From: a virus
Taxonomy: Duplodnaviria > Caudoviricetes
IMG/VR virus record: IMGVR_UViG_3300042892_002922
Span: 160,001 to 224,000 of that record
DNA: 64,000 nt
Direction: 5' to 3' (one strand)
Shown: one piece after another, positions 1-64,000 of the stretch
Numbering within the stretch: the first letter of the stretch is position 1
How the letters are laid out: the number at the start of each line of letters is the position of its first letter
Position numbers and translations under genes: made by a program
The notes under the pieces: generated by a model
The model's input: the letters and a program-made list of their open reading frames with translations, nothing else
What the model was told of the DNA's origin: nothing
Database searches by the model: none

Positions 1-2
1 AA

Positions 3-1088
3 ACACCAACAAACACACCAACATTAACTTTAACTAGTACACCTACTAATACACCAACTATTGACTGTAATTTCGCAATTCAATATGTTGTTAACACACC
101 TACACCAACTCCGACACAAACTTTAACAGCTACACCAACATTAACACCTACTAATACTAATACACCTACTCAAACTTTAACTAGTACACCTACATTAACT
201 GCAACTAATACACCAACATTAACATCAACTAATACACCTACGTTAACGTTGACAAACACGCCTACATTAACATCAACACCTACTAACACACCAACACAAA
301 CTTTAACTAGTACACCTACTAATACACCAACTATTGACTGTAATTTCGCAATTCAATATGTTGTTAACACACCTACACCAACTCCGACACCAACATTAAC
401 TGCAACAAGTACACCTACATTAACCGCAACTAATACACCAACATTAACTGCAACAAGTACACCTACATTAACTGCAACTAATACACCTACGTTAACATCA
501 ACGCCTACTAACACACCAACACAAACATCAACAAACACACCTACATTAACCGCAACAAACACGCCTACACAAACATCAACAAGTACACCTACATTAACAG
601 CGACAAACACACCTACGTTAACATCAACACCTACTAATACGCCAACGTTAACCTTAACGTCAACGCCAACACCTACACCAACAACAACAGCTTATCTAGG
701 TTATTACAACTGTGGATACGGTTGTGAATATTACTCAACACCACCAGTTGGATGTATTGAGTGTAATCCAAACGCAACAGATGTTGTAATTAGTGCTTGT
801 GTAATGGCTGGTGGTAATAATAGTACAACGGTACAAGTAAATTCCGATGTTTCGGTGAACACAAATGTTACCGTTGATGTGAGAATAATTGGTGATTTAG
901 GTACTGATACCGCGCATACTATAACAATACTTAATGGTTATTTTTGTGCTAGTACTGTAAATGGACCAGCTTTACAAAATTATGAAATCATAACCGATGC
1001 TTGGATTATGGACGTAAACCCAGCATCAAACGGTTCACAAAACTACATAATTGGATTAGTTGCATTAAATAGTTGTTTTGGATGCTAA
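3..1088 (+). CDS. Thr/Pro-repeat (mucin-like) virion surface protein, 5' truncated by window edge
   Basis: Frame is open from base 3 ([15 protein letters not shown]...), so the TTG at 249 in the track is not the true start; long TPT repeats, Cys-rich C-terminal beta-rich domain. Confidence 0.75.
28..390 (+). repeat. Perfect 90-bp direct repeat (28-117 and 301-390) encoding [30 protein letters not shown]
   Basis: Two identical copies read directly from the sequence, 273 bp apart, in frame. Confidence 0.9.
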
Positions 1089-1134
1089 ACCTTTAGAATA
1101 ATTTGAAATAATAGTATATTTATAGTAGACAAAT

Positions 1135-2229
1135 ATGGCATACGTAACAATAACATTAGCGGCTGGATCTTCCACAAATAGTGGGCCTTTTGATATAATT
1201 GGCACACCTGGGAACGCTTTATTATTTTCTACTCAATCGTATAACGACCTATCAACCGGTCAAGTATATGATATTGATATGGGGATATATACTGGTATTA
1301 CTTTAACTAGTTCGGGTACTTGTAATAATAGTGTTGGACCATATACATTTGATAGTGGACCTGTTTGCTTGTGTGATGAGGGATATACGGTGACAAATGA
1401 TGGTTTAGGTTGTTATAAAGTAACAATAACAAGTGCAACGTCAGTAGACACAAAACAACCAGGAACTGGCGCCGCTAACGGTGCTTATGGCGATTTTGGT
1501 GTTTTGATATACAATGTTAGTGATTTCAATTTAAATGGTAGTTCAACTAGTGGTAATTACGCATATAACGGTAGCTATTTTGGAACTAACGCTAGTATGA
1601 CAGTTAGTGAATTATTCTGGGCTAATAGAATGAATTATAACGGAGTTTGGGTTAGTGGAAACCCAAATTATGTTGGCACACTTAGTTTTTGTACAACAAT
1701 AAATGTTGCAACAACCAAGGTTTATTATATAGGCATTGCTGGTGATAATGAGATTATGATTAAAGTTAATGGAACAACAATAGTAGACCAACCAGCAGGT
1801 GGAACGACAGTTGGCGGATCTACAACTGCGTCAAACAACTTTAAATATTGGCACGTTTATCCATATGTGTTAAACGCTGGGCCAAATATTGTTGAATTAT
1901 CAAACTATAATGCTGGTTCTGTTGGAGATTACGCAGCGGAAATATATGACAACACATTGGCACAATTAACTGGTGCAACTTCAGCAAGTAGTTTAAATAT
2001 AATATTCTCAACTGGTGATTATTTACCAGCTAGGGCGATATCTGGTGTAACAACAGCTGCTTCGGCGGGCTCCGTTCAATTTATTGAAAACGTAGGCGCT
2101 GGTTCAAAATACGGACAAGGTTTCTGTACTAATTATAGTTGCGCAAGTGGATATGTTTTAGATACATCTGATCCAGAAACGCCAACTTGTAAATTAATAG
2201 AATACGCAGTGTGTATTAATTTAACATAA
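1135..2229 (+). CDS. Putative virion surface protein with Cys-rich EGF-like modules flanking a beta-sandwich (PA14/lectin-like) domain
   Basis: CLCDEGYTVTNDGLGC and CTNYSCASGYVL...TCK modules; YYIGIAGDNEIMIKVNG beta-sandwich-like motif; TATTTATA 10 nt upstream. Confidence 0.55.
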   Translation: MAYVTITLAAGSSTNSGPFDIIGTPGNALLFSTQSYNDLSTGQVYDIDMGIYTGITLTSSGTCNNSVGPYTFDSGPVCLCDEGYTVTNDGLGCYKVTITSATSVDTKQPGTGAANGAYGDFGVLIYNVSDFNLNGSSTSGNYAYNGSYFGTNASMTVSELFWANRMNYNGVWVSGNPNYVGTLSFCTTINVATTKVYYIGIAGDNEIMIKVNGTTIVDQPAGGTTVGGSTTASNNFKYWHVYPYVLNAGPNIVELSNYNAGSVGDYAAEIYDNTLAQLTGATSASSLNIIFSTGDYLPARAISGVTTAASAGSVQFIENVGAGSKYGQGFCTNYSCASGYVLDTSDPETPTCKLIEYAVCINLT

Positions 2230-2260
2230 AATATAAAATATAAAATATAAAATATAAAAC
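2226..2260. repeat. Intergenic 7-bp tandem repeat (ATAAAAT)x4 + ATAAAAC
   Basis: Read directly; ends at the ATG of 2261. Confidence 0.85.
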
Positions 2261-2779
2261 ATGGACATAACAATTAGTTTTTCAACAACACCATCATTAT
2301 CTGTGGGACCTTTTACGGTTACCGTTAGAGATAGTGGTAATACCGCAACACAAACATTTTTAAATGTTACTAGAGCAACAATATTAAGTGGATATTTGAT
2401 TCAAAATATAACTTCTTTAGACGAATCTATTAGAGTAGAAAGTTCTGGAACTTGTAGCACATTAGATACAGTGGACATTAGTTCGGTAACTGGTGGTGGC
2501 GGTGGCGGCGGTGGCGGCGAACACACATCAAATAGCGTATTCTATTATGGTACATCAGATATAAATGCTTGTAACACAGGAACCGCATTACCTGTAACAG
2601 TATTCTACGACGGTCTTTTAAGTTCATTAATGTCAGGAGATTATCTATATGAAGACCAAACTGGTACACCATTAACTTCGGGTTACTATTTCAACGATGG
2701 TTTAACATTTGGATTATTTAATGTTGCGGCAGGAGGCATGATTTCAACAATAAGTGATTGTAGCGGTAGTGCCCCATAA
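2261..2779 (+). CDS. Putative virion protein, two small beta domains joined by a poly-Gly linker
   Basis: 172-aa ORF, G9 linker, Cys-closed C-terminal domain; lies in the structural cluster. Confidence 0.6.
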   Translation: MDITISFSTTPSLSVGPFTVTVRDSGNTATQTFLNVTRATILSGYLIQNITSLDESIRVESSGTCSTLDTVDISSVTGGGGGGGGGEHTSNSVFYYGTSDINACNTGTALPVTVFYDGLLSSLMSGDYLYEDQTGTPLTSGYYFNDGLTFGLFNVAAGGMISTISDCSGSAP

Positions 2780-2800
2780 TCTTTTGACTTATAACTGATT

Positions 2801-2828
2801 AAAACCCCTTTATTTTAAGGGGTTTTTT
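2801..2828 (+). terminator. Intrinsic terminator
   Basis: AAAACCCCTT-loop-AAGGGGTTTT followed by T run directly after stop at 2779. Confidence 0.8.
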
Positions 2829-2861
2829 ATTTAAATTATATGTAAAGGTATTTATACTATT

Positions 2862-4004
2862 ATGGGTGTTTCAATAAGATTAATTAATATTAGTGGGTCA
2901 ACATCGTATAGCGTGGCGTATTCAACCTCGCCATACGGTTCATTTACAACAGCTCTTACAGGTACGACATCCACAGCAACAATTAGTGGTGCCCCATTTG
3001 AATTCGACACGCAATATTATATTAAACTGACAGATTTGGTTACAAATAGATATATTATTGAAAATATATATATTCACGATAGTAAAGCATACCCATTATA
3101 TGATACAATTGATTTTGATTTAAGTGCTTCATGTGTTCCACCACCATTAACACCAACAGCAACACCTACTTTAACATTAACACAAACACCTACACAAACA
3201 TTAACTGCTAGTATTGGGTTAACACCAACAGCGACACCTACTTTAACATTAACGCAAACACCTACGGCTAGTTTGGCTGAACCATTGCCAGGTTGTGGTG
3301 ATACATTGACAGGAACTTATATTCCAACAGGTTTTACGATTCAAACACAAGCATTAGATTTATCTGAAGCTACTGATGAATCAATAATAAGTGTTGGGTA
3401 CGTTGCGTATGATAGACCAAATAGATTTAATATTTACGGAAATGGGATGTTAATTGAGGATAGCGGATGGGTAGGTGCGGATAACACATATTTTGGACCA
3501 TGGGGAACTGCGGGAAGTTTAACAGATCCAGATGGTACCGGTTCGTTCACATTTACATATCAAAGTGGAATGTCTTATGAATTACGTGTTGACGTTGGTC
3601 CGGCGAATCCACTTGCCGATCCGGCTTATCCTTCTGATGGATGGTCGGTTACATTTACTTGTTTAGGATCACCAACACCAACTCCGACACCGACACTGAC
3701 AGCATCACTTGGTCAATGTTACACATATCGTGTTGCACAAGCTGCGCCTGTTAGCACAACAGAATATGGTATAAGATACAGATATCCTGGATCACTTTCA
3801 ACTGACAATCGCCTCGAAACTTTGTATCAAGGGATAGCAACAATTGAGGGTGTTGATTATTTCACATATTCAATATGTAGTTCGGAGGAACCAACGTGGC
3901 TTGCGATGACAACCCCTAGTTCGGGAACTGGTACGACAGTTCCAAATGGTGTTTATAGATTCGGGCCATTAGGAGGATGTAGTGGTAATCCAGAATGTAT
4001 ATAA
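2862..4004 (+). CDS. Thr/Pro-repeat multi-domain virion surface protein
   Basis: Beta domains separated by [14 protein letters not shown] repeats; paired Cys; TATTTATA upstream. Confidence 0.65.
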   Translation: MGVSIRLINISGSTSYSVAYSTSPYGSFTTALTGTTSTATISGAPFEFDTQYYIKLTDLVTNRYIIENIYIHDSKAYPLYDTIDFDLSASCVPPPLTPTATPTLTLTQTPTQTLTASIGLTPTATPTLTLTQTPTASLAEPLPGCGDTLTGTYIPTGFTIQTQALDLSEATDESIISVGYVAYDRPNRFNIYGNGMLIEDSGWVGADNTYFGPWGTAGSLTDPDGTGSFTFTYQSGMSYELRVDVGPANPLADPAYPSDGWSVTFTCLGSPTPTPTPTLTASLGQCYTYRVAQAAPVSTTEYGIRYRYPGSLSTDNRLETLYQGIATIEGVDYFTYSICSSEEPTWLAMTTPSSGTGTTVPNGVYRFGPLGGCSGNPECI

Positions 4005-4016
4005 TATTTATTAATA

Positions 4017-4307
4017 ATGGCAACATATAATATAACAATATCGAATATAAGCGGAAGCACAACACCGTGTAGTGTTTATAACATTTATACCGGAACTACT
4101 TGGGAAACAATACCAACAACACCGCTTTTTTCTGATGTTGCCATACCATTAAATGGAAAAACATTTCAAATAATATATTCTGGCGCATCAAAATATGTTT
4201 GTGTTTTTGTTGAACATTGCGATGACCATATAACACCAGTACCAAATGCAACGCCTAAAAAACAGGGGGGATATCAAATAAGATTAGTGGAATTAATTCC
4301 ATGTTAA
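4017..4307 (+). CDS. Small hypothetical virion-associated protein
   Basis: 96-aa ORF tightly packed in operon, TATTTAT 5 nt upstream. Confidence 0.6.
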   Translation: MATYNITISNISGSTTPCSVYNIYTGTTWETIPTTPLFSDVAIPLNGKTFQIIYSGASKYVCVFVEHCDDHITPVPNATPKKQGGYQIRLVELIPC

Positions 4308-4317
4308 AGATAAATAA

Positions 4318-5823
4318 ATGGCTAAAGGAGTAACAATAAATTTTACAATAGATTCGGATCATTCACAATCAAATTTTCCTCAATATGTTTATACTGGGTT
4401 AACTGCTGATAATGTGACTGGAACTACAATATGTAATGGGATAACCGCTAGCAGTTGTGCTTTAACAGGTTTAAGCGACACTTTAACACAAGTTTATGTA
4501 AAGATTAATTGCAATGGTTGTGACGACCAAATATTTTTGGTTTCATTAGTAGACCCAACACCAACAGCTACACCAACACCAACTTTAACAGCGACAGCTA
4601 CAAATACACCAACAAGTACACCTACTCAAACACCTACAAACACAACAACCGAAGGTGCGACCCCAACGGCCACGCCAACATTAACGCTAACAGCTACACC
4701 GACAAATACAACATCATCGGTTATAGACCCAACTCAAACAAGTACACCAACTCAAACACCGACAAATACTCAAACAAGCACACCAAGTGCAACATATGTT
4801 TACTATAAACTAAGACCTTGTGAGTATCAAGGATTTACTGGATATTTGGATGGCGATTATGATGTTTGGTCATATTCATTAGTTTCTGGAACATTTAGTA
4901 GTGGTGACAGAGTTGAAGGTAGTGCGAGTTACTATTATGTTGTTATGGGTTCTCAAATGGCAACTACTGACCCAACAGGTGGCGGTACGAAATATACCGT
5001 ATATGCTGTTGAGGGTGAAACAGGTTGTCCGGCACCACCACCATCAGCAACATTAAGAACGGCATATTTAACAGCGGCGTGGGCACATGATGGTTCAGTG
5101 GGTTATATACAACAATTAGCAGATACATGTGGATTATACCCATACCAAGCATCGTCATTGGGGTATACAGGTTTAACACAAGGTGGATCAACATCTTTCT
5201 ATGTTAATGAGGCGTCAATTGTACCAGGAACAATATACACATTATATGATTCAAATATAAGTGGTGGTGGTAATGTTGTAAATGGTGGTGACAAGTACTA
5301 CTCAATATTAATATATGGTAGTGGAAGTACATTCAACTATGTTGTTCGTATAAGTAGTTCGGGAGAATTAAGTGAATGGAATTATTGTACCACACCAACA
5401 CAAACACCAACTCCAACACCAACATTAACAGCAACACCGACATTAACACCTAGTGCGGCCGGGGCACCGGGGTCAGCATGTATTCAAATAACAGAATATT
5501 CTTCACAAGGTACCACTGAATGTTTATCTAATACTGTACCATATTTCTATACCGTTATTACAGCATTATTAACTGATGGTAATGGTAATGCAATGAATGC
5601 TGTTGGTGATGTATATGCCTATGTTAATGTTACGGTAGATGTCCTTTACCAGCAGGAAAATACATATGAATATCCAATTGAAATAAGTAGTGGAACAAGT
5701 TCGGGCACGCTTACCATTGATACATCAGTACCTGTAGATAATGGACAAGGTAATTGTGAAAATGAAACAAGAGTAATAAATTCTTATAGTGCACAAGTCG
5801 GATATAGTATATGCGCACCTTAA
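4318..5823 (+). CDS. Thr/Pro-repeat multi-domain virion surface protein
   Basis: Two TPT tracts separating Cys-bounded beta domains. Confidence 0.65.
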
Positions 5824-5854
5824 TGATAAAAATAAAAAAAGATATTTATAACAT

Positions 5855-7957
5855 ATGAGCTTTTTAAACAGTAATAATTCAGAATTTTTAACAGCAAGAA
5901 TTACCCAAAAAGGTAGAAAATCTATCGCTGAGGGTAATTTTGTAATAAGTTATTTCCAAATAGGTGATTCTGAATTTGATTACAACTTCACAGGATTCAC
6001 TGGGAATGGTGTAACACCACATCAAAAAGTGTTGGCGCCAATGGATAAAGATGCTCAAGTAAAGTATCCATATAAATTAACATCATCTGAAAGTTTAACA
6101 TACGGTAACCCAATAAAACAAAATACGTTAGATACAATTAAAAATGTTATGGGACCGGCAGGTTTCGTTTCAGATTACGTTGAATATGATTCAGTGGATT
6201 GTACTGGAACAACAATTGCATGTGAGATACAAGAAATATCGTTATCACAAGTTGATGGTACTAATTTATTAACAGTTTTAACTGGTGCAACATACAATGG
6301 TTGTGAATATGTCACAATTCTTTTTAACAGTAGAACCTGCGGTGAGATACCAACATTAACTGGTGAAACAAATAGTTTGGTTTATAAAATTACAGGTATA
6401 ACGGGTAATGAATTAGCGTTTGATAGAATTATGCCAAACTTCTCATCATTAAGTGGTTACGCACAAGTGATATGTCACAATTGTGATGTTGAGTTTGGGT
6501 CTGATACTACAGCAACAACTGTTTGTTCACCATCACCCGTAGATCCATCAGCAGCACATGATCCATGGAGAATGGAAATCGTTTGGACAGAAAAACCAGC
6601 AGGATTAAATGCATCAAATGAAAGTTTAACAGGATATACTGGGACACAATACGCATCAACAAAAGAATATTTAGGATATAATAGTATATCAGGTCAAACA
6701 TTTACAAATTTTACTGGAGGAACACTATCAACACCAACAACATTTGTTAATTCATTTGGTGAAGAAGTTAATGTTAAACCAGAAGACCAAAGAGTAATAG
6801 CAATATTACATTACTCAGAATTAGGAGATTCGGTTAACGACCCTGAAAGATTTTTTAAATACGATGATTACATCGCATCTGAAACTGAAGATGATATTTT
6901 AAGTTTCGAAGTGTACATTCCGTTTATGTTATATCATAGAAATACTGGTACCACTATTGGTGCAGTGTTTACTATGGATGAAACAAATTATTATGTAACA
7001 TCAAGTAAGAACGATAAACCAAATACTAATAATGTTGTATTCAGATATCTTTTAGATGAACAAGGTTATAAAGTTGGTAAAGTTTTCACAGGTAAAAAGA
7101 TAATAGTATTTGATGACCAAGAAATTATAGCAGCATTAGAATACAAATCAAATAGAAGATTCACACTACCTTCACCAAGAGTTAGTGCAGTTCCGGTGGA
7201 TTTACCATGTACTGTTGGGGATCAGCCAATGATAACAAGTGGTGAAACAGCATATATCACATATGAATTAGAACTAACAGGAAATACAGCATTAAGTGGG
7301 ATACATTGTAATTACTATAATAGTGTTACTGGTATATCTGTGAATGCATCAATTAAATTCAATACTGATGATTTCAAGTATATGAATAATAATGCCAATT
7401 TAGTTGGTAGCACCAGCGGATTTAGAGCAAATAAGTTTAAAGCATTAGTTCAAATAGTTTCAGGAAGTACACAACCAGAATCAGATTCTTGGACTGTAAT
7501 AGATTTAACAGACCAAATACCTAACCACACAGTTGGTAGTTTAATTGATCCTGATAATTTATGTGACTATCAGTTTGTTATCGGTCAAGATATGTTAGAT
7601 GGTGGTTCTTTATATTCAATCGGAACAAATACGTCAACAACAGATAATTTAATTGGTTATCAACCAACATTAACTAGCGGTGATGCTACACTTCCACAAT
7701 TTGGTGATAGTCAACCATTTCCAGGTAGTGTTAAGTTAACCAGAGCATCTGATTTAGAGGTTATGACGTTTATGATTAACCTACCGTCATCACAATTCAC
7801 ACAAACTCAGAATCCTACGTATATTTCTGGTGCAACTAAAAGAATTACAGAGGTAGCATTACTAGACGCAAGTAAAAATGTATTGGCGATGTCAAAAACA
7901 GCTAAACCAGTTATAAGGTCTGGAGTACAAGTTTTTGCACTAAAAATTGATTTTTAA
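5855..7957 (+). CDS. Structural protein, tail-collar/baseplate-fibre-like (DUF3751-like N- and C-terminal motifs)
   Basis: N-terminal LTARITQKGRKSIA...FQIGDSE and C-terminal ITEVALLD...VLAMSKTAKP resemble the two halves of the tail-collar fibre motif. Confidence 0.5.
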   Translation: MSFLNSNNSEFLTARITQKGRKSIAEGNFVISYFQIGDSEFDYNFTGFTGNGVTPHQKVLAPMDKDAQVKYPYKLTSSESLTYGNPIKQNTLDTIKNVMGPAGFVSDYVEYDSVDCTGTTIACEIQEISLSQVDGTNLLTVLTGATYNGCEYVTILFNSRTCGEIPTLTGETNSLVYKITGITGNELAFDRIMPNFSSLSGYAQVICHNCDVEFGSDTTATTVCSPSPVDPSAAHDPWRMEIVWTEKPAGLNASNESLTGYTGTQYASTKEYLGYNSISGQTFTNFTGGTLSTPTTFVNSFGEEVNVKPEDQRVIAILHYSELGDSVNDPERFFKYDDYIASETEDDILSFEVYIPFMLYHRNTGTTIGAVFTMDETNYYVTSSKNDKPNTNNVVFRYLLDEQGYKVGKVFTGKKIIVFDDQEIIAALEYKSNRRFTLPSPRVSAVPVDLPCTVGDQPMITSGETAYITYELELTGNTALSGIHCNYYNSVTGISVNASIKFNTDDFKYMNNNANLVGSTSGFRANKFKALVQIVSGSTQPESDSWTVIDLTDQIPNHTVGSLIDPDNLCDYQFVIGQDMLDGGSLYSIGTNTSTTDNLIGYQPTLTSGDATLPQFGDSQPFPGSVKLTRASDLEVMTFMINLPSSQFTQTQNPTYISGATKRITEVALLDASKNVLAMSKTAKPVIRSGVQVFALKIDF

Positions 7958-7994
7958 CCATTTACATTTTTAATATCTATAGTTATTCTTGTTT

Positions 7995-8591
7995 ATGGAA
8001 ACAAAATTCAAAAACAAATCTAAAATTTTAGGATTAGATATCTCAACCAAAACTATTGGTTGGGCACTATTCGATTTAGCCGGTAAGAAGTTGTTAGAGT
8101 TAACACATTTCTCACCAAAGGTTAAACCCCTACCAGAAGACAAATTAGAGGAATTAATGAAAAAAGCGGATGCTTTCAAGAAACAACTTGAGGGTTATCG
8201 TGATATGGGTATTGTTAAAGTTATCATTGAAGAACCATTATTAAATTCTAATAATATCTACACAGTAGGTACATTATTAAGATATAACACAATGATTTGC
8301 AAGATAGTATACGATATTTTGGGTATTGTTCCGACATTTATTTCCACATATAATGCAAGAAAATTTGCGTTCCCAGATTTAGTTGGTCCAAATGATAAAG
8401 GTAGAAATGTTCTATTTGGCGGTTATCCTAAAGATATTGATAAGAAACATGTGGTTTGGGAACACGTAAACGCTGTTTGCCCAGAAGTTACTTGGTTATA
8501 TGGTAAAACCGGTTCATTAAGAAAAGAAAACTATGATATGAGTGATGCTGCAACAGCGGTAATCGGCTATATTAACATGTTAAAAGAATAA
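7995..8591 (+). CDS. ruvC: RuvC-like Holliday junction resolvase / RNase H-fold nuclease
   Basis: ILGLDISTKTIGW, IIEEP and DMSDA acidic catalytic motifs; ATG at 7995 preferred over TTG at 7989. Confidence 0.75.
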   Translation: METKFKNKSKILGLDISTKTIGWALFDLAGKKLLELTHFSPKVKPLPEDKLEELMKKADAFKKQLEGYRDMGIVKVIIEEPLLNSNNIYTVGTLLRYNTMICKIVYDILGIVPTFISTYNARKFAFPDLVGPNDKGRNVLFGGYPKDIDKKHVVWEHVNAVCPEVTWLYGKTGSLRKENYDMSDAATAVIGYINMLKE

Positions 8592-8603
8592 GGCAACTAG
8601 TAT

Positions 8604-8634
8604 TTTGTTATTAATTATTAATAGCGTATATTAG
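8604..8634 (+). promoter_or_regulatory. Bacteroidota-type housekeeping promoter (TTTG-N19-TATATTAG)
   Basis: Resembles the -33 TTTG / -7 TAnnTTTG consensus with 19-nt spacer. Confidence 0.5.
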
Positions 8635-8639
8635 TATAC

Positions 8640-8716
8640 AATACAGCAAATCGGGTGCACAGAAATGTACATCTGGTTGGTGTTCCCCTGGGGTGGTGTC
8701 CAGGGGATTTTTTTTT
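8640..8716 (+). ncRNA. Candidate small structured RNA (GAAA-tetraloop hairpin + terminator hairpin)
   Basis: GC-rich island between promoter and T9 terminator; hairpin 8652-8675 with two G-U pairs and GAAA loop; hairpin 8684-8707. Confidence 0.45.
8684..8716 (+). terminator. Intrinsic terminator
   Basis: TCCCCTGG/CCAGGGGA 8-bp stem followed by T9. Confidence 0.8.
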
Positions 8717-8743
8717 CTCACATATTTTACATATATTAGGCAT

Positions 8744-9682
8744 ATGCCGGAAACCGAAATCGACTATTCAGCTATTGTTGACCTTTTAGAGGACATATTG
8801 GGAGAACCACATATGCACAATGACTATAGGTGTCAAATATCTTTTGACTGCCCTGTCTGCTCGTATGAGTTAAAGGGGTTAGATGAAGGGGATGGTAAGG
8901 GTAATTTAGAAATTAACTATCGTTTTGGGGTTTATAAGTGCTGGGCGTGTAGTGAAACACACGATACTCACGGTGGGCTATATAAGTTAATCAAAAAATA
9001 TGGTCGACCTAAACATACAAAACGTTATGAGTTATTGAGACCAGATGATATTGGTGAATTAAGAAAAGTAACTAAGGTTGCGAGGTTACCAAACGAGTAC
9101 ATTCCATTAAAAGACGCTAGTATGGGTTTAAAATTAACTCATTACTATAAACAGGCGATGAATTATTTACGTAGTAGAAATATTACTGACGAAATGATTG
9201 AAAAATATCGAATAGGATTTGCATACACTGGTTTATACGCTAGTAGAATCATAATCCCATCATATGGGCATGATTTAATGTTAAACTATTTCATTGCCAG
9301 ATCATATGCCCCAAACACTAAATTAAAATATAAAAATCCAGATGTCAGAAAAGAGGATTTGATTTTTAATGAACATTTGCTTGATTGGACTAAACCAATC
9401 AACATTGTTGAGGGCGCATTTGACAGTATATTCGTACCAAACTCAATACCATTACTTGGTAAATTTGTTAGTGAGTTTGTTTTCAATAAGATATATGATA
9501 ACGCAACCGGGATTACGATATTATTAGATGGAGATGCGTGGGAAGATGCACAAAGAGTATATCATAAATTAAATGGCGGTAGATTATTTGGTAAAGTTTG
9601 GATAGTAAAACTAGATATTGATAAAGATATCGCTGACTTACAAGGAAAATTAGAAAATTATAAACCCTTTCAATTAAAGTAA
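8744..9682 (+). CDS. DNA primase (Zn finger + TOPRIM)
   Basis: CPVC...CWAC zinc finger; IVEGAFD and LLDGDA TOPRIM motifs; ATG at 8744 preferred over GTG at 8693, which lies in the terminator loop. Confidence 0.8.
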   Translation: MPETEIDYSAIVDLLEDILGEPHMHNDYRCQISFDCPVCSYELKGLDEGDGKGNLEINYRFGVYKCWACSETHDTHGGLYKLIKKYGRPKHTKRYELLRPDDIGELRKVTKVARLPNEYIPLKDASMGLKLTHYYKQAMNYLRSRNITDEMIEKYRIGFAYTGLYASRIIIPSYGHDLMLNYFIARSYAPNTKLKYKNPDVRKEDLIFNEHLLDWTKPINIVEGAFDSIFVPNSIPLLGKFVSEFVFNKIYDNATGITILLDGDAWEDAQRVYHKLNGGRLFGKVWIVKLDIDKDIADLQGKLENYKPFQLK

Positions 9683-9683
9683 C

Positions 9684-10541
9684 ATGGATTTAAAAGAAAT
9701 CTCGTTAGAGATAAATGAATTATTGACTAAAAGAAGAAATGAATTAGAACTCACCTTTGTTGAGGACAAACACATTTATTATATGAAGGATCTTGATGGT
9801 ATTGTCAGAGATGACTTCCCATCTGTTTCTAGAGTAATTAAAAGATTTCACAAAGCATTTGACGCACCGGCCAAAGCATTAGAAATGTCTAAAGGTGACA
9901 GGACGAAACAACAACAATTATTGGGTGAATGGCGAGCGGCTGGGGACTACTCAACAAATATGGGTAGTCGTGTTCACTATGTTTTAGAGTCGGAGACAAT
10001 CCAACGTTATGGTGGTTATAAAGAGGTTAGAGAACCAATTTTCAATTGTGATGAAAGTCAAATTATTAAAGGCGACAACATGATTAAAGCTGGTAATTCA
10101 TTTTTAGATTTAATGGCTGAACGTGGAGCAGTTCTATTAGATACTGAAATTATTTTAGGTGATAATGAGCTGGGCTATACGGGACAACCAGATAAGGTTT
10201 GGTTAATGATGAATAAGGATAACACCAATTACGGAATCGTAATTACTGATTGGAAAACAAATCAACCAAAAAACTTCGAGGTTCATCATTATACTGGTAA
10301 ATTGTATCCACCATTTAATGATTATCATGATAATGCATTAGGTCATTATTTTTTACAACTACCTCTTTATGTTCGTTTATTGTTAAAAATGTTAAGTGGA
10401 ACAAAATATGCCGATTTAAAATTACTAGGTGGTGTAATTGTATTATTAAAAGACGACGGAACATATGTTGAATATAAGGTACCGCCTGTTATTAGTTCAA
10501 CAATTTTAAGAATGGATTTAAGCAAATACACAAGAAAATGA
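9684..10541 (+). CDS. PD-(D/E)XK family exonuclease
   Basis: GQPDKVW, ITDWKT and YFLQLPLY (QxxxY) motifs. Confidence 0.8.
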   Translation: MDLKEISLEINELLTKRRNELELTFVEDKHIYYMKDLDGIVRDDFPSVSRVIKRFHKAFDAPAKALEMSKGDRTKQQQLLGEWRAAGDYSTNMGSRVHYVLESETIQRYGGYKEVREPIFNCDESQIIKGDNMIKAGNSFLDLMAERGAVLLDTEIILGDNELGYTGQPDKVWLMMNKDNTNYGIVITDWKTNQPKNFEVHHYTGKLYPPFNDYHDNALGHYFLQLPLYVRLLLKMLSGTKYADLKLLGGVIVLLKDDGTYVEYKVPPVISSTILRMDLSKYTRK

Positions 10542-11356
10542 TAAAAAAAATAATTCATATCGCAGATTTACACATCCGTACATATCAAATGCACGAGTTG
10601 TATAAAACACAGTTTGATAAGTTAATTGAAGAAGTACGTGAACATGCTGCACAATGGACTTCAGAAGGTATTCGATGGGAAGAAATTCGCATTGTAATTG
10701 CTGGTGACATAGCACATCAAAAGATTAATATATCCAACGAACAATTACTATTAACTAGTTGGTTCTTAAATCAACTATCAAGTTATGGTATGGTTGTTAT
10801 CATCCCTGGAAATCACGACTTCTTAGAGAATAACCACGAGCGTTTAGACAGCATAACACCTATTATAGAATTGTTAAACAATAAAAATATTGTTTATTAT
10901 AGAGACATGGGTGTTTATAAAGATGATAATGTTAATTGGGTTGTGTATTCATTATACCAACATAATCAACGACCTGAATTTGAAAAAGAAGAAGGTAAAC
11001 TACACATCGGATTATTTCACGGACCAATTCAAGGATTATCAACTGATTTAGGTTTTGAGTTTGAAGATGCATATGACCAATTAAATTTTAGAGATTTAGA
11101 TTTATTACTATGTGGCGACATTCACAAAAGACAAACCTTCACATTACCTAGCGGTGGTAAAGGTGTAATGATTGGTTCTTTAATACAACAGAATTTCGGT
11201 GAGACAGTTAATCATCATGGTTATGGCGTCTATGATGTTAATACAAACACATATGAGTTTAAAAACTTACAAGTTGAACAACCGTTTTTACATTTTAAAA
11301 TCACAGACATAAATGATATCGAAGAGCAAAAAGAGCATCTCGTTAATCTTGGATGA
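10538..11356 (+). CDS. sbcD: SbcD/Mre11-like metallophosphoesterase nuclease subunit (gp47-like)
   Basis: HIADLH, AGD, PGNHD, FHG, GDIH motifs; SbcC-like gene downstream. Confidence 0.85.
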   Translation: MIKKIIHIADLHIRTYQMHELYKTQFDKLIEEVREHAAQWTSEGIRWEEIRIVIAGDIAHQKINISNEQLLLTSWFLNQLSSYGMVVIIPGNHDFLENNHERLDSITPIIELLNNKNIVYYRDMGVYKDDNVNWVVYSLYQHNQRPEFEKEEGKLHIGLFHGPIQGLSTDLGFEFEDAYDQLNFRDLDLLLCGDIHKRQTFTLPSGGKGVMIGSLIQQNFGETVNHHGYGVYDVNTNTYEFKNLQVEQPFLHFKITDINDIEEQKEHLVNLG

Positions 11357-11834
11357 TGATTTTATACAATACTGCAAACTCAACAATATAGAGGATCAAC
11401 AATCATTTGCTAAAAGAATATTTAATCAAGGTTTCTCAATCATCAAGTACGGTGAAACCCCTAATGGGGTACAGGGTAAAGAGAAAATTGTGGAGAAGGA
11501 AGTTATCAAAGAAGTAATTGTTGAAAAGATTGTAGAGGTGGTGAAATTAGTAGAAGTCATCAAAGAAATACCTGTTGAGAAAATTGTGGAAATTATAAAA
11601 GAAGTTCCAGTTAAAACGAAAGGGGAAACTCAAATTGTAACTAAAGAAGTTATTAAAGAGGTCTTTGTAGATAAAATAATCCCAGATGTTGAAAAGGATA
11701 AAACAATTCAAAAACTAACAGAGGAAAATCAAAAACTCACAAATGATTTAAATAAAATAACCACAGCGTTGAATAAGATGGGTAAAGCCAAGTACCTTAA
11801 AAACAGCGACTTAAATGACTTGTATGGCGAATAA
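11313..11834 (+). CDS. Hypothetical protein with Val/Glu/Lys (EKIVEVPV-like) repeats and C-terminal coiled coil
   Basis: EKIVEKEVIKEVIVEKIVEVVK...IKEVPV tract. Confidence 0.65.
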   Translation: MISKSKKSISLILDDDFIQYCKLNNIEDQQSFAKRIFNQGFSIIKYGETPNGVQGKEKIVEKEVIKEVIVEKIVEVVKLVEVIKEIPVEKIVEIIKEVPVKTKGETQIVTKEVIKEVFVDKIIPDVEKDKTIQKLTEENQKLTNDLNKITTALNKMGKAKYLKNSDLNDLYGE

Positions 11835-11891
11835 AATCGGGCAACGGTTATTTTTTATTATGTGGTAAATAAAGTATATTAGTAAAAACAT

Positions 11892-12209
11892 ATGAATATG
11901 ACATTATTATTTTTCTGGGCTTTTATGGCTTACGGTATGACAACAATAATTGTTTACGGATCAATATTCGATAAACCTAGGGAGTTCATTAAGAGACACT
12001 CAAAATTTTTTGGAGATCTTGTTGGTTGTATGCTTTGTACATCAACTTGGTGCGGATTTTTCTTATCATTAGTTTTGGGCGGGCTGTCAACTAAAATATT
12101 TGACATTAATTGGATTCCAGCAATATTTTTTGATGGTATGTATACGGCCGGCATCGTCTGGGCTATAAACGGAATAGTTGAATTTTTTGAAGAAAGTAGA
12201 ATAAAATAA
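11892..12209 (+). CDS. Small membrane protein (DUF1360-like)
   Basis: Three hydrophobic segments, CMLCTSTWCG motif. Confidence 0.6.
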   Translation: MNMTLLFFWAFMAYGMTTIIVYGSIFDKPREFIKRHSKFFGDLVGCMLCTSTWCGFFLSLVLGGLSTKIFDINWIPAIFFDGMYTAGIVWAINGIVEFFEESRIK

Positions 12210-12229
12210 TATAAATAAAATAACAAAAA

Positions 12230-13183
12230 ATGACATCAAGTGAATTTGAAGTAAAAAAAATTAAATGGTTGGAAACTGCTAAAACCAAAAAAGGTATTAT
12301 AGCACAGTTAGACCCTGACGGATTATATTCCGCGTTTATTATTAGTAGATTAACAGGATTAGATGTTGTTGGTGTATCGGATTTATATAACAACATTTAT
12401 GGTATCGATGAAAACGACAAGTTAAGTGATTATGTTTTTGTTGACGTTGAAATGTTCTTACCAGATGTATTATCTGTTGGTAATCATAATAACATTACAA
12501 GCCCTAAAGTTTACGAGGAAATTAAAGACAGATTGGTTAATTGTTTAAACCCTAACTATCAGTTTGGTGTAACCGTAAAAGAATATACTGGTAAGTACCC
12601 GTTTGGTACCGCACATTATCTAATTGAGTTATATTCAGAAGAATTAAATCTTCCTGAGTTATTTGAATCAAAAGAGTTATTACAACTTCTGTATATTTCA
12701 GATGCGGTATATAATACGGTAAACAAATACCCCACAAACTTTAAGAACTGGGCAGATAAATTATTTAAAAACGATTTATTCCAGGATAAGTTTTTAAAGG
12801 TGTTATTTAAAAAATTCAGTTTCTCAAAAGACACAGAACGCTTATTAAACGAAGCAAAAAAAATGTTTGGTGGTTATGAATTCTTTAATAAACGTTTAAA
12901 CAGTAAAAATATTGACGAAGAAACTCGTTTATCTTTGGTAAAAGAGAAATTAAATCACTTATCTTTACCATTCCAAAACTTAGGTATGGATTTTACTAAA
13001 ATAAACATGGATAAGAATATTAAACTTAATAGCCACAAATATGGTGGTTACAGTGGTAATGAATTACCAGAAGATATTACGCAAAACCCGGCATCATTAT
13101 ATGAAAATGTGATGACAATTAATTACACAGGACAAAATATCATTTCTTTAACCTATATTCCAAAGGAAACACAAAATGTATAA
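12230..13183 (+). CDS. Putative DHH-superfamily phosphoesterase-like protein
   Basis: N-terminal LDPDGLYSA (DxDG), FVDV and GNH motifs in DHH order; His pair degenerate. Confidence 0.4.
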   Translation: MTSSEFEVKKIKWLETAKTKKGIIAQLDPDGLYSAFIISRLTGLDVVGVSDLYNNIYGIDENDKLSDYVFVDVEMFLPDVLSVGNHNNITSPKVYEEIKDRLVNCLNPNYQFGVTVKEYTGKYPFGTAHYLIELYSEELNLPELFESKELLQLLYISDAVYNTVNKYPTNFKNWADKLFKNDLFQDKFLKVLFKKFSFSKDTERLLNEAKKMFGGYEFFNKRLNSKNIDEETRLSLVKEKLNHLSLPFQNLGMDFTKINMDKNIKLNSHKYGGYSGNELPEDITQNPASLYENVMTINYTGQNIISLTYIPKETQNV

Positions 13184-15518
13184 TAACCCTTTTATTAAAG
13201 TTGAGTGGGAAGATACTCCAGAGAATCTTACCCAAGAAAGAATCAAACGTGTTAAATCGTATTTCCAAAACAAATACAATAGCACGAATGTTAAGATTGT
13301 TACAAAGACAATCAACAACTCATCCAATGCGAAGTTGAAATCGTTAGAGGCGTCTGATAATATATTGGACCCTCAATATCAAAAAAACTTGGTAAAGGAG
13401 TTCTTAACTGAGAACCAGTCAACAATTAAATGGGATTTTATAAATCGTTTAGATGACCGTGTTAATGGTGAAATTGATAAATTAAATCAGAACAAGGTTA
13501 GATATAATAAATGGTTTATTAAAAAGGTTGAATTCTCAAACTTCCTATCCTATGGTGAAGGGAACGTAATTGATTTTACGGATTTAGACGGCATCACAGT
13601 AATTGAATCAACACCTAAAAATTTTGGTGGTAAGTCAACCGCAACTGTTGATTTATTGATGTTTTTGTTCTTTAATTCAACAACCAAAACAAAAACTAAC
13701 GGAGAGATATTCAACAAGTTTTCCGATTCAGATGAAGTTAAGGTAAAAGGTGAGGTTACAATTGATGGTGATGATTATCTTATCAGTAGAACTATTACTC
13801 GCAAAAAAAGTAAGTCAGGTGAATACACGGTTAAAAATGATTTGGAGTTCTTTAAGAAATCACCAGAAGGCGAATTGATTAATTTATCTGGTGAACAAAG
13901 AAGAGAGACAGAGATATTAATTACATCCGCTATTGGAACTGAAGAAGATTTCTTATCTACAATTTTAACAACTGGTTATAACTTAGAAGAACTTATTGAA
14001 AGTAAACCAACTGCTAGAGGACAAATCATCACTAAATTTCTTGGGTTAGAATCCTTAAAACAAAAAGAGGATATTGCTAAAGAAATGTATAGCGAATGGA
14101 GTAAGAAGTTGGTTTCAAATACAAATAACAAAACAGATTTAGATGATCAGATTAAAACGTTTGAAGATTCAATTGGGAATTCTAACACACAAATTACTGA
14201 TTTAGGGGTTTCTTTAGATGGGTTTAAAGATACATTAAAAAATCTAGAAGATAGACGAGATTTAATATTGGGTCAAAAAAATAACGACATTGATGATGAC
14301 CTTATAAGAACTAACCCAACCTTGTTGCAAAGAGAGATTGAGGATCTTAAGCGTCTTCAAACATCTAGCAAAACTCAAGGCAATGATGTAAGTGTTGTAG
14401 AACCATCGCAGTATTATTTGGATGAAGAACACGATAAACTAAAAGACAAAGTTAATTCAATTGTTGTTGATGGTAAGCTCGTGAGTGAAACTATTACACG
14501 TAATGAAAATTTAGTTAATCAATTAGAGAAAGGTAGTGTATGTCCAACATGTCATAGAGCGTTAGATGAGGTTGACCACACTAGTGAGATTGAAAAAATT
14601 AAAAAGGAAATTGAGGGTTTAAAGGATAAACAAACAGAACTAAAATCTCAATACACCGAAGCAAACGACGCTGAAAAGTTATATGCTGCGATTAAAAAAG
14701 AATATGACGAATACGAAAGAAACAAACTTCGTAAAAGTAGATTCGAATTAGAGGTTGAACAAAAACAAGTTGAAATTGATTCTAAACAATCAAAGTTAGA
14801 CCGTTATGATAGTAACAAATCTAAATTGGAAAACAACCAAAAGATTGAGGCAGAAATCATCACTTTAAGAACTAAGATTGAAACAGCAAATGCTGATATC
14901 CAACAAACCTTAAATAATATTGAAAGACATAAAAATAATATTACCAATCTTAAAGAAAAGATTGAAAACAATATTAAGTTGATTGAAAAAATTAAGGGCG
15001 AGGAAGAATACTTACAAGTGTTTAAAACATACTTAATGGTATTTGGTAAGAATGGTATTTCAAAAGTCATATTAAAAAATATGATACCACTTCTAAATCA
15101 AGAGTTGTCTCGATTACTATTAGATAGTTCATACTTCACACTAGAGTTGAACATTAACGATAAGAACGAAGTTGAATTTATCATGATTGATAATGAAACC
15201 AGAGTAGTTAAACCACTTAACTCCGGATCTGGTTATGAAAGAACAATATCGTCACTAGCGTTAAGAAGTGTATTAACTAAAGTATCCTCGTTACCTAAAC
15301 CAAACATAGTGGTAATGGATGAGGTATTTGGTAAGATAGCTGATGAAAATTTAGAAATGGTTGGTGAGTTCTTTAAAAAGATTAAGAATTATTTCGAACA
15401 TATATTTGTTATCTCACACAACCCATTAATTAGAAACTGGTCGGATAATATTATTATGGTGAAGAAAGATGATAATATATCATCAATCGACTACATAACA
15501 CCTAAAATTAATTACTAA
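13176..15518 (+). CDS. sbcC: SbcC/Rad50-like SMC ATPase (gp46-like)
   Basis: Walker A NFGGKST, coiled coil with CPTC zinc hook, signature SGSGYE, Walker B VVMDEVFG, ISH. Confidence 0.9.
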   Translation: MYNNPFIKVEWEDTPENLTQERIKRVKSYFQNKYNSTNVKIVTKTINNSSNAKLKSLEASDNILDPQYQKNLVKEFLTENQSTIKWDFINRLDDRVNGEIDKLNQNKVRYNKWFIKKVEFSNFLSYGEGNVIDFTDLDGITVIESTPKNFGGKSTATVDLLMFLFFNSTTKTKTNGEIFNKFSDSDEVKVKGEVTIDGDDYLISRTITRKKSKSGEYTVKNDLEFFKKSPEGELINLSGEQRRETEILITSAIGTEEDFLSTILTTGYNLEELIESKPTARGQIITKFLGLESLKQKEDIAKEMYSEWSKKLVSNTNNKTDLDDQIKTFEDSIGNSNTQITDLGVSLDGFKDTLKNLEDRRDLILGQKNNDIDDDLIRTNPTLLQREIEDLKRLQTSSKTQGNDVSVVEPSQYYLDEEHDKLKDKVNSIVVDGKLVSETITRNENLVNQLEKGSVCPTCHRALDEVDHTSEIEKIKKEIEGLKDKQTELKSQYTEANDAEKLYAAIKKEYDEYERNKLRKSRFELEVEQKQVEIDSKQSKLDRYDSNKSKLENNQKIEAEIITLRTKIETANADIQQTLNNIERHKNNITNLKEKIENNIKLIEKIKGEEEYLQVFKTYLMVFGKNGISKVILKNMIPLLNQELSRLLLDSSYFTLELNINDKNEVEFIMIDNETRVVKPLNSGSGYERTISSLALRSVLTKVSSLPKPNIVVMDEVFGKIADENLEMVGEFFKKIKNYFEHIFVISHNPLIRNWSDNIIMVKKDDNISSIDYITPKINY

Positions 15519-16330
15519 TCGTTTAAGTAACGATAAACGGTTAATAAACCTCTTTCAAAAATCTCCATCGTGATTTCACAATCTACTACAGCATTGTGAG
15601 CACCTTGGAGTTTTTTCTTTAATTGATTTATCTCATCATCAAACCCAGTGGCTAAAGATTTTAACGCATTTGATTTAGCACCACCTTCTTTGCCTGGGAA
15701 CTTATCTAGTTTAGCTTGATAATCAGGGTTATCTTTTGATATTGTGTTTAATATTGGGAAGAAGAAGTTTTTAAAGAAATTGATACTATCTATCATCTCA
15801 TCGGTGCTATCTTTAAAAATCTCGTGGAATTGAATCCATTTTAAATCAAATGGTGCGTTGTGTGCAATTAAAGTAACGTTTTCATGTTCTTTTAAAAACT
15901 CATCAAACTTTTCTAATGCGTTTCTTTCTTCTTCATATGATTCGCTATTTGCTAAATCATAGTGATTAAATTTTAGAATGCCCTTTTTAGTGTTAAATAA
16001 CCATCTTTTATATTCGTCACTTTCTTCATCTTCTGGAGCGTCTGGCTCGGTAGTCATCTGTTGAAGAGTTTCGTCATTTAATTTAATACCAATATTAAAT
16101 CTACCTAATTCAAAAAATCTTAATGTCTCACCATTTATTTGAGTCGCAATTGCTGCGATTTGTGTTAATTGGTTAGCAGGTCTACCTGCTGGGTTACGAT
16201 CTAAACCGGTGGTTTCGGTATCAAAAAAGACAAAAGTGTGGTTAACTCTTTTTAAAAACCAATCTAAAAGTTTTTCACTAGGTAACCCACCAACCTCAAT
16301 TTCACGTATAATTTTGGACATTTTAATCAT
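15515..16330 (-). CDS. DEDDh 3'-5' exonuclease (DnaQ-like)
   Basis: FFDTETTGL, AHNAPFD, AHNAVVD motifs; start likely ATG 16330 or 16321 rather than 16393. Confidence 0.85.
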   Translation of the reverse strand: MIKMSKIIREIEVGGLPSEKLLDWFLKRVNHTFVFFDTETTGLDRNPAGRPANQLTQIAAIATQINGETLRFFELGRFNIGIKLNDETLQQMTTEPDAPEDEESDEYKRWLFNTKKGILKFNHYDLANSESYEEERNALEKFDEFLKEHENVTLIAHNAPFDLKWIQFHEIFKDSTDEMIDSINFFKNFFFPILNTISKDNPDYQAKLDKFPGKEGGAKSNALKSLATGFDDEINQLKKKLQGAHNAVVDCEITMEIFERGLLTVYRYLND

Positions 16331-16410
16331 AACAATAAATATTAGAAAAACATTGTTTTTTATTACGGGGATTTTTAAGTATATTTGTTCCATACTAAAT
16401 TAAATCTACC

Positions 16411-17082
16411 ATGACACCCAAAGATTACAAAGATTTCGGTTTGTACGCAAAAGACCGCGGAATTAGTTCCTTAAACATGCATTATCATCAAAAAAATATT
16501 GAGGGTAGTTTAACTCCATACGTCTTAGAGGAAAGACAACTGAACGTTACACAAATGGATGTGTTTTCACGTTTAATGATGGAAAGAATTATTTGGGTGG
16601 CCGGTGAGGTTAATGATAATATGTCGGTTATAACTCAAGCACAGTTAATGTTCTTGGACAGTTTAGATACTAATGACATAACTATGCATATCGATACCCC
16701 AGGCGGAAGCGTTAAATCTGGTTTATCAATGGTTGATGTTATGGATTACATTAAGTCCGATATTAGGACGATTAATACTGGAATGGCTGCATCTATGGGT
16801 TCAATCCTTTTAGGGGCAGGAACGAAGGGAAAACGCGGTTCATTGAGATTCTCAAGAACAATGTTACACCAATCATCTGGAGGTTTTAGAGGTAACATTC
16901 AAGATGCTAAGATTGATATGGTTGAGTGGGATAAATTAAATAACACATTATTTGACCTATTGGGTGGTTATTGTGGTAAAACAGGTGAACAAGTTAAACA
17001 AGATGCGTCTAGGGATCTCTGGTTGAGTTCTGAAGATGCTTTAGCATACGGTATTATTGACGAAGTTGTCAAAAGAAAATAG
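16411..17082 (+). CDS. clpP: ATP-dependent Clp protease proteolytic subunit
   Basis: DVFSRLMMERII, IDTPGGSV, GMAASMGS (catalytic Ser), MLHQ (His), RDLWLSSEDALAYGIID. Confidence 0.92.
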   Translation: MTPKDYKDFGLYAKDRGISSLNMHYHQKNIEGSLTPYVLEERQLNVTQMDVFSRLMMERIIWVAGEVNDNMSVITQAQLMFLDSLDTNDITMHIDTPGGSVKSGLSMVDVMDYIKSDIRTINTGMAASMGSILLGAGTKGKRGSLRFSRTMLHQSSGGFRGNIQDAKIDMVEWDKLNNTLFDLLGGYCGKTGEQVKQDASRDLWLSSEDALAYGIIDEVVKRK

Positions 17083-17112
17083 GGTTAATTTATTCAACAT
17101 TTTGGTTTCAAC

Positions 17113-17143
17113 AAAAAGGGAAGTTTTTAACTTCCCTTTTTTT
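17113..17143 (+). terminator. Intrinsic terminator (potentially bidirectional)
   Basis: AAAAAGGGAAGTT/AACTTCCCTTTTT inverted repeat after clpP. Confidence 0.8.
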
Positions 17144-17260
17144 ATTTATTCCCTTATATTTATTTCTAGACCTTGTGGTTGAAGTCGAAGTGTCCCAGAG
17201 GCATTTGAGTTGGAATTGATACCAACGAATTCGGGTTCAAATACAAAAAAATATAAGGAA

Positions 17261-18100
17261 ATGAACAGAAGAATTTCAGTTAACACAACTGGTCTTGCTG
17301 TACCACAATCTTTCATTACTAAAGGTAAACAAAGATTAAAACAGCACATTGACACCGTATATCTTAATAACGGTGATGAGTTCGAAATCGAACTTTTTAA
17401 TCCAACACACAATAAAGTTTTAGCAAAAATTGAGATGAATGGTAATGCCGTTGGTAATGGTATTATAATTCGTCCAGGTGAACGCGTTTTCCTCGAAAGA
17501 TATCTTGATGAGGCAAAGAAGTTTTTATTTGAAACATATGTTGTAAATGGTGATAATTTAGAAGTACAAGAAGCAATTGCTGATAATGGTGATGTGGTTA
17601 TTAAGTTCTATAACGAAACGCCTCCACCGACATATTATAGCGGTAATTCAGGCACGTTAACGATATCTAACCCAGGTTGGATAAACAACACGGGGACACC
17701 ATTTACCTACACTACACATAATACTTTAGGTATGAATACATTTAATCCTACTAGTATTACAACAACGGGAACAAATGCGGTTTATACTTCCAATTCATCT
17801 TTAACAAGTGGAACGTTTAGTACCTCAAATACATTCTTAAACAACCCCGATAAGGTTAAAAAATCTAAAAGACAGGTTGAAACAGGTAGAGTTGAAAAGG
17901 GTTCCAATTCTAATCAATCCTTTACATACGATAGTACATCTTTCAATAGTTGGGCGTCTAACACAAATTGGTGGAAAATAAAACCCAAATCAACTCAATT
18001 GGTAACAATGGATGATTTGGCTACATATTGCACTGAATGTGGCAGTAGAAGGAAAAAAGACACATATAAGTTCTGCCCACAATGTGGCACAAAATACTAA
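17261..18100 (+). CDS. Hypothetical protein with C-terminal zinc ribbon
   Basis: YCTECG...FCPQCG C-terminus; ATG at 17261 preferred over TTG at 17210. Confidence 0.7.
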   Translation: MNRRISVNTTGLAVPQSFITKGKQRLKQHIDTVYLNNGDEFEIELFNPTHNKVLAKIEMNGNAVGNGIIIRPGERVFLERYLDEAKKFLFETYVVNGDNLEVQEAIADNGDVVIKFYNETPPPTYYSGNSGTLTISNPGWINNTGTPFTYTTHNTLGMNTFNPTSITTTGTNAVYTSNSSLTSGTFSTSNTFLNNPDKVKKSKRQVETGRVEKGSNSNQSFTYDSTSFNSWASNTNWWKIKPKSTQLVTMDDLATYCTECGSRRKKDTYKFCPQCGTKY

Positions 18101-18125
18101 TAAACTAATCACAAGGTCTAACTCT

Positions 18126-18145
18126 GAGGTCGCTTTTGCGACCTC
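18126..18145 (+). terminator. GC-rich hairpin, likely terminator
   Basis: GAGGTCGC-TTTT-GCGACCTC perfect 8-bp stem followed by TTTGTATTT. Confidence 0.65.
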
Positions 18146-18171
18146 TTTGTATTTATAATAAAACAGATAAT

Positions 18172-18507
18172 ATGAAGATTGATAAAACAAACATCCTATT
18201 AGTTTTGATTGCTTGTTTGGCTGGCTATACCATATTTCAAAATCAAGGTATAAAAACTGACGTTGCGGGTTATAACGCTAAAATTGAATCCTTACAAAAG
18301 GAAATTGATTCGGTTTATATTGCAAACAAAGAAATAGACAATCAAATCGAAAAAGTTGATAATCACATTGTTAATGTTGATAAAGATATCGACAACGTGA
18401 CAAAAAACATAACTATTATTAAAAACAACACAGATGAAAAAGTTAATTCTATTACTACTATTGGTAATGTTGAGCTTGAGCAGTTATTCGCAAACAGATA
18501 CAACTAA
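18172..18507 (+). CDS. Membrane-anchored coiled-coil protein (spanin-like, tentative)
   Basis: N-terminal hydrophobic segment then heptad-rich region; ATG at 18172. Confidence 0.55.
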   Translation: MKIDKTNILLVLIACLAGYTIFQNQGIKTDVAGYNAKIESLQKEIDSVYIANKEIDNQIEKVDNHIVNVDKDIDNVTKNITIIKNNTDEKVNSITTIGNVELEQLFANRYN

Positions 18508-18859
18508 AGTTATTGTATTAGATACTACTAAAGTTACTATAACAACAAAAGTTGCTAGATTAGTATTTCAAGATTTGCTTCGTTACGACGGTGCTAAGTT
18601 AGAAATTATTGAGTTAAATAAAGTAATAACACTAAAAGACGAACAAATTGGTTTGTTTAAACAAAAAGACACTTTAAAAGACCAAAAAATAACAAACTTA
18701 GAAGTTATTATTTCTAAGAAAGATGAACAGTTTGGTTTAGAAAGACAAAAATCTGAAAGTTTATTAAAAGAACTTAAAGGGCAAAGAACCAAAACATTTT
18801 TATATAAAGTTGGAACTTATGTCGGGATAATTGCTACTAGTATATTATTGATTAAGTAA
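18434..18859 (+). CDS. Exported coiled-coil protein with C-terminal transmembrane segment
   Basis: Signal peptide MKKLILLLLLVMLSLSSYSQ, C-terminal VGTYVGIIATSILLIK; overlaps the upstream gene by 74 nt. Confidence 0.6.
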   Translation: MKKLILLLLLVMLSLSSYSQTDTTKVIVLDTTKVTITTKVARLVFQDLLRYDGAKLEIIELNKVITLKDEQIGLFKQKDTLKDQKITNLEVIISKKDEQFGLERQKSESLLKELKGQRTKTFLYKVGTYVGIIATSILLIK

Positions 18860-18860
18860 T

Positions 18861-19502
18861 ATGAAAAAACATTTAACAGCCAAGAATTTTATTATTGTTA
18901 TTTTAATAATTTTATTATTCTTGGCTTTTTACAATCCAGGCGGGCATTTACCAAATAGAACAATCACAAGGGTTGATTCAATAGGTTATGCCGTACACGA
19001 TACAATATCAGTGGATAGTTTAATTGAGGTAGAAATTGAAATTGAGGTTCCAGTTGAGGTAGAGGTTGAAAAAAGAGTAGAGGTACAGGTATTAACACCA
19101 GTTGACACAACAGAAATTTTAAAGATTTATTTTGCGAAAATCCAACATAAAGATGTGCTAACATTACCTAACAATGTTGGGACTATTACGATTATGGATA
19201 CAATATCTAAAAATAGTATTGTTAACAGAAAGTTTATTAGCGACATTAAACAAATGATTATTAAAGACACAGTTTACACAAAAGAACCTAAGAAAGGTCA
19301 AATGTACTTTGGATTTAATGGTAGTTTAAGTAAACCTGATGTAGTTTCACATCTTGGCACTGGTATAATGTATAAAACAAAAGAAGATAAGATATATCAT
19401 CTAGGTATTGGTGTGGCAAACAGAATCTTAGACGGGACGACCGGAAAATTTACCCCATATGTTGACGGCGGTGTTTATTTTAAGATAAAAACAAGAAGGT
19501 AA
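18861..19502 (+). CDS. Membrane-anchored exported protein
   Basis: N-terminal TM segment, six D-(S/T)-(I/L/T/V) motifs, beta-rich C-terminus. Confidence 0.65.
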   Translation: MKKHLTAKNFIIVILIILLFLAFYNPGGHLPNRTITRVDSIGYAVHDTISVDSLIEVEIEIEVPVEVEVEKRVEVQVLTPVDTTEILKIYFAKIQHKDVLTLPNNVGTITIMDTISKNSIVNRKFISDIKQMIIKDTVYTKEPKKGQMYFGFNGSLSKPDVVSHLGTGIMYKTKEDKIYHLGIGVANRILDGTTGKFTPYVDGGVYFKIKTRR

Positions 19503-19506
19503 TTAA

Positions 19507-19986
19507 TTACTCAATAAAATTCCAAGGGTGTAAGGTAACTCCCACCACAAATAGATGTTCGTCCAATAATAGGGTGACTCTTTCAATACCTAAATGAACA
19601 TCCCTACTACCTTCACTATCAACTATATATTCACTCCAATCTAATTGAAGAATGTGTTCAAATGTATCTTCGCCATCATCGGTTAATGGTTCAACTTCAA
19701 TTTCCACTTCAATATCCCTAGGACCGCGCACATTGGTTATTTCAATAGAATCAATCCCCCAACCCCTTAAAGTCATATATAGGTCATAGACAATATTCAT
19801 TTTACCAATTGGGTTAACATTATAAATTCTTTGCCCATCATATTGGCGCGGATGTTCAATTTCAACCTCAACATCGGTTCTGAAATCAAGTAAATCCTTA
19901 CCTATACTTTCATTGATAAGTCCTTTAGATAGGTTTTCAGCTAAGTTTTGAACCTGTTTTCTTTTTAATTTTATTGTTTTTGGCAT
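19507..19986 (-). CDS. Hypothetical protein (possible head-associated)
   Basis: ATG at 19986 (MPKTIKLKRKQVQNLAENLSKGLINES); TATTTAT upstream on its own strand. Confidence 0.6.
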   Translation of the reverse strand: MPKTIKLKRKQVQNLAENLSKGLINESIGKDLLDFRTDVEVEIEHPRQYDGQRIYNVNPIGKMNIVYDLYMTLRGWGIDSIEITNVRGPRDIEVEIEVEPLTDDGEDTFEHILQLDWSEYIVDSEGSRDVHLGIERVTLLLDEHLFVVGVTLHPWNFIE

Positions 19987-20029
19987 AAAATTATATACTA
20001 ATTTATAATAAATAGTTATATTATGTAAG

Positions 20030-20467
20030 ATGGTAACATACATATTGTTTATTTATGCAAATTTTGAGGATCACGAGGACGTCGAGTTCTTTTGTACCGA
20101 ACATTTCTCTCAAATATCTGAAAGAGGAGTTAAATACGTCATTGAAAAGGACGGTAATTGTATTATAATATTCGAATCGGATAAAGATAAGGATAAATTA
20201 GATTCTGATTTAGAGGATCTATTGGATATTGAGCAAATAAACTTCTATTTTCTATTTGAACGGGCGTCAGTGGTATCCGTATTTTTACCTGAAACCATCA
20301 AAGATTTCATATTTAAACCCCTAGAAAACGAGAATGTTAAACTTAAAATAACGGCTAATCGTAATCAAAAACACGACCTAGATGACATCTTAGAAAAGAT
20401 TGAAAATGGGGGGATTGATAGCTTGACACTAGAAGAAAAAAAATTTCTGGATGATTTTGGAAAATAA
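20030..20467 (+). CDS. Hypothetical protein with DUF6576-like C-terminus
   Basis: LDDILEKIENGGIDSLTLEEKKFL C-terminal motif. Confidence 0.6.
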   Translation: MVTYILFIYANFEDHEDVEFFCTEHFSQISERGVKYVIEKDGNCIIIFESDKDKDKLDSDLEDLLDIEQINFYFLFERASVVSVFLPETIKDFIFKPLENENVKLKITANRNQKHDLDDILEKIENGGIDSLTLEEKKFLDDFGK

Positions 20468-20508
20468 GTGGAAAAATCGTACTATTGCTATACAAAACCC
20501 AAAAACGA

Positions 20509-21315
20509 ATGAAAAATACCAGCCCAATGGTTAAAACCGAAGAACTAAAATATTACATCAAGGATTTAAAAAGAATCCCAGTAATAGAAGCGCAAAGAGA
20601 ATTTGAAATTTTCATGGCGTTTAAAAACAAAGAGACAACCAAAGAACAAAAAAACGCTTTAGTTGAAGAATTGATTTTAGGTAATTTAAGATTTGTTATT
20701 TCCGTTGCTAAGATGTATCAAAATCAAGGAATGGATTTATTGGATTTAATTTCAGAAGGTAATATTGGTTTAATGAAAGCCATTGATCGCTTTGACGTTA
20801 CTTCTGGTTTTAAATTTATATCATATGCTGTGTGGTGGGTGAAACAATCTATAATGCAGTCGTTAACGGAAAATTCAAGAACAATAAGAATACCGTCAAA
20901 CGTTTTGCAAGATATTCAAAAGCAAAAGAAAATAAAAAATGAAGAGGATAGTTACCTTATTGAATACAATGATAATGTTTTAATCGGTATTCCAACAACA
21001 GTTGATTTATATAAAGAAATAAATGAAGATGGTGACACATTAATAGAAGTTATTGCTAATCCTAATTCAATTGACCCTATGGAATCTATGAATAATCTTG
21101 ATGAGATTAAGAAAAAGATGAAGTATATGTTAGCAATCCTAGATGACAGAGAGAAAACCATTATTGAGGGTTATTTTGGTTTGTGTGGTACCGAAAGAAA
21201 CCTAGATGACCTAGGTGAAGAATTTGGTTGCACCAAAGAACGTATTAGACAATTAAAAGATAAAGCAATTAAGAAATTGCGAAACGAGAGTTTTGGACTC
21301 CTAAACTATTTATAA
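20509..21315 (+). CDS. Phage-encoded sigma-70 family RNA polymerase sigma factor
   Basis: NLRFVISVAKMY, DLISEGNIGLMKAIDRFD, FKFISYAVWWVKQSI, RTIRIP (region 2/3); EEFGCTKERIRQLKDKAIKKLR (region 4 HTH). Confidence 0.92.
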   Translation: MKNTSPMVKTEELKYYIKDLKRIPVIEAQREFEIFMAFKNKETTKEQKNALVEELILGNLRFVISVAKMYQNQGMDLLDLISEGNIGLMKAIDRFDVTSGFKFISYAVWWVKQSIMQSLTENSRTIRIPSNVLQDIQKQKKIKNEEDSYLIEYNDNVLIGIPTTVDLYKEINEDGDTLIEVIANPNSIDPMESMNNLDEIKKKMKYMLAILDDREKTIIEGYFGLCGTERNLDDLGEEFGCTKERIRQLKDKAIKKLRNESFGLLNYL

Positions 21316-21332
21316 AAGTAAAAATTAAAGAC

Positions 21333-21626
21333 ATGAAAAAGTTAATTGATTTAATTAAAACGTATAAACTACAAATACTAGTAGTTTTAACACTTTTTTT
21401 CTTCTTTCGCTCTTGTAGTAATTCAAGTAAAGTGACTAAGTTAGAAAAAAATGAAAAGAAAAATATTGCGACAATAGATAGTATCAATATTGCACATAAA
21501 AATGACAAAATCGCAATTCATAGTTTTTACGATAATTGGATTACACAAAAAGATAGAGGACCGCAGTTAATGGAATTACATTTTATCGTTAAAGAAAATC
21601 TAAAAAAAGAACAAGAATCTAAATGA
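21333..21626 (+). CDS. Small membrane-anchored protein
   Basis: N-terminal hydrophobic segment ILVVLTLFFFFRSC. Confidence 0.6.
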   Translation: MKKLIDLIKTYKLQILVVLTLFFFFRSCSNSSKVTKLEKNEKKNIATIDSINIAHKNDKIAIHSFYDNWITQKDRGPQLMELHFIVKENLKKEQESK

Positions 21627-23167
21627 AACATTGGCTTAGTACACATTATAAAACATTAATTGTTGCTGCGTTTTTGATACCAATCATAACTGTGGCAATA
21701 GTTTCAATATCTCACGTTACCCAATGGTACGGGATATCAAATCCCATTAGTTGGGCAATATATCTTTCAATAGGTATTGAGATTGCAGCATTATCGGCAT
21801 TAGCCGCCATCTCAGCAAACATGGGCAAGAAGGTGTATTTCCCATTTGCAATTGTTACCCTAGTTCAATTTATTGGTAATGTATTTTTTGCATATTCATA
21901 CATTGATATTGATTCAAAATCTTTCCAGGATTGGGTGGGTTTAGTTTCCCCGTTATTAGAATTAACTGGGGTTGAATCAACTGACTTTGTTGGTCATAAA
22001 AGATTTTTAGCGTTTTTTGCTGGGGGCATGTTACCAATAATATCTTTATCTTTCTTACATATGTTGGTTAAGTTCACAGAAGAAGATAGAGTTATTCAAT
22101 CTAAAGAAGAAACTAAACCAGTTGAACCTACACAAACAATCGAACAGTTAAAAGATTTTGTCGATGAAACAACAAGATTACATTTATCTGAAAATGATTT
22201 AAAGATACTTGAAGAGGCATTATTAAATTCACCACCACCAAACGAGGCGTTATTGAAGGCGGCTGAAGAACACAAAAGAAGAGGTGAGTTATTAAAGGAA
22301 ATAATGAAGAACGACCAAGAGTTGGGCTTATATGATGAAGAACCTTATGCTGGTGCAAGTATGTTCCCTAAAGAAGTGGAGTATACGGATGAATATAGTA
22401 AACCATTATATGAAAATCCAATACCAACACCTGTTGAACCACAAGTTGATTTAGAATTGGTTGAAGAAGAACCAGAAGAAGATATTTCTGATTGGGATGT
22501 AACACTAATGGATGGGTTAGAAGATGAAGAACCATTTTTTACTGAAAAAGAAACGGAGAATATTTTCCAAGAAGAACCAACAGAGGAAGAAATCCATGTA
22601 AATTTTTCCATTATAGAACCTGAAACTGAGAATATTTTCCAAGATAATACCACAGAAACGTTGGTTCCTGAAGAAGTGATTTCTAATTTATTAAATGAAC
22701 TTATTGAAGATGTCGATAATCAGGAATTAAGAACAGAAGAACAAGTTCCTGAATTATTTGTAATGCCAGAAGAGGTTGAAACTTTTAAAATAGATATTCG
22801 AGCAATTAACGAAATATTAAATGACGTTAATGAGGTTATTGATACAGAAGAAGATGATTTAAAAAAAAAAGATGAACTAGAAATAACATCATCAATTGAA
22901 ATTGTTGAAACACCTACGCCAACCCCAACGCCTACTGAAACACAATTAAATCGAGATACCGATTCATTATATTGGGAATCCGGTGAAAACCCAATCCCAT
23001 TAGTTGATGATGAATCACCAACACAAGTAACTTACGAAGACAACACAAACGAATCACCAATTGAAGAATCGGAACAATTTAATCCTTTTGGTTCTATTTT
23101 TCCAAGAGGTGGAAGTAAAATAATACCTAGAAATGTTAGAAATACGAAACGTAGAGGTTTTAGATAA
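21623..23167 (+). CDS. Multi-pass membrane protein with long acidic cytoplasmic tail
   Basis: About four hydrophobic segments in the first 150 aa, then a Glu/Asp/Pro-rich tail with TPTPTPTPT. Confidence 0.65.
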   Translation: MKHWLSTHYKTLIVAAFLIPIITVAIVSISHVTQWYGISNPISWAIYLSIGIEIAALSALAAISANMGKKVYFPFAIVTLVQFIGNVFFAYSYIDIDSKSFQDWVGLVSPLLELTGVESTDFVGHKRFLAFFAGGMLPIISLSFLHMLVKFTEEDRVIQSKEETKPVEPTQTIEQLKDFVDETTRLHLSENDLKILEEALLNSPPPNEALLKAAEEHKRRGELLKEIMKNDQELGLYDEEPYAGASMFPKEVEYTDEYSKPLYENPIPTPVEPQVDLELVEEEPEEDISDWDVTLMDGLEDEEPFFTEKETENIFQEEPTEEEIHVNFSIIEPETENIFQDNTTETLVPEEVISNLLNELIEDVDNQELRTEEQVPELFVMPEEVETFKIDIRAINEILNDVNEVIDTEEDDLKKKDELEITSSIEIVETPTPTPTPTETQLNRDTDSLYWESGENPIPLVDDESPTQVTYEDNTNESPIEESEQFNPFGSIFPRGGSKIIPRNVRNTKRRGFR

Positions 23168-23759
23168 GACACTTTTGAATATCAAAAAAAGAAAATCTAA
23201 AAAAACACAAATATTATTACATGATACTCATAGACGGTTAGATGAGTACATTATGATGTTAAAACATAGAAAGGATGGGAAATATGAAGATATTCCCCAT
23301 TTTTGTATTGATAAACTAGGTAATATCTATAAAATATTTGAACCAGAATATTCATCAAACACATTTAAGACACCTAAAATAGATAATGGGCAAATTAAAA
23401 TTGCCATTGAAAATCTAGGTTGGTTAAATAAACATAGTGTAACTGGTATACTTTTTAATTGGATTAATAGCCCATATAGAGCCGACCCCTACATTAAGAA
23501 TTGGCGCAATTATAGTTTTTGGGATAGGTACACCGAACCTCAAATGAATTCCTTGGCGGAGTTATGTATGGTACTCTGTGTCGAGTACGATATTAACTAT
23601 CACTGCGTACCATCATCTGGTTATATTGAAAATTGTGAAAAGTTCCGCGGAATATTAAGTAAATCCAATTTCTCGAATATTTATACTGATATAAACCCTT
23701 CATTTAATTTTAATATATTCGAAGAACATGTCAAACAAGCAGAACTGGGGATACGATGA
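23133..23759 (+). CDS. N-acetylmuramoyl-L-alanine amidase (Amidase_2-like)
   Basis: ILLHDT, IPHFCIDKLG, IAIENLG, YTEPQMNSLAEL, YHC and TDINP motif order. Confidence 0.7.
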   Translation: MLEIRNVEVLDKTLLNIKKRKSKKTQILLHDTHRRLDEYIMMLKHRKDGKYEDIPHFCIDKLGNIYKIFEPEYSSNTFKTPKIDNGQIKIAIENLGWLNKHSVTGILFNWINSPYRADPYIKNWRNYSFWDRYTEPQMNSLAELCMVLCVEYDINYHCVPSSGYIENCEKFRGILSKSNFSNIYTDINPSFNFNIFEEHVKQAELGIR

Positions 23760-24240
23760 TACAAAAAAGATGTTAAACAAACTTAGAACGTTAAACGAAT
23801 CTAAGTCAAACACATCGTCAATCCTTAAAGAAGATATCCAACAAACTGAACCAACACCAGATAATGGGGTTGATTACACAGTAATAAACGACGTTGAGGT
23901 GAAAATTCACTCATCCGATGAAAAAGATTTAATTATTTCAGACGAAGAGAAACAAGCAATTTCACAATTAATTGATAATTTCCGTCAGCAAGTAGCTGAA
24001 TTAGCAGAATTTGAAGAGGGATTTAACATCACCACAGATGAGGTTAGATTAGACGGTACAATACCAGACAACGACATTAGTTTTGTTTTTGTTATTGGAT
24101 CTGAGAGTGGTGTCTATGTTAATTGCGACATGACTAAGTTAGATTCGGAAGTTATTCAAGTAATGGATAAACTTGAAAAATTCTATCACACATTTAGTGA
24201 TTCCGCTAATGATTTCATTTTAAATAGAAAAAACAATTAA
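23728..24240 (+). CDS. Hypothetical acidic protein, possible internal head protein
   Basis: N-terminal LRTLNESK...ILKED motifs. Confidence 0.55.
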   Translation: MSNKQNWGYDDTKKMLNKLRTLNESKSNTSSILKEDIQQTEPTPDNGVDYTVINDVEVKIHSSDEKDLIISDEEKQAISQLIDNFRQQVAELAEFEEGFNITTDEVRLDGTIPDNDISFVFVIGSESGVYVNCDMTKLDSEVIQVMDKLEKFYHTFSDSANDFILNRKNN

Positions 24241-24241
24241 A

Positions 24242-24481
24242 ATGGCATTAAGTAACGACGATAAGAAGGAAATTGAAAAAATAGCCAAAAAGGAAATCAA
24301 GGATTTCTTAGACACAACTAAGGCACACGAAATTGTAATTAAAATCATTCAGAAAGAACTAGGTTCAAAAAAAATTGATGATAAGATAGTTGAGTTGTCA
24401 ACTAAAGTTGTTGTTGAGTTATTCAAAACCTTATGGCAAAGAAAAGGTTTCTGGGAATCAGCACTTAAAAGCGTTAAATAA
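24242..24481 (+). CDS. Small helical hypothetical protein
   Basis: 79-aa ORF, translationally coupled to neighbours. Confidence 0.65.
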   Translation: MALSNDDKKEIEKIAKKEIKDFLDTTKAHEIVIKIIQKELGSKKIDDKIVELSTKVVVELFKTLWQRKGFWESALKSVK

Positions 24482-25371
24482 TGCAGTATACTAAGCCAAA
24501 TTTAAACCGCGAATGGAATGAAGCACGTAGATACTCATTTTTAAAAAAAATGGGAAAGAAGGTGTGGGTTGAGTTTGCTAGTAAAAATTTTCAGATTTTA
24601 AATTATGAATCAATTAAAGACCAATTAGGTAATGTTGATTTAGATTATGAAAATTTAGATAAAGATAAGAAAATACGCTTTGAAAGGGACTTTAAGAAAG
24701 GTGTTATTGAAATACCGATAGCTGTTAAAATATACGAGGATTATTACGATTTAGTAGGTGGTAACACAAGGTTAGCCGGTTTGATTAAAAACAACATAAA
24801 CCCAAAACTATGGGTAATAGATGCGGCGGATAAGATAGATGTTGAAGATCCAATAGAAGAAAGTAAAAATATTATGAAAAAAGAGAATAAAGAATCAACC
24901 GACGCTTCGTCATCTGGAGCATTTTCAGCCCCACTAGGCGCTAAAAACAAAGGTCTTGGTAAAGTTATAAAGAAACCAATTTCTGGGCTTAAAAACAGCA
25001 AGAAATACAATGTTGAGCAAGATATGGACGAAGCTACTGACGCTTCATCATCCGGGGCTTATGATGTACCATTCGGTGCTGGCGGTAAATCACCATTAAA
25101 GATTGGTGGACCAAGTAGTATTAAAAACAGTAGAGCGGTTAAAGATAAAAATTTTCCTAAGTGGGGTGGTCCTGGAGGTGTTTATGTTGCGGTAAAGGAA
25201 AAATGTAAAAAGTTTCCTTATTGTAACCAAGGGGATATTAATTCACTAGAGTTTATTTCAGAAGTAGAGGGTTTAAAGGAAGCAATTAACGAAGTTGCAA
25301 AAAAACACGGGTTTTCACCTAAAGAAGTTGAAAAATTAGTATTAAATGAAATAAAACAGATATTTATTTAG
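24481..25371 (+). CDS. ParB/Srx-like N-terminal domain fused to low-complexity repeat region
   Basis: IEIPIAV...YDLVGGNTRLAG ParB-like core; duplicated E(S/A)TDASSSGA(F/Y) motif. Confidence 0.55.
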   Translation: MQYTKPNLNREWNEARRYSFLKKMGKKVWVEFASKNFQILNYESIKDQLGNVDLDYENLDKDKKIRFERDFKKGVIEIPIAVKIYEDYYDLVGGNTRLAGLIKNNINPKLWVIDAADKIDVEDPIEESKNIMKKENKESTDASSSGAFSAPLGAKNKGLGKVIKKPISGLKNSKKYNVEQDMDEATDASSSGAYDVPFGAGGKSPLKIGGPSSIKNSRAVKDKNFPKWGGPGGVYVAVKEKCKKFPYCNQGDINSLEFISEVEGLKEAINEVAKKHGFSPKEVEKLVLNEIKQIFI

Positions 25372-25372
25372 T

Positions 25373-26698
25373 ATGAAAGTTAACGAATTAAAACAGCTAA
25401 TAGAAAATACCCTTGCTAAAGAGGTTAAAAAAGCAATATTAGAAAGTGCTGACGAAGTATATATAATAAAAAATAAAGAAGGTGAACCTATTGAAATGTG
25501 TGCAACTCAAGAAGAAGCAGACGAAAAATTAGATAGCTACCAAAAATCAGGTAAAGAATTCATCATCGAAAAAGAACCAAAACCATCCATTGACGAATTA
25601 GACGAAATGGGTGAAAATTTAGAAAACATGGAAACAGAAAAACAACCAATGGAAGGAAATGAGTTCACAGGAGCTCTTAAAGCAGCTAAAGATGCTGGTG
25701 AAGAATCATTCACAGTAGATGGTAAAGAATATGATGTTGAAGAATGCTGGTCCAAACAAATGGAAGAAGATGAGTGTATGGAATGTGGTTCAAATATGAA
25801 AGAAGGCGATGACTCTGAACACAGCAAAAAATTTGATATGGCAATAGATACTTCAAAATATAAGTTTTTAAAGAACATAAATGCTAAAACTTCAAAAGAT
25901 AAAACACCTGAAGAACATAATGAATCAATGGGCGACTCTGAAGACAAATATTCATTCAATAAATTAAAATTTGAACCAAAATCAGAAGAAGGTGAAGTAT
26001 CAGAAGATGATGCTCAAATGTGCTCTGAGTGCGGTTCTCAAATGTACGAAGGTGTGTGCAATGAGTGTGGTGGTGCAATGAATGAAAGCAAGAAAAGAAA
26101 GGTTAAATTAACTGAAAGTGAATTAGTTGACTTCATTAATAAAATAGTAAAAGAATCTGTTCCAGGTTTAAGAATAGCTACTGATATGAAAAGTAAAAGT
26201 GGTAAAATTAATACTGATGCAAACAAAGAAACTGGAGATAAAATCAAAAAGTCATTAAATTTTGAGAATAATAATAATCCAGATTTCCCTAATCAAATAG
26301 GTAAAGAAAAAGAAAAAGCAGCTAGAACAAATTCAGAAGATGAAGATGAATATGTTCAAGATTGGAGAGGTGGATCTATGTTAGATTTAAAATATGATAG
26401 TGAGCCATCAGATCAATTTAAAGATAGATTAAAGAAAGCATTAGAAGGTGACAAAACAACTGGAAACGCACAAGATGGTGACGTTGCTAATGTAATCAAA
26501 AGTGATTTAGGTAAAAAAATAGCGAAAGCGGTAGAAAGAAAAAAAGAAAACGTTAAAAAGATGCCATTGTACAAAAAAGATATTCAACCATCGAAAGAAA
26601 CATCGTCGGTTAATGAATCTTTAAAAACCAAATCAGTTCTTAATGAGGAAATCAAAAGAATGAAGGATATGGTTCAGTACAATAAAAAAACTCAATAA
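25373..26698 (+). CDS. Acidic, probably processed internal head/scaffold-like protein
   Basis: Many (L/I/M/V)-x-E-S motifs, KVKLTESELVDFINKIVKES, VLNEEIKRMK; Cys-x-x-Cys clusters. Confidence 0.5.
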   Translation: MKVNELKQLIENTLAKEVKKAILESADEVYIIKNKEGEPIEMCATQEEADEKLDSYQKSGKEFIIEKEPKPSIDELDEMGENLENMETEKQPMEGNEFTGALKAAKDAGEESFTVDGKEYDVEECWSKQMEEDECMECGSNMKEGDDSEHSKKFDMAIDTSKYKFLKNINAKTSKDKTPEEHNESMGDSEDKYSFNKLKFEPKSEEGEVSEDDAQMCSECGSQMYEGVCNECGGAMNESKKRKVKLTESELVDFINKIVKESVPGLRIATDMKSKSGKINTDANKETGDKIKKSLNFENNNNPDFPNQIGKEKEKAARTNSEDEDEYVQDWRGGSMLDLKYDSEPSDQFKDRLKKALEGDKTTGNAQDGDVANVIKSDLGKKIAKAVERKKENVKKMPLYKKDIQPSKETSSVNESLKTKSVLNEEIKRMKDMVQYNKKTQ

Positions 26699-26746
26699 TA
26701 ACCTTTTAAATTTTCCTTTTATCCGCATATTTTAATATATTTGGGT

Positions 26747-27202
26747 ATGAGAAAACAGGAAGGGTATTTAGAATTTATCTCCTCGGAAAACTACAAAAAT
26801 CAAGTGGAGGTTTGGTATCGCGCTTATAATATTATACGCGAAAAGGTTGAATTGTTTCACGATTTAATCACAACTTTACACACTATTATCGAAGAAACCT
26901 ACTTGGGTCCTGATGTTCTAAATGAAGACAAGGATCAAAAGGGGCATTTCGATTGGTGCTGGAGAAAAACCCTGTCTAATTTCGAGAAAGAGAACATTCA
27001 TTTTAAAGAAAGTGGTGCCCACTATGACTATTTTTGGGCTTTTTTCCACGAAGCATTCTATATAAATGAGGTTGAAGGTAAGAACAATCGAATCAAAGAT
27101 TATTTTTATAAGTTATTCACATTCAATTACAAAAAAACCAGATCTGAGTTAGATATCCTAACTGAAATATACAAGGTATTCGAGTCAAATATCAAAAAGT
27201 AA
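26747..27202 (+). CDS. Hypothetical protein
   Basis: Aromatic-rich ORF of about 150 aa; ATG 26747 follows TATATTTG. Confidence 0.65.
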   Translation: MRKQEGYLEFISSENYKNQVEVWYRAYNIIREKVELFHDLITTLHTIIEETYLGPDVLNEDKDQKGHFDWCWRKTLSNFEKENIHFKESGAHYDYFWAFFHEAFYINEVEGKNNRIKDYFYKLFTFNYKKTRSELDILTEIYKVFESNIKK

Positions 27203-27268
27203 AAAAAAACCTCGATATTGACTTGTTAAACCGGGTTTTTTTATGTACATTAGTTCAAAATAATTACT

Positions 27269-27448
27269 ATGGAAACTTTAAAGAAAATCAAAGAGCTTGT
27301 CGAAAAGATGTCTGTTGATACCCAAAAAGTGTTTGAAAAGGGAAATAGAAGTGCATCTATTAGGGCAAGAAAACATGCACAAGAAATTAAAGCGCTATTA
27401 GGTGTATACAGAAAAGATGTTCTAGAAGAAATTAAAAAACATGATTAA
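27269..27448 (+). CDS. Histone H1-like protein Hc1 family nucleoid protein (missed by ORF track)
   Basis: METLKKIKELVEKMSVDTQKVFEKGNRSASIRARKHAQEIKALL...; FEKGNxxAxxRARK is the Hc1-like signature; 59 aa. Confidence 0.75.
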   Translation: METLKKIKELVEKMSVDTQKVFEKGNRSASIRARKHAQEIKALLGVYRKDVLEEIKKHD

Positions 27449-27620
27449 ACAAATCGAAACATTTTTATTGGTACTCAGTTTAGTGTACCTATTAAGGTTT
27501 GCTATTGAGTTTCTTCTTAAATTAAGAGATGAAAATCCTAAACCCATAGAGATTGCTAAAGTGAATCAAGTGTTCATTTATTTAGCAATTTCATATGTGA
27601 TAACATTTATTATTGTATAA
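27441..27620 (+). CDS. Small two-helix membrane protein (missed by ORF track)
   Basis: MIKQIETFLLVLSLVYLLRFAIEFLL...VFIYLAISYVITFIIV; 59 aa; overlaps Hc1 stop. Confidence 0.6.
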   Translation: MIKQIETFLLVLSLVYLLRFAIEFLLKLRDENPKPIEIAKVNQVFIYLAISYVITFIIV

Positions 27621-28095
27621 CGTGTACGAACTAATATCAGATTTACGACCATATTTCTTTTCATTGCGAGAGATTGAAAAGAATGTCAGCTTAGACCTAA
27701 GAATACCAACAAACTGGAGGATAGAACATATCCAAGAAGTTGTGTCGCAATATAAATCAATGGGGTATAAAGTTCAAGACAAGAACGACAAATACCAATT
27801 AGTTTCATTAATTGCATTAGCAACACAAGAGGGGTATAATACTGCAAGGTCATGTGCCATAGAAATAATTAAATACAATCTTGAATTAGAAGAAAAGGAA
27901 ATATTATTTAAGGATAAGCAAAGGCAATTGCAAGAAGAATATCAAAACAAGATTAGAGAATTACAGGATCAATTTAAAAGCGAACCATTAGATAAATTAA
28001 AAGGAATTAATATTCAAAAAGAAGATGGAGAAACGGATAAAACAGGGGCTGGACTGGTTGAATCGGGAGATGGGGAAGGACCAGACGGAGATTGA
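27613..28095 (+). CDS. Hypothetical protein with C-terminal coiled coil
   Basis: ORF track; start may be TTG 27613 or GTG 27622. Confidence 0.6.
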   Translation: MYNVYELISDLRPYFFSLREIEKNVSLDLRIPTNWRIEHIQEVVSQYKSMGYKVQDKNDKYQLVSLIALATQEGYNTARSCAIEIIKYNLELEEKEILFKDKQRQLQEEYQNKIRELQDQFKSEPLDKLKGINIQKEDGETDKTGAGLVESGDGEGPDGD

Positions 28096-28228
28096 TTTGC
28101 ATAAGCAAAAAGTAATAGAAGAAATAAAAAAAATAGATAAATCAAAATTCTTTCAACCTAAACCAAAGAAAAAGATATCTATATTAGATAAGATATTAAT
28201 GATTTTCGGATATGGAAAAAAAGGGTGA
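28025..28228 (+). CDS. Small hypothetical protein
   Basis: 67-aa Lys-rich ORF, overlaps both neighbours. Confidence 0.55.
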   Translation: MEKRIKQGLDWLNREMGKDQTEIDLHKQKVIEEIKKIDKSKFFQPKPKKKISILDKILMIFGYGKKG

Positions 28229-28445
28229 CTTATTTAATCAATTAGCGATAATATCTGATTTAGTTGAAAGGTGTAACTTGGTTAGTGTTTCAAGTACAAT
28301 TGTTTTTGAATTAAACAGAGCAGAGTTTGAAAAAGTTTATACTTTAGTTACTCGTAAAACTAAAATGAGCGGCGGTATGCCAAAAGACACTTTTAATATT
28401 CAAATAGGCGAGGTTAACATATTATTTAATATGAATAATGCCTAA
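28212..28445 (+). CDS. Small hypothetical protein
   Basis: 77-aa ORF. Confidence 0.55.
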   Translation: MEKKGDLFNQLAIISDLVERCNLVSVSSTIVFELNRAEFEKVYTLVTRKTKMSGGMPKDTFNIQIGEVNILFNMNNA

Positions 28446-29073
28446 ACAATTCATGCCTACTAAAACCCTTCGTGATTAAAAAATCATAGAGTAGTTTTCT
28501 TTGATAGGTTGTGATATCTTTAATGAAAAGAAAGTTCCTTCTTTTCTTCTTATGTAAATCATTTTTTACTAATTCAAATAATCTATCAGTATCATGTAGA
28601 TTTTTGTTGCCAAACACTTTGACATCATTTTCTATTTGAACGAATATTTTATTGTTCAATGTGAATATCTGACAAATCTCCTCAATCCTATTAAGTTTGA
28701 ACATCATTTCGTGATAACGGATGTGTTTTTTTTGTTCAAAATCATAGATACGTTCTTCTTCCCACCAAGGTATTATTTCTTTAACCCTAAACTTAGGATC
28801 ATCCAAGGACACCTCGATATTTCTACCTAGTTCGTCTTTTTTATATGCTTTATCAGTAGTTGACCATCTATTGATGGGGTAAACTAGGAACAATTCAAAA
28901 TTTAACTTAGTACGCTTTCTACCTCTAATTTCAGCACAGTATGTTGGTTTTCTTTGCGTTTTATACTCTGACCAGTAGTCCATAATAGTGCTACGTTTTG
29001 CACACTTATGTAGAACTTTCTTCTTTACACCATTTAGATATAAGATTATGAAATACTTAAAATTCTGCTTCAT
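28426..29073 (-). CDS. Basic hypothetical protein
   Basis: Start ATG 29073 (MKQNFK) overlaps the TGA of the upstream minus-strand ORF (ATGA coupling). Confidence 0.65.
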   Translation of the reverse strand: MKQNFKYFIILYLNGVKKKVLHKCAKRSTIMDYWSEYKTQRKPTYCAEIRGRKRTKLNFELFLVYPINRWSTTDKAYKKDELGRNIEVSLDDPKFRVKEIIPWWEEERIYDFEQKKHIRYHEMMFKLNRIEEICQIFTLNNKIFVQIENDVKVFGNKNLHDTDRLFELVKNDLHKKKRRNFLFIKDITTYQRKLLYDFLITKGFSRHELFRHYSY

Positions 29074-29219
29074 ATGAATTTGGTAATTAAAGAATAAATC
29101 CCATAAACAGCAAATGCTGACCAGATAACGAGGAACCAAATAGCTGATTTTGTGGTATATTCGCTAACCTCATCAAACTGTCTTTTTAATTCTTTCTTTT
29201 TACAACTTGTACATGACAT
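29070..29219 (-). CDS. Small membrane protein with N-terminal CxxC (missed by ORF track)
   Basis: MSCTSCKKKELKRQFDEVSEYTTKSAIWFLVIWSAFAVYGIYSLITKFI, 49 aa. Confidence 0.55.
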   Translation of the reverse strand: MSCTSCKKKELKRQFDEVSEYTTKSAIWFLVIWSAFAVYGIYSLITKFI

Positions 29220-29319
29220 AAGGTAATATAGTGGTTTATTATATATATTTCAACCCAATATTTCTTTTTTTGTTTTTTTTGTAATATATTTAATAATCTA
29301 ATTAAAAATATTTATTAGA

Positions 29320-29844
29320 ATGGAAAACAAATGGTATGTGTTAAAAGTAACACCAGGAAAAGAAAGACAAATGAATGAAAATTTTAATACGTTAATCGCA
29401 TTAGATAGAATGGGTTACGTAAATAGATTCATATGCCCAATGGAAAAGGAGTTTGTTGTATTAAGAAAAAAGAAGGTTTTAAGGGATAAAATATTGTATA
29501 GCGGATATCTTTATTTTGAAACACCAAGAGAATTAAACGATAATGAATTAAAAGAAATCTCAAGCCATCCTTTTGTTATGTCTATGTTAGGGGATAAGAA
29601 ACCTAGATTGATGGGTAGACACGATATTGGTAAAATTATTAAAGATGAGATGTTAAATGAACATAAGTATGTAAAATCAATTACCTTTGTAGCAGGTGAG
29701 GATGTTGTATTAACAGACGGACCATTTGCTTCATTCAACGGTACCATTATAGAAATTAAAGGTGACAAAGTGGAATTGCAAGTTAAAATTTTTGGTCGCT
29801 TAACACCTGTAACAATAGACATTCAAAATATTAAAAAGATATGA
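29320..29844 (+). CDS. nusG: Transcription termination/antitermination factor NusG family
   Basis: NGN domain WYVLKVTPGKE...YSGYLYF; KOW domain GEDVVLTDGPFASFNGTI...VKIFGRLTPV. Confidence 0.9.
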   Translation: MENKWYVLKVTPGKERQMNENFNTLIALDRMGYVNRFICPMEKEFVVLRKKKVLRDKILYSGYLYFETPRELNDNELKEISSHPFVMSMLGDKKPRLMGRHDIGKIIKDEMLNEHKYVKSITFVAGEDVVLTDGPFASFNGTIIEIKGDKVELQVKIFGRLTPVTIDIQNIKKI

Positions 29845-30134
29845 GTAACCCAGAAGTTTTAATATACGTAGAACGCATTAAACATTTCCTTAAAATAAAT
29901 GAAGATGCTAGAAACTATTTCATTGTTAATGGTAATGAAGATAAATTTTTCACCCAACTATCAAACATTTCAGAAAAAAACTTTAAAAAGAACGGAGAAC
30001 CAGAATTGACAAAAGAGCAAATGGAATCCTTGCGTTTAAATGTTGTGTTAGAAACCGTTGAAGAAAGACCAAAGTATAGACAAGAAGGTATCTATTTTAT
30101 TTTTAACGATTATCCACCAACTTCATTGAATTAG
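29841..30134 (+). CDS. Hypothetical protein
   Basis: 97-aa ORF coupled to nusG. Confidence 0.6.
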   Translation: MSNPEVLIYVERIKHFLKINEDARNYFIVNGNEDKFFTQLSNISEKNFKKNGEPELTKEQMESLRLNVVLETVEERPKYRQEGIYFIFNDYPPTSLN

Positions 30135-30170
30135 GTTTCACTTTTCACTTTTTTTCCGTATCTTTAATTT

Positions 30171-31235
30171 ATGAGAAAATTTCCAGTAGAACTAAAAATG
30201 TACGATACAACGTATGGTACGGATATCCCATCAGAACAATTATTTTTACTTTATTTTGATTCTGTGGTCTCAAAAGAGACGGGTAAAGAATATTATAACC
30301 CATTTGTTTTTACGCACTTTACGGAGAATGGTTTTGAAATTGAATGTCGTAATGTTAGAAATCGTAGACATGACACCTATAATGATAATCTTTTAGTACA
30401 CAAGGAAAAAGAGATTATGATTAAGATTTCTAGCTGTTCAGAAAAAGATCCTGACTTATACCAAATAGAGTTTTTCTACAACATTAAAAAGGGTAAAAGG
30501 GATGAGCAATTCTCTTTTTTAGATTTGAAAAAATACGAAAAGAAAAAAATTAAAGCAAACATTTCGTTGGTTAAAAGTGAGATGGGACATTTAGAAACGC
30601 AAGATTATGATTTACCAATACCAGATATTGATTTGGGATTAAACTACGGTAAAGATTTCTTAAAGGTTCACGATGTTATTATTGAAAAGCTAAATAAACC
30701 AAGAGGGAAGGGTATTATTTTATTACATGGTGAACCAGGTACTGGTAAAACATCTTATCTAAAATACATTACTAAGTTAATAACCGAAAAGGATATTTTA
30801 TTTATTCCGCCATCATTAGCTGAAGCGTTGTCTGAACCATCAATCATACCATTCTTAATGGAACATCGTGACAGTATTTTAGTAATTGAAGATGCTGAAC
30901 GCGTAATCTCAGATAGAGAGGGTAATGGTTCTCCGGCCGGTGTGTCTAATGTTTTAAACATAACAGACGGTATTTTGGGTGATTGTTTGAACATTCAAAT
31001 AATTGCAACGTTTAACATGAAAAGAGAACGTATTGACCAAGCATTACTAAGAAAAGGTAGATTAATTGCTGAACATAAATTTGAGAAACTAGCAATTGAG
31101 GATACAAACAATTTATTAAAGCATCTAAAAAAAGATATTGTTTCAGAAGAAGCAATGACACTTGCGGATATATATAATATAGACATCGAACTTATCAAAT
31201 CAACAAATAAAAATACAAGTAAAATAGGATTTTAA
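30171..31235 (+). CDS. AAA+ ATPase
   Basis: Walker A GEPGTGKT, Walker B LVIEDAE, ATFN sensor, DQALLRKGR Arg finger. Confidence 0.88.
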   Translation: MRKFPVELKMYDTTYGTDIPSEQLFLLYFDSVVSKETGKEYYNPFVFTHFTENGFEIECRNVRNRRHDTYNDNLLVHKEKEIMIKISSCSEKDPDLYQIEFFYNIKKGKRDEQFSFLDLKKYEKKKIKANISLVKSEMGHLETQDYDLPIPDIDLGLNYGKDFLKVHDVIIEKLNKPRGKGIILLHGEPGTGKTSYLKYITKLITEKDILFIPPSLAEALSEPSIIPFLMEHRDSILVIEDAERVISDREGNGSPAGVSNVLNITDGILGDCLNIQIIATFNMKRERIDQALLRKGRLIAEHKFEKLAIEDTNNLLKHLKKDIVSEEAMTLADIYNIDIELIKSTNKNTSKIGF

Positions 31236-31541
31236 ATGAAATTAATAACAGCAGAACAATTAAAAACAAAATTAAATAACGGCGAAAAATTACTAGTGGA
31301 CTTTTACGCTGAATGGTGTGGGCCCTGCAAGTCGTTAATGCCTAGATTAGAAATATTAGAACAAGAATTTTCACATATTCAATTTGTTAAAATAGATGTT
31401 GACCAAAATCAATCGTATATGGCGGAGAGCGGTATTAGGTCTGTCCCAACAGTTAAGATTTATGATGGTGAAACGTTAATCAATCAATCTGCTGGGGCAA
31501 ATCCAGATAAGTTTTATATAGAACATTTGGAAAAACTTTAA
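31236..31541 (+). CDS. trxA: Thioredoxin
   Basis: VDFYAEWCGPC, KIDVD, IRSVPT. Confidence 0.92.
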   Translation: MKLITAEQLKTKLNNGEKLLVDFYAEWCGPCKSLMPRLEILEQEFSHIQFVKIDVDQNQSYMAESGIRSVPTVKIYDGETLINQSAGANPDKFYIEHLEKL

Positions 31542-31543
31542 TT

Positions 31544-31816
31544 ATGTATACAGTTAATATTTTTACATTAAATGGGTGTAGTCACTGCGTTGAATTAAAA
31601 AAAATGTTAAAGGAAAACAATATCACATTTAACGAACTTGAAATTTCACAACATAAATCAACTTTTGATGAGATTGTTAAATTAACTGGTAAAAACTCAT
31701 TACCAACAACATATTTACAAAATCCTGAAACAGGTGCCGGACCAATTTTTGTTCCTGGGAGAGATTATCAGAGCAAAGAAGAACTACTAGAAAAGATACT
31801 AAAATACATTAATTAA
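31544..31816 (+). CDS. Glutaredoxin-like protein
   Basis: IFTLNGCSHC, SLP cis-Pro motif. Confidence 0.8.
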   Translation: MYTVNIFTLNGCSHCVELKKMLKENNITFNELEISQHKSTFDEIVKLTGKNSLPTTYLQNPETGAGPIFVPGRDYQSKEELLEKILKYIN

Positions 31817-31828
31817 GATTATTTTAAT

Positions 31829-31855
31829 AAAGGGGATGAAAAATCCCCTTTTTTT
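31829..31855 (+). terminator. Intrinsic terminator
   Basis: AAAGGGGAT-GAAAA-ATCCCCTTT followed by T run. Confidence 0.8.
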
Positions 31856-31904
31856 ATGTCAAGAAACATAATAAAAGTATTTATGTTAAAGTACCTAGAC
31901 ATAA

Positions 31905-32696
31905 ATGGCTTTACAACAGATAAATTGGTTACAAATTGATACAGCAAACGTCCCATCGGGGTCGATTGTTGATTTGGGGGCTATCTCCGGAGCATTGCAT
32001 GCGGTTTACGCAGATAATTTATATATTTCAGGGCAAACGTTAGCCGAAGTCATTGCTGGATCAGGAACTGACGAATTAAATTTATATACAGCATCATTAA
32101 AAAGTGCTATTGAACTTACTGGTTCAAATGTCACAATCAAGGGTGACTTATTGGTTAAAGGTACAACTACAGCGATACAGTCAAACACTGTTAGTATAGG
32201 TGATAACATCATTGAATTAAATGGTTCAGCAGCTACTTTTGGTGGTTTATTGATAAAAGACCCAACTGCGCCAAATACTATCTCAGGTTCATTATTATGG
32301 GACACTGTAAATGACCAATGGATTGCAGGCCCTGAAGGGTTTGAGGAAGCGATAATATTACAAGGTGATTATGACGCTTTTTCTAGTTCAGTTGCAATAG
32401 CAATCAATGAAAGCGGTATTTGGAGACCAACTGGCTCATTTTATGCAACAACAAACGATTTAGAATTAACTGGTTCGTTAACAATTAAGGGTAATTTAAG
32501 AGTTGAGGGTACAACTACGTTAATTCAAACCACTGATCCTAATAGAGAATCTTTAATTGTATCTGGGGCAATGAATATCGTTAAAAATCAAATAAATTCA
32601 CAAGTTATTTCCGCATCATTAGCAATACAAGGACTAGGTAGGTTAGCTGACGCTAATCAGTTTGCAATTTTTGATTGTGGTGATGGATTTTTCTAA
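31905..32696 (+). CDS. Tail fibre-associated structural protein
   Basis: Shares the DNIIxLN...GG...WD module with 32738 and 37259; TGSLTIKGNL beta-repeat segments. Confidence 0.6.
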   Translation: MALQQINWLQIDTANVPSGSIVDLGAISGALHAVYADNLYISGQTLAEVIAGSGTDELNLYTASLKSAIELTGSNVTIKGDLLVKGTTTAIQSNTVSIGDNIIELNGSAATFGGLLIKDPTAPNTISGSLLWDTVNDQWIAGPEGFEEAIILQGDYDAFSSSVAIAINESGIWRPTGSFYATTNDLELTGSLTIKGNLRVEGTTTLIQTTDPNRESLIVSGAMNIVKNQINSQVISASLAIQGLGRLADANQFAIFDCGDGFF

Positions 32697-32737
32697 TTAA
32701 AAATAAAGTATTTATATAAAACAACTAAAATTAAAAA

Positions 32738-35488
32738 ATGGCACAAATAATTAAACACAGAAGGGGTAGCGTCACACAACTGAAAGATGTTACAGCTAGA
32801 ATAGGTGAACTGGTTATGGCCACCGGATCAATCGGTGACTTAAACGGACCTTTCCTATTTGTAGGTGAAACAGAAGGCGCAGCAGGTGCTTACCGCCCAA
32901 CTTCAAAAATTTATCAGGGTTCAGCCGCCCCAACATTAACTGTTGGTTCACATGGTTCGGTACTTGATGGAACACCATTTTATGCGTCAGGAAATGAATC
33001 ATTGTACGTATTAAGTAAAGACGGTAATAGTAGATTAGATTTAACAGGTAACATCGAAGGAAATTTAATTTCTGGTGTAACAATTAACAATTTAACTGGT
33101 AGTAACGCCAATTACACAAACCTAACGGGAAACACGTTTACTAGTACTAACGCTAATATTACATCACTTACTGGTAGTAACGCCAATTACACAAACCTAA
33201 CAGGAAACACATTTACTAGTTTTAATTCTAATATTACATCACTTACAGGTAGTAACGCTAATATTTCAAATATTACTGGAACTACACTTACAAGTACAAA
33301 TGGTAATATAACATCACTTACTGGTAGTAACGCATTTGTTACAAATATAACTGGTGGAACTTTAACAGTTACAGGTACAACTAATTTAAATGGTGATCTT
33401 TTAATTAGCGGTAATACCATCCAAACAGGATCAATAGATTTAACGGGTAACATCGTTTTAGGTGGTAACATTACAATTGGTGATCAAACAACAGATATTA
33501 TCCAATTTGGTGGTGAAGTTAGTTCTTCAATTATACCAATTGTGGATAATTCGTTTGATTTAGGTTCAACGAATAAAAACTGGAGAAATTTACACGTAAG
33601 TGGAACTGCATATGTCAATACTTTAGAAGCACAACAAGTTAATTTTAATAACTTAGGAATCTTAACTGACTTAGTTGTAAGTGGTAGCACTTATTTAGGT
33701 AATGGTGGTGACGTAACCGTTATTAGTGGTTCATTATATAATGATCAATTGACTGAAAAGAGAATGGTTGTTGTGGGTGCTGATGGTTTATTAACTGATT
33801 ATAGTGGTTTAACTTTCGATAATGGTAATTTAAATTTATCTGGAGCTCTTGAGGTTACAAACATTCAAGGTACAGGTTCATTATATTTGAAACCCGATTT
33901 AAATGACTCTAGATTATTTGAAATTTATAATAGTGCAGGACCTTCAGGTTATACAGATATTCATCTTGTGGGTAATGCAGATTTAAATTTCTTCGGTGAT
34001 GATACAAATTATTTAAAAATAGATGATTATGCACAAACAGCAACACTTGTTGGTGTAAATGGTGTAATTGTTAGTTCTTCATTACAAGTAACAGGTTCAG
34101 TGTTCACTGACAAAATTTTAGGTACTGGTTCACTTTATTTACAACCCGATCAAATCGACGGAAGATATTTTGAAATTTATAATACCGCGGCGAGTGATGT
34201 ACACATTAAATCTAATAATGGTTTAAGTTTCTTTGGTGATGATACCAATTATTTATTAATTAATGATGGCGCACAAACAGCAACAATTGTTGGTGTAAAC
34301 GGTGTGTTTATTAGTTCATCATTAAATGTTACAGGTTCAACAACTTTAAATTCAACATTAGAAGTTAAAGGAGCGGCAGGACTTAACTCAACTTTGGATG
34401 TTACAGGTTCAGCAATTTTAAAATCAACATTAGAAGTTCAAGGGGCAACAGGACTTAACTCAACTTTGGATGTAACAGGTTCAGCAATTTTAAAATCAAC
34501 ATTACAGGTTGATTCAACATCAGAACTTAAAGGTGCTGTAGGTATGAACTCAAGTTTGGATGTAACTGGTTCAGCTCAATTTAAATCCACAATTAATGTT
34601 GATGGTGAAGCAACTTTATCATCTGCAACAGTTGAAGATTTAACACAGGATAGAATTGTTACAGTAGGTGCGGGCGGTTCATTAATTGACAGTTCAGGAT
34701 TTACATATAATGGCACTCTTTTCAAAATTGGAAATGGCCAATTTGAAGTTGATACAAATGATGGTGATATTAGAACATCAGGTTCGTTAACTGTTAATGG
34801 TGGACAAACAATTAATGGTAACACCACAATAAATGGTGTACTAACAGTAACAGGTAACACACAATTACAAGCAAACCTATATGTTTCAGGTAACTTAGAA
34901 GTATTAGGGTCATCCACAGAAGTACACATTCAATCACAAACAATTGAATTAGATGATAATATAATTAGATTAAACGCATATTCACCTTTTGAAAGATATG
35001 CGGGATTTGAAGTTATGGATTCGGGTTCTTCTGGTGTTTCAGCATCTTTGGTATGGGATTCATTAAATGATTATTGGATGTTTGTTTCCGCTAGTGGTCA
35101 ATCAAGTAAATTGATTGGTACAACTGCTGGAACTTATGGTTCTGAAACAAGTTTAACTAGTGGTACAATCCCTAAAGCGACTGGTGCCAACACAATTGGT
35201 GATAGTTTATTAACAGATGATGGAACAACATTAAGTTATAATACGAATAAATTCCAAGTAACATCAACAAACGGAAATACTTTAATAGCTGGTAATGTTA
35301 CATTATCTTACTCAGGTGGAACCGATAATGGAACTAAAACATCTGCGATTGTTTTCAAAAACAGTTCGAATGTACTTGGTTACGTTTCAACAACTGTTGT
35401 TACAGAAGTAACTGATGGTTTATTAGGTTACAAAGTATCTAATGGTGCACTAGTATTCTCCGACTTAATTGACGGTGGTTCGTATTAA
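32738..35488 (+). CDS. Long tail fibre protein with beta-helical repeats
   Basis: MAQIIKHRRGS N-terminus; NLTGSNANYT, duplicated GTGSLYLxPD...FFGDDTNYL and 12-aa NSTLDVTGSAIL repeats; C-terminal IDGGSY. Confidence 0.75.
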   Translation: MAQIIKHRRGSVTQLKDVTARIGELVMATGSIGDLNGPFLFVGETEGAAGAYRPTSKIYQGSAAPTLTVGSHGSVLDGTPFYASGNESLYVLSKDGNSRLDLTGNIEGNLISGVTINNLTGSNANYTNLTGNTFTSTNANITSLTGSNANYTNLTGNTFTSFNSNITSLTGSNANISNITGTTLTSTNGNITSLTGSNAFVTNITGGTLTVTGTTNLNGDLLISGNTIQTGSIDLTGNIVLGGNITIGDQTTDIIQFGGEVSSSIIPIVDNSFDLGSTNKNWRNLHVSGTAYVNTLEAQQVNFNNLGILTDLVVSGSTYLGNGGDVTVISGSLYNDQLTEKRMVVVGADGLLTDYSGLTFDNGNLNLSGALEVTNIQGTGSLYLKPDLNDSRLFEIYNSAGPSGYTDIHLVGNADLNFFGDDTNYLKIDDYAQTATLVGVNGVIVSSSLQVTGSVFTDKILGTGSLYLQPDQIDGRYFEIYNTAASDVHIKSNNGLSFFGDDTNYLLINDGAQTATIVGVNGVFISSSLNVTGSTTLNSTLEVKGAAGLNSTLDVTGSAILKSTLEVQGATGLNSTLDVTGSAILKSTLQVDSTSELKGAVGMNSSLDVTGSAQFKSTINVDGEATLSSATVEDLTQDRIVTVGAGGSLIDSSGFTYNGTLFKIGNGQFEVDTNDGDIRTSGSLTVNGGQTINGNTTINGVLTVTGNTQLQANLYVSGNLEVLGSSTEVHIQSQTIELDDNIIRLNAYSPFERYAGFEVMDSGSSGVSASLVWDSLNDYWMFVSASGQSSKLIGTTAGTYGSETSLTSGTIPKATGANTIGDSLLTDDGTTLSYNTNKFQVTSTNGNTLIAGNVTLSYSGGTDNGTKTSAIVFKNSSNVLGYVSTTVVTEVTDGLLGYKVSNGALVFSDLIDGGSY

Positions 35489-35507
35489 CATAGAATTTCA
35501 ATAATAC

Positions 35508-35539
35508 AAAAGGGAGAGTTTAATACTCTCCCTTTTTTT
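35508..35539 (+). terminator. Intrinsic terminator
   Basis: AAAAGGGAGAGT/ACTCTCCCTTTT stem followed by T run. Confidence 0.85.
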
Positions 35540-35643
35540 GTTTATATAGTTTATTCAGCTTCAATCATTTTTAATATGAACTAAGTAAGATAATTTTTCT
35601 TGGATTTCGTTTATTTAATCCTAATTTTTATGTATTTATAAGA

Positions 35644-35681
35644 AGACCTACATAGGTCTAATTAACCGTGGTACATACCAC
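35644..35681 (+). promoter_or_regulatory. Twin hairpins with identical ACAU loops in a 5' leader
   Basis: AGACCT-ACAT-AGGTCT (35644-35659) and GTGGT-ACAT-ACCAC (35668-35681), between TATTTATA (35633) and ATG 35706. Confidence 0.55.
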
Positions 35682-35705
35682 AAAACATAGGAGAGAACCA
35701 TATAT

Positions 35706-37175
35706 ATGGCACAAATAGTAAAACTGCGTAGGAGTAGTGTATCCGGTCAAAAACCCACTAACTCGAATTTACAATTGGGAGAATTAGCATTAAACACTAC
35801 TGACGGTAAGGTTTATATGGCTAAATCTGGTTCTCTCGGGCCATCGGTTGAGGAATTAATTTTAACAAACACGGTTAATACAGGTTCAATACATCTTACT
35901 GGGGCTGTAACAGCGTCAAACTTTTCAGGTTCATTTATTGGTAATGCTAGCGGATTAACAACAGTACCATTTCATATATCTGGTTCAGATATTAGTGGAA
36001 CAACAGTAAATAAAACATTTACAAAGTTACAATTTGATGATAGTACTGGATTAAATGTTGAAGAAACAGATCCAGGCACAGCATTCGTTTCAATCGGTTC
36101 ACACTTCAAAGACATATTTGTGTCTGGTTCATCAATATTAAGAGCAACAGGTTCTGATGCTTTTGAAATTATTCCGGCAGGTGGGATTGAAATTACAACA
36201 TCAACTAGTGATACCAATGGTAATGGTTATATTAAAGAATTAAACATTAGCGCGACATCGTTATCGTCATCACTAAATGATAGAATTGATATTATAACTG
36301 GTTCAATTACTAGTTTATCATCATCTATCATCACAACATTAGATATTATAACAGGTTCCGTTGATTCTTTAAATTTATTCACATCAAGTGTAGTTTTAAC
36401 AAGTGAAACAGGATCAATGACCGTGTTAAGTTCATCATATGCCTTAACTGCTTCATTTGCGTTAAATGCTGGAGGTGGTGCCGAAGGTAGGACAGCTAAA
36501 CTAACACAATCATCACCTGCAACAACTTGGACATTTAACCACAATTTAGGAGAACAATACCCAGAAGTTACTGTTTATGACAGTTTAGGTTATGTGGTTA
36601 TTCCTACCAATATATTGGCATACAGTAATAACCAAATGATTATCACATTCTCAAGTGCACAATCTGGTACGGTTACAGCAACAGTTGGTGGTGGTTTGCC
36701 GGAAATTAGTGCGAGTTATGCTGGTTATGTATTATCAAATAATGGGACAGTACCTTCTTGGAAATCTGGAATCGTTAGTGGTTCATTACAAATAACTGAA
36801 TTTGGTTATGCAATTACTGGTTCAAACACATTTACAGCTAATCAAACAATTAATGGAACCTTAACCATTAACAACGCAAAAATAGGAACAACTTGTGTGT
36901 CTTTAGCGTCAACAACGACTGTTTTAAATTTAAGCACATTTGATGGCGTGAATATAGATTATGTTATCAAAAAAAGTGGTAATATGCGAGCAGGTAATGT
37001 TATGGGTGTATGGAATGGAAGCACTGTAAAATATAGTGAAACGTCAACAATGGATATTGGAGATACTAGCGAATTTACATTTACAATTAACAATACTGGG
37101 GCTGTTACAGCCAATTTCACAACTGGAACTTGGGTTGTTGAAATATTTTATAGAGCGATTGGCGGGTGCTCTTAA
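35706..37175 (+). CDS. Tail fibre protein (Mtd/hyaluronidase-like N-terminal fibre motif)
   Basis: MAQIVKLRRSSVSGQKPTNSNLQLGELALNTTDGKVY; internal WTFNHNLGEQYPEVTVYD module. Confidence 0.75.
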   Translation: MAQIVKLRRSSVSGQKPTNSNLQLGELALNTTDGKVYMAKSGSLGPSVEELILTNTVNTGSIHLTGAVTASNFSGSFIGNASGLTTVPFHISGSDISGTTVNKTFTKLQFDDSTGLNVEETDPGTAFVSIGSHFKDIFVSGSSILRATGSDAFEIIPAGGIEITTSTSDTNGNGYIKELNISATSLSSSLNDRIDIITGSITSLSSSIITTLDIITGSVDSLNLFTSSVVLTSETGSMTVLSSSYALTASFALNAGGGAEGRTAKLTQSSPATTWTFNHNLGEQYPEVTVYDSLGYVVIPTNILAYSNNQMIITFSSAQSGTVTATVGGGLPEISASYAGYVLSNNGTVPSWKSGIVSGSLQITEFGYAITGSNTFTANQTINGTLTINNAKIGTTCVSLASTTTVLNLSTFDGVNIDYVIKKSGNMRAGNVMGVWNGSTVKYSETSTMDIGDTSEFTFTINNTGAVTANFTTGTWVVEIFYRAIGGCS

Positions 37176-37258
37176 AATTAATTATTTAATACCCATTTAA
37201 TTCGTTTAAAATTAGTATTTATTAGTAACACATTAGTGGAAAGTGAAACTAATAGATT

Positions 37259-40200
37259 ATGGCAAACGAATTTAAAATTAAGAACGGACTCATTGTGTCC
37301 GGCTCTGCGGAAATTGAAAATAATTTAATCGTACATGGTACATTAACAGCGGATTTGGTAAACATCTCTCTTGTTAGTTCATCAGTACTTTATGAAAGTG
37401 GCTCAACCAAATTTGGTAACACTTCAGACGATTTTCATGAATTTACAGGTTCATTATCTATTAGTGGTTCGTTAAACATTAACGGAACATCTTATACTTC
37501 AGCAACAAGCGGAACATCAGGTACTTCTGGAACGTCTGGAACTAGTGGTTCATCAGGAACTGCCGGATCTAGTGGTACGTCAGGTACATCTGGAAGTTCA
37601 GGAACTGCTGGTACTTCGGGTTCTAGTGGCTCAAGCGGAACATCAGGAAGTTCAGGTTCTTCAGGGACGAGTGGAAGCTCAGGTACGTCTGGGTCTTCTG
37701 GTTCAAGTGGAACATCGGGAACGAGTGGGTCTTCAGGAAGTTCTGGTTCGTCAGGAACGAGTGGTACATCTGGTACTAGTGGCACGTCAGGTTCGTCAGG
37801 TAGTTCGGGGTCAAGTGGAACTTCAGGTTCTTCAGGTTCGTCTGGAACATCAGGAAGTTCGGGGTCTAGCGGAACGGCTGGTACTAGTGGAACATCAGGT
37901 TCTTCAGGTAGTTCTGGAACAAGTGGTAGTTCAGGGTCAAGTGGTACGTCTGGGACGAGTGGCACATCCGGGTCTTCAGGTTCTAGTGGCACATCAGGTA
38001 GTTCAGGTTCATCTGGAACAAGTGGCACTTCAGGTACGTCAGGGTCTTCTGGTTCTAGTGGTACATCAGGGTCTTCTGGTAGCTCAGGAACGTCAGGTTC
38101 TAGTGGTACTAGTGGTAGTTCAGGTTCTAGTGGAACATCAGGTTCTTCAGGTAGTTCTGGAACAAGTGGAACTTCTGGTACATCGGGATCAAGTGGATCT
38201 AGTGGAACATCGGGATCAAGTGGATCTAGTGGAACATCAGGTTCTTCGGGTTCAAGTGGTACCAGTGGTACATCTGGCTCTAGTGGATCTAGCGGTACTG
38301 TAACAATGACTGGAACACAAGATAACGGTATCTTAACACTTAATGGTTCCTCACCAAATGCTACAGTTGAAAGTAATCTAAGATTTGATGGCTCATTACT
38401 AACGGTTGTCGGCAATGAAACTATATCAGGTTCATTAATTGTTACAAACGACTTTACAGTATTAGGTTCTTCTTCAATATTATATGTAACATCATCACAA
38501 CTTAGAATTGCAGATAATATTATCACGGTTAACACTTCAAATCCAGGCGCCAGATTTGGTGGTTTAGAGGTATTTGATTCTGGTTCAATTAATAATGCCA
38601 CCGGATCAATTCTTTGGGATTCTGTTAATAACAGATGGATATATCAAAATTCAAGTGATGCTGGTTATGGTGGGGGTATGTTTTTATCTGGACCACGTAG
38701 TTCAGGGTCTTTAGGGTCTGAATTATCGTTAACAAGTGGTAAAATAGCAAAATCGGCAGGTGGTGACCATCTTGACGATTCAAATATAACTGATACGGGT
38801 ACTTTAGTATCAATAAATTCAAATACAGAAATAACAGGTACGTTAAGAGTAACTTCAAATTTATTTATTAACGGAACTTCATATACTGCTGCTACTTCAG
38901 GTACTTCGGGTACATCAGGTTCAAGTGGTACGTCTGGAACATCCGGTTCATCGGGAACTGCGGGTTCATCTGGAACATCAGGTTCCTCTGGGTCAAGCGG
39001 AACTTCAGGTTCTAGTGGGTCTAGTGGGACATCGGGTTCAAGTGGTACATCAGGTTCTAGTGGGTCAAGCGGAACTTCAGGTTCTAATGGCTCATCGGGA
39101 ACATCAGGAACAAGCGGAACCTCTGGTTCTTCTGGCTCTAGTGGTACATCGGGTAGTTCAGGGTCATCAGGTACTAGTGGAACGTCAGGTTCTTCTGGTA
39201 GTTCGGGGTCAAGTGGAACGTCAGGTTCTTCTGGTAGTTCGGGGTCAAGTGGAACGTCAGGTTCTTCTGGGTCAAGTGGCACTTCGGGATCAAGCGGGTC
39301 TAGTGGGACGTCAGGTTCTAGTGGTTCTAGCGGCACATCAGGCAGTTCTGGTTCTTCTGGTTCATCAGGTACTTCTGGCTCTAGCGGATCTTCTGGCACT
39401 TCAGGATCTAGTGGGTCTTCAGGAAGTTCTGGTTCATCGGGAACATCAGGTTCAAGCGGATCTAGTGGAACATCGGGGTCTAGTGGAAGTTCAGGAAGTT
39501 CTGGTTCTAGTGGGTCTTCAGGAAGTTCTGGTTCGTCAGGTTCTAGTGGGTCTTCTGGCACGTCTGGATCTAGTGGTTCATCAGGTTCATCAGGTTCATC
39601 AGGTTCATCAGGTTCATCGGGAAGTTCTGGTTCATCAGGCGCTGCAACAATTAATAGTAATGTAAACGATTATGTTTTAACAGCAACAGGAACCGCCGGA
39701 CTAATTCAAGGTGAATCAAATTTAACATTTGATGGTTCAACATTATCAACGAGTAACGTTACCGCTACTGGTACGTATAATACAAATGCGTCATCAAGTA
39801 GAAACAAATATAACGTTTATTCAACGGGTGCAAGTCCTTATGCTATTGGTATGCAATCGGCAATCACTTATGGTGGTTTAAATGACTGGGGAATGACCTT
39901 CCAATTTAATAACGACAGCGGTAGAGGATTCTGGTGGGGTGACGAAGGACATTCAACAGCACAAGGTGCTATGGCATTAACTACTGACGGTAGATTAACA
40001 GTGGCAAATAATGTTAGAATCGGTTATGGTGAATCTGACGTCACAACACCAACACTACCATTACAAGTATATGGTTCTGGTGGAACAATTGTTGACATTC
40101 AAGGTTCTAGTGGACAGTTATTCTCGGTAACAGATGATTTAACAGGTGACATATTCTCTATTTCAGATATATCAGGTATACCATTTATAAATGTTAACAC

Positions 40201-40453
40201 AACGAATGGTACTAGTTTTGGATATCATATATTCCCATCAGTTAACAATACCTATAACTTAGGTACATCAGCACTTAGATGGGCGAACGTTTATACGAAT
40301 GACTTACATTTAAGTAACGAAGGCAAAGAGGGTGGAAATGATATTGACGGAACAACAGGTAACTGGACAATTCAAGAAGGTGAAGAAAATCTGTATATTG
40401 TCAATAATAAGAATGGTAAGAAGTTCAAAATCAATTTAACCGAAATAGAATAA
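37259..40453 (+). CDS. Tail fibre protein with two Gly-X-Y (GSS/GTS) blocks
   Basis: Two long SGT/SGS tracts; C-terminal DLHLSNE...DGTTGNWTIQEGEENLY module seen in phage fibres. Confidence 0.8.
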   Translation: MANEFKIKNGLIVSGSAEIENNLIVHGTLTADLVNISLVSSSVLYESGSTKFGNTSDDFHEFTGSLSISGSLNINGTSYTSATSGTSGTSGTSGTSGSSGTAGSSGTSGTSGSSGTAGTSGSSGSSGTSGSSGSSGTSGSSGTSGSSGSSGTSGTSGSSGSSGSSGTSGTSGTSGTSGSSGSSGSSGTSGSSGSSGTSGSSGSSGTAGTSGTSGSSGSSGTSGSSGSSGTSGTSGTSGSSGSSGTSGSSGSSGTSGTSGTSGSSGSSGTSGSSGSSGTSGSSGTSGSSGSSGTSGSSGSSGTSGTSGTSGSSGSSGTSGSSGSSGTSGSSGSSGTSGTSGSSGSSGTVTMTGTQDNGILTLNGSSPNATVESNLRFDGSLLTVVGNETISGSLIVTNDFTVLGSSSILYVTSSQLRIADNIITVNTSNPGARFGGLEVFDSGSINNATGSILWDSVNNRWIYQNSSDAGYGGGMFLSGPRSSGSLGSELSLTSGKIAKSAGGDHLDDSNITDTGTLVSINSNTEITGTLRVTSNLFINGTSYTAATSGTSGTSGSSGTSGTSGSSGTAGSSGTSGSSGSSGTSGSSGSSGTSGSSGTSGSSGSSGTSGSNGSSGTSGTSGTSGSSGSSGTSGSSGSSGTSGTSGSSGSSGSSGTSGSSGSSGSSGTSGSSGSSGTSGSSGSSGTSGSSGSSGTSGSSGSSGSSGTSGSSGSSGTSGSSGSSGSSGSSGTSGSSGSSGTSGSSGSSGSSGSSGSSGSSGSSGSSGSSGTSGSSGSSGSSGSSGSSGSSGSSGSSGAATINSNVNDYVLTATGTAGLIQGESNLTFDGSTLSTSNVTATGTYNTNASSSRNKYNVYSTGASPYAIGMQSAITYGGLNDWGMTFQFNNDSGRGFWWGDEGHSTAQGAMALTTDGRLTVANNVRIGYGESDVTTPTLPLQVYGSGGTIVDIQGSSGQLFSVTDDLTGDIFSISDISGIPFINVNTTNGTSFGYHIFPSVNNTYNLGTSALRWANVYTNDLHLSNEGKEGGNDIDGTTGNWTIQEGEENLYIVNNKNGKKFKINLTEIE
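37507..38297 (+). repeat. Gly-Ser/Thr triplet repeat block 1 (about 260 aa)
   Basis: Gly at every third residue; synonymous codons heavily mixed. Confidence 0.9.
38893..39640 (+). repeat. Gly-Ser/Thr triplet repeat block 2 (about 250 aa)
   Basis: As block 1; includes exact 36-bp and 9-bp (GGTTCATCA) tandem units. Confidence 0.9.
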
Positions 40454-40456
40454 TAT

Positions 40457-41089
40457 ATGGCTTTTAACATTGGTGGTACAACCCTAAGTAGTTCAACAAT
40501 TACTCCTACAAGTGGATTGTTTACATTATCAAGCACTGAATTATCAGGAACAGGTTATGTGACAAAAGGAACAACAAAAGCATTTAGTGCTAATGGTAGT
40601 TCTGGTGGTGCTTATAGTAGTGGTTGGCAATATCCTAACAATAGTGGATGGGATGGTGCTGGCGCTTGGCAAGTATTTACAGGTTCAAAAATTGGTTGGG
40701 TAACCGATGCACAACGAGGTAGTGATTTTAGTACTTCAACGGGTCGATTTACTGCTTCAGTTGCTGGTTGGTATGTCTTTAACACAAGTGCATATGTGTT
40801 AAATGATTTAGCATCACCTTATAACACTGGTTCGGGTTATATTCACTTGCAATTTGCTAAAAACGGGTCAAGAGATTGGAATAATAGCTATTGCCCATAC
40901 ACAATTTATATGTACGGAGCGGCTGGTGGAAATTCGGGAGCTAGTAGTGGTTATGCCGATGGGGCGACAGCTTGTGGAGTAATGCAATTGGCTGTTGGTG
41001 ATTACGTTGAAGTTCATATGTACATAAACGCAAATACTACAAGAGTATATCCACAATATACTACGTTTTTTGGTGCACTAGTTGGTTAA
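40457..41089 (+). CDS. C1q/TNF-like domain protein (fibre tip/adhesin)
   Basis: FSTSTGRFTASVAGWYVF...KNG...MQLAVGDYVEV C1q signature. Confidence 0.7.
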   Translation: MAFNIGGTTLSSSTITPTSGLFTLSSTELSGTGYVTKGTTKAFSANGSSGGAYSSGWQYPNNSGWDGAGAWQVFTGSKIGWVTDAQRGSDFSTSTGRFTASVAGWYVFNTSAYVLNDLASPYNTGSGYIHLQFAKNGSRDWNNSYCPYTIYMYGAAGGNSGASSGYADGATACGVMQLAVGDYVEVHMYINANTTRVYPQYTTFFGALVG

Positions 41090-41117
41090 TAATATTTATA
41101 TTTATAAAAAGTAAAAC

Positions 41118-41408
41118 ATGGTAACATACACAATTACACTATCAGATGCGGAAGACAAGGCATTAGGATACGTCGCATTATCACAACAAGATTGGATGGA
41201 AAATGCTGTTAAAGCAAGATGTGAAAACGCAATTCAAGAAATCTTCCAATTAGAGGTTGAAAGAAAGATTGCTGCGGGTGAATCTATAACTGGAACTAAA
41301 GAAGAAATTGTTTTAGCTGCTAATATTAGAAGTGCGGCTGAAAGAGCATCTGACCCAACACCAGACATTTATGGAATAACAAATATAATACCAGATCCTT
41401 TCGTATAA
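41118..41408 (+). CDS. Small protein in C1q cluster, putative fibre assembly chaperone
   Basis: 96-aa ORF between C1q paralogs; function inferred from position only. Confidence 0.55.
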   Translation: MVTYTITLSDAEDKALGYVALSQQDWMENAVKARCENAIQEIFQLEVERKIAAGESITGTKEEIVLAANIRSAAERASDPTPDIYGITNIIPDPFV

Positions 41409-41980
41409 TGGCAACATATATTGGTAGTAGCACTTTAACATCATCAACTTACACAGCATCAGGTAATTCACTTGGCGTTAGTGGAAACCTTGCTATTACT
41501 GGAAATGTTAGTATTAGCGGTCAACCAGCGTTTAATGCAAGAGGAACGGGTGGTTTTATTTATAACAGTAGTTTTTCAGGTGCTGGATGGGGTGAATTAG
41601 GTTCTGGAATGGGTTGGGTGGTAAATCAACAGGGTGCGGGTTCATATGGATTCAGCACTAGTACTGGTAGATACACCGCGCCAATAACTGGAAAATATTA
41701 TTTTCACGCTTCAACACATTATTATAATGATACTAATGCTACAGCAAATTACATACATTGGCTTTTTGGTGTAAACGGATCACCAAGTTGGAATGTTGGG
41801 AACACACCATATAATATTTATGCACACGGAGAAGTCGCTAACTATGCAGATGGTATTAATGTATCAGGTGTCATTAGTTTAAGTCAAGGAGATTATGTGA
41901 GTTTACGCCCCTATTGGGCTGGTAGTGGTGGTAAAATGTATGGTTATTATACATTATTTTGTGGGCATTTAATTATGTAA
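41408..41980 (+). CDS. C1q/TNF-like domain protein
   Basis: FSTSTGRYTAPITGKYYF...VNG...ISLSQGDYVSL. Confidence 0.72.
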   Translation: MATYIGSSTLTSSTYTASGNSLGVSGNLAITGNVSISGQPAFNARGTGGFIYNSSFSGAGWGELGSGMGWVVNQQGAGSYGFSTSTGRYTAPITGKYYFHASTHYYNDTNATANYIHWLFGVNGSPSWNVGNTPYNIYAHGEVANYADGINVSGVISLSQGDYVSLRPYWAGSGGKMYGYYTLFCGHLIM

Positions 41981-41983
41981 ATT

Positions 41984-42565
41984 ATGGGAATAAACGTAGG
42001 CGGGACAACATACAATGCAACAACATTCACACCAACAGGTGGGATATTAAACGTATCAGGTAATTTAACAATTGGTACGGATTTAAAATCATCTGGGCAA
42101 CCTTGGTTTAATTCTAGAGGTGCAGCAGGTGCTTGGAGATATGCGTCAGATTTTGGTGGTGTAAATGGTTGGAGGGAAATGGGTTCAACAATGTCATGGA
42201 CAAATAACCAACAAGGCGCTGGTTCATACGGCTTTAGTAATAGTACTGGTAGATATACCGCACCAGTTGCTGGATATTATCTTTTTTACACATCAGATTA
42301 TTACCATAATGACAGTAATAGTACATCGAACTACATACATTATAATTTTTCCAGAAATGGTTCTTCTAGTTGGAACGCTAGCCAAAGTAGTCACACAATA
42401 TATGGTCATGGCACCGTTGCAAATCACGTTGATGGTGTTGTTAACTCGTGTATAATGTATCTAAACGTTGGTGATTATTGCAGTAATTTAATTTATTGGG
42501 GTAGTGGTGGTTCTGGAAGAATATATACTGATTATCACTTATTCTGCGGTATGTTAATCGGTTAA
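41984..42565 (+). CDS. C1q/TNF-like domain protein
   Basis: FSNSTGRYTAPVAGYYLF...RNG...MYLNVGDYC. Confidence 0.72.
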   Translation: MGINVGGTTYNATTFTPTGGILNVSGNLTIGTDLKSSGQPWFNSRGAAGAWRYASDFGGVNGWREMGSTMSWTNNQQGAGSYGFSNSTGRYTAPVAGYYLFYTSDYYHNDSNSTSNYIHYNFSRNGSSSWNASQSSHTIYGHGTVANHVDGVVNSCIMYLNVGDYCSNLIYWGSGGSGRIYTDYHLFCGMLIG

Positions 42566-42592
42566 ATAACCAATTTTATTCTATTTATAGTT

Positions 42593-43267
42593 ATGGGTTT
42601 ATATAGAGGACCAAAAATATTTACTGAAGGTTTAACATTTGCTTTAGACGCTGGAACCACAAGGTCATATCCTGGTACGGGGACATCTTGGACAGCTATT
42701 AGAGGTAATAGTGTTGGTACACTATATAATGGTGTTGGTTACACAACTGCCAAAGGTGGTGGTTTAACTTTTGATGGATCAAATGACTATGTTGAGTTAG
42801 ATAGAAATGACATTTTATTAGGCACAAACCCATTTACATTTGAATGCTTTTATACTATAAATGCAACTAATGGGGGTGGTGAAATATTTGGAACATATGG
42901 TTCAGGATATTCATCATCAAGTTATGTTTGGATATCTGGTGAATATGGATTTTATATTGGGGGTGCGGTTTATTTTCCCGGATACCCACTTGGTGCTGGA
43001 ACATATTGCATGACAGTAACCAGAACAAGTTTTGGATACACAGTTTTGTATAAAAATGGCGTAGCTGTTAGTACCGGAACACTAACTGGAAGTTTAACTG
43101 CCGGACCAAATTATAGAATCGGTGCTGACACAACTAGTGCAGGTGGTGTTGGTGGTGAGAGATTAAATGGGACTGTTTATTCAATAAAAGTATATGACCG
43201 AGATTTTACAGCGGATGAAGTTTTAAATAATTATAATGCACAAAAATCAAGATACGGATTAACTTAA
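42593..43267 (+). CDS. Concanavalin A-like (LamG) domain protein
   Basis: GLTFALDAG...SYPG N-terminus; LTFDGSNDY; LNGTVYSIKVYDRDFTADEV. Confidence 0.8.
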   Translation: MGLYRGPKIFTEGLTFALDAGTTRSYPGTGTSWTAIRGNSVGTLYNGVGYTTAKGGGLTFDGSNDYVELDRNDILLGTNPFTFECFYTINATNGGGEIFGTYGSGYSSSSYVWISGEYGFYIGGAVYFPGYPLGAGTYCMTVTRTSFGYTVLYKNGVAVSTGTLTGSLTAGPNYRIGADTTSAGGVGGERLNGTVYSIKVYDRDFTADEVLNNYNAQKSRYGLT

Positions 43268-43277
43268 AATTAAAAAT

Positions 43278-43607
43278 ATGTTAGAAAATAGAAGATGGTT
43301 AGTAATACCAACAAGCACAACTGGTTCAATAAATTTTGACCAAGTAAAAGAGTCAAGTATCGATAGTTTAAGGTTATCTGTCGATGGGTCTAAGACGTTT
43401 GTTAAATACGATGTGATGGTTGTTGAAACAACCACAACTGAAACTCAAATAAACGCAGAAACTGGCGATGAAATGACAATTACAACTGAAGCTGGAATTT
43501 ATGGTAGACCAGACATATACTCAGAAGAATATCCTGAGTATACTCATGAAGCAATTTTAGAATTATTAAGCACAACTGAATGGACAACGCCAATAGAAAA
43601 TAAATGA
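43278..43607 (+). CDS. Small acidic protein associated with LamG genes
   Basis: 109-aa ORF, coupled to the downstream LamG gene. Confidence 0.6.
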   Translation: MLENRRWLVIPTSTTGSINFDQVKESSIDSLRLSVDGSKTFVKYDVMVVETTTTETQINAETGDEMTITTEAGIYGRPDIYSEEYPEYTHEAILELLSTTEWTTPIENK

Positions 43608-44833
43608 GTGTAAACATACCAAACATAACAAGCGATGGATTAGTTTTTGGATATGACGCACATCCTAGTAGTAGGTTTGCGCCAGGACCTCCATTGAGAA
43701 ATGTTGCAGCATCAATATCATTTGGTTATGGTAATCAAAATAGTTCACTGTTTAAAAAACAAAATTCAATATACACGGCGGTAATCCCTAATGTTGGAAC
43801 AAGAACAGTGTATGCTGTTGAAACATATAATGATTATAATGGTGGATCGGGCAACTGTTGTTTATCACTTTTTAATTTTGGTGGTGGCGTTAGTGTTTCA
43901 TCAAGCACACCATACACTTATCAAATAATATACCGTACAAAAAACGATAATGTTGGTACGAATTATATGTATCATTATGAATATGGTCCTAGTGGTTACT
44001 TAACAGAATATGGTTTACATAGTACAAGTACTAGGACAGCTTTAGGTGATGGATGGTGGCACGCTTGGGGTCAATTCACATCTCACGCAAGTGCAACCTC
44101 ATTTGGTTTATATCTTTTTCATTATGAATATGGTGTACATAATAAAGTTGAGGTTGCGGATGTTTCATTAACTGCTGGTAGTAGTATTTTAAAACCATCA
44201 CAATTTCCAACAGTTGGAACAACACGTGCAAGTACTTCGTCGTTATTGGATTTAAAAGGTGCTACTGCAATTAGTACCGCTGACATTAGTTATAACTCAA
44301 ATGGGCTACCATTTTTTGATGGGACAAATGATTGGATAAATTTAGATAGTTATGCAACAACGGTCCCGAATGGTAACATAACTGTGGAGGCGGTTGTTAA
44401 ATTCACGGCAATGAATGCAAATAAAGTAGTTGTAGCACATGGTGGTAATGGTTCAAATGATAAAGGGTTTTTGTTCTTATATGAAAACTCAACTTATGGT
44501 TTAGCATTTGCAATCTACGACAATCCAAATTTTGGTTGGGCTAGAACCGGTATTGGTAGCCCTGCAACACAATACGTGAATCAATACATTCATATGGTTG
44601 GTACATATGATAATGAATATGTTAGATTGTATATTAATGGTACGTTAATCCAAACAGTACAATTTACTGGTGGATTTGAAAGACAAAACACATTTAGGAT
44701 TGGTAATGAAGTTAATAGAAGTTATTTTATGAGTGGCGAAATACCTGTTGTTAAATTGTATAATAAAGCATTAACGGCAACAGAGATAAAAAATAATTAT
44801 AATGGATATAAAGGTAGATATGGTTTAACATAA
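43604..44833 (+). CDS. LamG domain protein with N-terminal carbohydrate-binding-like module
   Basis: FFDGTNDW, HMVGTYD...LYING, GEIPVVKLYNKALTATEI. Confidence 0.8.
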   Translation: MSVNIPNITSDGLVFGYDAHPSSRFAPGPPLRNVAASISFGYGNQNSSLFKKQNSIYTAVIPNVGTRTVYAVETYNDYNGGSGNCCLSLFNFGGGVSVSSSTPYTYQIIYRTKNDNVGTNYMYHYEYGPSGYLTEYGLHSTSTRTALGDGWWHAWGQFTSHASATSFGLYLFHYEYGVHNKVEVADVSLTAGSSILKPSQFPTVGTTRASTSSLLDLKGATAISTADISYNSNGLPFFDGTNDWINLDSYATTVPNGNITVEAVVKFTAMNANKVVVAHGGNGSNDKGFLFLYENSTYGLAFAIYDNPNFGWARTGIGSPATQYVNQYIHMVGTYDNEYVRLYINGTLIQTVQFTGGFERQNTFRIGNEVNRSYFMSGEIPVVKLYNKALTATEIKNNYNGYKGRYGLT

Positions 44834-46362
44834 TGAATATAGGTCCAAGAAATATTACCAACGGTTTAGTTTTCGGATATGATACTGGAGACGATAATAG
44901 ATTTTATCCTGGTGAACCAACAACAAACTTATTGCCAAGTCCAGAACATAATGGTAGATTTTCAACAAGTAATGGTTGGGGTTCATATAATACAAACAAA
45001 TATTGTGGTAACAATGGTTGTGCGGTACATTGGACAATCCCATCAATATCAAGCGTATCAAGTAATATTATAACAACATCAAGTGCCCATCAAATATTAT
45101 CATTTGATGTTATTCAACCTAACGCAACTGGAGGCGGTGTAAATGCTGGACAAAATTATGTTGCTAAAAAAATAAGTGATACACAATTTTCATTACATGA
45201 ATATAATGGTTCTCAAGATGGTTCACAAGGTTATATAAACCCAACGACTGGATTTTTTAAAGTACATGATGCATATGCTAATGATACTAGAATATCTGTA
45301 AGCGCTTCTGGATTTCCGACTGGGTGGTGGGGTGCGCCACATTTACCAAATTCAGGTTTAATTAAAGAAGTAGTTACCGGTGGTGGCAGAATACCCGGAA
45401 CAAATTGTATGAGATTACATGCTTATAGACCAGATGGTGTGACTGACGGTATGGCATATGGTGTGTATACTCCGGTAACCGCTGGACAAATAATAACATT
45501 ATCATTTTGGCATAAAGCAGCGTCACCAACATCTGTTGGACAAAGTCATAGCTGGAGTACATATTTTTATGGATACTCAGCACCAAGTGCGGGTTTCACA
45601 ACAGGAGAAAAATGGCAAAAACACCAAACTACTTGGACAGCATCACTTACCTGTAGTTTTTATTTTTATATGTGGCCTTCGGCTTTATCAACATTTGATA
45701 TCGCTGATTTACAAGTGGAGGTTAAAGACCACGCAACACCATTTACATTAACATCTAGATCTAATACAACAGCATTATTAGATATGACAGGGACATGTTC
45801 AATTGATGTTTCTAACGCGTCATTTAACATTTCTGGTAGACCTTACTTTGATGGTACAAATGATAGTATAATAGTAACAAACAATGCGGTGCTAAAAAAT
45901 AATGTAACATCCATTGAGTTTATTGTCAAATACAACGGTGCACCTAATGGTGATATTATTCAAATGGGTGTCGGTAGTGGTTCATATGCACAATATTACT
46001 ATAGAGCGTATAGTGGTAATTCATATTGGAATTTTTTCCCAACAGGAACATCAGCTTATGGTAGTATAACAATACCAAATTCAGCATTCACGATTGGACA
46101 ATATTATCATGTTGTTTTAGTTGGTAGGTCTGATAGTTCGGTTTCGTTTTATATTAATACGGTTGCGCAATCTGGCGCGGCGGTAAGTGCAACAAGTGCC
46201 GTTGGTTCTTGGACCCCAGCAAATCTAACAATTGGCGGTTTTACTTGGGATGGTTATTCAAATTCAGAAATACCTGTTGTTAAAATTTATAATAGGGAAC
46301 TATCAGCGGCTGAAATTAAACAACACTATTACTCATACAAAACCAGATTTGGTTTAAGTTAA
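44833..46362 (+). CDS. LamG domain protein with N-terminal carbohydrate-binding-like modules
   Basis: YFDGTND, YHVVLV, SEIPVVKIYNRELSAAEI; N-terminus paralogous to 43604. Confidence 0.8.
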   Translation: MNIGPRNITNGLVFGYDTGDDNRFYPGEPTTNLLPSPEHNGRFSTSNGWGSYNTNKYCGNNGCAVHWTIPSISSVSSNIITTSSAHQILSFDVIQPNATGGGVNAGQNYVAKKISDTQFSLHEYNGSQDGSQGYINPTTGFFKVHDAYANDTRISVSASGFPTGWWGAPHLPNSGLIKEVVTGGGRIPGTNCMRLHAYRPDGVTDGMAYGVYTPVTAGQIITLSFWHKAASPTSVGQSHSWSTYFYGYSAPSAGFTTGEKWQKHQTTWTASLTCSFYFYMWPSALSTFDIADLQVEVKDHATPFTLTSRSNTTALLDMTGTCSIDVSNASFNISGRPYFDGTNDSIIVTNNAVLKNNVTSIEFIVKYNGAPNGDIIQMGVGSGSYAQYYYRAYSGNSYWNFFPTGTSAYGSITIPNSAFTIGQYYHVVLVGRSDSSVSFYINTVAQSGAAVSATSAVGSWTPANLTIGGFTWDGYSNSEIPVVKIYNRELSAAEIKQHYYSYKTRFGLS

Positions 46363-46397
46363 TTTTTATTTTTAAATAATTTTCATTATATTGTCGA

Positions 46398-47138
46398 ATG
46401 GACAATATTGGCTTTGGAATATTCTGCTTTGGCGAAAATTATTATTATAAGGGAACTATTGAGAAGATGGATAAGATTCTTGATAGCGGGTATTCTTGTT
46501 ATATTTTAACAGATACCCCCGATTATTTCACCGAGAGAGAAAATTTAACAATATTGACCTATCATAGAGAATTTAAATCTTATTATGATAAGATGTTGTT
46601 ACCCAAGACAATACTAAAAGAAAAAGACATCTGCATCTTACTTGATGCCGACATATATGTTAAAGATTATTCATTTTTAGAGGAATTAAAAACGTATAAT
46701 TTTTTACCGGGGATTACCTATGCTGAAACATTAGAAAGACACCCTGGAAAGAAGAAAACGGTTAACGATATTGGAATGACAGATAGGGAATGGACATCAT
46801 ATAAATTATATGCTGAAAAGATTAGTCCAAACTTTAAAAGTTTTAATACAATATGGGAATACATATTGATAATCAACAAGATAGGATTTCAACAAAAAAG
46901 ATTTTATAAAGTTTACGAGAAACTGCAAATAGCAAAAGAGTTCTCTGACTTGGAATTAAACAAAGAAGTTAACGGTGCCGGCGAAGGTGTTTCAATATCA
47001 ATCGCCGCACAATTATCTAGTAGTGACATTCAATTAGACCCTAAGTTATTTGAAATTGTAAAAGATAAAATGGTTAGTGTTTCTAGAAGATTTACAAATC
47101 CAGAATATTTGCCCGACTTTATGAAAGATGATATCTAA
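46398..47138 (+). CDS. Putative GT-A fold glycosyltransferase-like protein
   Basis: CYILTD and ILLDADIYV (DxD) motifs. Confidence 0.45.
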   Translation: MDNIGFGIFCFGENYYYKGTIEKMDKILDSGYSCYILTDTPDYFTERENLTILTYHREFKSYYDKMLLPKTILKEKDICILLDADIYVKDYSFLEELKTYNFLPGITYAETLERHPGKKKTVNDIGMTDREWTSYKLYAEKISPNFKSFNTIWEYILIINKIGFQQKRFYKVYEKLQIAKEFSDLELNKEVNGAGEGVSISIAAQLSSSDIQLDPKLFEIVKDKMVSVSRRFTNPEYLPDFMKDDI

Positions 47139-47856
47139 TTCCGACTATATTAAACAATATATCACTAACAATGATGATACCGCGGTACCTTATCGTTGGA
47201 CTCATGGTGCCACTGATTTACATTTAGGTGACGGTATTGTCGTTTACTCATTAATACAGCATATGAGGGCTAAGAATTGCGTCTGTATTGGTTCTGGTGG
47301 TGGGTTTATACCTAGAATAATCACACAAGCCAGACATGACTTACATAAAGAAGGTATTTTTGAGGGTGATGATAATTTAAGTTGGGGTGATATTGGGGTT
47401 ACTTACGTTGTTGATGCGTGTAACGGTATTGGCGGACCCAATGACCTAGAAAATGAAGAATCTTTTTATAGAAAACACTTTCACCCACGATTTATTAAGG
47501 ACACATCTGAAAACGCCTTTTATAATTTTTTTATTCTTCAGGATATCAAAATAGATTTTTTGTTTATTGATGGTGACCATTCATATGAAGGTGTAAAAAA
47601 AGATTTCGACCTTTATTCCACAATATTATCTGAAAAAGGTGTGATAGTTATTCACGACACTGATGAAAAATACGAAGAATCGTTAATAATTTCAGAAGAC
47701 GCAAAAAAAGACCATTTCCCCTTTGATGGTCCAGCTAAATTAGTTAAAGAATTACAAAATAATTCCGCCTGGAACTTGATTAATCTACATAATTTTCGTA
47801 TATTACCTACAAAACCGGCATCAACTGGGATTACAATTATTAACAGAAAATTATGA
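47128..47856 (+). CDS. Class I SAM-dependent methyltransferase (Methyltransf_24-like)
   Basis: VCIGSGGG, FIDGDHSYEGVKKDF, IVIHD. Confidence 0.8.
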   Translation: MISNSDYIKQYITNNDDTAVPYRWTHGATDLHLGDGIVVYSLIQHMRAKNCVCIGSGGGFIPRIITQARHDLHKEGIFEGDDNLSWGDIGVTYVVDACNGIGGPNDLENEESFYRKHFHPRFIKDTSENAFYNFFILQDIKIDFLFIDGDHSYEGVKKDFDLYSTILSEKGVIVIHDTDEKYEESLIISEDAKKDHFPFDGPAKLVKELQNNSAWNLINLHNFRILPTKPASTGITIINRKL

Positions 47857-48704
47857 TTCGATTAGTTACAGTTATTGGGCATGGAGTCAAACTGCTACCG
47901 CATTTCATTAAACATTATCAAAAACATGTTGATGAAATTAATATTGTTGTATATGAAACAGAAAACAATAGATTAATTGGTAATGAAGTTAAAGAAATTA
48001 TTGATGGCTACGAAAAGGTTAATATCGTTAAAGTTGTCAAGGATCGTGTTTTTGATTGGGAAAAGGTCACCTATCTATACAATAAAACAAAAAACAAACA
48101 TCCAAATGATTGGTGGGTTATTGCCGATATAGATGAGTTTCATTTATATCCAAACGATGATTTAAAGATGTTAATAACAAATTGTAACAAATATGGTTGG
48201 GATTTAGTCAGAGGTGGTTTTATAGATAGAATTGGTCCTGATGGTGAGTTTGTTGAATTGAAAGATGATGAATTCATATGGGAACAATATCCAAACGCAG
48301 GGTTTTTTAGATATCCAATGAGTAATGCTAATCCTAATAAGATTTGTGTTATGAAAGGGTATGTTGAATTAACAAGCGGGCAACACTACGCCAAGTTAGA
48401 TGGTTTCACAACATGGAAGTGGCAAGGATGGAATCATCCACTAATATATGATTCTGGTGAAGTACAAGTCCATCATTTTAAATGGGATAAAACATCTATT
48501 GATAGAATTAAGGATGTTGCAAATGTTAAGCAAGCATATGCTTACTCTGACGAATATCAAGTGATGTATGATAAACTAAGAAAGAGTAAATTTAAGATAG
48601 ATTTAAATAAATCAGAATTTATGTTTGAATTGGGGGTTAAAACACCAGAATATAAAACATATAGAAACTGGAATAAACTAATAAAAAAAATAAAAACAAT
48701 ATGA
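47853..48704 (+). CDS. Glycosyltransferase family 2-like
   Basis: LLPHFIKHY...VD, WWVIADIDEF, VHHFKW. Confidence 0.75.
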   Translation: MIRLVTVIGHGVKLLPHFIKHYQKHVDEINIVVYETENNRLIGNEVKEIIDGYEKVNIVKVVKDRVFDWEKVTYLYNKTKNKHPNDWWVIADIDEFHLYPNDDLKMLITNCNKYGWDLVRGGFIDRIGPDGEFVELKDDEFIWEQYPNAGFFRYPMSNANPNKICVMKGYVELTSGQHYAKLDGFTTWKWQGWNHPLIYDSGEVQVHHFKWDKTSIDRIKDVANVKQAYAYSDEYQVMYDKLRKSKFKIDLNKSEFMFELGVKTPEYKTYRNWNKLIKKIKTI

Positions 48705-48916
48705 GCAAAGAAGTAACACTTAAAGACGAAAAACTTGAGGCACAACTTTTAGAACAAAGAAAAGTTAAATCCTTAGAAAAAATTGCAGCGTCATTAGACG
48801 CATTAGCCATTTGGTTTGAAGAAATAGATAAGGAAGAATGGAGTGATAGAATACAATATTATTTATCTGAATTCCATGGCGTGGTAAAACCAGAAGACCC
48901 AACAATAAATGGTTAA
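48701..48916 (+). CDS. Small hypothetical protein
   Basis: 71-aa coupled ORF. Confidence 0.6.
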   Translation: MSKEVTLKDEKLEAQLLEQRKVKSLEKIAASLDALAIWFEEIDKEEWSDRIQYYLSEFHGVVKPEDPTING

Positions 48917-50300
48917 AAAATTAGGTATTATAGTTCCATACCGAAATCGGTATGAGCATTTAGAAGTGTTTAAAGAAAAAATACCCGCGTATTTTAAAAA
49001 ATTAGACATCCCTTATGAAATTATAGTTGTTAATCAGGATAACGCTAAACTTTTTAATCGTGGTATGCTTTTAAACATTGGATTTAAACGAGCAGAAAAA
49101 TTAAAATGTGATTATGTAGTTTTTCATGATGTTGATATGATACCGTTAAACGTTGATTATACTTACTCCAATGTCCCATTACATTTAGCAAGTAATTTTA
49201 TAAAACCAAAAGAAACGTTTGATTCTTATTTTGGTGGCGTAACATTATTTCCAATGGATTTATTTAAAAAAGTTAATGGTTATTCAAACAAATATTGGGG
49301 ATGGGGCTACGAAGACACTGATTTACTTTTACGCTGTGTTAAAAAGAATATTTCATTAAACGAAGTTAAACTAATTAATCAAACACCTAAAACTAAGGCA
49401 TTAAAATTTAATGGTATTAATTCATACGTAAAAAGTAAAAACAACATTAATTTAAATAAAAACCAAACAATTTTTATTTCATTTTACCCTAATAAAACAA
49501 CATTTGACCACACAAAACCTGTTGATGATTACAATGCATTCACAATTCCAGGTTACGACACAGCTTTTAGTTATAATTCTTTTCAAAGGTACAATTTTTG
49601 TACATTTGATTATAAGAATAATGCATTATATGCTAATTCAAAAATAAAGACGGAGTATAAAACAAATATGTGTGTGACGATTGATTTTTATTCAAACGAA
49701 ATATTGGTATATCAAGACGGTATTTTGGTCGATAAAATTAAAGGGTTAAGGAAGTTAATGAATTATAAAAAAGAACCATTTTTTTATTTAGGTGTAGGTG
49801 ATCCGGAAAGATTGGATAATGCTAAATTTTTTAAAGGTTATATTGATTCATTTGCGATAATACCTGAGATATTAAATGAAAAGGAAATATTTGATTTATC
49901 ACAAAATCCAAGTTATGTTTTGAACAAAGTTCAAGAATCTTTGGACATATATTATGATGCTAATTTTATTGAAGGGTATAAATTAGTTGATTTATCAGGT
50001 AATGATAATCTTGGTGAAATTGTTAATTGTGAAATTGTTGACTTAGAAGTCGACGAACATAAATCACTTAAAATTCCACACAGAAGAGATTGCACATTTT
50101 ATTTACTAGAACATGAAGAAAATGGATTCCAAGACAATAGATGGAAAACCGATGCCACAAGATGGAATCAATTAAGATACCACAATGAAGTATCAATGAA
50201 TGATGAACTATTAGAAAATGATGGATTATCTGACTTAGAATATATAGAACACGGCATAGAAGTCGTAGATAACATAACACAAATTAACGTTGGAATATGA
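48909..50300 (+). CDS. GT7 (beta-1,4-galactosyltransferase-like) glycosyltransferase with inserted LamG-like domain
   Basis: IIVPYRNR, FNRGMLLNIG, FHDVD, YFGGV, WGWGYEDTD; insertion with FFKGYIDSFAI before the C-terminal His motif. Confidence 0.82.
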   Translation: MVKKLGIIVPYRNRYEHLEVFKEKIPAYFKKLDIPYEIIVVNQDNAKLFNRGMLLNIGFKRAEKLKCDYVVFHDVDMIPLNVDYTYSNVPLHLASNFIKPKETFDSYFGGVTLFPMDLFKKVNGYSNKYWGWGYEDTDLLLRCVKKNISLNEVKLINQTPKTKALKFNGINSYVKSKNNINLNKNQTIFISFYPNKTTFDHTKPVDDYNAFTIPGYDTAFSYNSFQRYNFCTFDYKNNALYANSKIKTEYKTNMCVTIDFYSNEILVYQDGILVDKIKGLRKLMNYKKEPFFYLGVGDPERLDNAKFFKGYIDSFAIIPEILNEKEIFDLSQNPSYVLNKVQESLDIYYDANFIEGYKLVDLSGNDNLGEIVNCEIVDLEVDEHKSLKIPHRRDCTFYLLEHEENGFQDNRWKTDATRWNQLRYHNEVSMNDELLENDGLSDLEYIEHGIEVVDNITQINVGI

Positions 50301-51727
50301 ATCATAAATTAGGTATTTGTGTACCATATAGAGATAGAAAAGAACACCTTGATAGATTAATCCCACATTTATCTAAACATTTAGATTCCCAAGGAATTGA
50401 TTATAAATTTTATGTTGCACATCAAGTAGATGATAAACTTTTTAACAGAGGTGCAATGAAAAATATTGCAGCTAAACACGCATTAGAAGATGGTTGTGAT
50501 TATATTGCTTGGCACGACGTGGATATGTTGACGTTTGAAGATAGTGATTATTCATATCCAGAAGAAACTCCGATTCATATTGCAACTATGCTGTCAAAAT
50601 ACAATTATGGTATAAACTATGATCAATACTTTGGCGGAGTAGTGTTGTTTAATAAAGAACATTTAGAAAAAACAAATGGGTACTCAAACGACTATTGGGA
50701 TTGGGGTATGGAAGACGATGATTTGTTTTGGAGATGTTATTATGAAAATTATACAACAGGAAAAATAAAACGTTCATATACCAATAAACAATACGCGGAA
50801 TTTAATGGCGTTACATCTAAAATAGAAATACCAAGTACTAGGGAATTAGTTAATTTATTACATAATGACCACACAATTTCTATTTTATTTAATGCGGAAC
50901 AACAACAAGAAAAGGTTCCAATTTGGATGATTGGTGATGAACAAAAGCGCTTCATTGAATACCCCATATTTAGAAAAACCGGAGGGTATAATTACGGTTT
51001 ATCTTTTAATAATTCTAGGGCAGTTACAATGTGTTTGTTTAACGAAAGGAGACAAACAATCTACAATTGGCTGAAAAGATTTGAAAACATGTGGACGTGG
51101 GTTACACTGACATATAATAAAGAAGAGGAACGAATATTCTTTTATCTAAATGATGAATTTGGTAGGAATATGAATGGAATCAAAGAAGACGCTTATTTCC
51201 CAGCGTTTGGTAAACTTCTTAGGTACAATACAACAACCCCATTTTATTTAGGGCATGATTCAGACATGAACACATTCTTTAAGGGTAAAATAGCCGAAAT
51301 TAAGATATATGACAAGTTTTTTCCACACGTTGATATCGGTCAAGTGTTTGATACTGAGAAAGATGGATTAATTTTACACCACGATTTCTCAAATAGAGAA
51401 AATAATATTATATTTGATAATGTGGATGCTCACGAATGCATTGGAATCGATATTGTTTATGGTTCAGAGGATGTTGATGTGATTGAAAACGTAGTGCCAT
51501 TTAGACGAGAGGGTAAATTTTATTGTTTACCACACGTAGATGAGGGGTTTGTTGCTGGAAGGTGGGCTAAGGGTGAAACCACAGCTAAAAACGAAAAAAG
51601 ATTTGTTACAGAAATGCAACAGAAAAAAATAAATTACAAAGACGATGGGTTGTCAACATTAAAATATGAATTGGTTAGCGTTGAAAACTATAGTGACAAA
51701 TGTGTAATGATAAACACAAAATTATAA
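50297..51727 (+). CDS. GT7-like glycosyltransferase with inserted LamG-like domain (paralog)
   Basis: ICVPYRDR, FNRGAMKN, WHDVD, YFGGV, WDWGMEDDD; insertion with WTWVTLTYN and FFKGKIAEIKIYD. Confidence 0.82.
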   Translation: MNHKLGICVPYRDRKEHLDRLIPHLSKHLDSQGIDYKFYVAHQVDDKLFNRGAMKNIAAKHALEDGCDYIAWHDVDMLTFEDSDYSYPEETPIHIATMLSKYNYGINYDQYFGGVVLFNKEHLEKTNGYSNDYWDWGMEDDDLFWRCYYENYTTGKIKRSYTNKQYAEFNGVTSKIEIPSTRELVNLLHNDHTISILFNAEQQQEKVPIWMIGDEQKRFIEYPIFRKTGGYNYGLSFNNSRAVTMCLFNERRQTIYNWLKRFENMWTWVTLTYNKEEERIFFYLNDEFGRNMNGIKEDAYFPAFGKLLRYNTTTPFYLGHDSDMNTFFKGKIAEIKIYDKFFPHVDIGQVFDTEKDGLILHHDFSNRENNIIFDNVDAHECIGIDIVYGSEDVDVIENVVPFRREGKFYCLPHVDEGFVAGRWAKGETTAKNEKRFVTEMQQKKINYKDDGLSTLKYELVSVENYSDKCVMINTKL

Positions 51728-51728
51728 A

Positions 51729-53144
51729 ATGGCGAAGAAAAAAATCAATAAGGGTGAGAATCCTTTATATGTTGAAACAAAAGACAAACTAGACAAAATA
51801 GGTCCGGGCATGTGTTTGGCAAAATGGACACAAGTTACGATACATTTACAAAATGGTCATAACCACTCTTGCCATCACCCTACGACTCATAAAATATCTG
51901 ATAAGGAAATTATAAGAAACCCATCAGCTCTACATAATACTCGATATAAGAAAGAGAAAAGAAGAGAAATGTTGGATGGTAAAAGACCTGAAGAATGTGA
52001 TTATTGCTGGAGCGTAGAAGATAACTCTGATAGATTCTCTGATCGTGTTTTCAAGTCAAGTGAGAAATGGTCTTTACCACACTATGATGCAATTGCAAAT
52101 TCTGACTGGAGAGATGACATCAACCCAAAGTATGTTGAGGTAGCATTTTCCAATGCGTGCAACTTTAAATGTTCATATTGCGCACCACAGTTCTCGTCAC
52201 AATGGACGGCTGAAATTGAAAAATTTGGTGGTTACAAAACAAGCACAAAGTTTAATGACCCAGAGCACATGTTAAGGGAAAACACCAAGCCGTTCTTACA
52301 TACGGATAGTAATCCATACGTTGATGCTTTTTGGAAATGGTGGCCGGATTTATATCGTGACTTATATACGTTTAGAATCACTGGAGGAGAACCGCTATTA
52401 TCAAAAGATACTTGGGGTGTTTTAGATTATATCATAGAACAAAAAGAACCAAATAGAGAATTGAATTTAGCTATTAATTCAAATCTAGGTGTGCCAGATA
52501 AATTGATAGATGAATTTATTGAAAAAATATCAAGAATTACCGAAGAAAATCGTGTAAAAGAATTTGTTATTTTCACATCATGCGATGCCTGGGGAGAACA
52601 AGCTGAGTACATTAGAAATGGTTTAGTGTTTAACAGGTTTTGGGATAATGTAAACAAAATACTTACTAAATGTCCTAGAGTAACTCTAACATTTATGGTG
52701 ACATATAATGCGTTATCTGTGTTCTCATTTAATAAGTTAATTAAAGGGGTCTATGATTTAAAAAACCAATATGGTTCCAATCAAAGATATTGGGATTCAG
52801 CGGTTTTCTTGGACACATCATACCTAAGATACCCATTCCATCAAGCAGTTCAAGTGTTGCCATATCAATTTTCTAATAATGTTTTAGAACAAGCAATTAA
52901 TGCTGAGTTCTTAGGTACATTGGAATTTACAAATGACTATATTGGTTACACCGATATTGAAATTCAAAAATTAAAAAGGACATATGATTGGATGATATCA
53001 CCACAAGATGCTAATAAACAAATGGCAAATAGAAAAGATTTTCACACGTTTTTTACTGAACATGATAGAAGACGTGGGACCGATTTCCTTAAAACCTTTC
53101 CAGAACTAGAAGAGTTCTATAACTTTTGTGGAACCATAAAATAA
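51729..53144 (+). CDS. Radical SAM protein with N-terminal SPASM/twitch-like Cys cluster
   Basis: CNFKCSYC, ITGGEPLL, INSNL; N-terminal CLAKW...SCHH...CDYCW. Confidence 0.88.
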   Translation: MAKKKINKGENPLYVETKDKLDKIGPGMCLAKWTQVTIHLQNGHNHSCHHPTTHKISDKEIIRNPSALHNTRYKKEKRREMLDGKRPEECDYCWSVEDNSDRFSDRVFKSSEKWSLPHYDAIANSDWRDDINPKYVEVAFSNACNFKCSYCAPQFSSQWTAEIEKFGGYKTSTKFNDPEHMLRENTKPFLHTDSNPYVDAFWKWWPDLYRDLYTFRITGGEPLLSKDTWGVLDYIIEQKEPNRELNLAINSNLGVPDKLIDEFIEKISRITEENRVKEFVIFTSCDAWGEQAEYIRNGLVFNRFWDNVNKILTKCPRVTLTFMVTYNALSVFSFNKLIKGVYDLKNQYGSNQRYWDSAVFLDTSYLRYPFHQAVQVLPYQFSNNVLEQAINAEFLGTLEFTNDYIGYTDIEIQKLKRTYDWMISPQDANKQMANRKDFHTFFTEHDRRRGTDFLKTFPELEEFYNFCGTIK

Positions 53145-53149
53145 TAACT

Positions 53150-53884
53150 ATGAATTTAACAGTTAAACATAAGAAACCGTATTCAATTGTTCCATTAGAC
53201 AAATACAATATTTGTAAATACACCGCAAACCCTGTAATGAATGAAAAATCTTACACGTTATTTGTTGATGTTAAAATAAATAAAGATGAGTGTGATAAAG
53301 AAGCTGGAATAATTGTTAGACCAGGTATGCACGCTGGGTTTTTATTTGCACAACCTAATCTTCTAAAGTTTGGTTTCTGGTTTTTTAAAAACGATGAACC
53401 AATTTATAAAGAGGTTTTCAAATTATTAACTGACGATGATTTTGATGAACATTTGTTTTGTGTAGCAACCGATGACGCAGATACAAAGATTATAAAAGTA
53501 TACGTTAATAGCAATTTAATTGGTGAGATTGATTACAGTGAATATGATAGAAAACACAGCTACGTTGGTACACCTTATTATTTTGGTGTTGCTAATCCAT
53601 TCTTAGTTGCTAGACCTTTTGATTATTATGGTTCATTTAATTATAGATTTGCGGGTTTATTAGATGTGGTTGTTGACGATATTGAGGAATTAAAACAAAT
53701 ACAGGAGCACATTACAGTACATCCAAGATTAGAATATAATATCTTCAAAGAAGATTATAAATATAAACCAAATTTTGTATTTTACTTTGATTTTGAAAAC
53801 CAAAGCAATTACAAGGTCTGGGATGTTTCTGAGAACAATAATTTTCTATGCAGGATTTTAGATAGAGACAATAATTTAATTTAA
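53150..53884 (+). CDS. Stand-alone LamG-like domain protein
   Basis: KVYVNSNLIGE, YYFGVANP; resembles the GT7 insertions; ATG at 53150. Confidence 0.5.
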   Translation: MNLTVKHKKPYSIVPLDKYNICKYTANPVMNEKSYTLFVDVKINKDECDKEAGIIVRPGMHAGFLFAQPNLLKFGFWFFKNDEPIYKEVFKLLTDDDFDEHLFCVATDDADTKIIKVYVNSNLIGEIDYSEYDRKHSYVGTPYYFGVANPFLVARPFDYYGSFNYRFAGLLDVVVDDIEELKQIQEHITVHPRLEYNIFKEDYKYKPNFVFYFDFENQSNYKVWDVSENNNFLCRILDRDNNLI

Positions 53885-53892
53885 TATATTTT

Positions 53893-54522
53893 ATGATTAA
53901 GAATTTAGAACAATACAAAATTGTTAAAGACCCACAATATACCAAAGAAGATTTGGTTAATTTTGAAACCTTAATTAGTGAACACTGGGAAGGTGGTAAG
54001 ATTAGAGGACCAGTGCATTTATCTGACGGTAACGAAGAACCGTTAATTGAAATTTTTAAAAGAGTAAAAAAAACCGACTGGGTATTTTCAACTTGGCGAT
54101 CACACTACCATGCATTACTCAAAGGTATTTGTCCTGTTTGGTTAGAAGAAGAAATCTTGGCCGGTAAGTCAATTACTATTTGTAACATACCAGAAAGATT
54201 TTACGCATCAGCAATCGTTGGCGGTATACTACCAATCGCTTTAGGTGTTGCAAAAGGAATTAAAATGAGTGGTGGAGATGAAAAGGTTTGGTGTTGTATT
54301 GGTGATATGACATTTGAAAGTGGATTATTTTATGAAGTCCACAAATACGCTAGACGTTTTGATTTACCATTGCACTTTATTGTTGAGGATAATGATAAAT
54401 CAACCAACACACCTACATTATCAACGTGGAAAGAAAAACGCGAATTACCAGATGATGTGATATATTACAAATATGAATCAAAATACCCTCATTATGGAAC
54501 TGGAAAGTGGATTAACTTTTAA
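53893..54522 (+). CDS. ThDP-dependent dehydrogenase E1 alpha-like subunit (short)
   Basis: GPVHLSDGNEE, STWRSHYHAL, IGDM...EDN ThDP-binding motif; 209 aa. Confidence 0.85.
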   Translation: MIKNLEQYKIVKDPQYTKEDLVNFETLISEHWEGGKIRGPVHLSDGNEEPLIEIFKRVKKTDWVFSTWRSHYHALLKGICPVWLEEEILAGKSITICNIPERFYASAIVGGILPIALGVAKGIKMSGGDEKVWCCIGDMTFESGLFYEVHKYARRFDLPLHFIVEDNDKSTNTPTLSTWKEKRELPDDVIYYKYESKYPHYGTGKWINF

Positions 54523-55885
54523 AATAGCTTATGACTATTGGAATCCAATTACAAATATGCCCTTCCCTAACGGATGGGCAAAATTTTTAAGAGAGGATTT
54601 TATTGAAAATGGTAAGCACAACCCACAGTACCAATATTCATCAACACATAGCGAACTTAACAATCAGTTTAAGTATAGAAATAGAGAAGACGTTGGTGGA
54701 ATCCACATCATAACCGAAAAATATGACGAGGATATCACCTATTTCTATTTACTAGAGGGTGTGGGATGTGATTTCCGCCTTTTCATGGATATTAGTCAGG
54801 ATAATCGATATAGCACACTCCTTATTAAAAATATGAGCCCTAAGGCGCTTAAAATGGCTCAGGATGGGCAGTTAAAAATTGTTATTAACTATTCACACGA
54901 ACCTATAGGTGATGATTTGTTATTTGACCTAATTGGTGAGTTCTGTTCTAGAAATGGAATACTAGAAGAAAATATTATGTTTTTCACTGGATGTATGAAT
55001 ATCAATCATTTGTGTCAACAAAGTTTATCAAAATACAAGTTTAAAGTTTATACGGATAATGTTGTTATGTCAACTTCTGGACAATCACTTAGGAATCTGA
55101 TGGATGGCGGAAAACATAACGAATTAAACTATGAAACGACCTTAATAACGGAATCTGAAATTAAAACAGACGTTAGAGATAAACATTTTATTTGTTTAAA
55201 TAGAAATAGCCATAAAGGACATCGATTAAATCTTGGATTGTTTGTTGAAAGTGAAAATCTATGGGATAAATTCTATATTAGTTTTTTAGAGGATCTTAAA
55301 TCACATGATAGAATCCATAACACCACACACGGGTTTAGAAATATGGAGTTTAGAAATCGATTACTAGACGCATTACCTGATTTTATAAAAAAAACACCAT
55401 TAGAGCTTGATACACAATCACTTAATGATGAACAAAGAATGTGTTTTAGTGTTGTGAGAGCGTATCGTAAAGATTTATATCTGAACAGTTACATTTACGT
55501 GGTTACAGAAACCAAATTTGATAAACATATCTATTTTTCAGAGAAAATCTGTAATCCAATGATAGTTCTACAACCGTTTATTGTATTTGGCGCTGCACAC
55601 TTCTTAAAATACCTTAAAAAACTTGGATTCAAAACATTTAGTCCGTTTATCGATGAGACATATGATGATGAAGAAAATGACGAAAAAAGATTGATGTTAC
55701 TATGTAATTTAATCAAAAAATTAAGTAAATTGGATAGGTTAGAAATACATGAATGGTATAACTCTATCAAGGACATATTAGTCCATAATAGAACCTTACT
55801 TTATCAAATGTCGTTCAATAATAACTTCGAAAATAGGTTTATAGAAACTTTAAATTATGAAAAAAATATTAGTAACAGGGTGTAA
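54494..55885 (+). CDS. Putative glycosyltransferase, remote GT10-like
   Basis: YLNSYIYVVTET...SEKICNPM...QPFIVFG C-terminal motif; paralog of 61272. Confidence 0.45.
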   Translation: MELESGLTFKIAYDYWNPITNMPFPNGWAKFLREDFIENGKHNPQYQYSSTHSELNNQFKYRNREDVGGIHIITEKYDEDITYFYLLEGVGCDFRLFMDISQDNRYSTLLIKNMSPKALKMAQDGQLKIVINYSHEPIGDDLLFDLIGEFCSRNGILEENIMFFTGCMNINHLCQQSLSKYKFKVYTDNVVMSTSGQSLRNLMDGGKHNELNYETTLITESEIKTDVRDKHFICLNRNSHKGHRLNLGLFVESENLWDKFYISFLEDLKSHDRIHNTTHGFRNMEFRNRLLDALPDFIKKTPLELDTQSLNDEQRMCFSVVRAYRKDLYLNSYIYVVTETKFDKHIYFSEKICNPMIVLQPFIVFGAAHFLKYLKKLGFKTFSPFIDETYDDEENDEKRLMLLCNLIKKLSKLDRLEIHEWYNSIKDILVHNRTLLYQMSFNNNFENRFIETLNYEKNISNRV

Positions 55886-57761
55886 CGGTTTGGTAGGTAC
55901 ACATTTAGTTAAGAAATGCACAAACATGGGCTATGACGTTATTGGTGTAGACATTACCCCAGTAACCAATTTACAAAATGTAAATAACTTTAAGTTTATC
56001 CAAGCGGATTTAACGAAAGGAGATGTCATTGAGCAAATTTTTAATGAAAATAACTTAGATGCAGTGTTTAACACTTTTGGTGTTAAAGGTTCACCGTTAA
56101 AGGCGAAAAATCAGCCAGTATCTTTTTTATATCCATCATTTAAAATTAACACAGAGATTATTAACCAATGTGCTAAAAAACAAATTTGGTTAGTGTTTGT
56201 AAGTTCTGTTGGGGTATATGCACCTGCTGAAAAATTTGTTGAGGATACCGTATGGAGCACTTTACCATCTGATGCGGATTGGTTCCCATCTTGGAGCAAA
56301 AGAATGGGTGAACTTTTATTAGAAGCATATAAGGTTCAATACAATTATAATAATTGGGCTATTATTCGCCCAGCAAATATTTTTGGTGAGTATGATGATT
56401 TTGAAGGTAACGGAACAGTAATTGCATCCACAATTAAAAAGGTATTTGAAGCTAATAATGAAATTGAAGCATGGGGCGATGGTACACCAATCAGAGATTT
56501 TGTATATGCTGGTGATGTTGCAGATGCTATTATAGATTTATACTTAAACGACAAGCGCATCACAGTTAACTTCGGTGCCGGTGAAGAAATTACTATCAAA
56601 CAAATGATTGATACCGTTATCAAGGTAAGCGGTAAATCGTTGGCTGTTAAATGGGATTCAAGTAAACCTAATGGTGATATGAGAAGACAAATGGATATCA
56701 CCAAACAAAAGGAAAATAATTTATTACCAAAATTAGGTTTTGAAAATGCGATAAGTGAAACCTATTCACATTATAAAAAAACACAACAAATGATAACTAA
56801 AAATTCTAAGATACTAATCACCGGTGGATCTGGATTAGTGGGCCAAAACTTAACCAATAAATTAGTTAGTGAGGGCTACAGAGATATTCGCGTAACAATA
56901 CACAGAAAAATGCCAAGAATACAACATCCTAATGTTGAATATCTAATGATTGATTTAGAAACAAGAGAAGGTGCTTTAGAAGCCACTAAAAATGTTGATG
57001 CGGTGTTTCATTGCGCGGCATCCACATCTAATGCGGTAGATACTGTTGTTGATCCGTTGGCGCACGTTACACCGAATGTGGCGATGAATAATTTTCTTAT
57101 TGACGCCGCCTGGAGAAATAAAGTTAAAAAATATATCTTCTTATCGTCAAATACAATATACCCACCAAAAGGTGATGAACCAGTGGTTGAAACCGATTTT
57201 GTATTCAGTGACATTTACCCAGTTTATTTCCCAGTCGGTTGGATGAAAAGATATGCGGAAATTCAATGTGAATTATATTCCAAATACCTACCAGAAAAGA
57301 TGGTTACAGTTATTGTTAGACCAGCAAATCTTTTTGGACCACATGACAAATATGATTTCAATAAATGTCATGTAACACCAGCAACAATCAGAAAGGTTGC
57401 AGATAAACTGAATCCAATACCAGTATGGGGTGATGGGTTAGAAGTTAGAGATTTATTATTCATTGATGACTTTGTTGACGCGTTATTATTAATCTTAGAG
57501 AAACAAGAAACACACGATGTGTTCAATGTTGGTTCAAATAAGGGGTATACCGTAAATGATGTGTTAACAACAATGAAAAACATTGCAGAATATGATGCAC
57601 CAATTGAATATGTTCAAGGAAAACCATCAATGATTCCTGTTAGATATATTGATTCAAATAAAATTAATAAAGTACTTGGTTGGGAACCTAAAACAGAACT
57701 ATCTGTTGGACTTAAAAAGGCGTACGATTGGTATTTAACAAATAGAGAAGAATTTAATTAA
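55857..57761 (+). CDS. Tandem double NAD-dependent epimerase/dehydratase (GDP-L-fucose synthase-like x2)
   Basis: Two complete extended-SDR units: TGCNGLVG...RPANIFG...WGDGTPIRDF and TGGSGLVG...RPANLFG...WGDGLEVRDL. Confidence 0.88.
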   Translation: MKKILVTGCNGLVGTHLVKKCTNMGYDVIGVDITPVTNLQNVNNFKFIQADLTKGDVIEQIFNENNLDAVFNTFGVKGSPLKAKNQPVSFLYPSFKINTEIINQCAKKQIWLVFVSSVGVYAPAEKFVEDTVWSTLPSDADWFPSWSKRMGELLLEAYKVQYNYNNWAIIRPANIFGEYDDFEGNGTVIASTIKKVFEANNEIEAWGDGTPIRDFVYAGDVADAIIDLYLNDKRITVNFGAGEEITIKQMIDTVIKVSGKSLAVKWDSSKPNGDMRRQMDITKQKENNLLPKLGFENAISETYSHYKKTQQMITKNSKILITGGSGLVGQNLTNKLVSEGYRDIRVTIHRKMPRIQHPNVEYLMIDLETREGALEATKNVDAVFHCAASTSNAVDTVVDPLAHVTPNVAMNNFLIDAAWRNKVKKYIFLSSNTIYPPKGDEPVVETDFVFSDIYPVYFPVGWMKRYAEIQCELYSKYLPEKMVTVIVRPANLFGPHDKYDFNKCHVTPATIRKVADKLNPIPVWGDGLEVRDLLFIDDFVDALLLILEKQETHDVFNVGSNKGYTVNDVLTTMKNIAEYDAPIEYVQGKPSMIPVRYIDSNKINKVLGWEPKTELSVGLKKAYDWYLTNREEFN

Positions 57762-58798
57762 TGAAATACGTACTAACATCTGGATGCTCATTTACTAGGA
57801 TAGGTTTCTTTAACGGAATGTCAGTTACTAGTGATTTTAAACAAATCCACAAACAAGGCAATCCTAACCTTTTTAAATGGACTGATTGGTTACAAGAATC
57901 ATTGGGTGAGGAGTATTCTGTAATCAACCTAGCGTCACAAACAAATGATAATGTTACAATCTCTAGAACAATATTTTATTGGGTTAACGAGTTAATGAGT
58001 AAGGGTGTTAACCCAGAAGATATTCATGTGATTATTCAATGGAGCACACCACAAAGAACCAATTTTTATGTACCAAAGGATAAATTGCCGAGAGGTAAAG
58101 AATACTATGGACATACTAGTCATTATTTAAAAAATGATGACATATATGACAATGGTGTTTTTTATTTGAGTGGTGGATTTAATTTACAAGATGCTAGTGA
58201 GAAGTTTAAAATTAGAGAATTATTAAAGGAGTACATCTATTATTATGGCAGTGATAGAGGTATGGTTAATCAAACGCTTGCTTGGTTGGAAAACTGGTCA
58301 AATCTTAAATTATTTTTTGATAAACATAAGATAAAAAATAACTACATTTCAATGTGTGATATTTTATCTGAATCTATGCAAAGAACTGGTTTTGGATTTT
58401 ACGCTGGACTTAAAGAGCACGAGTTTGAACGCGCTGTTTTGGATGAGAAACTAATTGCAGATACAAGCAAGGATCAATGTTGGTTAGAACAGAATGAGTT
58501 ATTTAGACCGTATATAAATAACATAGGGCTATATGATGATTTTTGGTTATTTAAAACGCCTACACACAAGTATGGTGGATTATTAGAATGGACAATAAAA
58601 AATTATGATAAGGTTAATCTAGAAAAATACGTTAATTTTAACGAACACCAATTAGATGTTACAATCTATGAAGAATGTATTCAACAGAAAATTAATGAAA
58701 GAGATTATTTAAAATCCGGAAGATGGTACGGACATACATCATCAATAATGGCTAGAAAATTTGTAATTGAGGAATTACTACCAACATTAAATTTGTAA
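57761..58798 (+). CDS. SGNH/GDSL-hydrolase-like hypothetical protein
   Basis: LTSGCSFT block I-like motif, NLASQTNDN, C-terminal GHTS. Confidence 0.5.
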   Translation: MKYVLTSGCSFTRIGFFNGMSVTSDFKQIHKQGNPNLFKWTDWLQESLGEEYSVINLASQTNDNVTISRTIFYWVNELMSKGVNPEDIHVIIQWSTPQRTNFYVPKDKLPRGKEYYGHTSHYLKNDDIYDNGVFYLSGGFNLQDASEKFKIRELLKEYIYYYGSDRGMVNQTLAWLENWSNLKLFFDKHKIKNNYISMCDILSESMQRTGFGFYAGLKEHEFERAVLDEKLIADTSKDQCWLEQNELFRPYINNIGLYDDFWLFKTPTHKYGGLLEWTIKNYDKVNLEKYVNFNEHQLDVTIYEECIQQKINERDYLKSGRWYGHTSSIMARKFVIEELLPTLNL

Positions 58799-58800
58799 AA

Positions 58801-59577
58801 ATGAATACATTAATTGAAAATGGTTACATAATCGAAGATGCTAAAGATTTACTATCTGAAGAACATTTTAAAGAATTAGACACGTTATGTGATTCCATCA
58901 GTACATCCGAAAAAAAATACACAAAATTCTATGAATTTGAATATTGTTTTACAAAAGAAGACACAAGTTATTTTGGTTTAACTGGCGAAAATTCTAGTGT
59001 TAAATTTGTAGATAAAATTGATGTTGGTGATAGTCCAGAAAAAAAATTTTCAGTTAAAATGAAAAAAAAACTAATTCAAAAATACTTTGATTCGGTGCAA
59101 ACATATGCTGAAAGTTTTTATGAAATAGATAGGTTTTCTTATTTATGTGATAAAATGTCACATGCAATTGCTGACAAATATTATTCACATATTTTTAATT
59201 TAGATAATTTTAGAAAAAAAGAAATACACAGCACCACTAAAAGGATTGCAACATATGATGAAGATTGTCATATTGCTAAACATAAAGATGGTTTTAACAA
59301 TAAAAGGTTATTTGTTATTTTAGTATACCTAAATAAAGAATGGGAAGATACCAATGGTGGAGATTTAGTTATTTACTCTAAAAACAATGATAAAATTTCA
59401 TTAACACCAAAAGCCCCAAGCGTTTGTGTTTTAGATTTCACAAAAAATAATTTAGAACATGAGGTGTTAAAAGTTATAGATGGTACAAGATACACATATG
59501 TGTCTTTTTATGAGGTGTCAGAATCTTTAATGATAACAGACGAATGGAAAAAACACAAGATAAAAAAAATGATATAA
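58801..59577 (+). CDS. 2OG-Fe(II) oxygenase (prolyl 4-hydroxylase-like)
   Basis: HKD, ILVYLNKEW...GGDL, HEV and RY motifs. Confidence 0.82.
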   Translation: MNTLIENGYIIEDAKDLLSEEHFKELDTLCDSISTSEKKYTKFYEFEYCFTKEDTSYFGLTGENSSVKFVDKIDVGDSPEKKFSVKMKKKLIQKYFDSVQTYAESFYEIDRFSYLCDKMSHAIADKYYSHIFNLDNFRKKEIHSTTKRIATYDEDCHIAKHKDGFNNKRLFVILVYLNKEWEDTNGGDLVIYSKNNDKISLTPKAPSVCVLDFTKNNLEHEVLKVIDGTRYTYVSFYEVSESLMITDEWKKHKIKKMI

Positions 59578-60761
59578 TGACAGAAACATTTTGCCCACTA
59601 CCATTTATTCATTTTAACGCATATCCAGACAAACAAATTAAACCTTGTTGCTACTCGCAATCATTTTTTGAAAATACCACATTAAAAAATCAAGATATTG
59701 TTACCGCTTTTAATTCTGAAGAATACCAGAAACTACGAAATGATTTACTAAATGGCGTTGAACACAAGTTCTGTGATGTTTGTTGGAAAACAGAAAAAAA
59801 TGGTGGAGAAAGCCAAAGAATTAAATGGTCAAAATTTTATGAAGATAAAAAAGAAGATATTATTGAAAGAACACAAGAAGATGGATATTACCAACCCGAC
59901 TTTGTTTCGTTAGATTTAAGACCTTCAAATATATGTAATTTCAAGTGCAGAACTTGTACCCCAGATTTTTCAACAACTTGGATTGATGAGAGAACAAAAT
60001 TTAGGGAAATTATGGGTAACGATGTTATAGATTATAAAACACAAGTTACATCATTTGATATTCCGCAAGAAAACATCAATAATCTAGAGAAAATCTATTT
60101 TGCTGGTGGTGAACCTTTATATATGGATGATATGTATAAGTTTATTGACAAGATTAAAAATAAAGAAAAGGTTGAATTATACTTTAACACGAATTTCAGT
60201 ATAATAAAACATAAAAATAAATCTGTTTTTGATTTATTTAAAGATTTCAAAAAAGTACATATTGGAATATCCTGCGATGGATACGGACCTATTGGTGAAT
60301 ATGTTAGAACCAATTTTAAATGGGAAACATTTAAAGAGAATGTGTATAAATTGGGTAATGCAATAAACAACGGCGCCAATTTTTCATATGGTTTTCAATA
60401 TACATCATCAATACTTAATTGTTTTCATTTTTTTGACTTCAGAGATATGTTATATGATATAAAATTCATATCAAATGATGGGCAATTACAATTTGGTGTT
60501 GCTGAGTATCCATTTTGGTTGAATCCAGCACATTTTGATTTAAAAGATGAGGTTATCACATATTTTGAGGGTAAAATAGATACGATACAAAATGATTCAC
60601 TGCGCACCGAGTTGAACAATTATATAATTTACTTGAAAACCTTCAATGACCCTCATTTTTATGCCTTGAATTATTTAAAAAATTTCATTAAATTAGGTGA
60701 TGAGACCAATAACACGGTTTTACCAGAAGAATTAACATATCTAAAAAAATATCTTATATGA
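59577..60761 (+). CDS. Radical SAM protein with N-terminal SPASM/twitch-like Cys cluster
   Basis: CPLPF...PCC...CDVCW; CNFKCRTC; FAGGEPL; NTNF. Confidence 0.88.
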   Translation: MTETFCPLPFIHFNAYPDKQIKPCCYSQSFFENTTLKNQDIVTAFNSEEYQKLRNDLLNGVEHKFCDVCWKTEKNGGESQRIKWSKFYEDKKEDIIERTQEDGYYQPDFVSLDLRPSNICNFKCRTCTPDFSTTWIDERTKFREIMGNDVIDYKTQVTSFDIPQENINNLEKIYFAGGEPLYMDDMYKFIDKIKNKEKVELYFNTNFSIIKHKNKSVFDLFKDFKKVHIGISCDGYGPIGEYVRTNFKWETFKENVYKLGNAINNGANFSYGFQYTSSILNCFHFFDFRDMLYDIKFISNDGQLQFGVAEYPFWLNPAHFDLKDEVITYFEGKIDTIQNDSLRTELNNYIIYLKTFNDPHFYALNYLKNFIKLGDETNNTVLPEELTYLKKYLI

Positions 60762-61279
60762 CCTACAAAGACGAATTAACTAGAGCCATGACATATATTG
60801 GAGAACAAGAAAACAGTGTCTTCATGGGGCAATCTGTGGCTTTCCCTGGTACATCATTATACAGTACATTAACAAATGTATCTAAAGAAAAATTAATCGA
60901 ATTTCCAGTACTAGAAGAAACACAAACAGGGGTTGCGTTAGGTATGAGTTTAACCGATAAATGTGTAGTGTCAATTTACCCAAGATGGGACTTTTTAATA
61001 TTGGCAACTAATCAATTAGTAAACCACATAGATAAGTTTGAATTGATGACAGGACACGCACCACACGTAATCATTAGAGTTGGTGTTGGTAGCACAAACC
61101 CATTGGACCCAGGACATCAACATAAAGCAGATTATACCGAAGCATTTAAATTATTAATGCAACAAGTAGAGGTTGTAAATTTAACTGAAGCAAATCAAGT
61201 TTTTGATACGTATAAAAGGGCGTACGATAATAAAAAACCAATAATCATTTGTGAATACCCCGACCTATACAATGCATAG
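60758..61279 (+). CDS. ThDP-dependent dehydrogenase E1 beta/transketolase pyrimidine-binding subunit (no C-terminal domain)
   Basis: FMGQSV, EFPVLEETQTGVALGMS, DFLILATNQL, GHQH; 173 aa. Confidence 0.85.
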   Translation: MTYKDELTRAMTYIGEQENSVFMGQSVAFPGTSLYSTLTNVSKEKLIEFPVLEETQTGVALGMSLTDKCVVSIYPRWDFLILATNQLVNHIDKFELMTGHAPHVIIRVGVGSTNPLDPGHQHKADYTEAFKLLMQQVEVVNLTEANQVFDTYKRAYDNKKPIIICEYPDLYNA

Positions 61280-62633
61280 ACCAACTTTTGGATACGATAT
61301 TATAACACCCAGAGGTGAATTACCTAATGGACTTGATCCTGCTAGGTTTAAATTCATCTATGACCAAGTTAAATGGAATTTTAGGGAGATATTATATTTT
61401 AATAGTTTAGACACTAATCCAGTTTATTTAGCTGGGCACTTTGACCACAAAATAATTAAAAAAAGTGTTTATGAAATCCACAAAAATAGACAACAAGGTA
61501 TAAACGAAGTATGGTATTATACAATAGAACCATTTGGTAATTTCAGAGGATTTTTGGGTCTGTTAAATGGTAAAGTGGATGATGAATTCACTATACATAT
61601 GTCAGATATTGCAAAACACGAAATAATCTCAGGGAACGGTCGTTTATTGATCAATTACACTATTGATGGGGGTATCGATGTTAATAGAAACACAATAACT
61701 AAATTGTTTGAACTTTTAAAAGCAACAAACATCCCATTTCGTAAGATTTACTTTCTTATGAATGATATTAATTTTAAAGGTAATCTTGAAAAAATTAGTG
61801 GGATTCAAAATTTAAATGTGTTTCATTTTAATTTAGCGTTGATGCAAAAGTCAAATGAAATATATAATACATTATTACATGAAGGTCGTTATTTCTTTTG
61901 GAAAAATAATACTTCATTTGTTTCCAAAGTTACACGTATTGAAGATTTCGAATTAAATTTAACCAAAAAGGATAAGAAATTTTTGATGTTAAATCGTAAC
62001 TGGAAGATGCATAGATTGGAGTTAATTAAAACACTCAGGGATAACGGTTTATTGGAAGATTCATTGGTATCGTGGGATAAGAATATGGTTAGCCACAGCG
62101 AAGCAAGAGCATTTATTGAAAAATATGACGATACCGAGTTAATGGAAATCATGAAGAACGAATCATCGATTTTAGATTATCCAGATATCGCAAATGTTCA
62201 TGGTTATGGTTTTGAAACAAAAGAAATATACTTACAAAGTTTTTTTCATATTGTTGGTGAAACTATTTATTATCAAGATGACACACCATCTGGATACGTT
62301 TCAGAAAAACCGTTTAAACCAATGGCACACTTTCAACCATTTATATTTGCGGGACCGGCCGGTGTTATTAAACATTTGAATGAATTAGGTTTTAAATCTT
62401 TTCATCCATATATTGATGAAACATATGATTCGATTACGGATGATAATGAGAGAATGAAAGCAATTAGTAACGAAGTCATTCGTCTAGGTAAACTAACTAA
62501 AGATGAGATGATTGATATTACGATGAAATTAAAAAGTGTTTTATACCACAACTATAGGATGCTATTTAATATTGGGTCACCAAAGCTCCAAGACGATAAT
62601 AGAAATAACGTAATTGAATTTTTAAATAAGTAA
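61272..62633 (+). CDS. Putative glycosyltransferase, remote GT10-like (paralog of 54494)
   Basis: YLQSFFHIVGET...GYVSEKPFKPM...QPFIFAG; ATG at 61272. Confidence 0.45.
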   Translation: MHRPTFGYDIITPRGELPNGLDPARFKFIYDQVKWNFREILYFNSLDTNPVYLAGHFDHKIIKKSVYEIHKNRQQGINEVWYYTIEPFGNFRGFLGLLNGKVDDEFTIHMSDIAKHEIISGNGRLLINYTIDGGIDVNRNTITKLFELLKATNIPFRKIYFLMNDINFKGNLEKISGIQNLNVFHFNLALMQKSNEIYNTLLHEGRYFFWKNNTSFVSKVTRIEDFELNLTKKDKKFLMLNRNWKMHRLELIKTLRDNGLLEDSLVSWDKNMVSHSEARAFIEKYDDTELMEIMKNESSILDYPDIANVHGYGFETKEIYLQSFFHIVGETIYYQDDTPSGYVSEKPFKPMAHFQPFIFAGPAGVIKHLNELGFKSFHPYIDETYDSITDDNERMKAISNEVIRLGKLTKDEMIDITMKLKSVLYHNYRMLFNIGSPKLQDDNRNNVIEFLNK

Positions 62634-64000
62634 TGAGTTATATAATTGGGATATCGGCATACTATCACGATTCTTCAGCTTGTTTGTTGAAGGATGGCGA
62701 ATTGTTGTTTGCATGTGAAGAAGAAAAATTCACAGGTATAAAACATGATAGTTCATTCCCAAATAAAACCATTGAATACATCTTTAAAAAGTATAATTTA
62801 ACTAAAAAAGATATTGAGGCGGTATGTTATTATGAAGATTTAGATTTAAAAGTACAAAGAGTTATTAATAATTCAAAAAAAGTTTTCCTTAAGACACCAA
62901 TATATTCTATTAAGAGTGTATATAATGTTTTAAAGAACAAAAAAGATGTTAAGAAGAATTTAGCAAAAATATCTGATAAAGTTTTCTACTCTAAACATCA
63001 CGACTCACATACATACTATTCATTTTATACATCACCATTTAATGACGCTGTTGTTTTATCGGTTGATGGTGTTGGTGAAAGTGAAACAATACAAATTGCC
63101 ACAATCTATAATAATAAGTTATATCAAATACCACACACAGAATACCCAAACTCATTAGGGTTATTTTATTCTGCTATGACATCTTTCTTAGGGTTTAAAC
63201 CCAATGAAGGTGAATATAAAGTAATGGGTTTGGCATCTTATGGAAACCCTAAAAAATATAGACAAAAAATAGATTCATTAATTTCATACAAACAAGGGTT
63301 TTTAACTTGCAATATGGATTGTTTTGTTTGGGATAGAAGTGACAAGGTTATGTTCAACCATAATCTATCAAAAAAATTAGGGATTGAAAATAGATTACCA
63401 GATGAAAAACTAACAGTACAACATCACGATTTAGCGGCCGCGGTTCAAGAAACCTACGAGGTTATTTTAAGTAAAATACTAGAAGAGATATCAATATTAA
63501 CTAACACTAGAAATTTATGTCTTAGCGGTGGCTGTGCTTACAACGGATCAGCAAATGGAAAGTTAACAAATAACGGTTGGTTTAAAAATTTATGGATACC
63601 TCCAGCACCATCTGATGCAGGATCGGCTATTGGTGCGTGTTTAAATTATCTGGACACTAATAATAAACTAACAAAAAAGATTGACACAACACCGTTCTTA
63701 GGCCCAGAATACACTAATGAGGAATACTTGTCGGTTATCGATGAAGAAATAGTGAGATACAGTGAAATAAGTAGAGAAAAACTATTAAAATTAATTTCTA
63801 CCGAATTATATAATGGCAAAGTTGTTGGATGGTTCCAAGGTAAAATTGAATTTGGTTCTAGAGCATTGGGTAACAGGTCGATACTAGCAAATCCAATGAT
63901 AATTGGTATGCAAAAGAAGATTAATCGTGTTATAAAGAAGCGAGAACTTTTTAGACCATTTGCACCTATGGTGACAAAAGAAAATCAAACAAAATATTTT
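62633..64000 (+). CDS. Carbamoyltransferase (NodU/CmcH family), 3' truncated by window edge; missed by ORF track
   Basis: YHDSSACL, KHD, HHDSH, SVDGVGE, SLGLFYS, GEYKVMGLA, GGCAYN, PSDAGSAIG, EFGSRALGNRSIL, KRELFRPFAP. Confidence 0.92.
   Translation, partial: MSYIIGISAYYHDSSACLLKDGELLFACEEEKFTGIKHDSSFPNKTIEYIFKKYNLTKKDIEAVCYYEDLDLKVQRVINNSKKVFLKTPIYSIKSVYNVLKNKKDVKKNLAKISDKVFYSKHHDSHTYYSFYTSPFNDAVVLSVDGVGESETIQIATIYNNKLYQIPHTEYPNSLGLFYSAMTSFLGFKPNEGEYKVMGLASYGNPKKYRQKIDSLISYKQGFLTCNMDCFVWDRSDKVMFNHNLSKKLGIENRLPDEKLTVQHHDLAAAVQETYEVILSKILEEISILTNTRNLCLSGGCAYNGSANGKLTNNGWFKNLWIPPAPSDAGSAIGACLNYLDTNNKLTKKIDTTPFLGPEYTNEEYLSVIDEEIVRYSEISREKLLKLISTELYNGKVVGWFQGKIEFGSRALGNRSILANPMIIGMQKKINRVIKKRELFRPFAPMVTKENQTKYF

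Follow-up and report, generated by a model that had tools for sequence, protein, structure and literature searches.

In the window, a 64,000-nt stretch of an uncultured giant phage genome, a gap of 152 nt (8592–8743) separates the genes for a RuvC-like Holliday-junction resolvase and a DnaG/gp61-type primase. The primase opens a replication block, in which exonuclease, SbcD and SbcC homologues follow, and it is syntenic in all relatives that carry the element described here. The resolvase, 78–90% identical across all RNA-bearing relatives and always directly upstream of the element, would be the final gene of the upstream block, with its transcripts stopping at the terminator within the gap. 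The exact primase protein of the window's phage is listed in 90 blocks of a public assembly collection. Strain variants of this phage diverge by 1–3% in the flanking genes, with zero SNPs in 8592–8743.

The gap holds a predicted small RNA gene with a simple layout: a short 5' tail, a variable scaffold hairpin, a single-stranded linker, a GC-rich terminator hairpin and U9 (Table 1). The boxes, the GAAA hairpin, the 8-nt linker, the terminator with its 8-nt G/U loop and the U9 tail all lie where the first-pass annotation had put them; the second TATATTAG is also present, one position away from the 8733 given there. The RNA folds with a minimum free energy of −32.3 kcal/mol (z = −3.4), and 1 of 200 shuffles folds as well. 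In most members RNAfold shows weak pairing between the 5' tail and the first linker bases; most terminator loops are of 8 nt, and RNAfold closes these to 6 nt. Hairpin 2 has the make-up of an intrinsic terminator, with a stem of 7–9 pairs, 6 of them G-C, running into U9, and this is kept in all members, whose terminator stems comprise 7–10 GC-rich pairs. It is the top terminator-like site in the first 20 kb of the window. Nearly all members have a tail of exactly nine T, and in most cases 27 nt lie between its end and the primase ATG.

Table 1. Genes and predicted features around the resolvase–primase gap (window positions)
Feature	Positions	Strand	Remarks
RuvC-like Holliday-junction resolvase gene	7989–8591	+	Matches PHROG 159 and 827
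Conserved upstream box GGCAAC	8592–8597	+	Block GGCAAC-TAATATTT(G/C), same distance in relatives
−33-like TTTG	8604–8607	+	Read in the window; 19 nt before TATATTAG
P1, −7-type box TATATTAG of the RNA	8627–8634	+	TATATTT in relatives
Predicted small RNA, ~77–79 nt	8638–8716	+	5' end placed from the promoter box; 3' end inside U9
Hairpin 1	8652–8675	+	10 bp, two G-U pairs, one C/A mismatch; GAAA loop 8662–8665
Linker GUUGGUGU	8676–8683	+	Core GUUGGU invariant in the core clade
Hairpin 2, predicted intrinsic terminator	8684–8707	+	Stem 8685–8691 with 8700–8706; 8-nt loop GGUGGUGU 8692–8699; A8707
U9 terminator tail	8708–8716	+	Directly after A8707
P2, second TATATTAG	8732–8739	+	Ends 4 nt before the primase ATG (8744); same heptamer as P1, conserved in relatives
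DnaG-type (T4 gp61-like) primase gene	8744–9682	+	PHROG 47, E 1.4e-34; Pfam DNAG_N

Promoters for sigma-A of Bacteroidota follow the consensus TTTG at −33 and TAnnTTTG at −7, spaced 19–21 nt apart. The window has TTTG-N19-TATATTAG upstream of the RNA, a candidate promoter of this type. Relatives show TTT(G/C/T), ~N20 and TATATTT(A), usually lacking the final G of the −7 box. In an alignment of relatives picked by primase similarity alone, TATATT at P1 is invariant, and P1 and the upstream box keep a fixed distance. The 8-mer TATATTAG is not enriched across the whole window (6 found, 5.2 expected), so the promoter call rests on conservation in relatives and not on counts. No open reading frame begins after P1, which marks the box as a signal for transcription and not for translation.

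Promoter-like boxes 4–9 nt before an ATG are a general pattern in this phage. A second GGCAAC-N29-TATATTAG arrangement occurs at 11840–11882, 9 nt before the ATG of a 105-aa gene at 11892, and suggests a small promoter class that this gene may have in common with the RNA. TATTTAT boxes lie a few bases 5' of structural-gene start codons (2840–2861, 5838–5854, 32700–32737, 37200–37258 and 42575–42592), so close that mRNAs from these late-type promoters would have very short leaders or none. The A-T9-N-T8 block 5' of the primase is kept in relatives that lack the RNA (L019–L021) and so belongs to the primase promoter region; within the RNA family, the T9 appears to be the terminator tail and, at the same time, the −33 region for the primase. 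Just outside the family, the nearest relatives (L019:2890-2975 and L021:2893-2956) have a terminator hairpin, along with a promoter box, upstream of the T9/T8 block. The hairpin loop of L021 reads GGGUGGUGG, and L019 has a similar string buried in a stem.

The element recurs at one genomic address. A search with a two-motif pattern returned 39 loci, 38 of them real, with 22 distinct RNA sequences, and the resolvase–RNA–primase layout is found in ~40 IMG/VR phage contigs. Gene order is identical across all pattern-found loci: a 700-aa protein, resolvase, RNA, primase, exonuclease and SbcD. All primase relatives in IMG/VR at 63–75% identity have the element at a constant distance from the ATG; among more distant primase relatives in IMG/VR it was not found. 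The carriers form a clade of uncultured giant phages from many lake metagenomes, with genomes of ~300–335 kb as implied by CheckV completeness values. Two loci (L138:1600-1800 and L141:1600-1800) have an extra open reading frame of ~70 codons between the resolvase and the RNA promoter, with promoter and RNA intact. The RNA unit travels with its promoter and not with the resolvase.

We built a covariance model, R1, which matches the window at 8646–8716 (57.4 bits, E 1.6e-10). The match is unique in the 64 kb, where the runner-up scores 17 bits. At 57 bits against 71–91 bits for the others, the window copy is the most divergent member. On five contigs of 91–251 kb, R1 finds one strong copy each, plus a marginal 23-bit match on one of them; there is a single copy of the RNA per genome.

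Sequence changes among members preserve the fold. In the model-based alignment of the 22 sequences, 95.4% of cells are standard pairs, against 38–56% when partners are slid by 1–3 columns, and 11 of 16 pairs have changed on both sides. The observed covariation score was reached by none of 500 shuffles. A structure-blind MAFFT alignment likewise contains double compensatory changes in 10 of 15 predicted pairs. Hairpin 1 has double compensatory changes in four of its seven modelled pairs, with 98.7% of cells paired. Compensatory changes affect seven of nine pairs in the terminator stem, which flips from C-rich/G-rich to G-rich/C-rich between clades around an invariant GUGGUGU loop. Frequent G-U pairs assign the structure to RNA of the + strand, which excludes the minus strand and speaks against a hairpin in DNA. 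The tests set beforehand as deciding, conservation and covariation in relatives, both proved strongly positive; the compensatory changes and G-U pairs also bear out the earlier claim of selection at the RNA level. Stems maintained by compensating mutations, together with two invariant G/U-rich motifs, identify a real RNA family.

The pattern search forces the motifs, and we therefore checked their invariance in sets chosen by primase or resolvase similarity only. Four features are retained throughout the core clade when members are picked this way: the TATATT box, a string around GGACGGG in the 5' part, GUUGGU in the linker and GUGGUGU in the loop. The first-pass annotation had described two UGGUGU motifs: the linker and the terminator loop do indeed present related G/U motifs, but the invariant cores are GUUGGU in the former and GUGGUGU in the latter. 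A wider clade, including a variant on 13 contigs, retains two hairpins and a loop with GGUG(U) and is missing the linker motif. The base after the terminator loop is variable, being U or A in many members (L140, L145, L160, L163 and L178–L183). So is the apex of hairpin 1, which reads GAAA, UAAAA or UUUA; the GAAA loop, once taken for a selected feature, is not conserved in relatives, and the apex tolerates a 60-nt insertion. That insertion, of ~60 nt in L183:1650-1777, leaves linker, loop and terminator unaffected. In L176:1638-1772 only two bases separate the linker motif GGUUGGU from its exact complement downstream; a 65-nt insertion that adds a hairpin comes later, and the terminator loop of this member is CACGGUGUAA.

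The family appears to be new, being absent from the databases that we checked. Permissive cmscan searches of Rfam 15 with the window copy and the best-scoring relative gave best scores of 20–27 bits against thresholds of 39–100, so that no family reached its threshold, and all of these sub-threshold matches ride on the terminator. Across 185,579 bacterial and archaeal genomes the motif pattern matched twice, neither time truly: one match scores 20 bits against the model, and the other gives no match to it. Cultured phages yielded no DNA match to the window, and the best primase matches outside IMG/VR, from a 484-kb uncultured phage and Flavobacterium phages, are only 32–33% identical. A literature search on these motifs and on small RNAs of Flavobacterium and Bacteroidetes phages found nothing relevant.

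What kind of element is this? It is very probably a real, selected and structured RNA. Conserved promoter boxes, a terminator and indels that are not multiples of three would fit a small RNA gene, and the earlier proposal of a discrete, structured RNA that has promoter-like boxes to itself and ends at a strong intrinsic terminator has held up at the level of sequence. We consider it likely, with less assurance, that the element is an independent transcript. The structure, the selection and the gene-like organisation behind the small RNA reading are well supported, and the targets are proposals.

Our best reading is a stand-alone phage small RNA, transcribed by the host polymerase, that shows two G/U motifs to a CA-rich RNA or to a protein. 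Host RNA polymerase would start at the Bacteroidota-type promoter (TTTG, ~19–20 nt, TATATT) right after the resolvase stop codon. The exposed G/U motifs in linker and loop would be the working parts and the stems their scaffold. They would most likely pair at two sites, through a kissing-loop and a linker contact, with CA-rich RNA (ACCAAC / ACACCAC), and the partner might be a host RNA or the phage's own Thr/Pro-repeat fibre messages. The terminator would also end the late resolvase transcript and insulate the primase and replication block, which would restart from its own promoter box; separation of the late block from the replication block is likewise part of our best reading. A trans-acting small RNA that pairs with CA-rich RNA is the likeliest mechanism and, taken as a whole, a tentative explanation to which we give somewhat under an even chance. 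Base pairing as the mode of action is in itself possible but doubtful, and seeds of 6–7 nt are short.

Searches of the window and a 251-kb relative for pairing partners found no conserved target. The 7-mers ACACCAC and ACCAACC are neither enriched nor placed at start sites in the window or in the 251-kb relative. A motif scan with duplex energies over the same two sequences yielded only spurious small open reading frames with none in common, and hence no conserved start-site target among the phage mRNAs. The hexamers ACACCA and ACCAAC, complements of the motif cores, are among the top 1–2% of over-represented hexamers and cluster in Thr/Pro-repeat fibre genes, which lie a few kb upstream of the RNA on the same strand. 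A bipartite target, ACACCAC followed by ACCAACC, was rejected, with matches only in Thr/Pro-repeat genes. Also set aside, as a general mechanism, was the idea that the terminator loop pairs with the opening codons of the primase: ACACCAC follows the ATG only in a sub-clade (L086, L090, L091 and L100) and is absent from the window and most members. Thr/Pro-repeat genes occur in seven of seven RNA-bearing genomes and also in one (G009) without the RNA beside its primase. That counterexample, along with phylogenetic confounding, makes their co-occurrence with the RNA uninformative. The Thr-Pro codon pairing with fibre mRNAs that the first-pass annotation had raised is thus weakened, with a complementarity of only 6 nt and repeat genes in a relative that lacks the RNA at this site.

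Related genomes offer further observations on codon and repeat content. The 251-kb contig (G002) has a cluster of 21 tRNA genes on the minus strand (L125:5593-10489; 45.6–50.5 kb), among them tRNA-Thr(UGU) and tRNA-Pro(UGG), which match the ACA and CCA codons of the repeat-rich fibre genes; ARAGORN counts 22 tRNA genes in a relative's genome, tRNA-Thr(UGU) and tRNA-Pro(UGG) among them. Over the whole of that contig (L123–L135), GGTGGT, GTGGTG, TGGTGG and CTGGTG are the most over-represented coding-strand hexamers. These look like the RNA loop in its sense form and like the core of E. coli Chi, and probably reflect Gly-rich repeats with GGT codons. A 288-kb related genome contains 281 copies of ACACCAAC on one strand, most within a few kb (G007:C1:108000-114200), a packing that seems to indicate an enormous Thr/Pro-repeat gene.

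One more elaborate idea starts from the motifs reading like Pro and Thr anticodons: the RNA might couple the phage's Thr-Pro translation demand to gene control. It would coat the G-free, CA-rich tracts of the giant fibre genes upstream, with their strings of ACA-CCA codons, to which the motifs are complementary. Coating could shield them from Rho loading or nucleases, amounting to small-RNA-mediated anti-termination inside coding repeats, or else the RNA could mimic the anticodon arm of tRNA-Thr and titrate a host factor. We regard this idea as a long shot; if true, it would be a new type of function for a phage small RNA, in a phylum whose small RNA mechanisms are barely known.

The main rivals to a trans-acting RNA are a protein-controlled terminator and a protein decoy. 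As a cis-acting leader or attenuator of the primase operon, the element would stop transcripts from P1 unless an RNA-binding protein of phage or host, perhaps a dimer, gripped the GU(U/G)GGU motifs, blocked the hairpin and allowed read-through. Strict placement directly 5' of the primase and the fixed distance from U9 to ATG would fit such a role, the related motifs lie on either side of the terminator stem's 5' half, and a linear box followed by a conserved-loop hairpin with a covarying stem looks like a nut-type site. However, truncated folds revealed neither a conserved antiterminator nor any fold that hides the terminator's 5' strand, a result in favour of constitutive termination and with it of a discrete RNA. 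A conserved promoter-like box identical to P1 precedes the primase itself, and persistence of the A-T9-N-T8 block without the RNA means that the primase promoter can explain the spacing. The wider clade, moreover, dispenses with the linker motif while retaining the loop. On balance a leader is unlikely. The decoy, or sponge, would have loop and linker mimic part of a tRNA, or offer two sites that titrate a dimeric RNA-binding protein during infection. Its motif does occur twice, in a loop and in a single strand 15–19 nt apart, a geometry that recalls CsrA-type sponges. The U-GGU-G loop is shaped like the anticodon loop for a Thr codon, and the linker is identical to a common tRNA D-loop string; in several variants (L149, L151 and L160) the loop is of 7 nt, its second base being U and the next four GGU and a purine; and the phage is rich in Thr codons, with tRNA-Thr and tRNA-Pro encoded by a relative. 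Yet ARAGORN finds no tRNA-like gene at the locus, most loops are of 8 nt and closed to 6 nt by RNAfold, and the likeness to tRNA is short. We judge a decoy to be distinctly unlikely.

Two plainer accounts fare worse. The element might be a mere terminator, or the 3' UTR of the resolvase or late transcript serving stability or insulation, with unused boxes and a functionless RNA. A strong terminator directly after the last gene of a long same-strand block is what that account predicts, but a bare terminator needs neither an invariant loop and linker nor a conserved second hairpin, and the phage's other terminators have unrelated loops. It would also leave the invariant TATATT and upstream box, kept across 60–75% protein divergence, without a use, and it sits poorly with the two loci (L138, L141) where an extra open reading frame follows the resolvase and promoter and RNA remain intact. 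We find it improbable. Most improbable of all is a DNA-level element, whether an origin, a primase-loading hairpin (a G4-type single-strand initiation site) or an R-loop primer. The neighbouring primase, the AT-rich T9/T8 block just downstream and the window's loop and closing base, GTGTC, a T7 primase recognition site, speak for it. Against it, whether as a G4-type hairpin or a T7-type primase site, the GTC is not conserved, its C being replaced by U or A after the loop in many members, and in DNA the G-U pairs on which the stems rely would turn into G-T if this strand formed the hairpin and into mismatches if the other did. Cumulative GC skew in the 251-kb relative tracks gene direction, with no turn at the locus. 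The origin or primer role proposed earlier finds no footing in these results.

Several further candidates were rejected. A T-box leader gave no match even at E up to 10 and offers no alternative antiterminator, having only a UGGU string in common, and ARAGORN finds no tRNA gene in the window. The window linker equals the start of the thrombin aptamer, but for a two-tetrad G-quadruplex the first GG is A-G in many members. AUG-UAA and AUG-UAG strings in hairpin 1, candidates for a small open reading frame, vary among A, G, U and C with compensating partners, and are therefore base pairs and not start codons. An RNA anti-CRISPR that mimics a type I-E CRISPR repeat was dismissed from the stems alone, whose sequence is not conserved and whose strand composition swaps between clades.

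The stand-alone small RNA that we favour is of moderate interest for its clean anatomy, its giant Bacteroidota-phage setting and its testability. To our knowledge, almost nothing is known of the regulatory RNAs of Bacteroidota phages or of giant phages. The likely hosts, Bacteroidota, are not known to have Hfq or to use Shine-Dalgarno pairing; without Hfq and classical ribosome-binding sites, the rules of small RNA action there are open. A compact family with strong covariation, a scaffold distinct from its invariant display motifs and a fixed genomic address is a clean entry point. R1 permits annotation, and the two motifs are clear targets for mutagenesis. Should CA-rich coding repeats or a host factor prove to be bound by the motifs, the regulatory logic would be new; if the terminator is instead protein-controlled, it would be a first antitermination switch for this phage group.

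The RNA shares parts of its design with several known systems. Like the CsrB and RsmZ sponges, it places a short motif in a loop and a linker with a spacing that fits a dimeric binder; unlike them, it has only two sites, and its motif is GU(U/G)GGU where theirs is GGA. We know of no CsrA homologue in Bacteroidota. With lambda nut (boxA and boxB) and HK022 put it shares a linear box and then a conserved-loop hairpin with a covarying stem, after an early promoter, but the lake-phage hairpin is itself a strong predicted terminator with U9 and is followed by a promoter-like box. OxyS with its target fhlA and Staphylococcus RNAIII, small RNAs that base-pair at two sites through seed motifs in hairpin loops, resemble it in having short invariant motifs in loop and single strand, a covarying scaffold and a terminator as last hairpin; their motifs are C-rich, whereas those of the lake-phage RNA are G/U-rich. 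Lambda OOP, a 77-nt phage small RNA with a constitutive promoter beside replication genes, was first suspected to be a replication primer. OOP is antisense to cII and acts through overlap, whereas all neighbours of the lake-phage RNA are encoded on its own strand, no gene overlaps it, and it has no sequence in common with OOP. The two are nevertheless alike in size, in a promoter of their own (predicted here), in ending at an intrinsic terminator and in their replication-gene neighbourhood.

Follow-up and report, generated by a model that had tools for sequence, protein, structure and literature searches.

What does a phage build with a long run of sugar-processing genes placed among its tail fibre genes, and on what would the product be put? 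The window analysed here (64,000 nucleotides, positions 160,001 to 224,000 of the virus record IMGVR_UViG_3300042892_002922) belongs to a contractile-tailed freshwater phage, with sheath and terminase genes identified and a genome of ∼340 kb. As argued below, the best reading, which we hold at about even confidence from gene content and order, is that the phage sugar-coats its own serine-rich collagen-like fibres.

Organization of the island and of its flanking fibre genes

An earlier note on this DNA had described at least 17 co-oriented, often overlapping genes beginning about 35 nt after the last fibre/lectin gene. This was confirmed, as 17 abutting or overlapping genes in one orientation (16 ORFs of 173–634 aa and one of 71 aa) were counted between 46398 and 64000, the first of them starting 35 nt past the end (46362) of a LamG fibre-tip gene (Table 1). 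However, these genes are only the first half of the island, which on contigs L091, L094 and L095 (99.93, 100 and 99.97% identical to the window over their overlaps) continues to a window-equivalent position of ∼82.5 kb and comprises ∼36 kb and ∼40 genes, twice the length given in that note. The extension carries an APS kinase, additional radical SAM enzymes and oxygenases, two small ORFs (38 and 29 aa), a 495-aa protein without assigned function and a distal module made up of a GT4–FkbM methyltransferase fusion, a methyltransferase and a TibC-family protein, the last directly ahead of a second Gly-Ser/Thr fibre. Fibre genes lie on both sides of the island (32738–46362 upstream; a 1288-aa fibre, LamG and Gly-rich proteins downstream), and the replication genes primase and SbcC are found far from it, at 8.7–15.5 kb. 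No convincing + strand terminator separates the island from the fibre genes preceding it, and none of the 16 larger ORFs of the island within the window was predicted to encode a membrane-type segment. Judged by its genes, the island is made up of three layers, namely a conserved core, a variable sugar-nucleotide and tailoring set and the distal TibC module, and is predicted most likely to build and tailor glycans in the cytoplasm.

Table 1. Features of the fibre region and of the part of the island within the window.
Feature	Position	Strand	Basis or assignment
Two fibre proteins, 916 and 489 aa	32738..37175	+	PHROG structural-protein matches; composition
Collagen-like fibre, 1064 aa	37259..40453	+	Pfam Collagen, 232 bits
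Three small paralogs, 190–210 aa, between fibre and LamG genes	40457..42565	+	ORFs, sequences
LamG (ConA-like lectin) fibre-tip proteins, 224, 409 and 509 aa, and 109-aa ORF	42593..46362	+	Laminin_G_3
u246, 246 aa	46398..47138	+	Possible GT-A (GT8-like) transferase; invariant D-A-D motif (alignment)
Core gene 1, class I SAM methyltransferase	47128..47856	+	Methyltransf_24, 49.7 bits (cut-off 26.3)
Core gene 2, GT2_4-like putative GT-A transferase	47853..48704	+	Glyco_tranf_2_4, E=2e-5, sub-threshold
Core gene 3, conserved 71-aa ORF	48701..48916	+	tblastn match in 79/80 loci
Core genes 4 and 5, tandem GT7 (beta-1,4-galactosyltransferase family)	48909..51727	+	Glyco_transf_7N + 7C + Laminin_G_3
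Core gene 6, twitch-domain radical SAM	51729..53144	+	NF033640, 355.9 bits (cut-off 170)
u252, free-standing homolog of GT7 LamG-like insert	53126..53884	+	hhalign probability 98.5%, E=3.7e-15, 203 columns
ThDP enzyme PP-domain subunit, E1-alpha-like, truncated	53893..54522	+	E1_dh, 40.5 bits
u470, glycosyltransferase-like, GT-B fold	54473..55885	+	Predicted model, GT-B matches only
Double extended-SDR nucleotide-sugar epimerase/reductase, 634 aa, two fused domains	55857..57761	+	Epimerase, 278 bits
u345	57761..58798	+	Sub-threshold DUF6071 match only
2OG-Fe(II) oxygenase	58801..59577	+	2OG-FeII_Oxy_3, 45.6 bits
Second twitch radical SAM	59544..60761	+	NF033640, 293.3 bits (cut-off 170)
ThDP enzyme Pyr-domain subunit, E1-beta-like, truncated	60758..61279	+	Transket_pyr, 36.6 bits
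u460, u470 paralog, GT-B-like	61251..62633	+	Same Atlas clusters as u470
NodU/Nol-type carbamoyltransferase, cut by window end	62633..64000	+	Carbam_trans_N, 206 bits

The 916- and 489-aa fibre proteins contain 24–28% Ser+Thr and an N-terminal ‘MAQI(I/V)K.RR’ fibre motif, and upstream of position 35706 lies a terminator hairpin with TATTTAT after it. The same heptamer occurs at 42582, 5 nt ahead of the LamG gene region, whose tip proteins matched Laminin_G_3 at 82 and 50 bits, the 224-aa member being related by BLAST (E=4e-13). The three small paralogs, kept upstream of the cassette in four related loci at 49–56% identity, are probably fibre-tip proteins as well. As the earlier note had pointed out, Ser/Thr-rich proteins are encoded in the same window, both as TPT-linker proteins (3–5823; 26–38% Ser+Thr) and as the collagen-like fibre, which with 338 Ser, 135 Thr and 8 Pro (Ser+Thr 44.5%, Gly 22.5%, Pro 0.8%) is nearly proline-free and includes two blocks of Gly-Ser-Ser/Gly-Thr-Ser triplets. 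This fibre is the best candidate acceptor inside the window; its central domain is 82.6% identical to its paralog, the 1288-aa fibre adjoining the TibC-like gene.

Over 80 related loci, the order of the core genes was the same in 72–78, in each case directly 3′ of long fibre ORFs, with Peptidase_S74 chaperones present in some of these. Core genes 1 and 2 were each present in 78 loci and core gene 6 in 72, with lower counts for u246 (27) and u252 (21). As gene order is widely conserved in phages, adjacency alone is weak evidence. Each of the two GT7 enzymes carries a ∼230-aa pentraxin/LamG-like domain inserted within its catalytic domain, an architecture found on phage-like contigs only, and retains the invariant motifs FNRG, H-DVD, YFGGV and WGWG-ED-D; the predicted model (pLDDT 92.6) matched beta4GalT1 over residues 1–463 (Z=27) and LamG-type structures over residues 160–389 (Z ∼21). 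As a rule GT7 enzymes lengthen sugars, and starting a chain on protein is not their activity.

The earlier note's list of glycosyltransferases stood in part. Both GT7 proteins scored above curated thresholds, but the GT2-like core gene 2 remained below that of Pfam (25.3 versus 27.5 bits), with an invariant D-x-D-E motif in the alignment. Likewise, the ‘DxD protein’ u246 does possess an invariant motif, while its reading as a transferase is a language-model lead only, to GT8-like families (Atlas neighbours with GT8, Mannosyl_trans3 or TOD1 at 0.95–0.96). The two ‘GT10-like’ proteins, u470 and u460, are indeed glycosyltransferase-like paralogs with a GT-B fold, but their matches single out no one family: the u470 model (pLDDT 76.8) gave effectively tied matches to T4 DNA beta-glucosyltransferase (Z 11.5), FucT (10.8) and Gtf3 (10.1), and its Atlas clusters were 100% viral, the family being seen in phages only. 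The exact 453-aa product of u460 was called on 13 contigs, which probably places the true start of the gene at 61272. The ‘SGNH-like’ label of u345 was not confirmed, as no match among solved structures accompanied the weak DUF6071 hit. In contrast, the methyltransferase, the carbamoyltransferase, the 2OG oxygenase, both radical SAM enzymes, the double SDR and a ThDP pair (E1_dh and Transket_pyr, each on a small ORF of its own) all exceeded curated thresholds. GDP-fucose synthase was nearest to both SDR halves, yet far under the cut-off, as was TIGR03182 for the E1-alpha-like subunit (E=7e-22); the complete carbamoyltransferase, read on L091, has 559 aa and matched NodU at E=1e-48. The double SDR, split ThDP enzyme, second radical SAM, 2OG oxygenase, both GT-B proteins and carbamoyltransferase constitute the variable set.

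A TibC-like gene beside a second collagen-like fibre

The island is closed, ∼18 kb beyond the window's end, by a gene for a 707-aa protein whose residues 344–705 match residues 22–386 of TibC (E=1.7e-54), the Escherichia coli serine O-heptosyltransferase which together with Aah represents the BAHT family (PDB 4RAP/4RB4; PMC4358343). The catalytic Asp and four iron-finger Cys defined in that study are kept (Asp aligned with TibC position 110; Cys at 339, 342, 358 and 370), and the protein is thus predicted to be a true TibC-family protein serine O-glycosyltransferase. As tibA follows tibC, a gene for a repetitive surface protein rich in Ser comes directly after that of the enzyme, here the 1288-aa Gly-Ser/Thr fibre, which starts 45 nt downstream. 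The phage enzyme differs from TibC/Aah in being phage-encoded, in an extra 343-aa N-terminal region and in its presumed substrate, which would be a collagen-like tail fibre and not, as for TibC/Aah, a beta-helical autotransporter. A pathway to ADP-heptose encoded by the phage was looked for but not found.

Among non-redundant viral TibC-like loci, 20 of 40 had a Gly-Ser/Thr repeat gene no more than 6 kb 3′ of the TibC-like gene, versus 6 of 47 with one 5′ of it (p=3e-4). In the cultured phage Mel-JY01, a GT4+TibC-like fusion directly follows a Ser-rich structural protein that has a fibre motif in common with the window's fibre. No description of this arrangement of TibC beside a serine-rich fibre in phages was found in the literature.

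Distribution among four genomes and alternative targets

In a comparison of the window's phage with genomes G002, G003 and G004, the TibC module and collagen-like fibres went together: the window's phage and G002, a complete genome with the full island, have both, and G003 and G004 have neither. This is a concordance of four in four, from a small comparison without correction for shared ancestry. Because the module tracks these fibres, we regard fibre self-glycosylation as the best reading. The co-occurrence of island and Ser/Thr-repeat fibres, named as a check in the earlier note, holds for the TibC module and collagen-like fibres but not for the core cassette, which G003 keeps without a collagen-like fibre or TibC-like gene, so that the transferases encoded in the window may act on some other acceptor.

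Such an acceptor might be a TPT-linker or other virion protein, a host protein or a small phage peptide, or the product might be a small-molecule natural product; we consider this unlikely but deserving of some weight. Three of the genomes (the window's phage, G002 and G003) have the core cassette together with TPT proteins; however, G004 lacks every island gene although its TPT proteins are very large, showing that TPT proteins do not need the island, and of the earlier proposal that the glycan is put on both kinds of fibre only the collagen-like part is supported, by the TibC-family gene beside the paralogous fibre. The radical SAM enzymes, carbamoyltransferase, ThDP pair, methyltransferases and 2OG oxygenases resemble antibiotic or modified-peptide clusters, and the 38- and 29-aa ORFs and the 495-aa protein could fit these too, but the six to eight transferase-like proteins, two with lectin inserts, suggest a macromolecular glycan, and the position of the island between fibre genes is conserved.

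Somewhat more doubtful is host-surface conversion, in which soluble transferases at the inner membrane face would modify lipid-linked polysaccharide precursors of the host, using its flippases and polymerases; the receptor glycan would be altered, and infected cells or debris would stop binding progeny or competing phages. The predicted solubility is compatible with this, since glycosyltransferases of undecaprenyl-linked intermediates are usually soluble by sequence, and so is the independence of the core from collagen-like fibres. The lectin-like domains of the GT7 enzymes and the fibre-tip proteins belong to the same broad family, but are not close relatives. Moreover, the 16 larger island ORFs of the window include no flippase, polymerase, Gtr-type or initiating transferase, and an initiating phosphoglycosyltransferase (Bac_transf) was not detected in G002 or G003; the island lies within the tail-fibre module and not among early or lysogeny genes, and the TibC homolog belongs with protein rather than lipid-linked glycosyltransferases. 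DNA hypermodification, with sugars on modified bases evading restriction as in T4, is very improbable, for although T4 DNA beta-glucosyltransferase was the top structural match of u470 and G003 encodes a thymidylate-synthase-family protein, that match was effectively level with those to fucosyltransferases and to a transferase for serine-rich adhesins (Z 10.1–10.8), G002 has no thymidylate-synthase-family gene able to make a hydroxymethyl base, the island is remote from the replication genes, and the GT7 and TibC families target sugars and proteins.

Relation to known systems and proposed role

Capsid and tail glycosylation is known in mycobacteriophages, and separate E1-alpha-like and E1-beta-like ThDP subunits among sugar-nucleotide SDR genes recall AviB1/AviB2, PDH-E1-like pairs by which antibiotic pathways attach two-carbon branches to sugars, although both phage subunits are single-domain (209 and 173 aa) and lie six genes apart. 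The GT7 enzymes resemble animal beta4GalT7 and beta4GalT1 (33–38% identity, rmsd ∼2 Å, metal and donor motifs kept) but have no membrane anchor. By analogy with lectin-bearing polypeptide GalNAc-transferases they pair a catalytic unit with a lectin-type domain, which is, however, not appended but inserted, after the WGWG-ED-D motif and before the C-terminal segment that bears the His. To our knowledge, neither a BAHT-type enzyme nor GT7 with lectin inserts has been reported in chlorovirus, Mimivirus or mycobacteriophage systems. Virion glycosylation is virus-encoded in chloroviruses and in Mimivirus/Megavirinae fibrils (PMC9614988), and that of mycobacteriophages is mentioned in PMC11256854. 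The island shares with these systems its own transferases and sugar-nucleotide enzymes near structural genes, and rare tailored sugars would be expected; it differs in belonging to a tailed phage of a Gram-negative-type host and in its far greater size, mycobacteriophages having two or three transferase genes. Closer in substrate are BclA of Bacillus and BclA3 of Clostridioides difficile, glycosylated collagen-like spore proteins (PMC10050317; PMC7157674), filamentous Gly-X-Thr/Ser surface proteins densely O-glycosylated by dedicated transferases, the sugars of BclA being unusual and methylated; unlike the phage fibre, BclA has proline-rich repeats, and its transferases are cellular and of other families.

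If the phage does glycosylate its fibres, the TibC-like enzyme would, late in infection, put the first sugar on Ser/Thr of the near proline-free Gly-X-Y tracts, other transferases would lengthen the chain while the lectin-like inserts grip the growing glycan, and the tailoring enzymes would methylate, carbamoylate and perhaps sulfate it. Collagen helices are usually stabilized by proline and hydroxyproline, and in the cuticle collagen of Riftia glycosylated Thr takes the place of hydroxyproline as helix stabilizer. The phage glycan may similarly stabilize, or shield, fibres that do without either residue.

Extent and gene content of the glycan island

The co-oriented glycan genes had been placed by the earlier note at 46398-64000, a stretch that proved correct as the first half of an island which is in reality twice as long. 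To follow it beyond the window, contigs encoding the exact protein u460, one of the island proteins, were collected and chained by exact proteins, and given that their overlaps were 99.93%, 100% and 99.97% identical they were taken as the same phage. In window-equivalent coordinates, the island extends from 46398 to ~82.5 kb and has fibre genes on both sides. After the carbamoyltransferase, the extension encodes a third radical SAM protein, an APS kinase, several 2OG oxygenases, a fourth radical SAM protein and unknown proteins, and at its distal end a 906-aa GT4-FkbM methyltransferase fusion, a methyltransferase and, as the last gene, a 707-aa TibC-like protein.

Within the window, the reported number of at least 17 co-oriented genes was reproduced (16 ORFs of 173-634 aa plus one of 71 aa), the start of the island 35 nt past the last LamG fibre-tip gene was confirmed, and the Ser/Thr-rich proteins matched their earlier description. 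The 71-aa ORF, for which no match to known families was obtained, occupies what looks like empty sequence between the GT2-like gene and GT7a, and is kept in 79 of 80 related loci. Curated thresholds were passed by Methyltransf_24, two GT7 proteins with Laminin_G_3, a double SDR, a 2OG oxygenase, a carbamoyltransferase and two twitch-domain radical SAM proteins (NF033640, 355.9 and 293.3 bits against an NCBIfam cut-off of 170), as well as by E1_dh and Transket_pyr, which are located on separate ORFs of a split ThDP enzyme. For the GT2-like label a match was present but remained below threshold. The 'GT10-like' proteins u470 and u460 are indeed paralogs of GT-B fold, belonging to a family with members seen in phages only, but GT10 was not singled out by the structure matches, those of u470 to T4 beta-glucosyltransferase, fucosyltransferases and a serine-rich-adhesin transferase being near-equal (Z 10-11.5). 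The DxD protein u246, proposed as a glycosyltransferase, gave a lead to GT8-like enzymes only, and the 'SGNH-like' label of u345 was not confirmed. Nothing was found among solved structures in single-sequence searches with u345 or in profile searches with u246, u252 and the GT2-like protein.

A C-terminal Leu or Ile was observed in 23 of 38 island proteins (46398-64000 and the extension on contigs L091 and L095) versus 5 of 41 other window ORFs (Fisher p=1.3e-5), and further downstream the pattern tightens to K-x-(S/T)-L-(L/I). Such an ending could act as a docking tag, or the last codons could double as an A/T-rich leader for the gene that abuts them, with the Leu/Ile endings as a by-product. 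On the + strand, a start codon follows within 80 nt for 14 of the 27 copies of the heptamer TATTTAT (p=7e-10), and in many instances a terminator hairpin directly precedes the heptamer; this is only a hint at a candidate promoter element common to the fibre genes and the island, and at their co-regulation. Acceptance of TATTTAT as a shared promoter was held back by its overall scarcity, as it is rarer than chance in the window, and by the copy before GT7a, which falls inside the conserved 71-aa ORF.

Judged by its genes, the source of the window is a large contractile-tailed phage, as indicated by sheath and terminase genes in its relatives and by a phage-type primase, an SbcC-like nuclease and tail-fibre proteins encoded in the window itself. 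A tail sheath gene was present in a 91 kb related genome (CheckV 27% complete, implying ~340 kb) that is 92-98% identical over window 1-43366; it stops at about 43366 and thus, not reaching the island, is uninformative on it. Both sheath and large terminase are encoded by three further relatives of 288-336 kb, G002, G003 and G004. The window genes are densely packed and nearly all on the + strand, the GC content is 29-44%, and Shine-Dalgarno sequences were absent at the gene starts of the window. In lakes the phage is both abundant and persistent, with nearly unchanged copies in 20 metagenomes (lake or freshwater) that stem from 17 studies; its sequence was also looked for in RNA runs and found in none. 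The few matches in 'bacterial' genome bins, mostly those of Flavobacteriaceae/Flavobacteriales, give a weak hint of a host from the Flavobacteriia.

Locations of features in the window (plain coordinates), on a contig carrying the island extension (L095) and in related phages
Feature	Location	Strand	Remarks
TPT proteins	3-5823		Thr-Pro-Thr repeats
Probable extra small gene	4005-4317		313-nt 'gap' between two TPT-linker genes; starts with ATG, open frame of ~100 codons; probably missed by the 100-aa ORF filter
Gly-Ser/Thr fibre of the window	37259-40453		1064 aa
71-aa ORF	48701-48916
GT7a and GT7b	48909-51727		tandem enzymes
u252	53126-53884
TATTTAT, example copies	1117, 2849, 5843, 25361, 29309, 31878, 32709, 37216, 42582, 48860	+
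TibC-like protein	L095:10657-12780		707 aa, with the TibC-like domain at 11686-12777; outside the window; phmmer against TibC
GT4 + TibC-like fusion beside a Ser-rich structural protein	L305 3065-8430		Mel-JY01 (PP395634.1)
Thymidylate-synthase-family protein	G003:C1:102906-103946		430 aa; absent from G002
Ser/Thr-X repeat protein	G004:C1:107949-124367 (L295-L296)		5472 aa, ~90% of residues in repeats; genome 288 kb

GT7 enzymes with an inserted lectin-like domain

Glyco_transf_7N and Glyco_transf_7C were both above the Pfam threshold in GT7a and GT7b (75, 70, 68 and 69 bits), and an alignment of 23 homologs revealed the beta4GalT motifs FNRG, H-DVD, YFGGV and WGWG-ED-D to be invariant, with H73, D74, D76, W130, W132, G133, E135 and D136 identical in all 23 sequences. 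The GT7 model was confident (pLDDT 92.6) and superimposed on beta4GalT1 with Z=27 and an rmsd of 2.0 A over 211 residues. As this match spans model residues 1-463 and pentraxin/LamG structures fit residues 160-389 (Z ~21), a lectin-like domain of ~230 aa is predicted to sit inside the catalytic fold; in the alignment of the 23 homologs, the final catalytic-domain segment comes after the LamG region. GT7 enzymes use UDP-Gal (or GalNAc/Glc) as donor and a sugar as acceptor. The Pfam domains, the DVD metal motif, the WGWG-ED-D motif and the GT-A fold are those of this family, except that its contiguous catalytic domain is interrupted here by the LamG/pentraxin-like insert at 160-389. On the basis of sequence and model, GT7a and GT7b belong to family GT7, their domain architecture being new.

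The GT7-LamG fusion family comprises 1542 protein clusters in metagenomes and none in cultured phages, and GT7a gave zero matches in 50,697 GenBank phage records. In genome collections the full architecture was detected on phage-like contigs only, true bacteria such as Azospirillum matching just the plain GT7 part. An origin of the inserts as recent copies of fibre-tip LamG domains was rejected (E of 0.005 or worse). The insert has a stand-alone homolog in the island protein u252 (hhalign 98.5%), whose gene comes immediately 3' of the one for the radical SAM protein in 21 of the 80 loci; u252 may represent a separate glycan-binding subunit.

A TibC-like enzyme and the composition of related loci

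TibC of Escherichia coli puts heptose on many serines of the TibA adhesin, and the BAHT enzymes (TibC/Aah) use ADP-heptose as donor, form a dodecameric ring and have an adjacent repetitive, Ser-rich surface protein as substrate. Residues 344-705 of the 707-aa phage protein aligned with TibC residues 22-386 of 406 (phmmer E=1.7e-54), that is, across the whole TibC protomer as in a BAHT, and Pfam Glyco_transf_9 was matched with 31.8 bits (cut-off 22). The BAHT hallmarks, catalytic Asp110 and the Fe-binding 'iron finger' Cys339/342/358/370 (PMC4358343), all align with identical residues, the Cys positions being counted back from residue 386, and an S-L-G-D of the phage protein falls on the residue that is mutated in 4RB4 (D110A). 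A phage-encoded ADP-heptose pathway was looked for in G002-G004 and not found; no GmhA-type isomerase was detected in these genomes, G002 having just a small cytidylyltransferase-like ORF. None of the papers in the literature searched dealt with TibC-type enzymes of phages.

The fibre gene that starts 45 nt 3' of the TibC-like gene has a product of 1288 aa containing 204 triplets of the Gly-Ser/Thr type, and LamG and Gly-rich proteins come after it; the central domain of this fibre shares 82.6% identity with that of the window's fibre. TibC-like genes have 235 viral relatives, and in non-redundant viral loci a Gly-Ser/Thr repeat gene was located no more than 6 kb away in 20 of 40 cases when the 3' flank was considered versus 6 of 47 for the 5' flank (p=3e-4), the closest relatives having such a 3' gene in 7 of 10 cases. 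Three GenBank entries labelled 'uncultured phage', LR756501/LR756503 (735 kb) and LR756504 (636 kb), also contain TibC-like genes, with 35-42% identity. In the cultured cyanophage Mel-JY01 of Microcystis, a 1226-aa GT4 + TibC-like fusion annotated merely as 'methyltransferase FkbM' is encoded directly 3' of a Ser-rich structural protein, which has the motif SGSTKFGDT..HEFTGS in common with the window's fibre.

Of the viral loci that encode a GT7a homolog, 80 in number, 72-78 keep the order methyltransferase, GT2-like, 71-aa ORF, GT7a, GT7b and radical SAM, and the genes 3' of this core cassette vary. The cassette was always found 3' of long fibre ORFs (22-49% Ser+Thr), collagen-like in some loci only and bearing Peptidase_S74 chaperones in others. 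Co-variation of the cassette with LamG tip proteins holds in four genomes and was rejected as a general rule, distant loci having S74-chaperone fibres without LamG.

The complete genome G002 repeats the whole layout; its TibC-like genes number two and its collagen-like fibres five. Of the island, G003 (93% complete) retains the core cassette along with a u470-like gene and the carbamoyltransferase and no more, and it lacks a TibC-like gene and a collagen-like fibre, and G004 (92% complete) has neither island genes nor a collagen-like fibre and encodes very large TPT-type proteins. The TibC module and the collagen-like fibres co-vary in four of four genomes, kinship being ignored. At the level of gene content, this comparison shows that the TibC module tracks collagen-like fibres, that the core of the island inside the window is independent of them, and that the TPT proteins are independent of the island. 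Hence the proposed co-occurrence of island and S/T-rich fibres, checked over four genomes, held for the TibC module but not for the core cassette with collagen-like fibres, and an obligate role of the TPT-repeat proteins as acceptors had to be abandoned, as G004 combines a 5472-aa TPT protein with no island gene.

Possible functions of the island

Transferases and sugar-nucleotide enzymes are encoded near structural genes, as in virus-encoded virion glycosylation; such systems are further defined by a glycan on virion proteins, and the present island is a candidate member. Our tentative proposal, which we hold with clearly less than even confidence, is that large freshwater phages operate a glycosylation line of mucin-like character inside the cytoplasm of the bacterium, with TibC-type priming, GT7 extension, tailored sugars and a helix-stabilising glycan. 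Priming of Ser/Thr on the proline-free collagen-like tail fibres would fall to a TibC-type enzyme and processive lengthening of the chains to GT7 enzymes with a built-in lectin domain, after which ~30 genes would add branched, methylated, carbamoylated and sulfated sugars. The glycan would replace hydroxyproline as helix stabiliser and set fibre stiffness, protease resistance or host range, and the GT7 with inserted lectin would constitute a new enzyme architecture confined to phages. A Mimivirus-like route, in which collagen Pro/Lys is hydroxylated and then glycosylated, is unlikely given only 8 Pro and 11 Lys in the 1064 residues of the window's fibre.

Host-surface conversion, with the island altering a surface glycan of the host, is possible insofar as soluble transferases can work on lipid-linked precursors, but the usual membrane components are missing: the membrane-embedded flippase, polymerase or transferase of Gtr-/Wzy-type seroconversion was found neither among the 16 larger island ORFs in the window, whose maximum 19-residue hydropathy of 1.75 stays below the 1.9 threshold for membrane-type segments, nor by a Bac_transf search of G002 and G003. 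An alternative is a peptide or small-molecule product, which would fit the tailoring enzymes but be at odds with a set of six to eight transferase-like proteins that includes lectin domains. DNA hypermodification of the T4 type is unlikely, because G002 has the full island without a PF00303 (thymidylate-synthase-family) match and the island is located in the fibre module; the T4-type pairing of a hydroxymethyl-pyrimidine synthase with a DNA glycosyltransferase was not found in G002, and the u470 match to T4 BGT was practically tied with unrelated GT-B enzymes.

What this window contributes is the extent of the island and its build-up in layers, its lectin-inserted GT7 core, the natural comparison of four genomes and a cultured handle, Mel-JY01, which as a relative of the TibC module renders the idea of fibre glycosylation testable. 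Candidate new glycoenzymes are the GT7 with an internal lectin domain, the phage-only GT-B family and the twitch radical SAM enzymes. To our knowledge, complex virus-encoded protein glycosylation has so far been confined to giant viruses of eukaryotes, with a simple form in mycobacteriophages. If the fibres are glycosylated, it would reach large phages of Gram-negative-type hosts and provide a structural rationale for the common, puzzling proline-free Gly-Ser/Thr 'collagen-like' phage fibres, whose glycans could influence the range of hosts, the stability of the particles and the way grazers or immune systems recognise them.

Follow-up and report, generated by a model that had tools for sequence, protein, structure and literature searches.

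Within the window analysed here, a stretch of 64,000 nucleotides, two open reading frames resembling the E1 alpha and beta subunits of thiamine diphosphate (ThDP)-dependent dehydrogenases lie in a 17-gene co-directional glycan operon, raising the question of what such an enzyme does among the sugar genes of a phage. The phage origin of the DNA is supported by upstream matches to tail-fibre and structural PHROGs, by 80 IMG/VR loci with the same genes and by Atlas clusters whose members are 100% Uroviricota. The first-pass annotation had described an E1alpha-like protein of 209 aa and an E1beta-like protein of 173 aa without C-terminal domain, 6.2 kb apart in a glycan island, and had proposed that both form a carboligase producing a C-branched sugar. 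The description was borne out by matches to PF00676 and PF02779 and by a gap of 6,235 nt between the genes.

The alpha piece (53893..54522, forward strand, 209 aa) comprises the ThDP diphosphate-binding (PP) domain, which is the N-terminal half of E1-alpha only. Its match to PF00676 (E1_dh, E 2.2e-10) spans only profile positions 6-168 of 300, and the match to the PDH E1 alpha model TIGR03182 reached E 7e-22 with 77.7 bits (cut-off 394). Full-length E1 alpha has about 320-370 aa, and the C-terminal half provides active-site loops and the histidine for reductive acylation. The metal- and diphosphate-binding motif of the alpha piece (G137-D138-M ... E165-D166-N167) was kept across 16 family members as GD(M/G)...(D/N)N, H42 and the R69 and H71 of YR.H also being invariant in them, and the spacing of its GDG-X(25-30)-NN-type motif is that of human E1 alpha. 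The closest solved structure is human PDH E1 alpha (E 4e-9). The beta piece (60758..61279, forward strand, 173 aa; 170-185 aa across the beta family) represents the ThDP pyrimidine-binding (Pyr) domain, its sole domain match being PF02779 (Transket_pyr, E 4.7e-9, profile positions 5-168 of 174). No Transketolase_C domain, which in E1 beta binds the E2 core, was detected in the beta piece by Pfam profile search. In 21 members, the glutamate that activates the cofactor (E53) is invariant, as is H122 within a PGxQH motif. Co-folding of alpha and beta, which had been suggested as a check, yielded a predicted complex with a score of 0.85 compared to 0.00 for the best control, a value to which the model's memory of solved E1 structures may contribute; in the calibration of this score the mark was reached by 51 of 78 solved pairs and by 2 of 108 mismatched pairs. 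We read the two open reading frames as the halves of a single E1-type ThDP enzyme that consists of PP and Pyr domains only and most likely assembles as alpha2beta2.

All genes around the pair are encoded on the forward strand. Directly upstream of alpha (51729..53884) are a twitch radical SAM protein (471 aa) and a 252-aa protein without assigned function, an order also present in a locus 92% identical to the window (L167). The radical SAM protein is 71% identical to one from a further related locus (L003), which matches NF033640 with E 7e-104. The region between alpha and beta starts with a 470-aa protein (54473..55885) of a virus-only family, for which no Pfam match was obtained. Its Atlas neighbours are all Uroviricota, and the nearest Pfam-bearing clusters are Glyco_transf_10 at 0.80, a lead only, by which the protein is probably a GT10-like glycosyltransferase. 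A 460-aa paralog identified by tblastn (61251..62633) overlaps the end of the beta gene by 29 nt and shares weak similarity (E 2e-8) with the C-terminal region of a Pyr-domain fusion protein (P0129). Next in the gap is a protein of 634 aa (55857..57761) in which two extended SDR domains, both of the GDP-fucose-synthase type, are joined, confirming the GDP-sugar SDR fusion noted earlier between the two genes. Its N- and C-terminal domains match NF047922 with E 7.7e-39 and E 3.3e-46, both below cut-off, and L003 encodes their counterparts as two separate SDR genes (71% and 48% identity). Both domains are nearest to GDP-fucose synthetase, and their closest solved structures also include GDP-mannose 3,5-epimerase and UDP-glucose 4-epimerase. 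The earlier proposal that this SDR reduces the keto group of the branch is not supported, as both domains resemble C4 epimerases/reductases and the canonical YxxxK tyrosine seems to be missing from both in the alignment. The gap is completed by a DUF6071-like protein (57761..58798, 345 aa; PF19547 E 1.9e-4, and similar to viral DUF6071 clusters at an Atlas feature score of 0.96), a 2OG-Fe(II) oxygenase (58801..59577; PF13640 E 1.5e-11) and a twitch-domain radical SAM enzyme (59544..60761; NF033640 E 3.1e-87, above cut-off), the stop of which overlaps the start of beta by 4 nt. An O-carbamoyltransferase gene of the NodU/TobZ type (62633..64000; PF02543 E 1.1e-60, PF16861 E 2.3e-25) is cut by the window end; a gene of this kind directly follows beta in many related loci.

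The split between alpha and beta proved not to be intrinsic to the pair when related loci were compared. Of 84 related loci, 74 have beta downstream of alpha and in the same orientation, and nine of the ten loci without beta end at a contig edge within 7 kb downstream of alpha. The gap ranges between -28 nt and 8.9 kb, and short and long gaps are interspersed on the tree. The two genes lie side by side in about 16 viral and nearly all cellular loci, and in the cyanophages S-SM2 and P-TIM68 the two pieces match the halves of a single fused protein (40% and 32% identity), the beta piece aligning with the C-terminal half of the S-SM2 protein with E 4e-24. About 55 fused alpha-beta proteins were also found in metagenomes. 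The 6.2 kb between the two genes thus do not characterise the enzyme; rather, alpha and beta form the conserved borders of an insertion slot for variable sugar-tailoring genes, the 470-aa protein being part of its cargo. Pyr domains also occurred in other fusions, with a SPASM radical SAM protein (P0265), B12-binding radical SAM proteins (P0334, P0339) and a methyltransferase (P0164).

All of the about 140 loci place the pair among sugar genes. Among the 67 viral loci with enough flank to be informative, 64 contain exactly one generator of a 4-keto sugar and never both types: 48 a Cj1427-like heptose C4-dehydrogenase and 16 a GMD-like 4,6-dehydratase (PF16363 E 2.6e-73). The Cj1427-like protein is a homolog (E 1e-105) of PDB 6VO6, which we take to be the GDP-heptose C4-dehydrogenase Cj1427 of C. 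jejuni. An RmlC-like epimerase gene is present in 57 of these loci, mostly overlapping the start of alpha. In addition, 16 viral and 26 cellular loci harbour DegT-fold genes with RfbH as best family match. Since an invariant histidine replaces the PLP lysine of aminotransferases in five aligned proteins of this group (three viral, two cellular), they are interpreted as C3-dehydratases producing 3-deoxy-4-keto sugars, and 3-deoxy-4-keto NDP-sugars are the acceptor class of the carboligase YerE (PMC9306805). The simplest cassette consists, in order, of Cj1427-like gene, RmlC, alpha, beta and carbamoyltransferase. The function of Cj1427 as GDP-heptose C4-dehydrogenase is described in PMC10680097, and through a Cj1427-like enzyme the likely sugar in most relatives is a GDP-heptose rather than the 6-deoxyhexose originally proposed.

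Based on these comparisons, we consider it somewhat more probable than not (roughly 55%) that the pair is a minimal two-piece E1-type ThDP enzyme that adds a C-acyl branch to an activated 4-keto sugar. The enzyme would decarboxylate a 2-oxo acid, by default pyruvate, and the ThDP-bound acyl-anion equivalent would attack the C4 carbonyl of the nucleotide-activated 4-keto sugar, giving a sugar with a C4-acyl branch and a tertiary alcohol. The enzymes of the relatives would use a GDP-4-keto-(3-deoxy)-heptose or a GDP-4-keto-(3,)6-deoxyhexose as acceptor. The branched sugar may then be tailored by the neighbouring SDRs, 2OG oxygenase, radical SAM enzymes and carbamoyltransferase, and GT10-like transferases may attach it to phage fibre proteins. 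While domain identity, conserved residues, predicted binding, clade and synteny were observed directly, carboligation, donor, acceptor and product are inferred from them. The combination of 4-keto generator, epimerase and C3-dehydratase in the relatives follows the gene logic of yersiniose synthesis and therefore supports a carboligase indirectly. The initial proposal of a C-branched-sugar carboligase draws its support only from the comparative genomics of relatives whose loci encode enzymes for NDP-4-keto and 3-deoxy-4-keto sugars, but not from the locus itself, as genes of the Cj1427, GMD, RmlC and ColD types were all missing within reach of the pair in the window and in L167.

Several known systems resemble parts of this arrangement. 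AviB1/AviB2 (avilamycin) and Pau11/Pau12 (paulomycin) are E1-alpha/beta-like pairs for which genetic evidence points to a role in the acetyl branch at C4 of eurekanate and paulomycose (PMC4425429, PMC4753412). Common to these and the phage pair are a two-subunit E1-type ThDP enzyme in a sugar-tailoring cluster without E2 (none was found in the window), the proposed transfer of a pyruvate-derived C2 unit onto a 4-keto sugar, and a nearby non-haem iron oxygenase, AviO2 in avilamycin (PMC4425429) and a 2OG or PhyH oxygenase here. However, Pau11 and Pau12 are of full length (325 and 345 aa; PMC4425429) compared, by published sizes only, to 209 and 173 aa for the phage pieces; the Avi and Pau pairs belong to actinomycete antibiotic clusters and a TDP-deoxyhexose context, whereas the minimal family is found in a GDP-heptose or GDP-hexose context and is carried by phages, DPANN archaea, CPR bacteria and oligotrophs. 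YerE, ErwE and MyGE are single-chain ThDP carboligases leading to yersiniose and longer acyl-branched sugars. The relatives share the order of steps of the YerE pathway, in which the 3-deoxy-4-keto NDP-sugar produced by a 4-keto generator together with a C3-dehydratase of PLP type (RfbH/ColD) is the substrate of the ThDP enzyme, followed by a reductase (PMC9306805). YerE itself is a single-chain, acetolactate-synthase-like flavoprotein with a different domain order, in contrast to the two chains with E1-like fold found here; no such single-chain flavoprotein architecture was apparent for the pair, for which the Pfam and NCBIfam matches were of E1, DXS and transketolase types. The minimal pair and YerE would accordingly be functional analogues and not homologues in one family. 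The capsular heptose set of C. jejuni (C4-dehydrogenase Cj1427, C3/C5-epimerase Cj1430, C4-reductase Cj1428 and the C3-dehydratase of HS:5) has counterparts in relatives of the locus in the C4-dehydrogenase, RmlC-type epimerases, GDP-fucose-synthase-like reductases and His-type C3-dehydratases. The ThDP pair is an extra element compared to these pathways, in whose description a ThDP enzyme does not appear: the word 'thiamine' occurs 0 times in PMC10680097.

An enzyme of transketolase or DXS type acting on sugar phosphates, which would form a ketose phosphate (sedoheptulose-7-P or higher) that GmhA, a kinase and a nucleotidyltransferase convert to an NDP-heptose, is unlikely, although several aspects of the gene context are in its favour. 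Two cellular loci (L132, L106) have the order GmhA, Cj1427-like gene, HddA-like kinase, alpha and beta; GHMP kinase and SIS isomerase genes occur in 27 and 16 of 57 cellular loci, respectively; and the fused cyanophage genes are located among genes for phosphoheptose isomerase, kinase and nucleotidyltransferase. Moreover, many of the organisms with the pair belong to the DPANN archaea or CPR bacteria, whose metabolism is reduced, and transketolase and DXS were also returned by the fold search. However, the match of the alpha piece to the E1 alpha model is far stronger than those to the DXS (E 1.4e-4) and transketolase (E 1.4e-3) models, and two chains without C-terminal domain do not match the transketolase/DXS architecture of PP, Pyr and C-terminal domains in one chain. 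In the 84 viral loci, neither a GHMP kinase nor an L132-type SIS gene was detected and a GmhA-like gene was present in only six, whereas 64 of the 67 informative ones carry a 4-keto generator. GMD-type (hexose) cassettes, in which a heptose precursor is unnecessary, contain the pair as well, and an ordinary transketolase should already be available in hosts such as Pelagibacteraceae and Synechococcus. Given GmhA and heptose kinase in cellular and cyanophage loci, an earlier role at the sugar-phosphate level is conceivable.

Similarly improbable is a ThDP decarboxylase that donates an acyl or aldehyde unit to another partner, a radical SAM enzyme or by acyl transfer to a sugar hydroxyl or amine, without direct ligation to a 4-keto sugar. 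The Pyr fusions to radical SAM proteins and a methyltransferase would fit such a donor, as would the overlap of the twitch radical SAM gene with the beta start in the window, and the recurrent Pyr-radical SAM fusions hint at chemistry outside the carboligase model. However, some of these fusions may stem from errors of gene calling on short contigs, the simplest cassettes lack radical SAM genes, and we know of no precedent for this chemistry. A lipoyl gene that would also suit the donor is confined to one of the 84 loci: in L003, a lipoyl domain encoded on its own and bearing an ETDKA motif adjoins a twitch radical SAM gene, and lipoyl or E2 matches were absent from the other 83.

The minimal family (68 rows) formed a single clade (SH-aLRT 93), apart from a group of eight fused E1s (support 100, long branch), three of which (L147, L153, L154) are directly followed by a lipoyl-E2 gene. 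Full-length E1-like pairs adjoining SDR genes in Bacteriovoracaceae (L144, L146, L151, L158) also fell outside the minimal clade. The minimal pair shares fold, cofactor motifs and nearest sequence and structure matches with the E1s of PDH, BCKDH and acetoin dehydrogenase, but lacks the E2-docking domain, the C-terminal half of alpha and a nearby lipoyl partner. A true 2-oxoacid dehydrogenase E1, encoded as a metabolic auxiliary gene and working with host E2 and E3, is hence very improbable, in agreement with the first-pass annotation: in spite of the PDH and BCKDH E1s as nearest solved structures and the name 'pyruvate dehydrogenase E1 component alpha subunit' given to homologs by JGI pipelines, both truncations, the separate clade, the sugar-gene setting of every locus and the lack of any tblastn match to lipoyl-domain and lipoyl-E2 queries in the 64-kb window speak against it.

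Returning to the branching carboligase, its possible scope extends beyond this phage, as members of the family are abundant among aquatic phages and microbes with tiny cells. We tentatively suggest, from sequence comparison, that the minimal PP and Pyr family (about 380 aa in total) may be a common C-acyl branching enzyme for GDP-4-keto-heptoses and -hexoses across its carriers, namely aquatic jumbo phages, cyanophages, DPANN archaea, CPR bacteria and free-living oligotrophs, with C-branched higher sugars widespread on virions and tiny cells and with the phage alpha and beta genes as anchors of a hypervariable slot. If true, no smaller E1-type ThDP enzyme would be known, and the enzyme would make tertiary alcohols on sugars, a reaction of current interest in biocatalysis (PMC12247030, PMC9306805). 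As the cultured cyanophages S-SM2 and P-TIM68 carry the fused form, the prediction can be tested now. It would also assign a function to a gene that pipelines label 'pyruvate dehydrogenase E1 alpha' and to which more than 7,600 metagenomic proteins match, and counting these homologs as auxiliary genes of central carbon metabolism would therefore be wrong. C-branched heptoses or deoxyhexoses would then be predicted on phage fibres and on the cell surfaces of DPANN archaea and CPR bacteria.

From position 46398 to its end, the window carries 17 co-directional ORFs with intergenic gaps of -50 to +8 nt. The glycan operon sits downstream of a gene for a 1064-aa collagen-like tail fibre (37259-40453), located at a local G+C peak of 0.44 versus about 0.31, and of the C1q-like and LamG-domain genes that follow it; predicted promoter and terminator sites within the operon did not exceed the number expected by chance. 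The first-pass annotation had described split ThDP alpha and beta genes within this island and was correct in all details checked. The alpha protein (P0001; 53893-54522, 209 aa) covers positions 6-168 of 300 of PF00676, i.e., the N-terminal half of E1 alpha. It matched TIGR03182 with an E value of 7e-22, at a score far under the model cut-off, and was matched far more weakly by DXS and transketolase models than by the E1 alpha model. The sole match of the beta protein (P0002; 60758-61279, 173 aa) was the pyrimidine-binding domain PF02779. Between the two lie five genes, encoding a 470-aa virus-only protein, a double GDP-fucose-synthase-like SDR fusion, a DUF6071-like protein, a 2OG-Fe(II) oxygenase and a twitch radical SAM enzyme, and beta is followed by a paralog of the 470-aa protein and a NodU/TobZ-type carbamoyltransferase. 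A search of the phage collection for DNA near-identical to the window gave no match.

Alpha aligned with residues 1-201 of the 402-aa protein SSM2_198 of cyanophage S-SM2 (40% identity, E 2e-49), and beta with its residues 234-398 (32% identity, E 4e-24). Cyanophage P-TIM68 carries the same fused gene, and about 55 more fused proteins of 380-415 aa occur in metagenomes. In the alpha family, a GD(M/G) ... (D/N)N metal motif is conserved at E1 spacing and H42, R69 and H71 are invariant; in beta, this applies to the cofactor-activating E53 and to H122 within a PGxQH motif. In the co-fold check proposed by the first-pass annotation, the predicted alpha-beta complex scored 0.85 in three runs, while the highest-scoring of three controls gave 0.00; in calibration, 51 of 78 solved and 2 of 108 mismatched pairs reached this mark. 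Because solved E1 structures may have contributed to this result, the score indicates likeness rather than proof of binding. The pair is a real and conserved minimal ThDP enzyme, predicted to be catalytically intact.

As the first-pass annotation had inferred, the pair is not a pyruvate dehydrogenase. The part corresponding to the C-terminal half of E1 alpha is entirely missing from alpha, beta has no C-terminal domain, which is the part docking E1 to E2, and no lipoyl or E2 sequence was found within the 64-kb window. In a PP-domain tree of 81 sequences (quick search, midpoint-rooted, after removal of fragments under 150 aa and of five rows of odd length), the minimal proteins, whether viral, cellular or fused, formed one clade (SH-aLRT 93). 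This clade was distinct from eight long fused E1s (group support 100), three of which (L147, L153 and L154) have a lipoyl-E2 gene immediately downstream, and the full-length E1-like proteins of Bacteriovoracaceae (305-316 aa) also fell outside it. In the literature library covered, searches on the minimal ThDP family found no paper describing it.

To characterize the split, 84 related loci were examined, 80 from IMG/VR and four from other assemblies. Beta was present in 74 of them, invariably on the same strand as alpha and downstream of it, and nine of the ten loci lacking beta end less than 7 kb downstream of alpha. By gap length, the loci with both genes formed four classes: -28 to +19 nt (about 16 loci), around 1.2 kb, between 1.7 and 2.2 kb, and between 5 and 9 kb. 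Loci with adjacent and with split genes were intermixed in the tree, e.g., L024 and L031 (adjacent) beside L003 (5.4 kb) and L010 (1.9 kb), and the cargo always came from one sugar-tailoring pool of GT10-like proteins, SDRs, DUF6071 proteins, radical SAM enzymes and 2OG oxygenases. Alpha and beta adjoin almost everywhere in cellular genomes. The alpha/beta split is an insertion slot. A 735-kb uncultured phage (LR756501.1, 322608-324811) displayed the reversed order, beta then alpha, on the minus strand and about 1 kb apart.

The 634-aa SDR fusion within the slot (55857-57761) had been proposed to reduce the keto group of the newly formed branch. This role is unsupported, as the alignment of the fusion and several homologs displayed P-S-W-S-K-R and P-V-G-W-M-K-R in place of the canonical YxxxK motif, and the catalytic tyrosine of both SDR domains seems to be replaced. 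The paralogous genes at 54473-55885 and 61251-62633 belong to a family restricted to viruses, with members of about 400-480 aa. Atlas clusters also include fusions of this family to SDR and methyltransferase domains, and its C-terminal (I/V)(T/S)EK block recalls GT10 fucosyltransferases. The family probably represents a group of glycosyltransferases that has so far gone unrecognised. The Pyr domain of beta was found fused to a SPASM radical SAM enzyme, B12-binding radical SAM enzymes, Methyltransf_24 and the GT10-like family (e.g., P0265, P0334, P0339, P0164, P0129 and P0151, and L024:10644-12377), the latter fusions being 577-591-aa proteins in L021, L024 and L027. Such fusions suggest that the Pyr domain is functionally coupled to proteins other than alpha. 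One 553-aa alpha homolog (P0365) has about 340 extra N-terminal residues including a LAGLIDADG_3 homing-endonuclease domain, which may represent an intein or an endonuclease fusion.

The alpha family has over 7,600 matches in the database; most of them are 203-210 aa long, and some are located on contigs as long as 363 kb. A genome scan with an alignment of eight sequences identified cellular carriers among archaea (Pacearchaeota, Woesearchaeota and Nanoarchaeota) and bacteria (Paceibacteria and other CPR, Pelagibacteraceae, Nanopelagicus, Methylopumilus, Omnitrophota and others), and some of the copies in MAGs and SAGs may be viral contigs. On a 2.1-Mb chromosome (L132), the gene order is GmhA, Cj1427-like, HddA-like kinase, alpha, beta and His-type dehydratase. 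In S-SM2 and P-TIM68, the fused ThDP gene sits within a heptose-activation cluster, directly preceded by a zinc-type alcohol dehydrogenase (L001:7987-8997 and L002:7994-9010, respectively), and in S-SM2 a class II aldolase gene is also nearby. As relatives occupy contigs of 230-363 kb, jumbo phages are suggested. Among cellular sequences, the one closest to the viral alpha clade is located on a Pelagibacteraceae single-cell genome contig (L133), which, together with the G+C content of the window of about 31%, weakly hints at a SAR11-type host or gene exchange with one.

The simplest viral cassette has the order SDR, RmlC-like, alpha, beta, carbamoyltransferase. Its SDR matched PDB 6VO6/6VO8 (E 1e-105), of which we take 6VO6 to be Cj1427, also going by the reference list of PMC10680097. 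The function of Cj1427 is described in the same paper (PMC10680097), in which GDP-4-keto-heptose (by Cj1427 with alpha-ketoglutarate), GDP-3-deoxy-4-keto-heptose (with the HS:5 C3-dehydratase in addition), GDP-4-keto-6-deoxymannose (by GMD) and GDP-4-keto-3,6-dideoxymannose (by GMD and ColD) were each prepared with enzymes. Loci without a Cj1427-like SDR carry a GMD-like 4,6-dehydratase (PF16363, E 2.6e-73; TIGR01472, E 3e-46). Upstream sequence of 6 kb or more was available for 67 viral loci, of which 48 had the former, 16 the latter and none both; in the three with neither 4-keto generator, the sequence ends early on the downstream side. An RmlC-like epimerase was present in 57 of the 67. 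DegT-fold genes occurred in 16 viral and 26 cellular loci, with the 3-dehydrase RfbH as best family match (E 7e-62 to 9e-64). Five aligned proteins, three viral and two cellular, shared an invariant histidine at the position where aminotransferases have the PLP lysine (motif SF..GH.ITT.EGG). These genes are accordingly predicted to encode C3-dehydratases and not aminotransferases, and the companion enzymes together would produce NDP-4-keto and 3-deoxy-4-keto sugars. Neither the window nor L167, a relative 92% identical to it, carries a 4-keto generator, an RmlC-like gene or a C3-dehydratase in the sequence covered.

The most likely role of the pair, at a probability slightly above one half (about 0.55), would be that of an acyl-branching carboligase for NDP-4-keto sugars. 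YerE ligates a pyruvate-derived C2 unit onto sugars of the 3-deoxy-4-keto class in yersiniose synthesis (PMC9306805), the acceptor class predicted from the companion genes of the pair. In actinomycete antibiotics, the same branch is tied genetically to the E1-like pairs AviB1/B2 and Pau11/12, which serve as a precedent (PMC4425429, PMC4753412). A transketolase- or DXS-like role at the sugar-phosphate level is still a live rival, favoured by the co-occurrence of GmhA and kinase genes with the pair; a fold search with a model of a fused homolog (pLDDT 82) recovered only the general E1-beta/transketolase/DXS superfamily, without discriminating among its members. That the pair serves alpha-ketoglutarate-dependent recycling of the Cj1427-like enzyme was rejected, since GMD-type cassettes, to which it is equally linked, need no external oxidant. 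In a 233-kb relative, a stand-alone 75-aa lipoyl domain (L003:5069-5296; PF00364, E 3e-18) with the canonical ETDKA motif around the lipoyl lysine immediately precedes a gene for a 474-aa twitch radical SAM enzyme, which prompted the idea of a mini-dehydrogenase using a lipoyl carrier. As the domain occurs in only one of 84 loci and is absent from the window, this idea was not retained as a general account.
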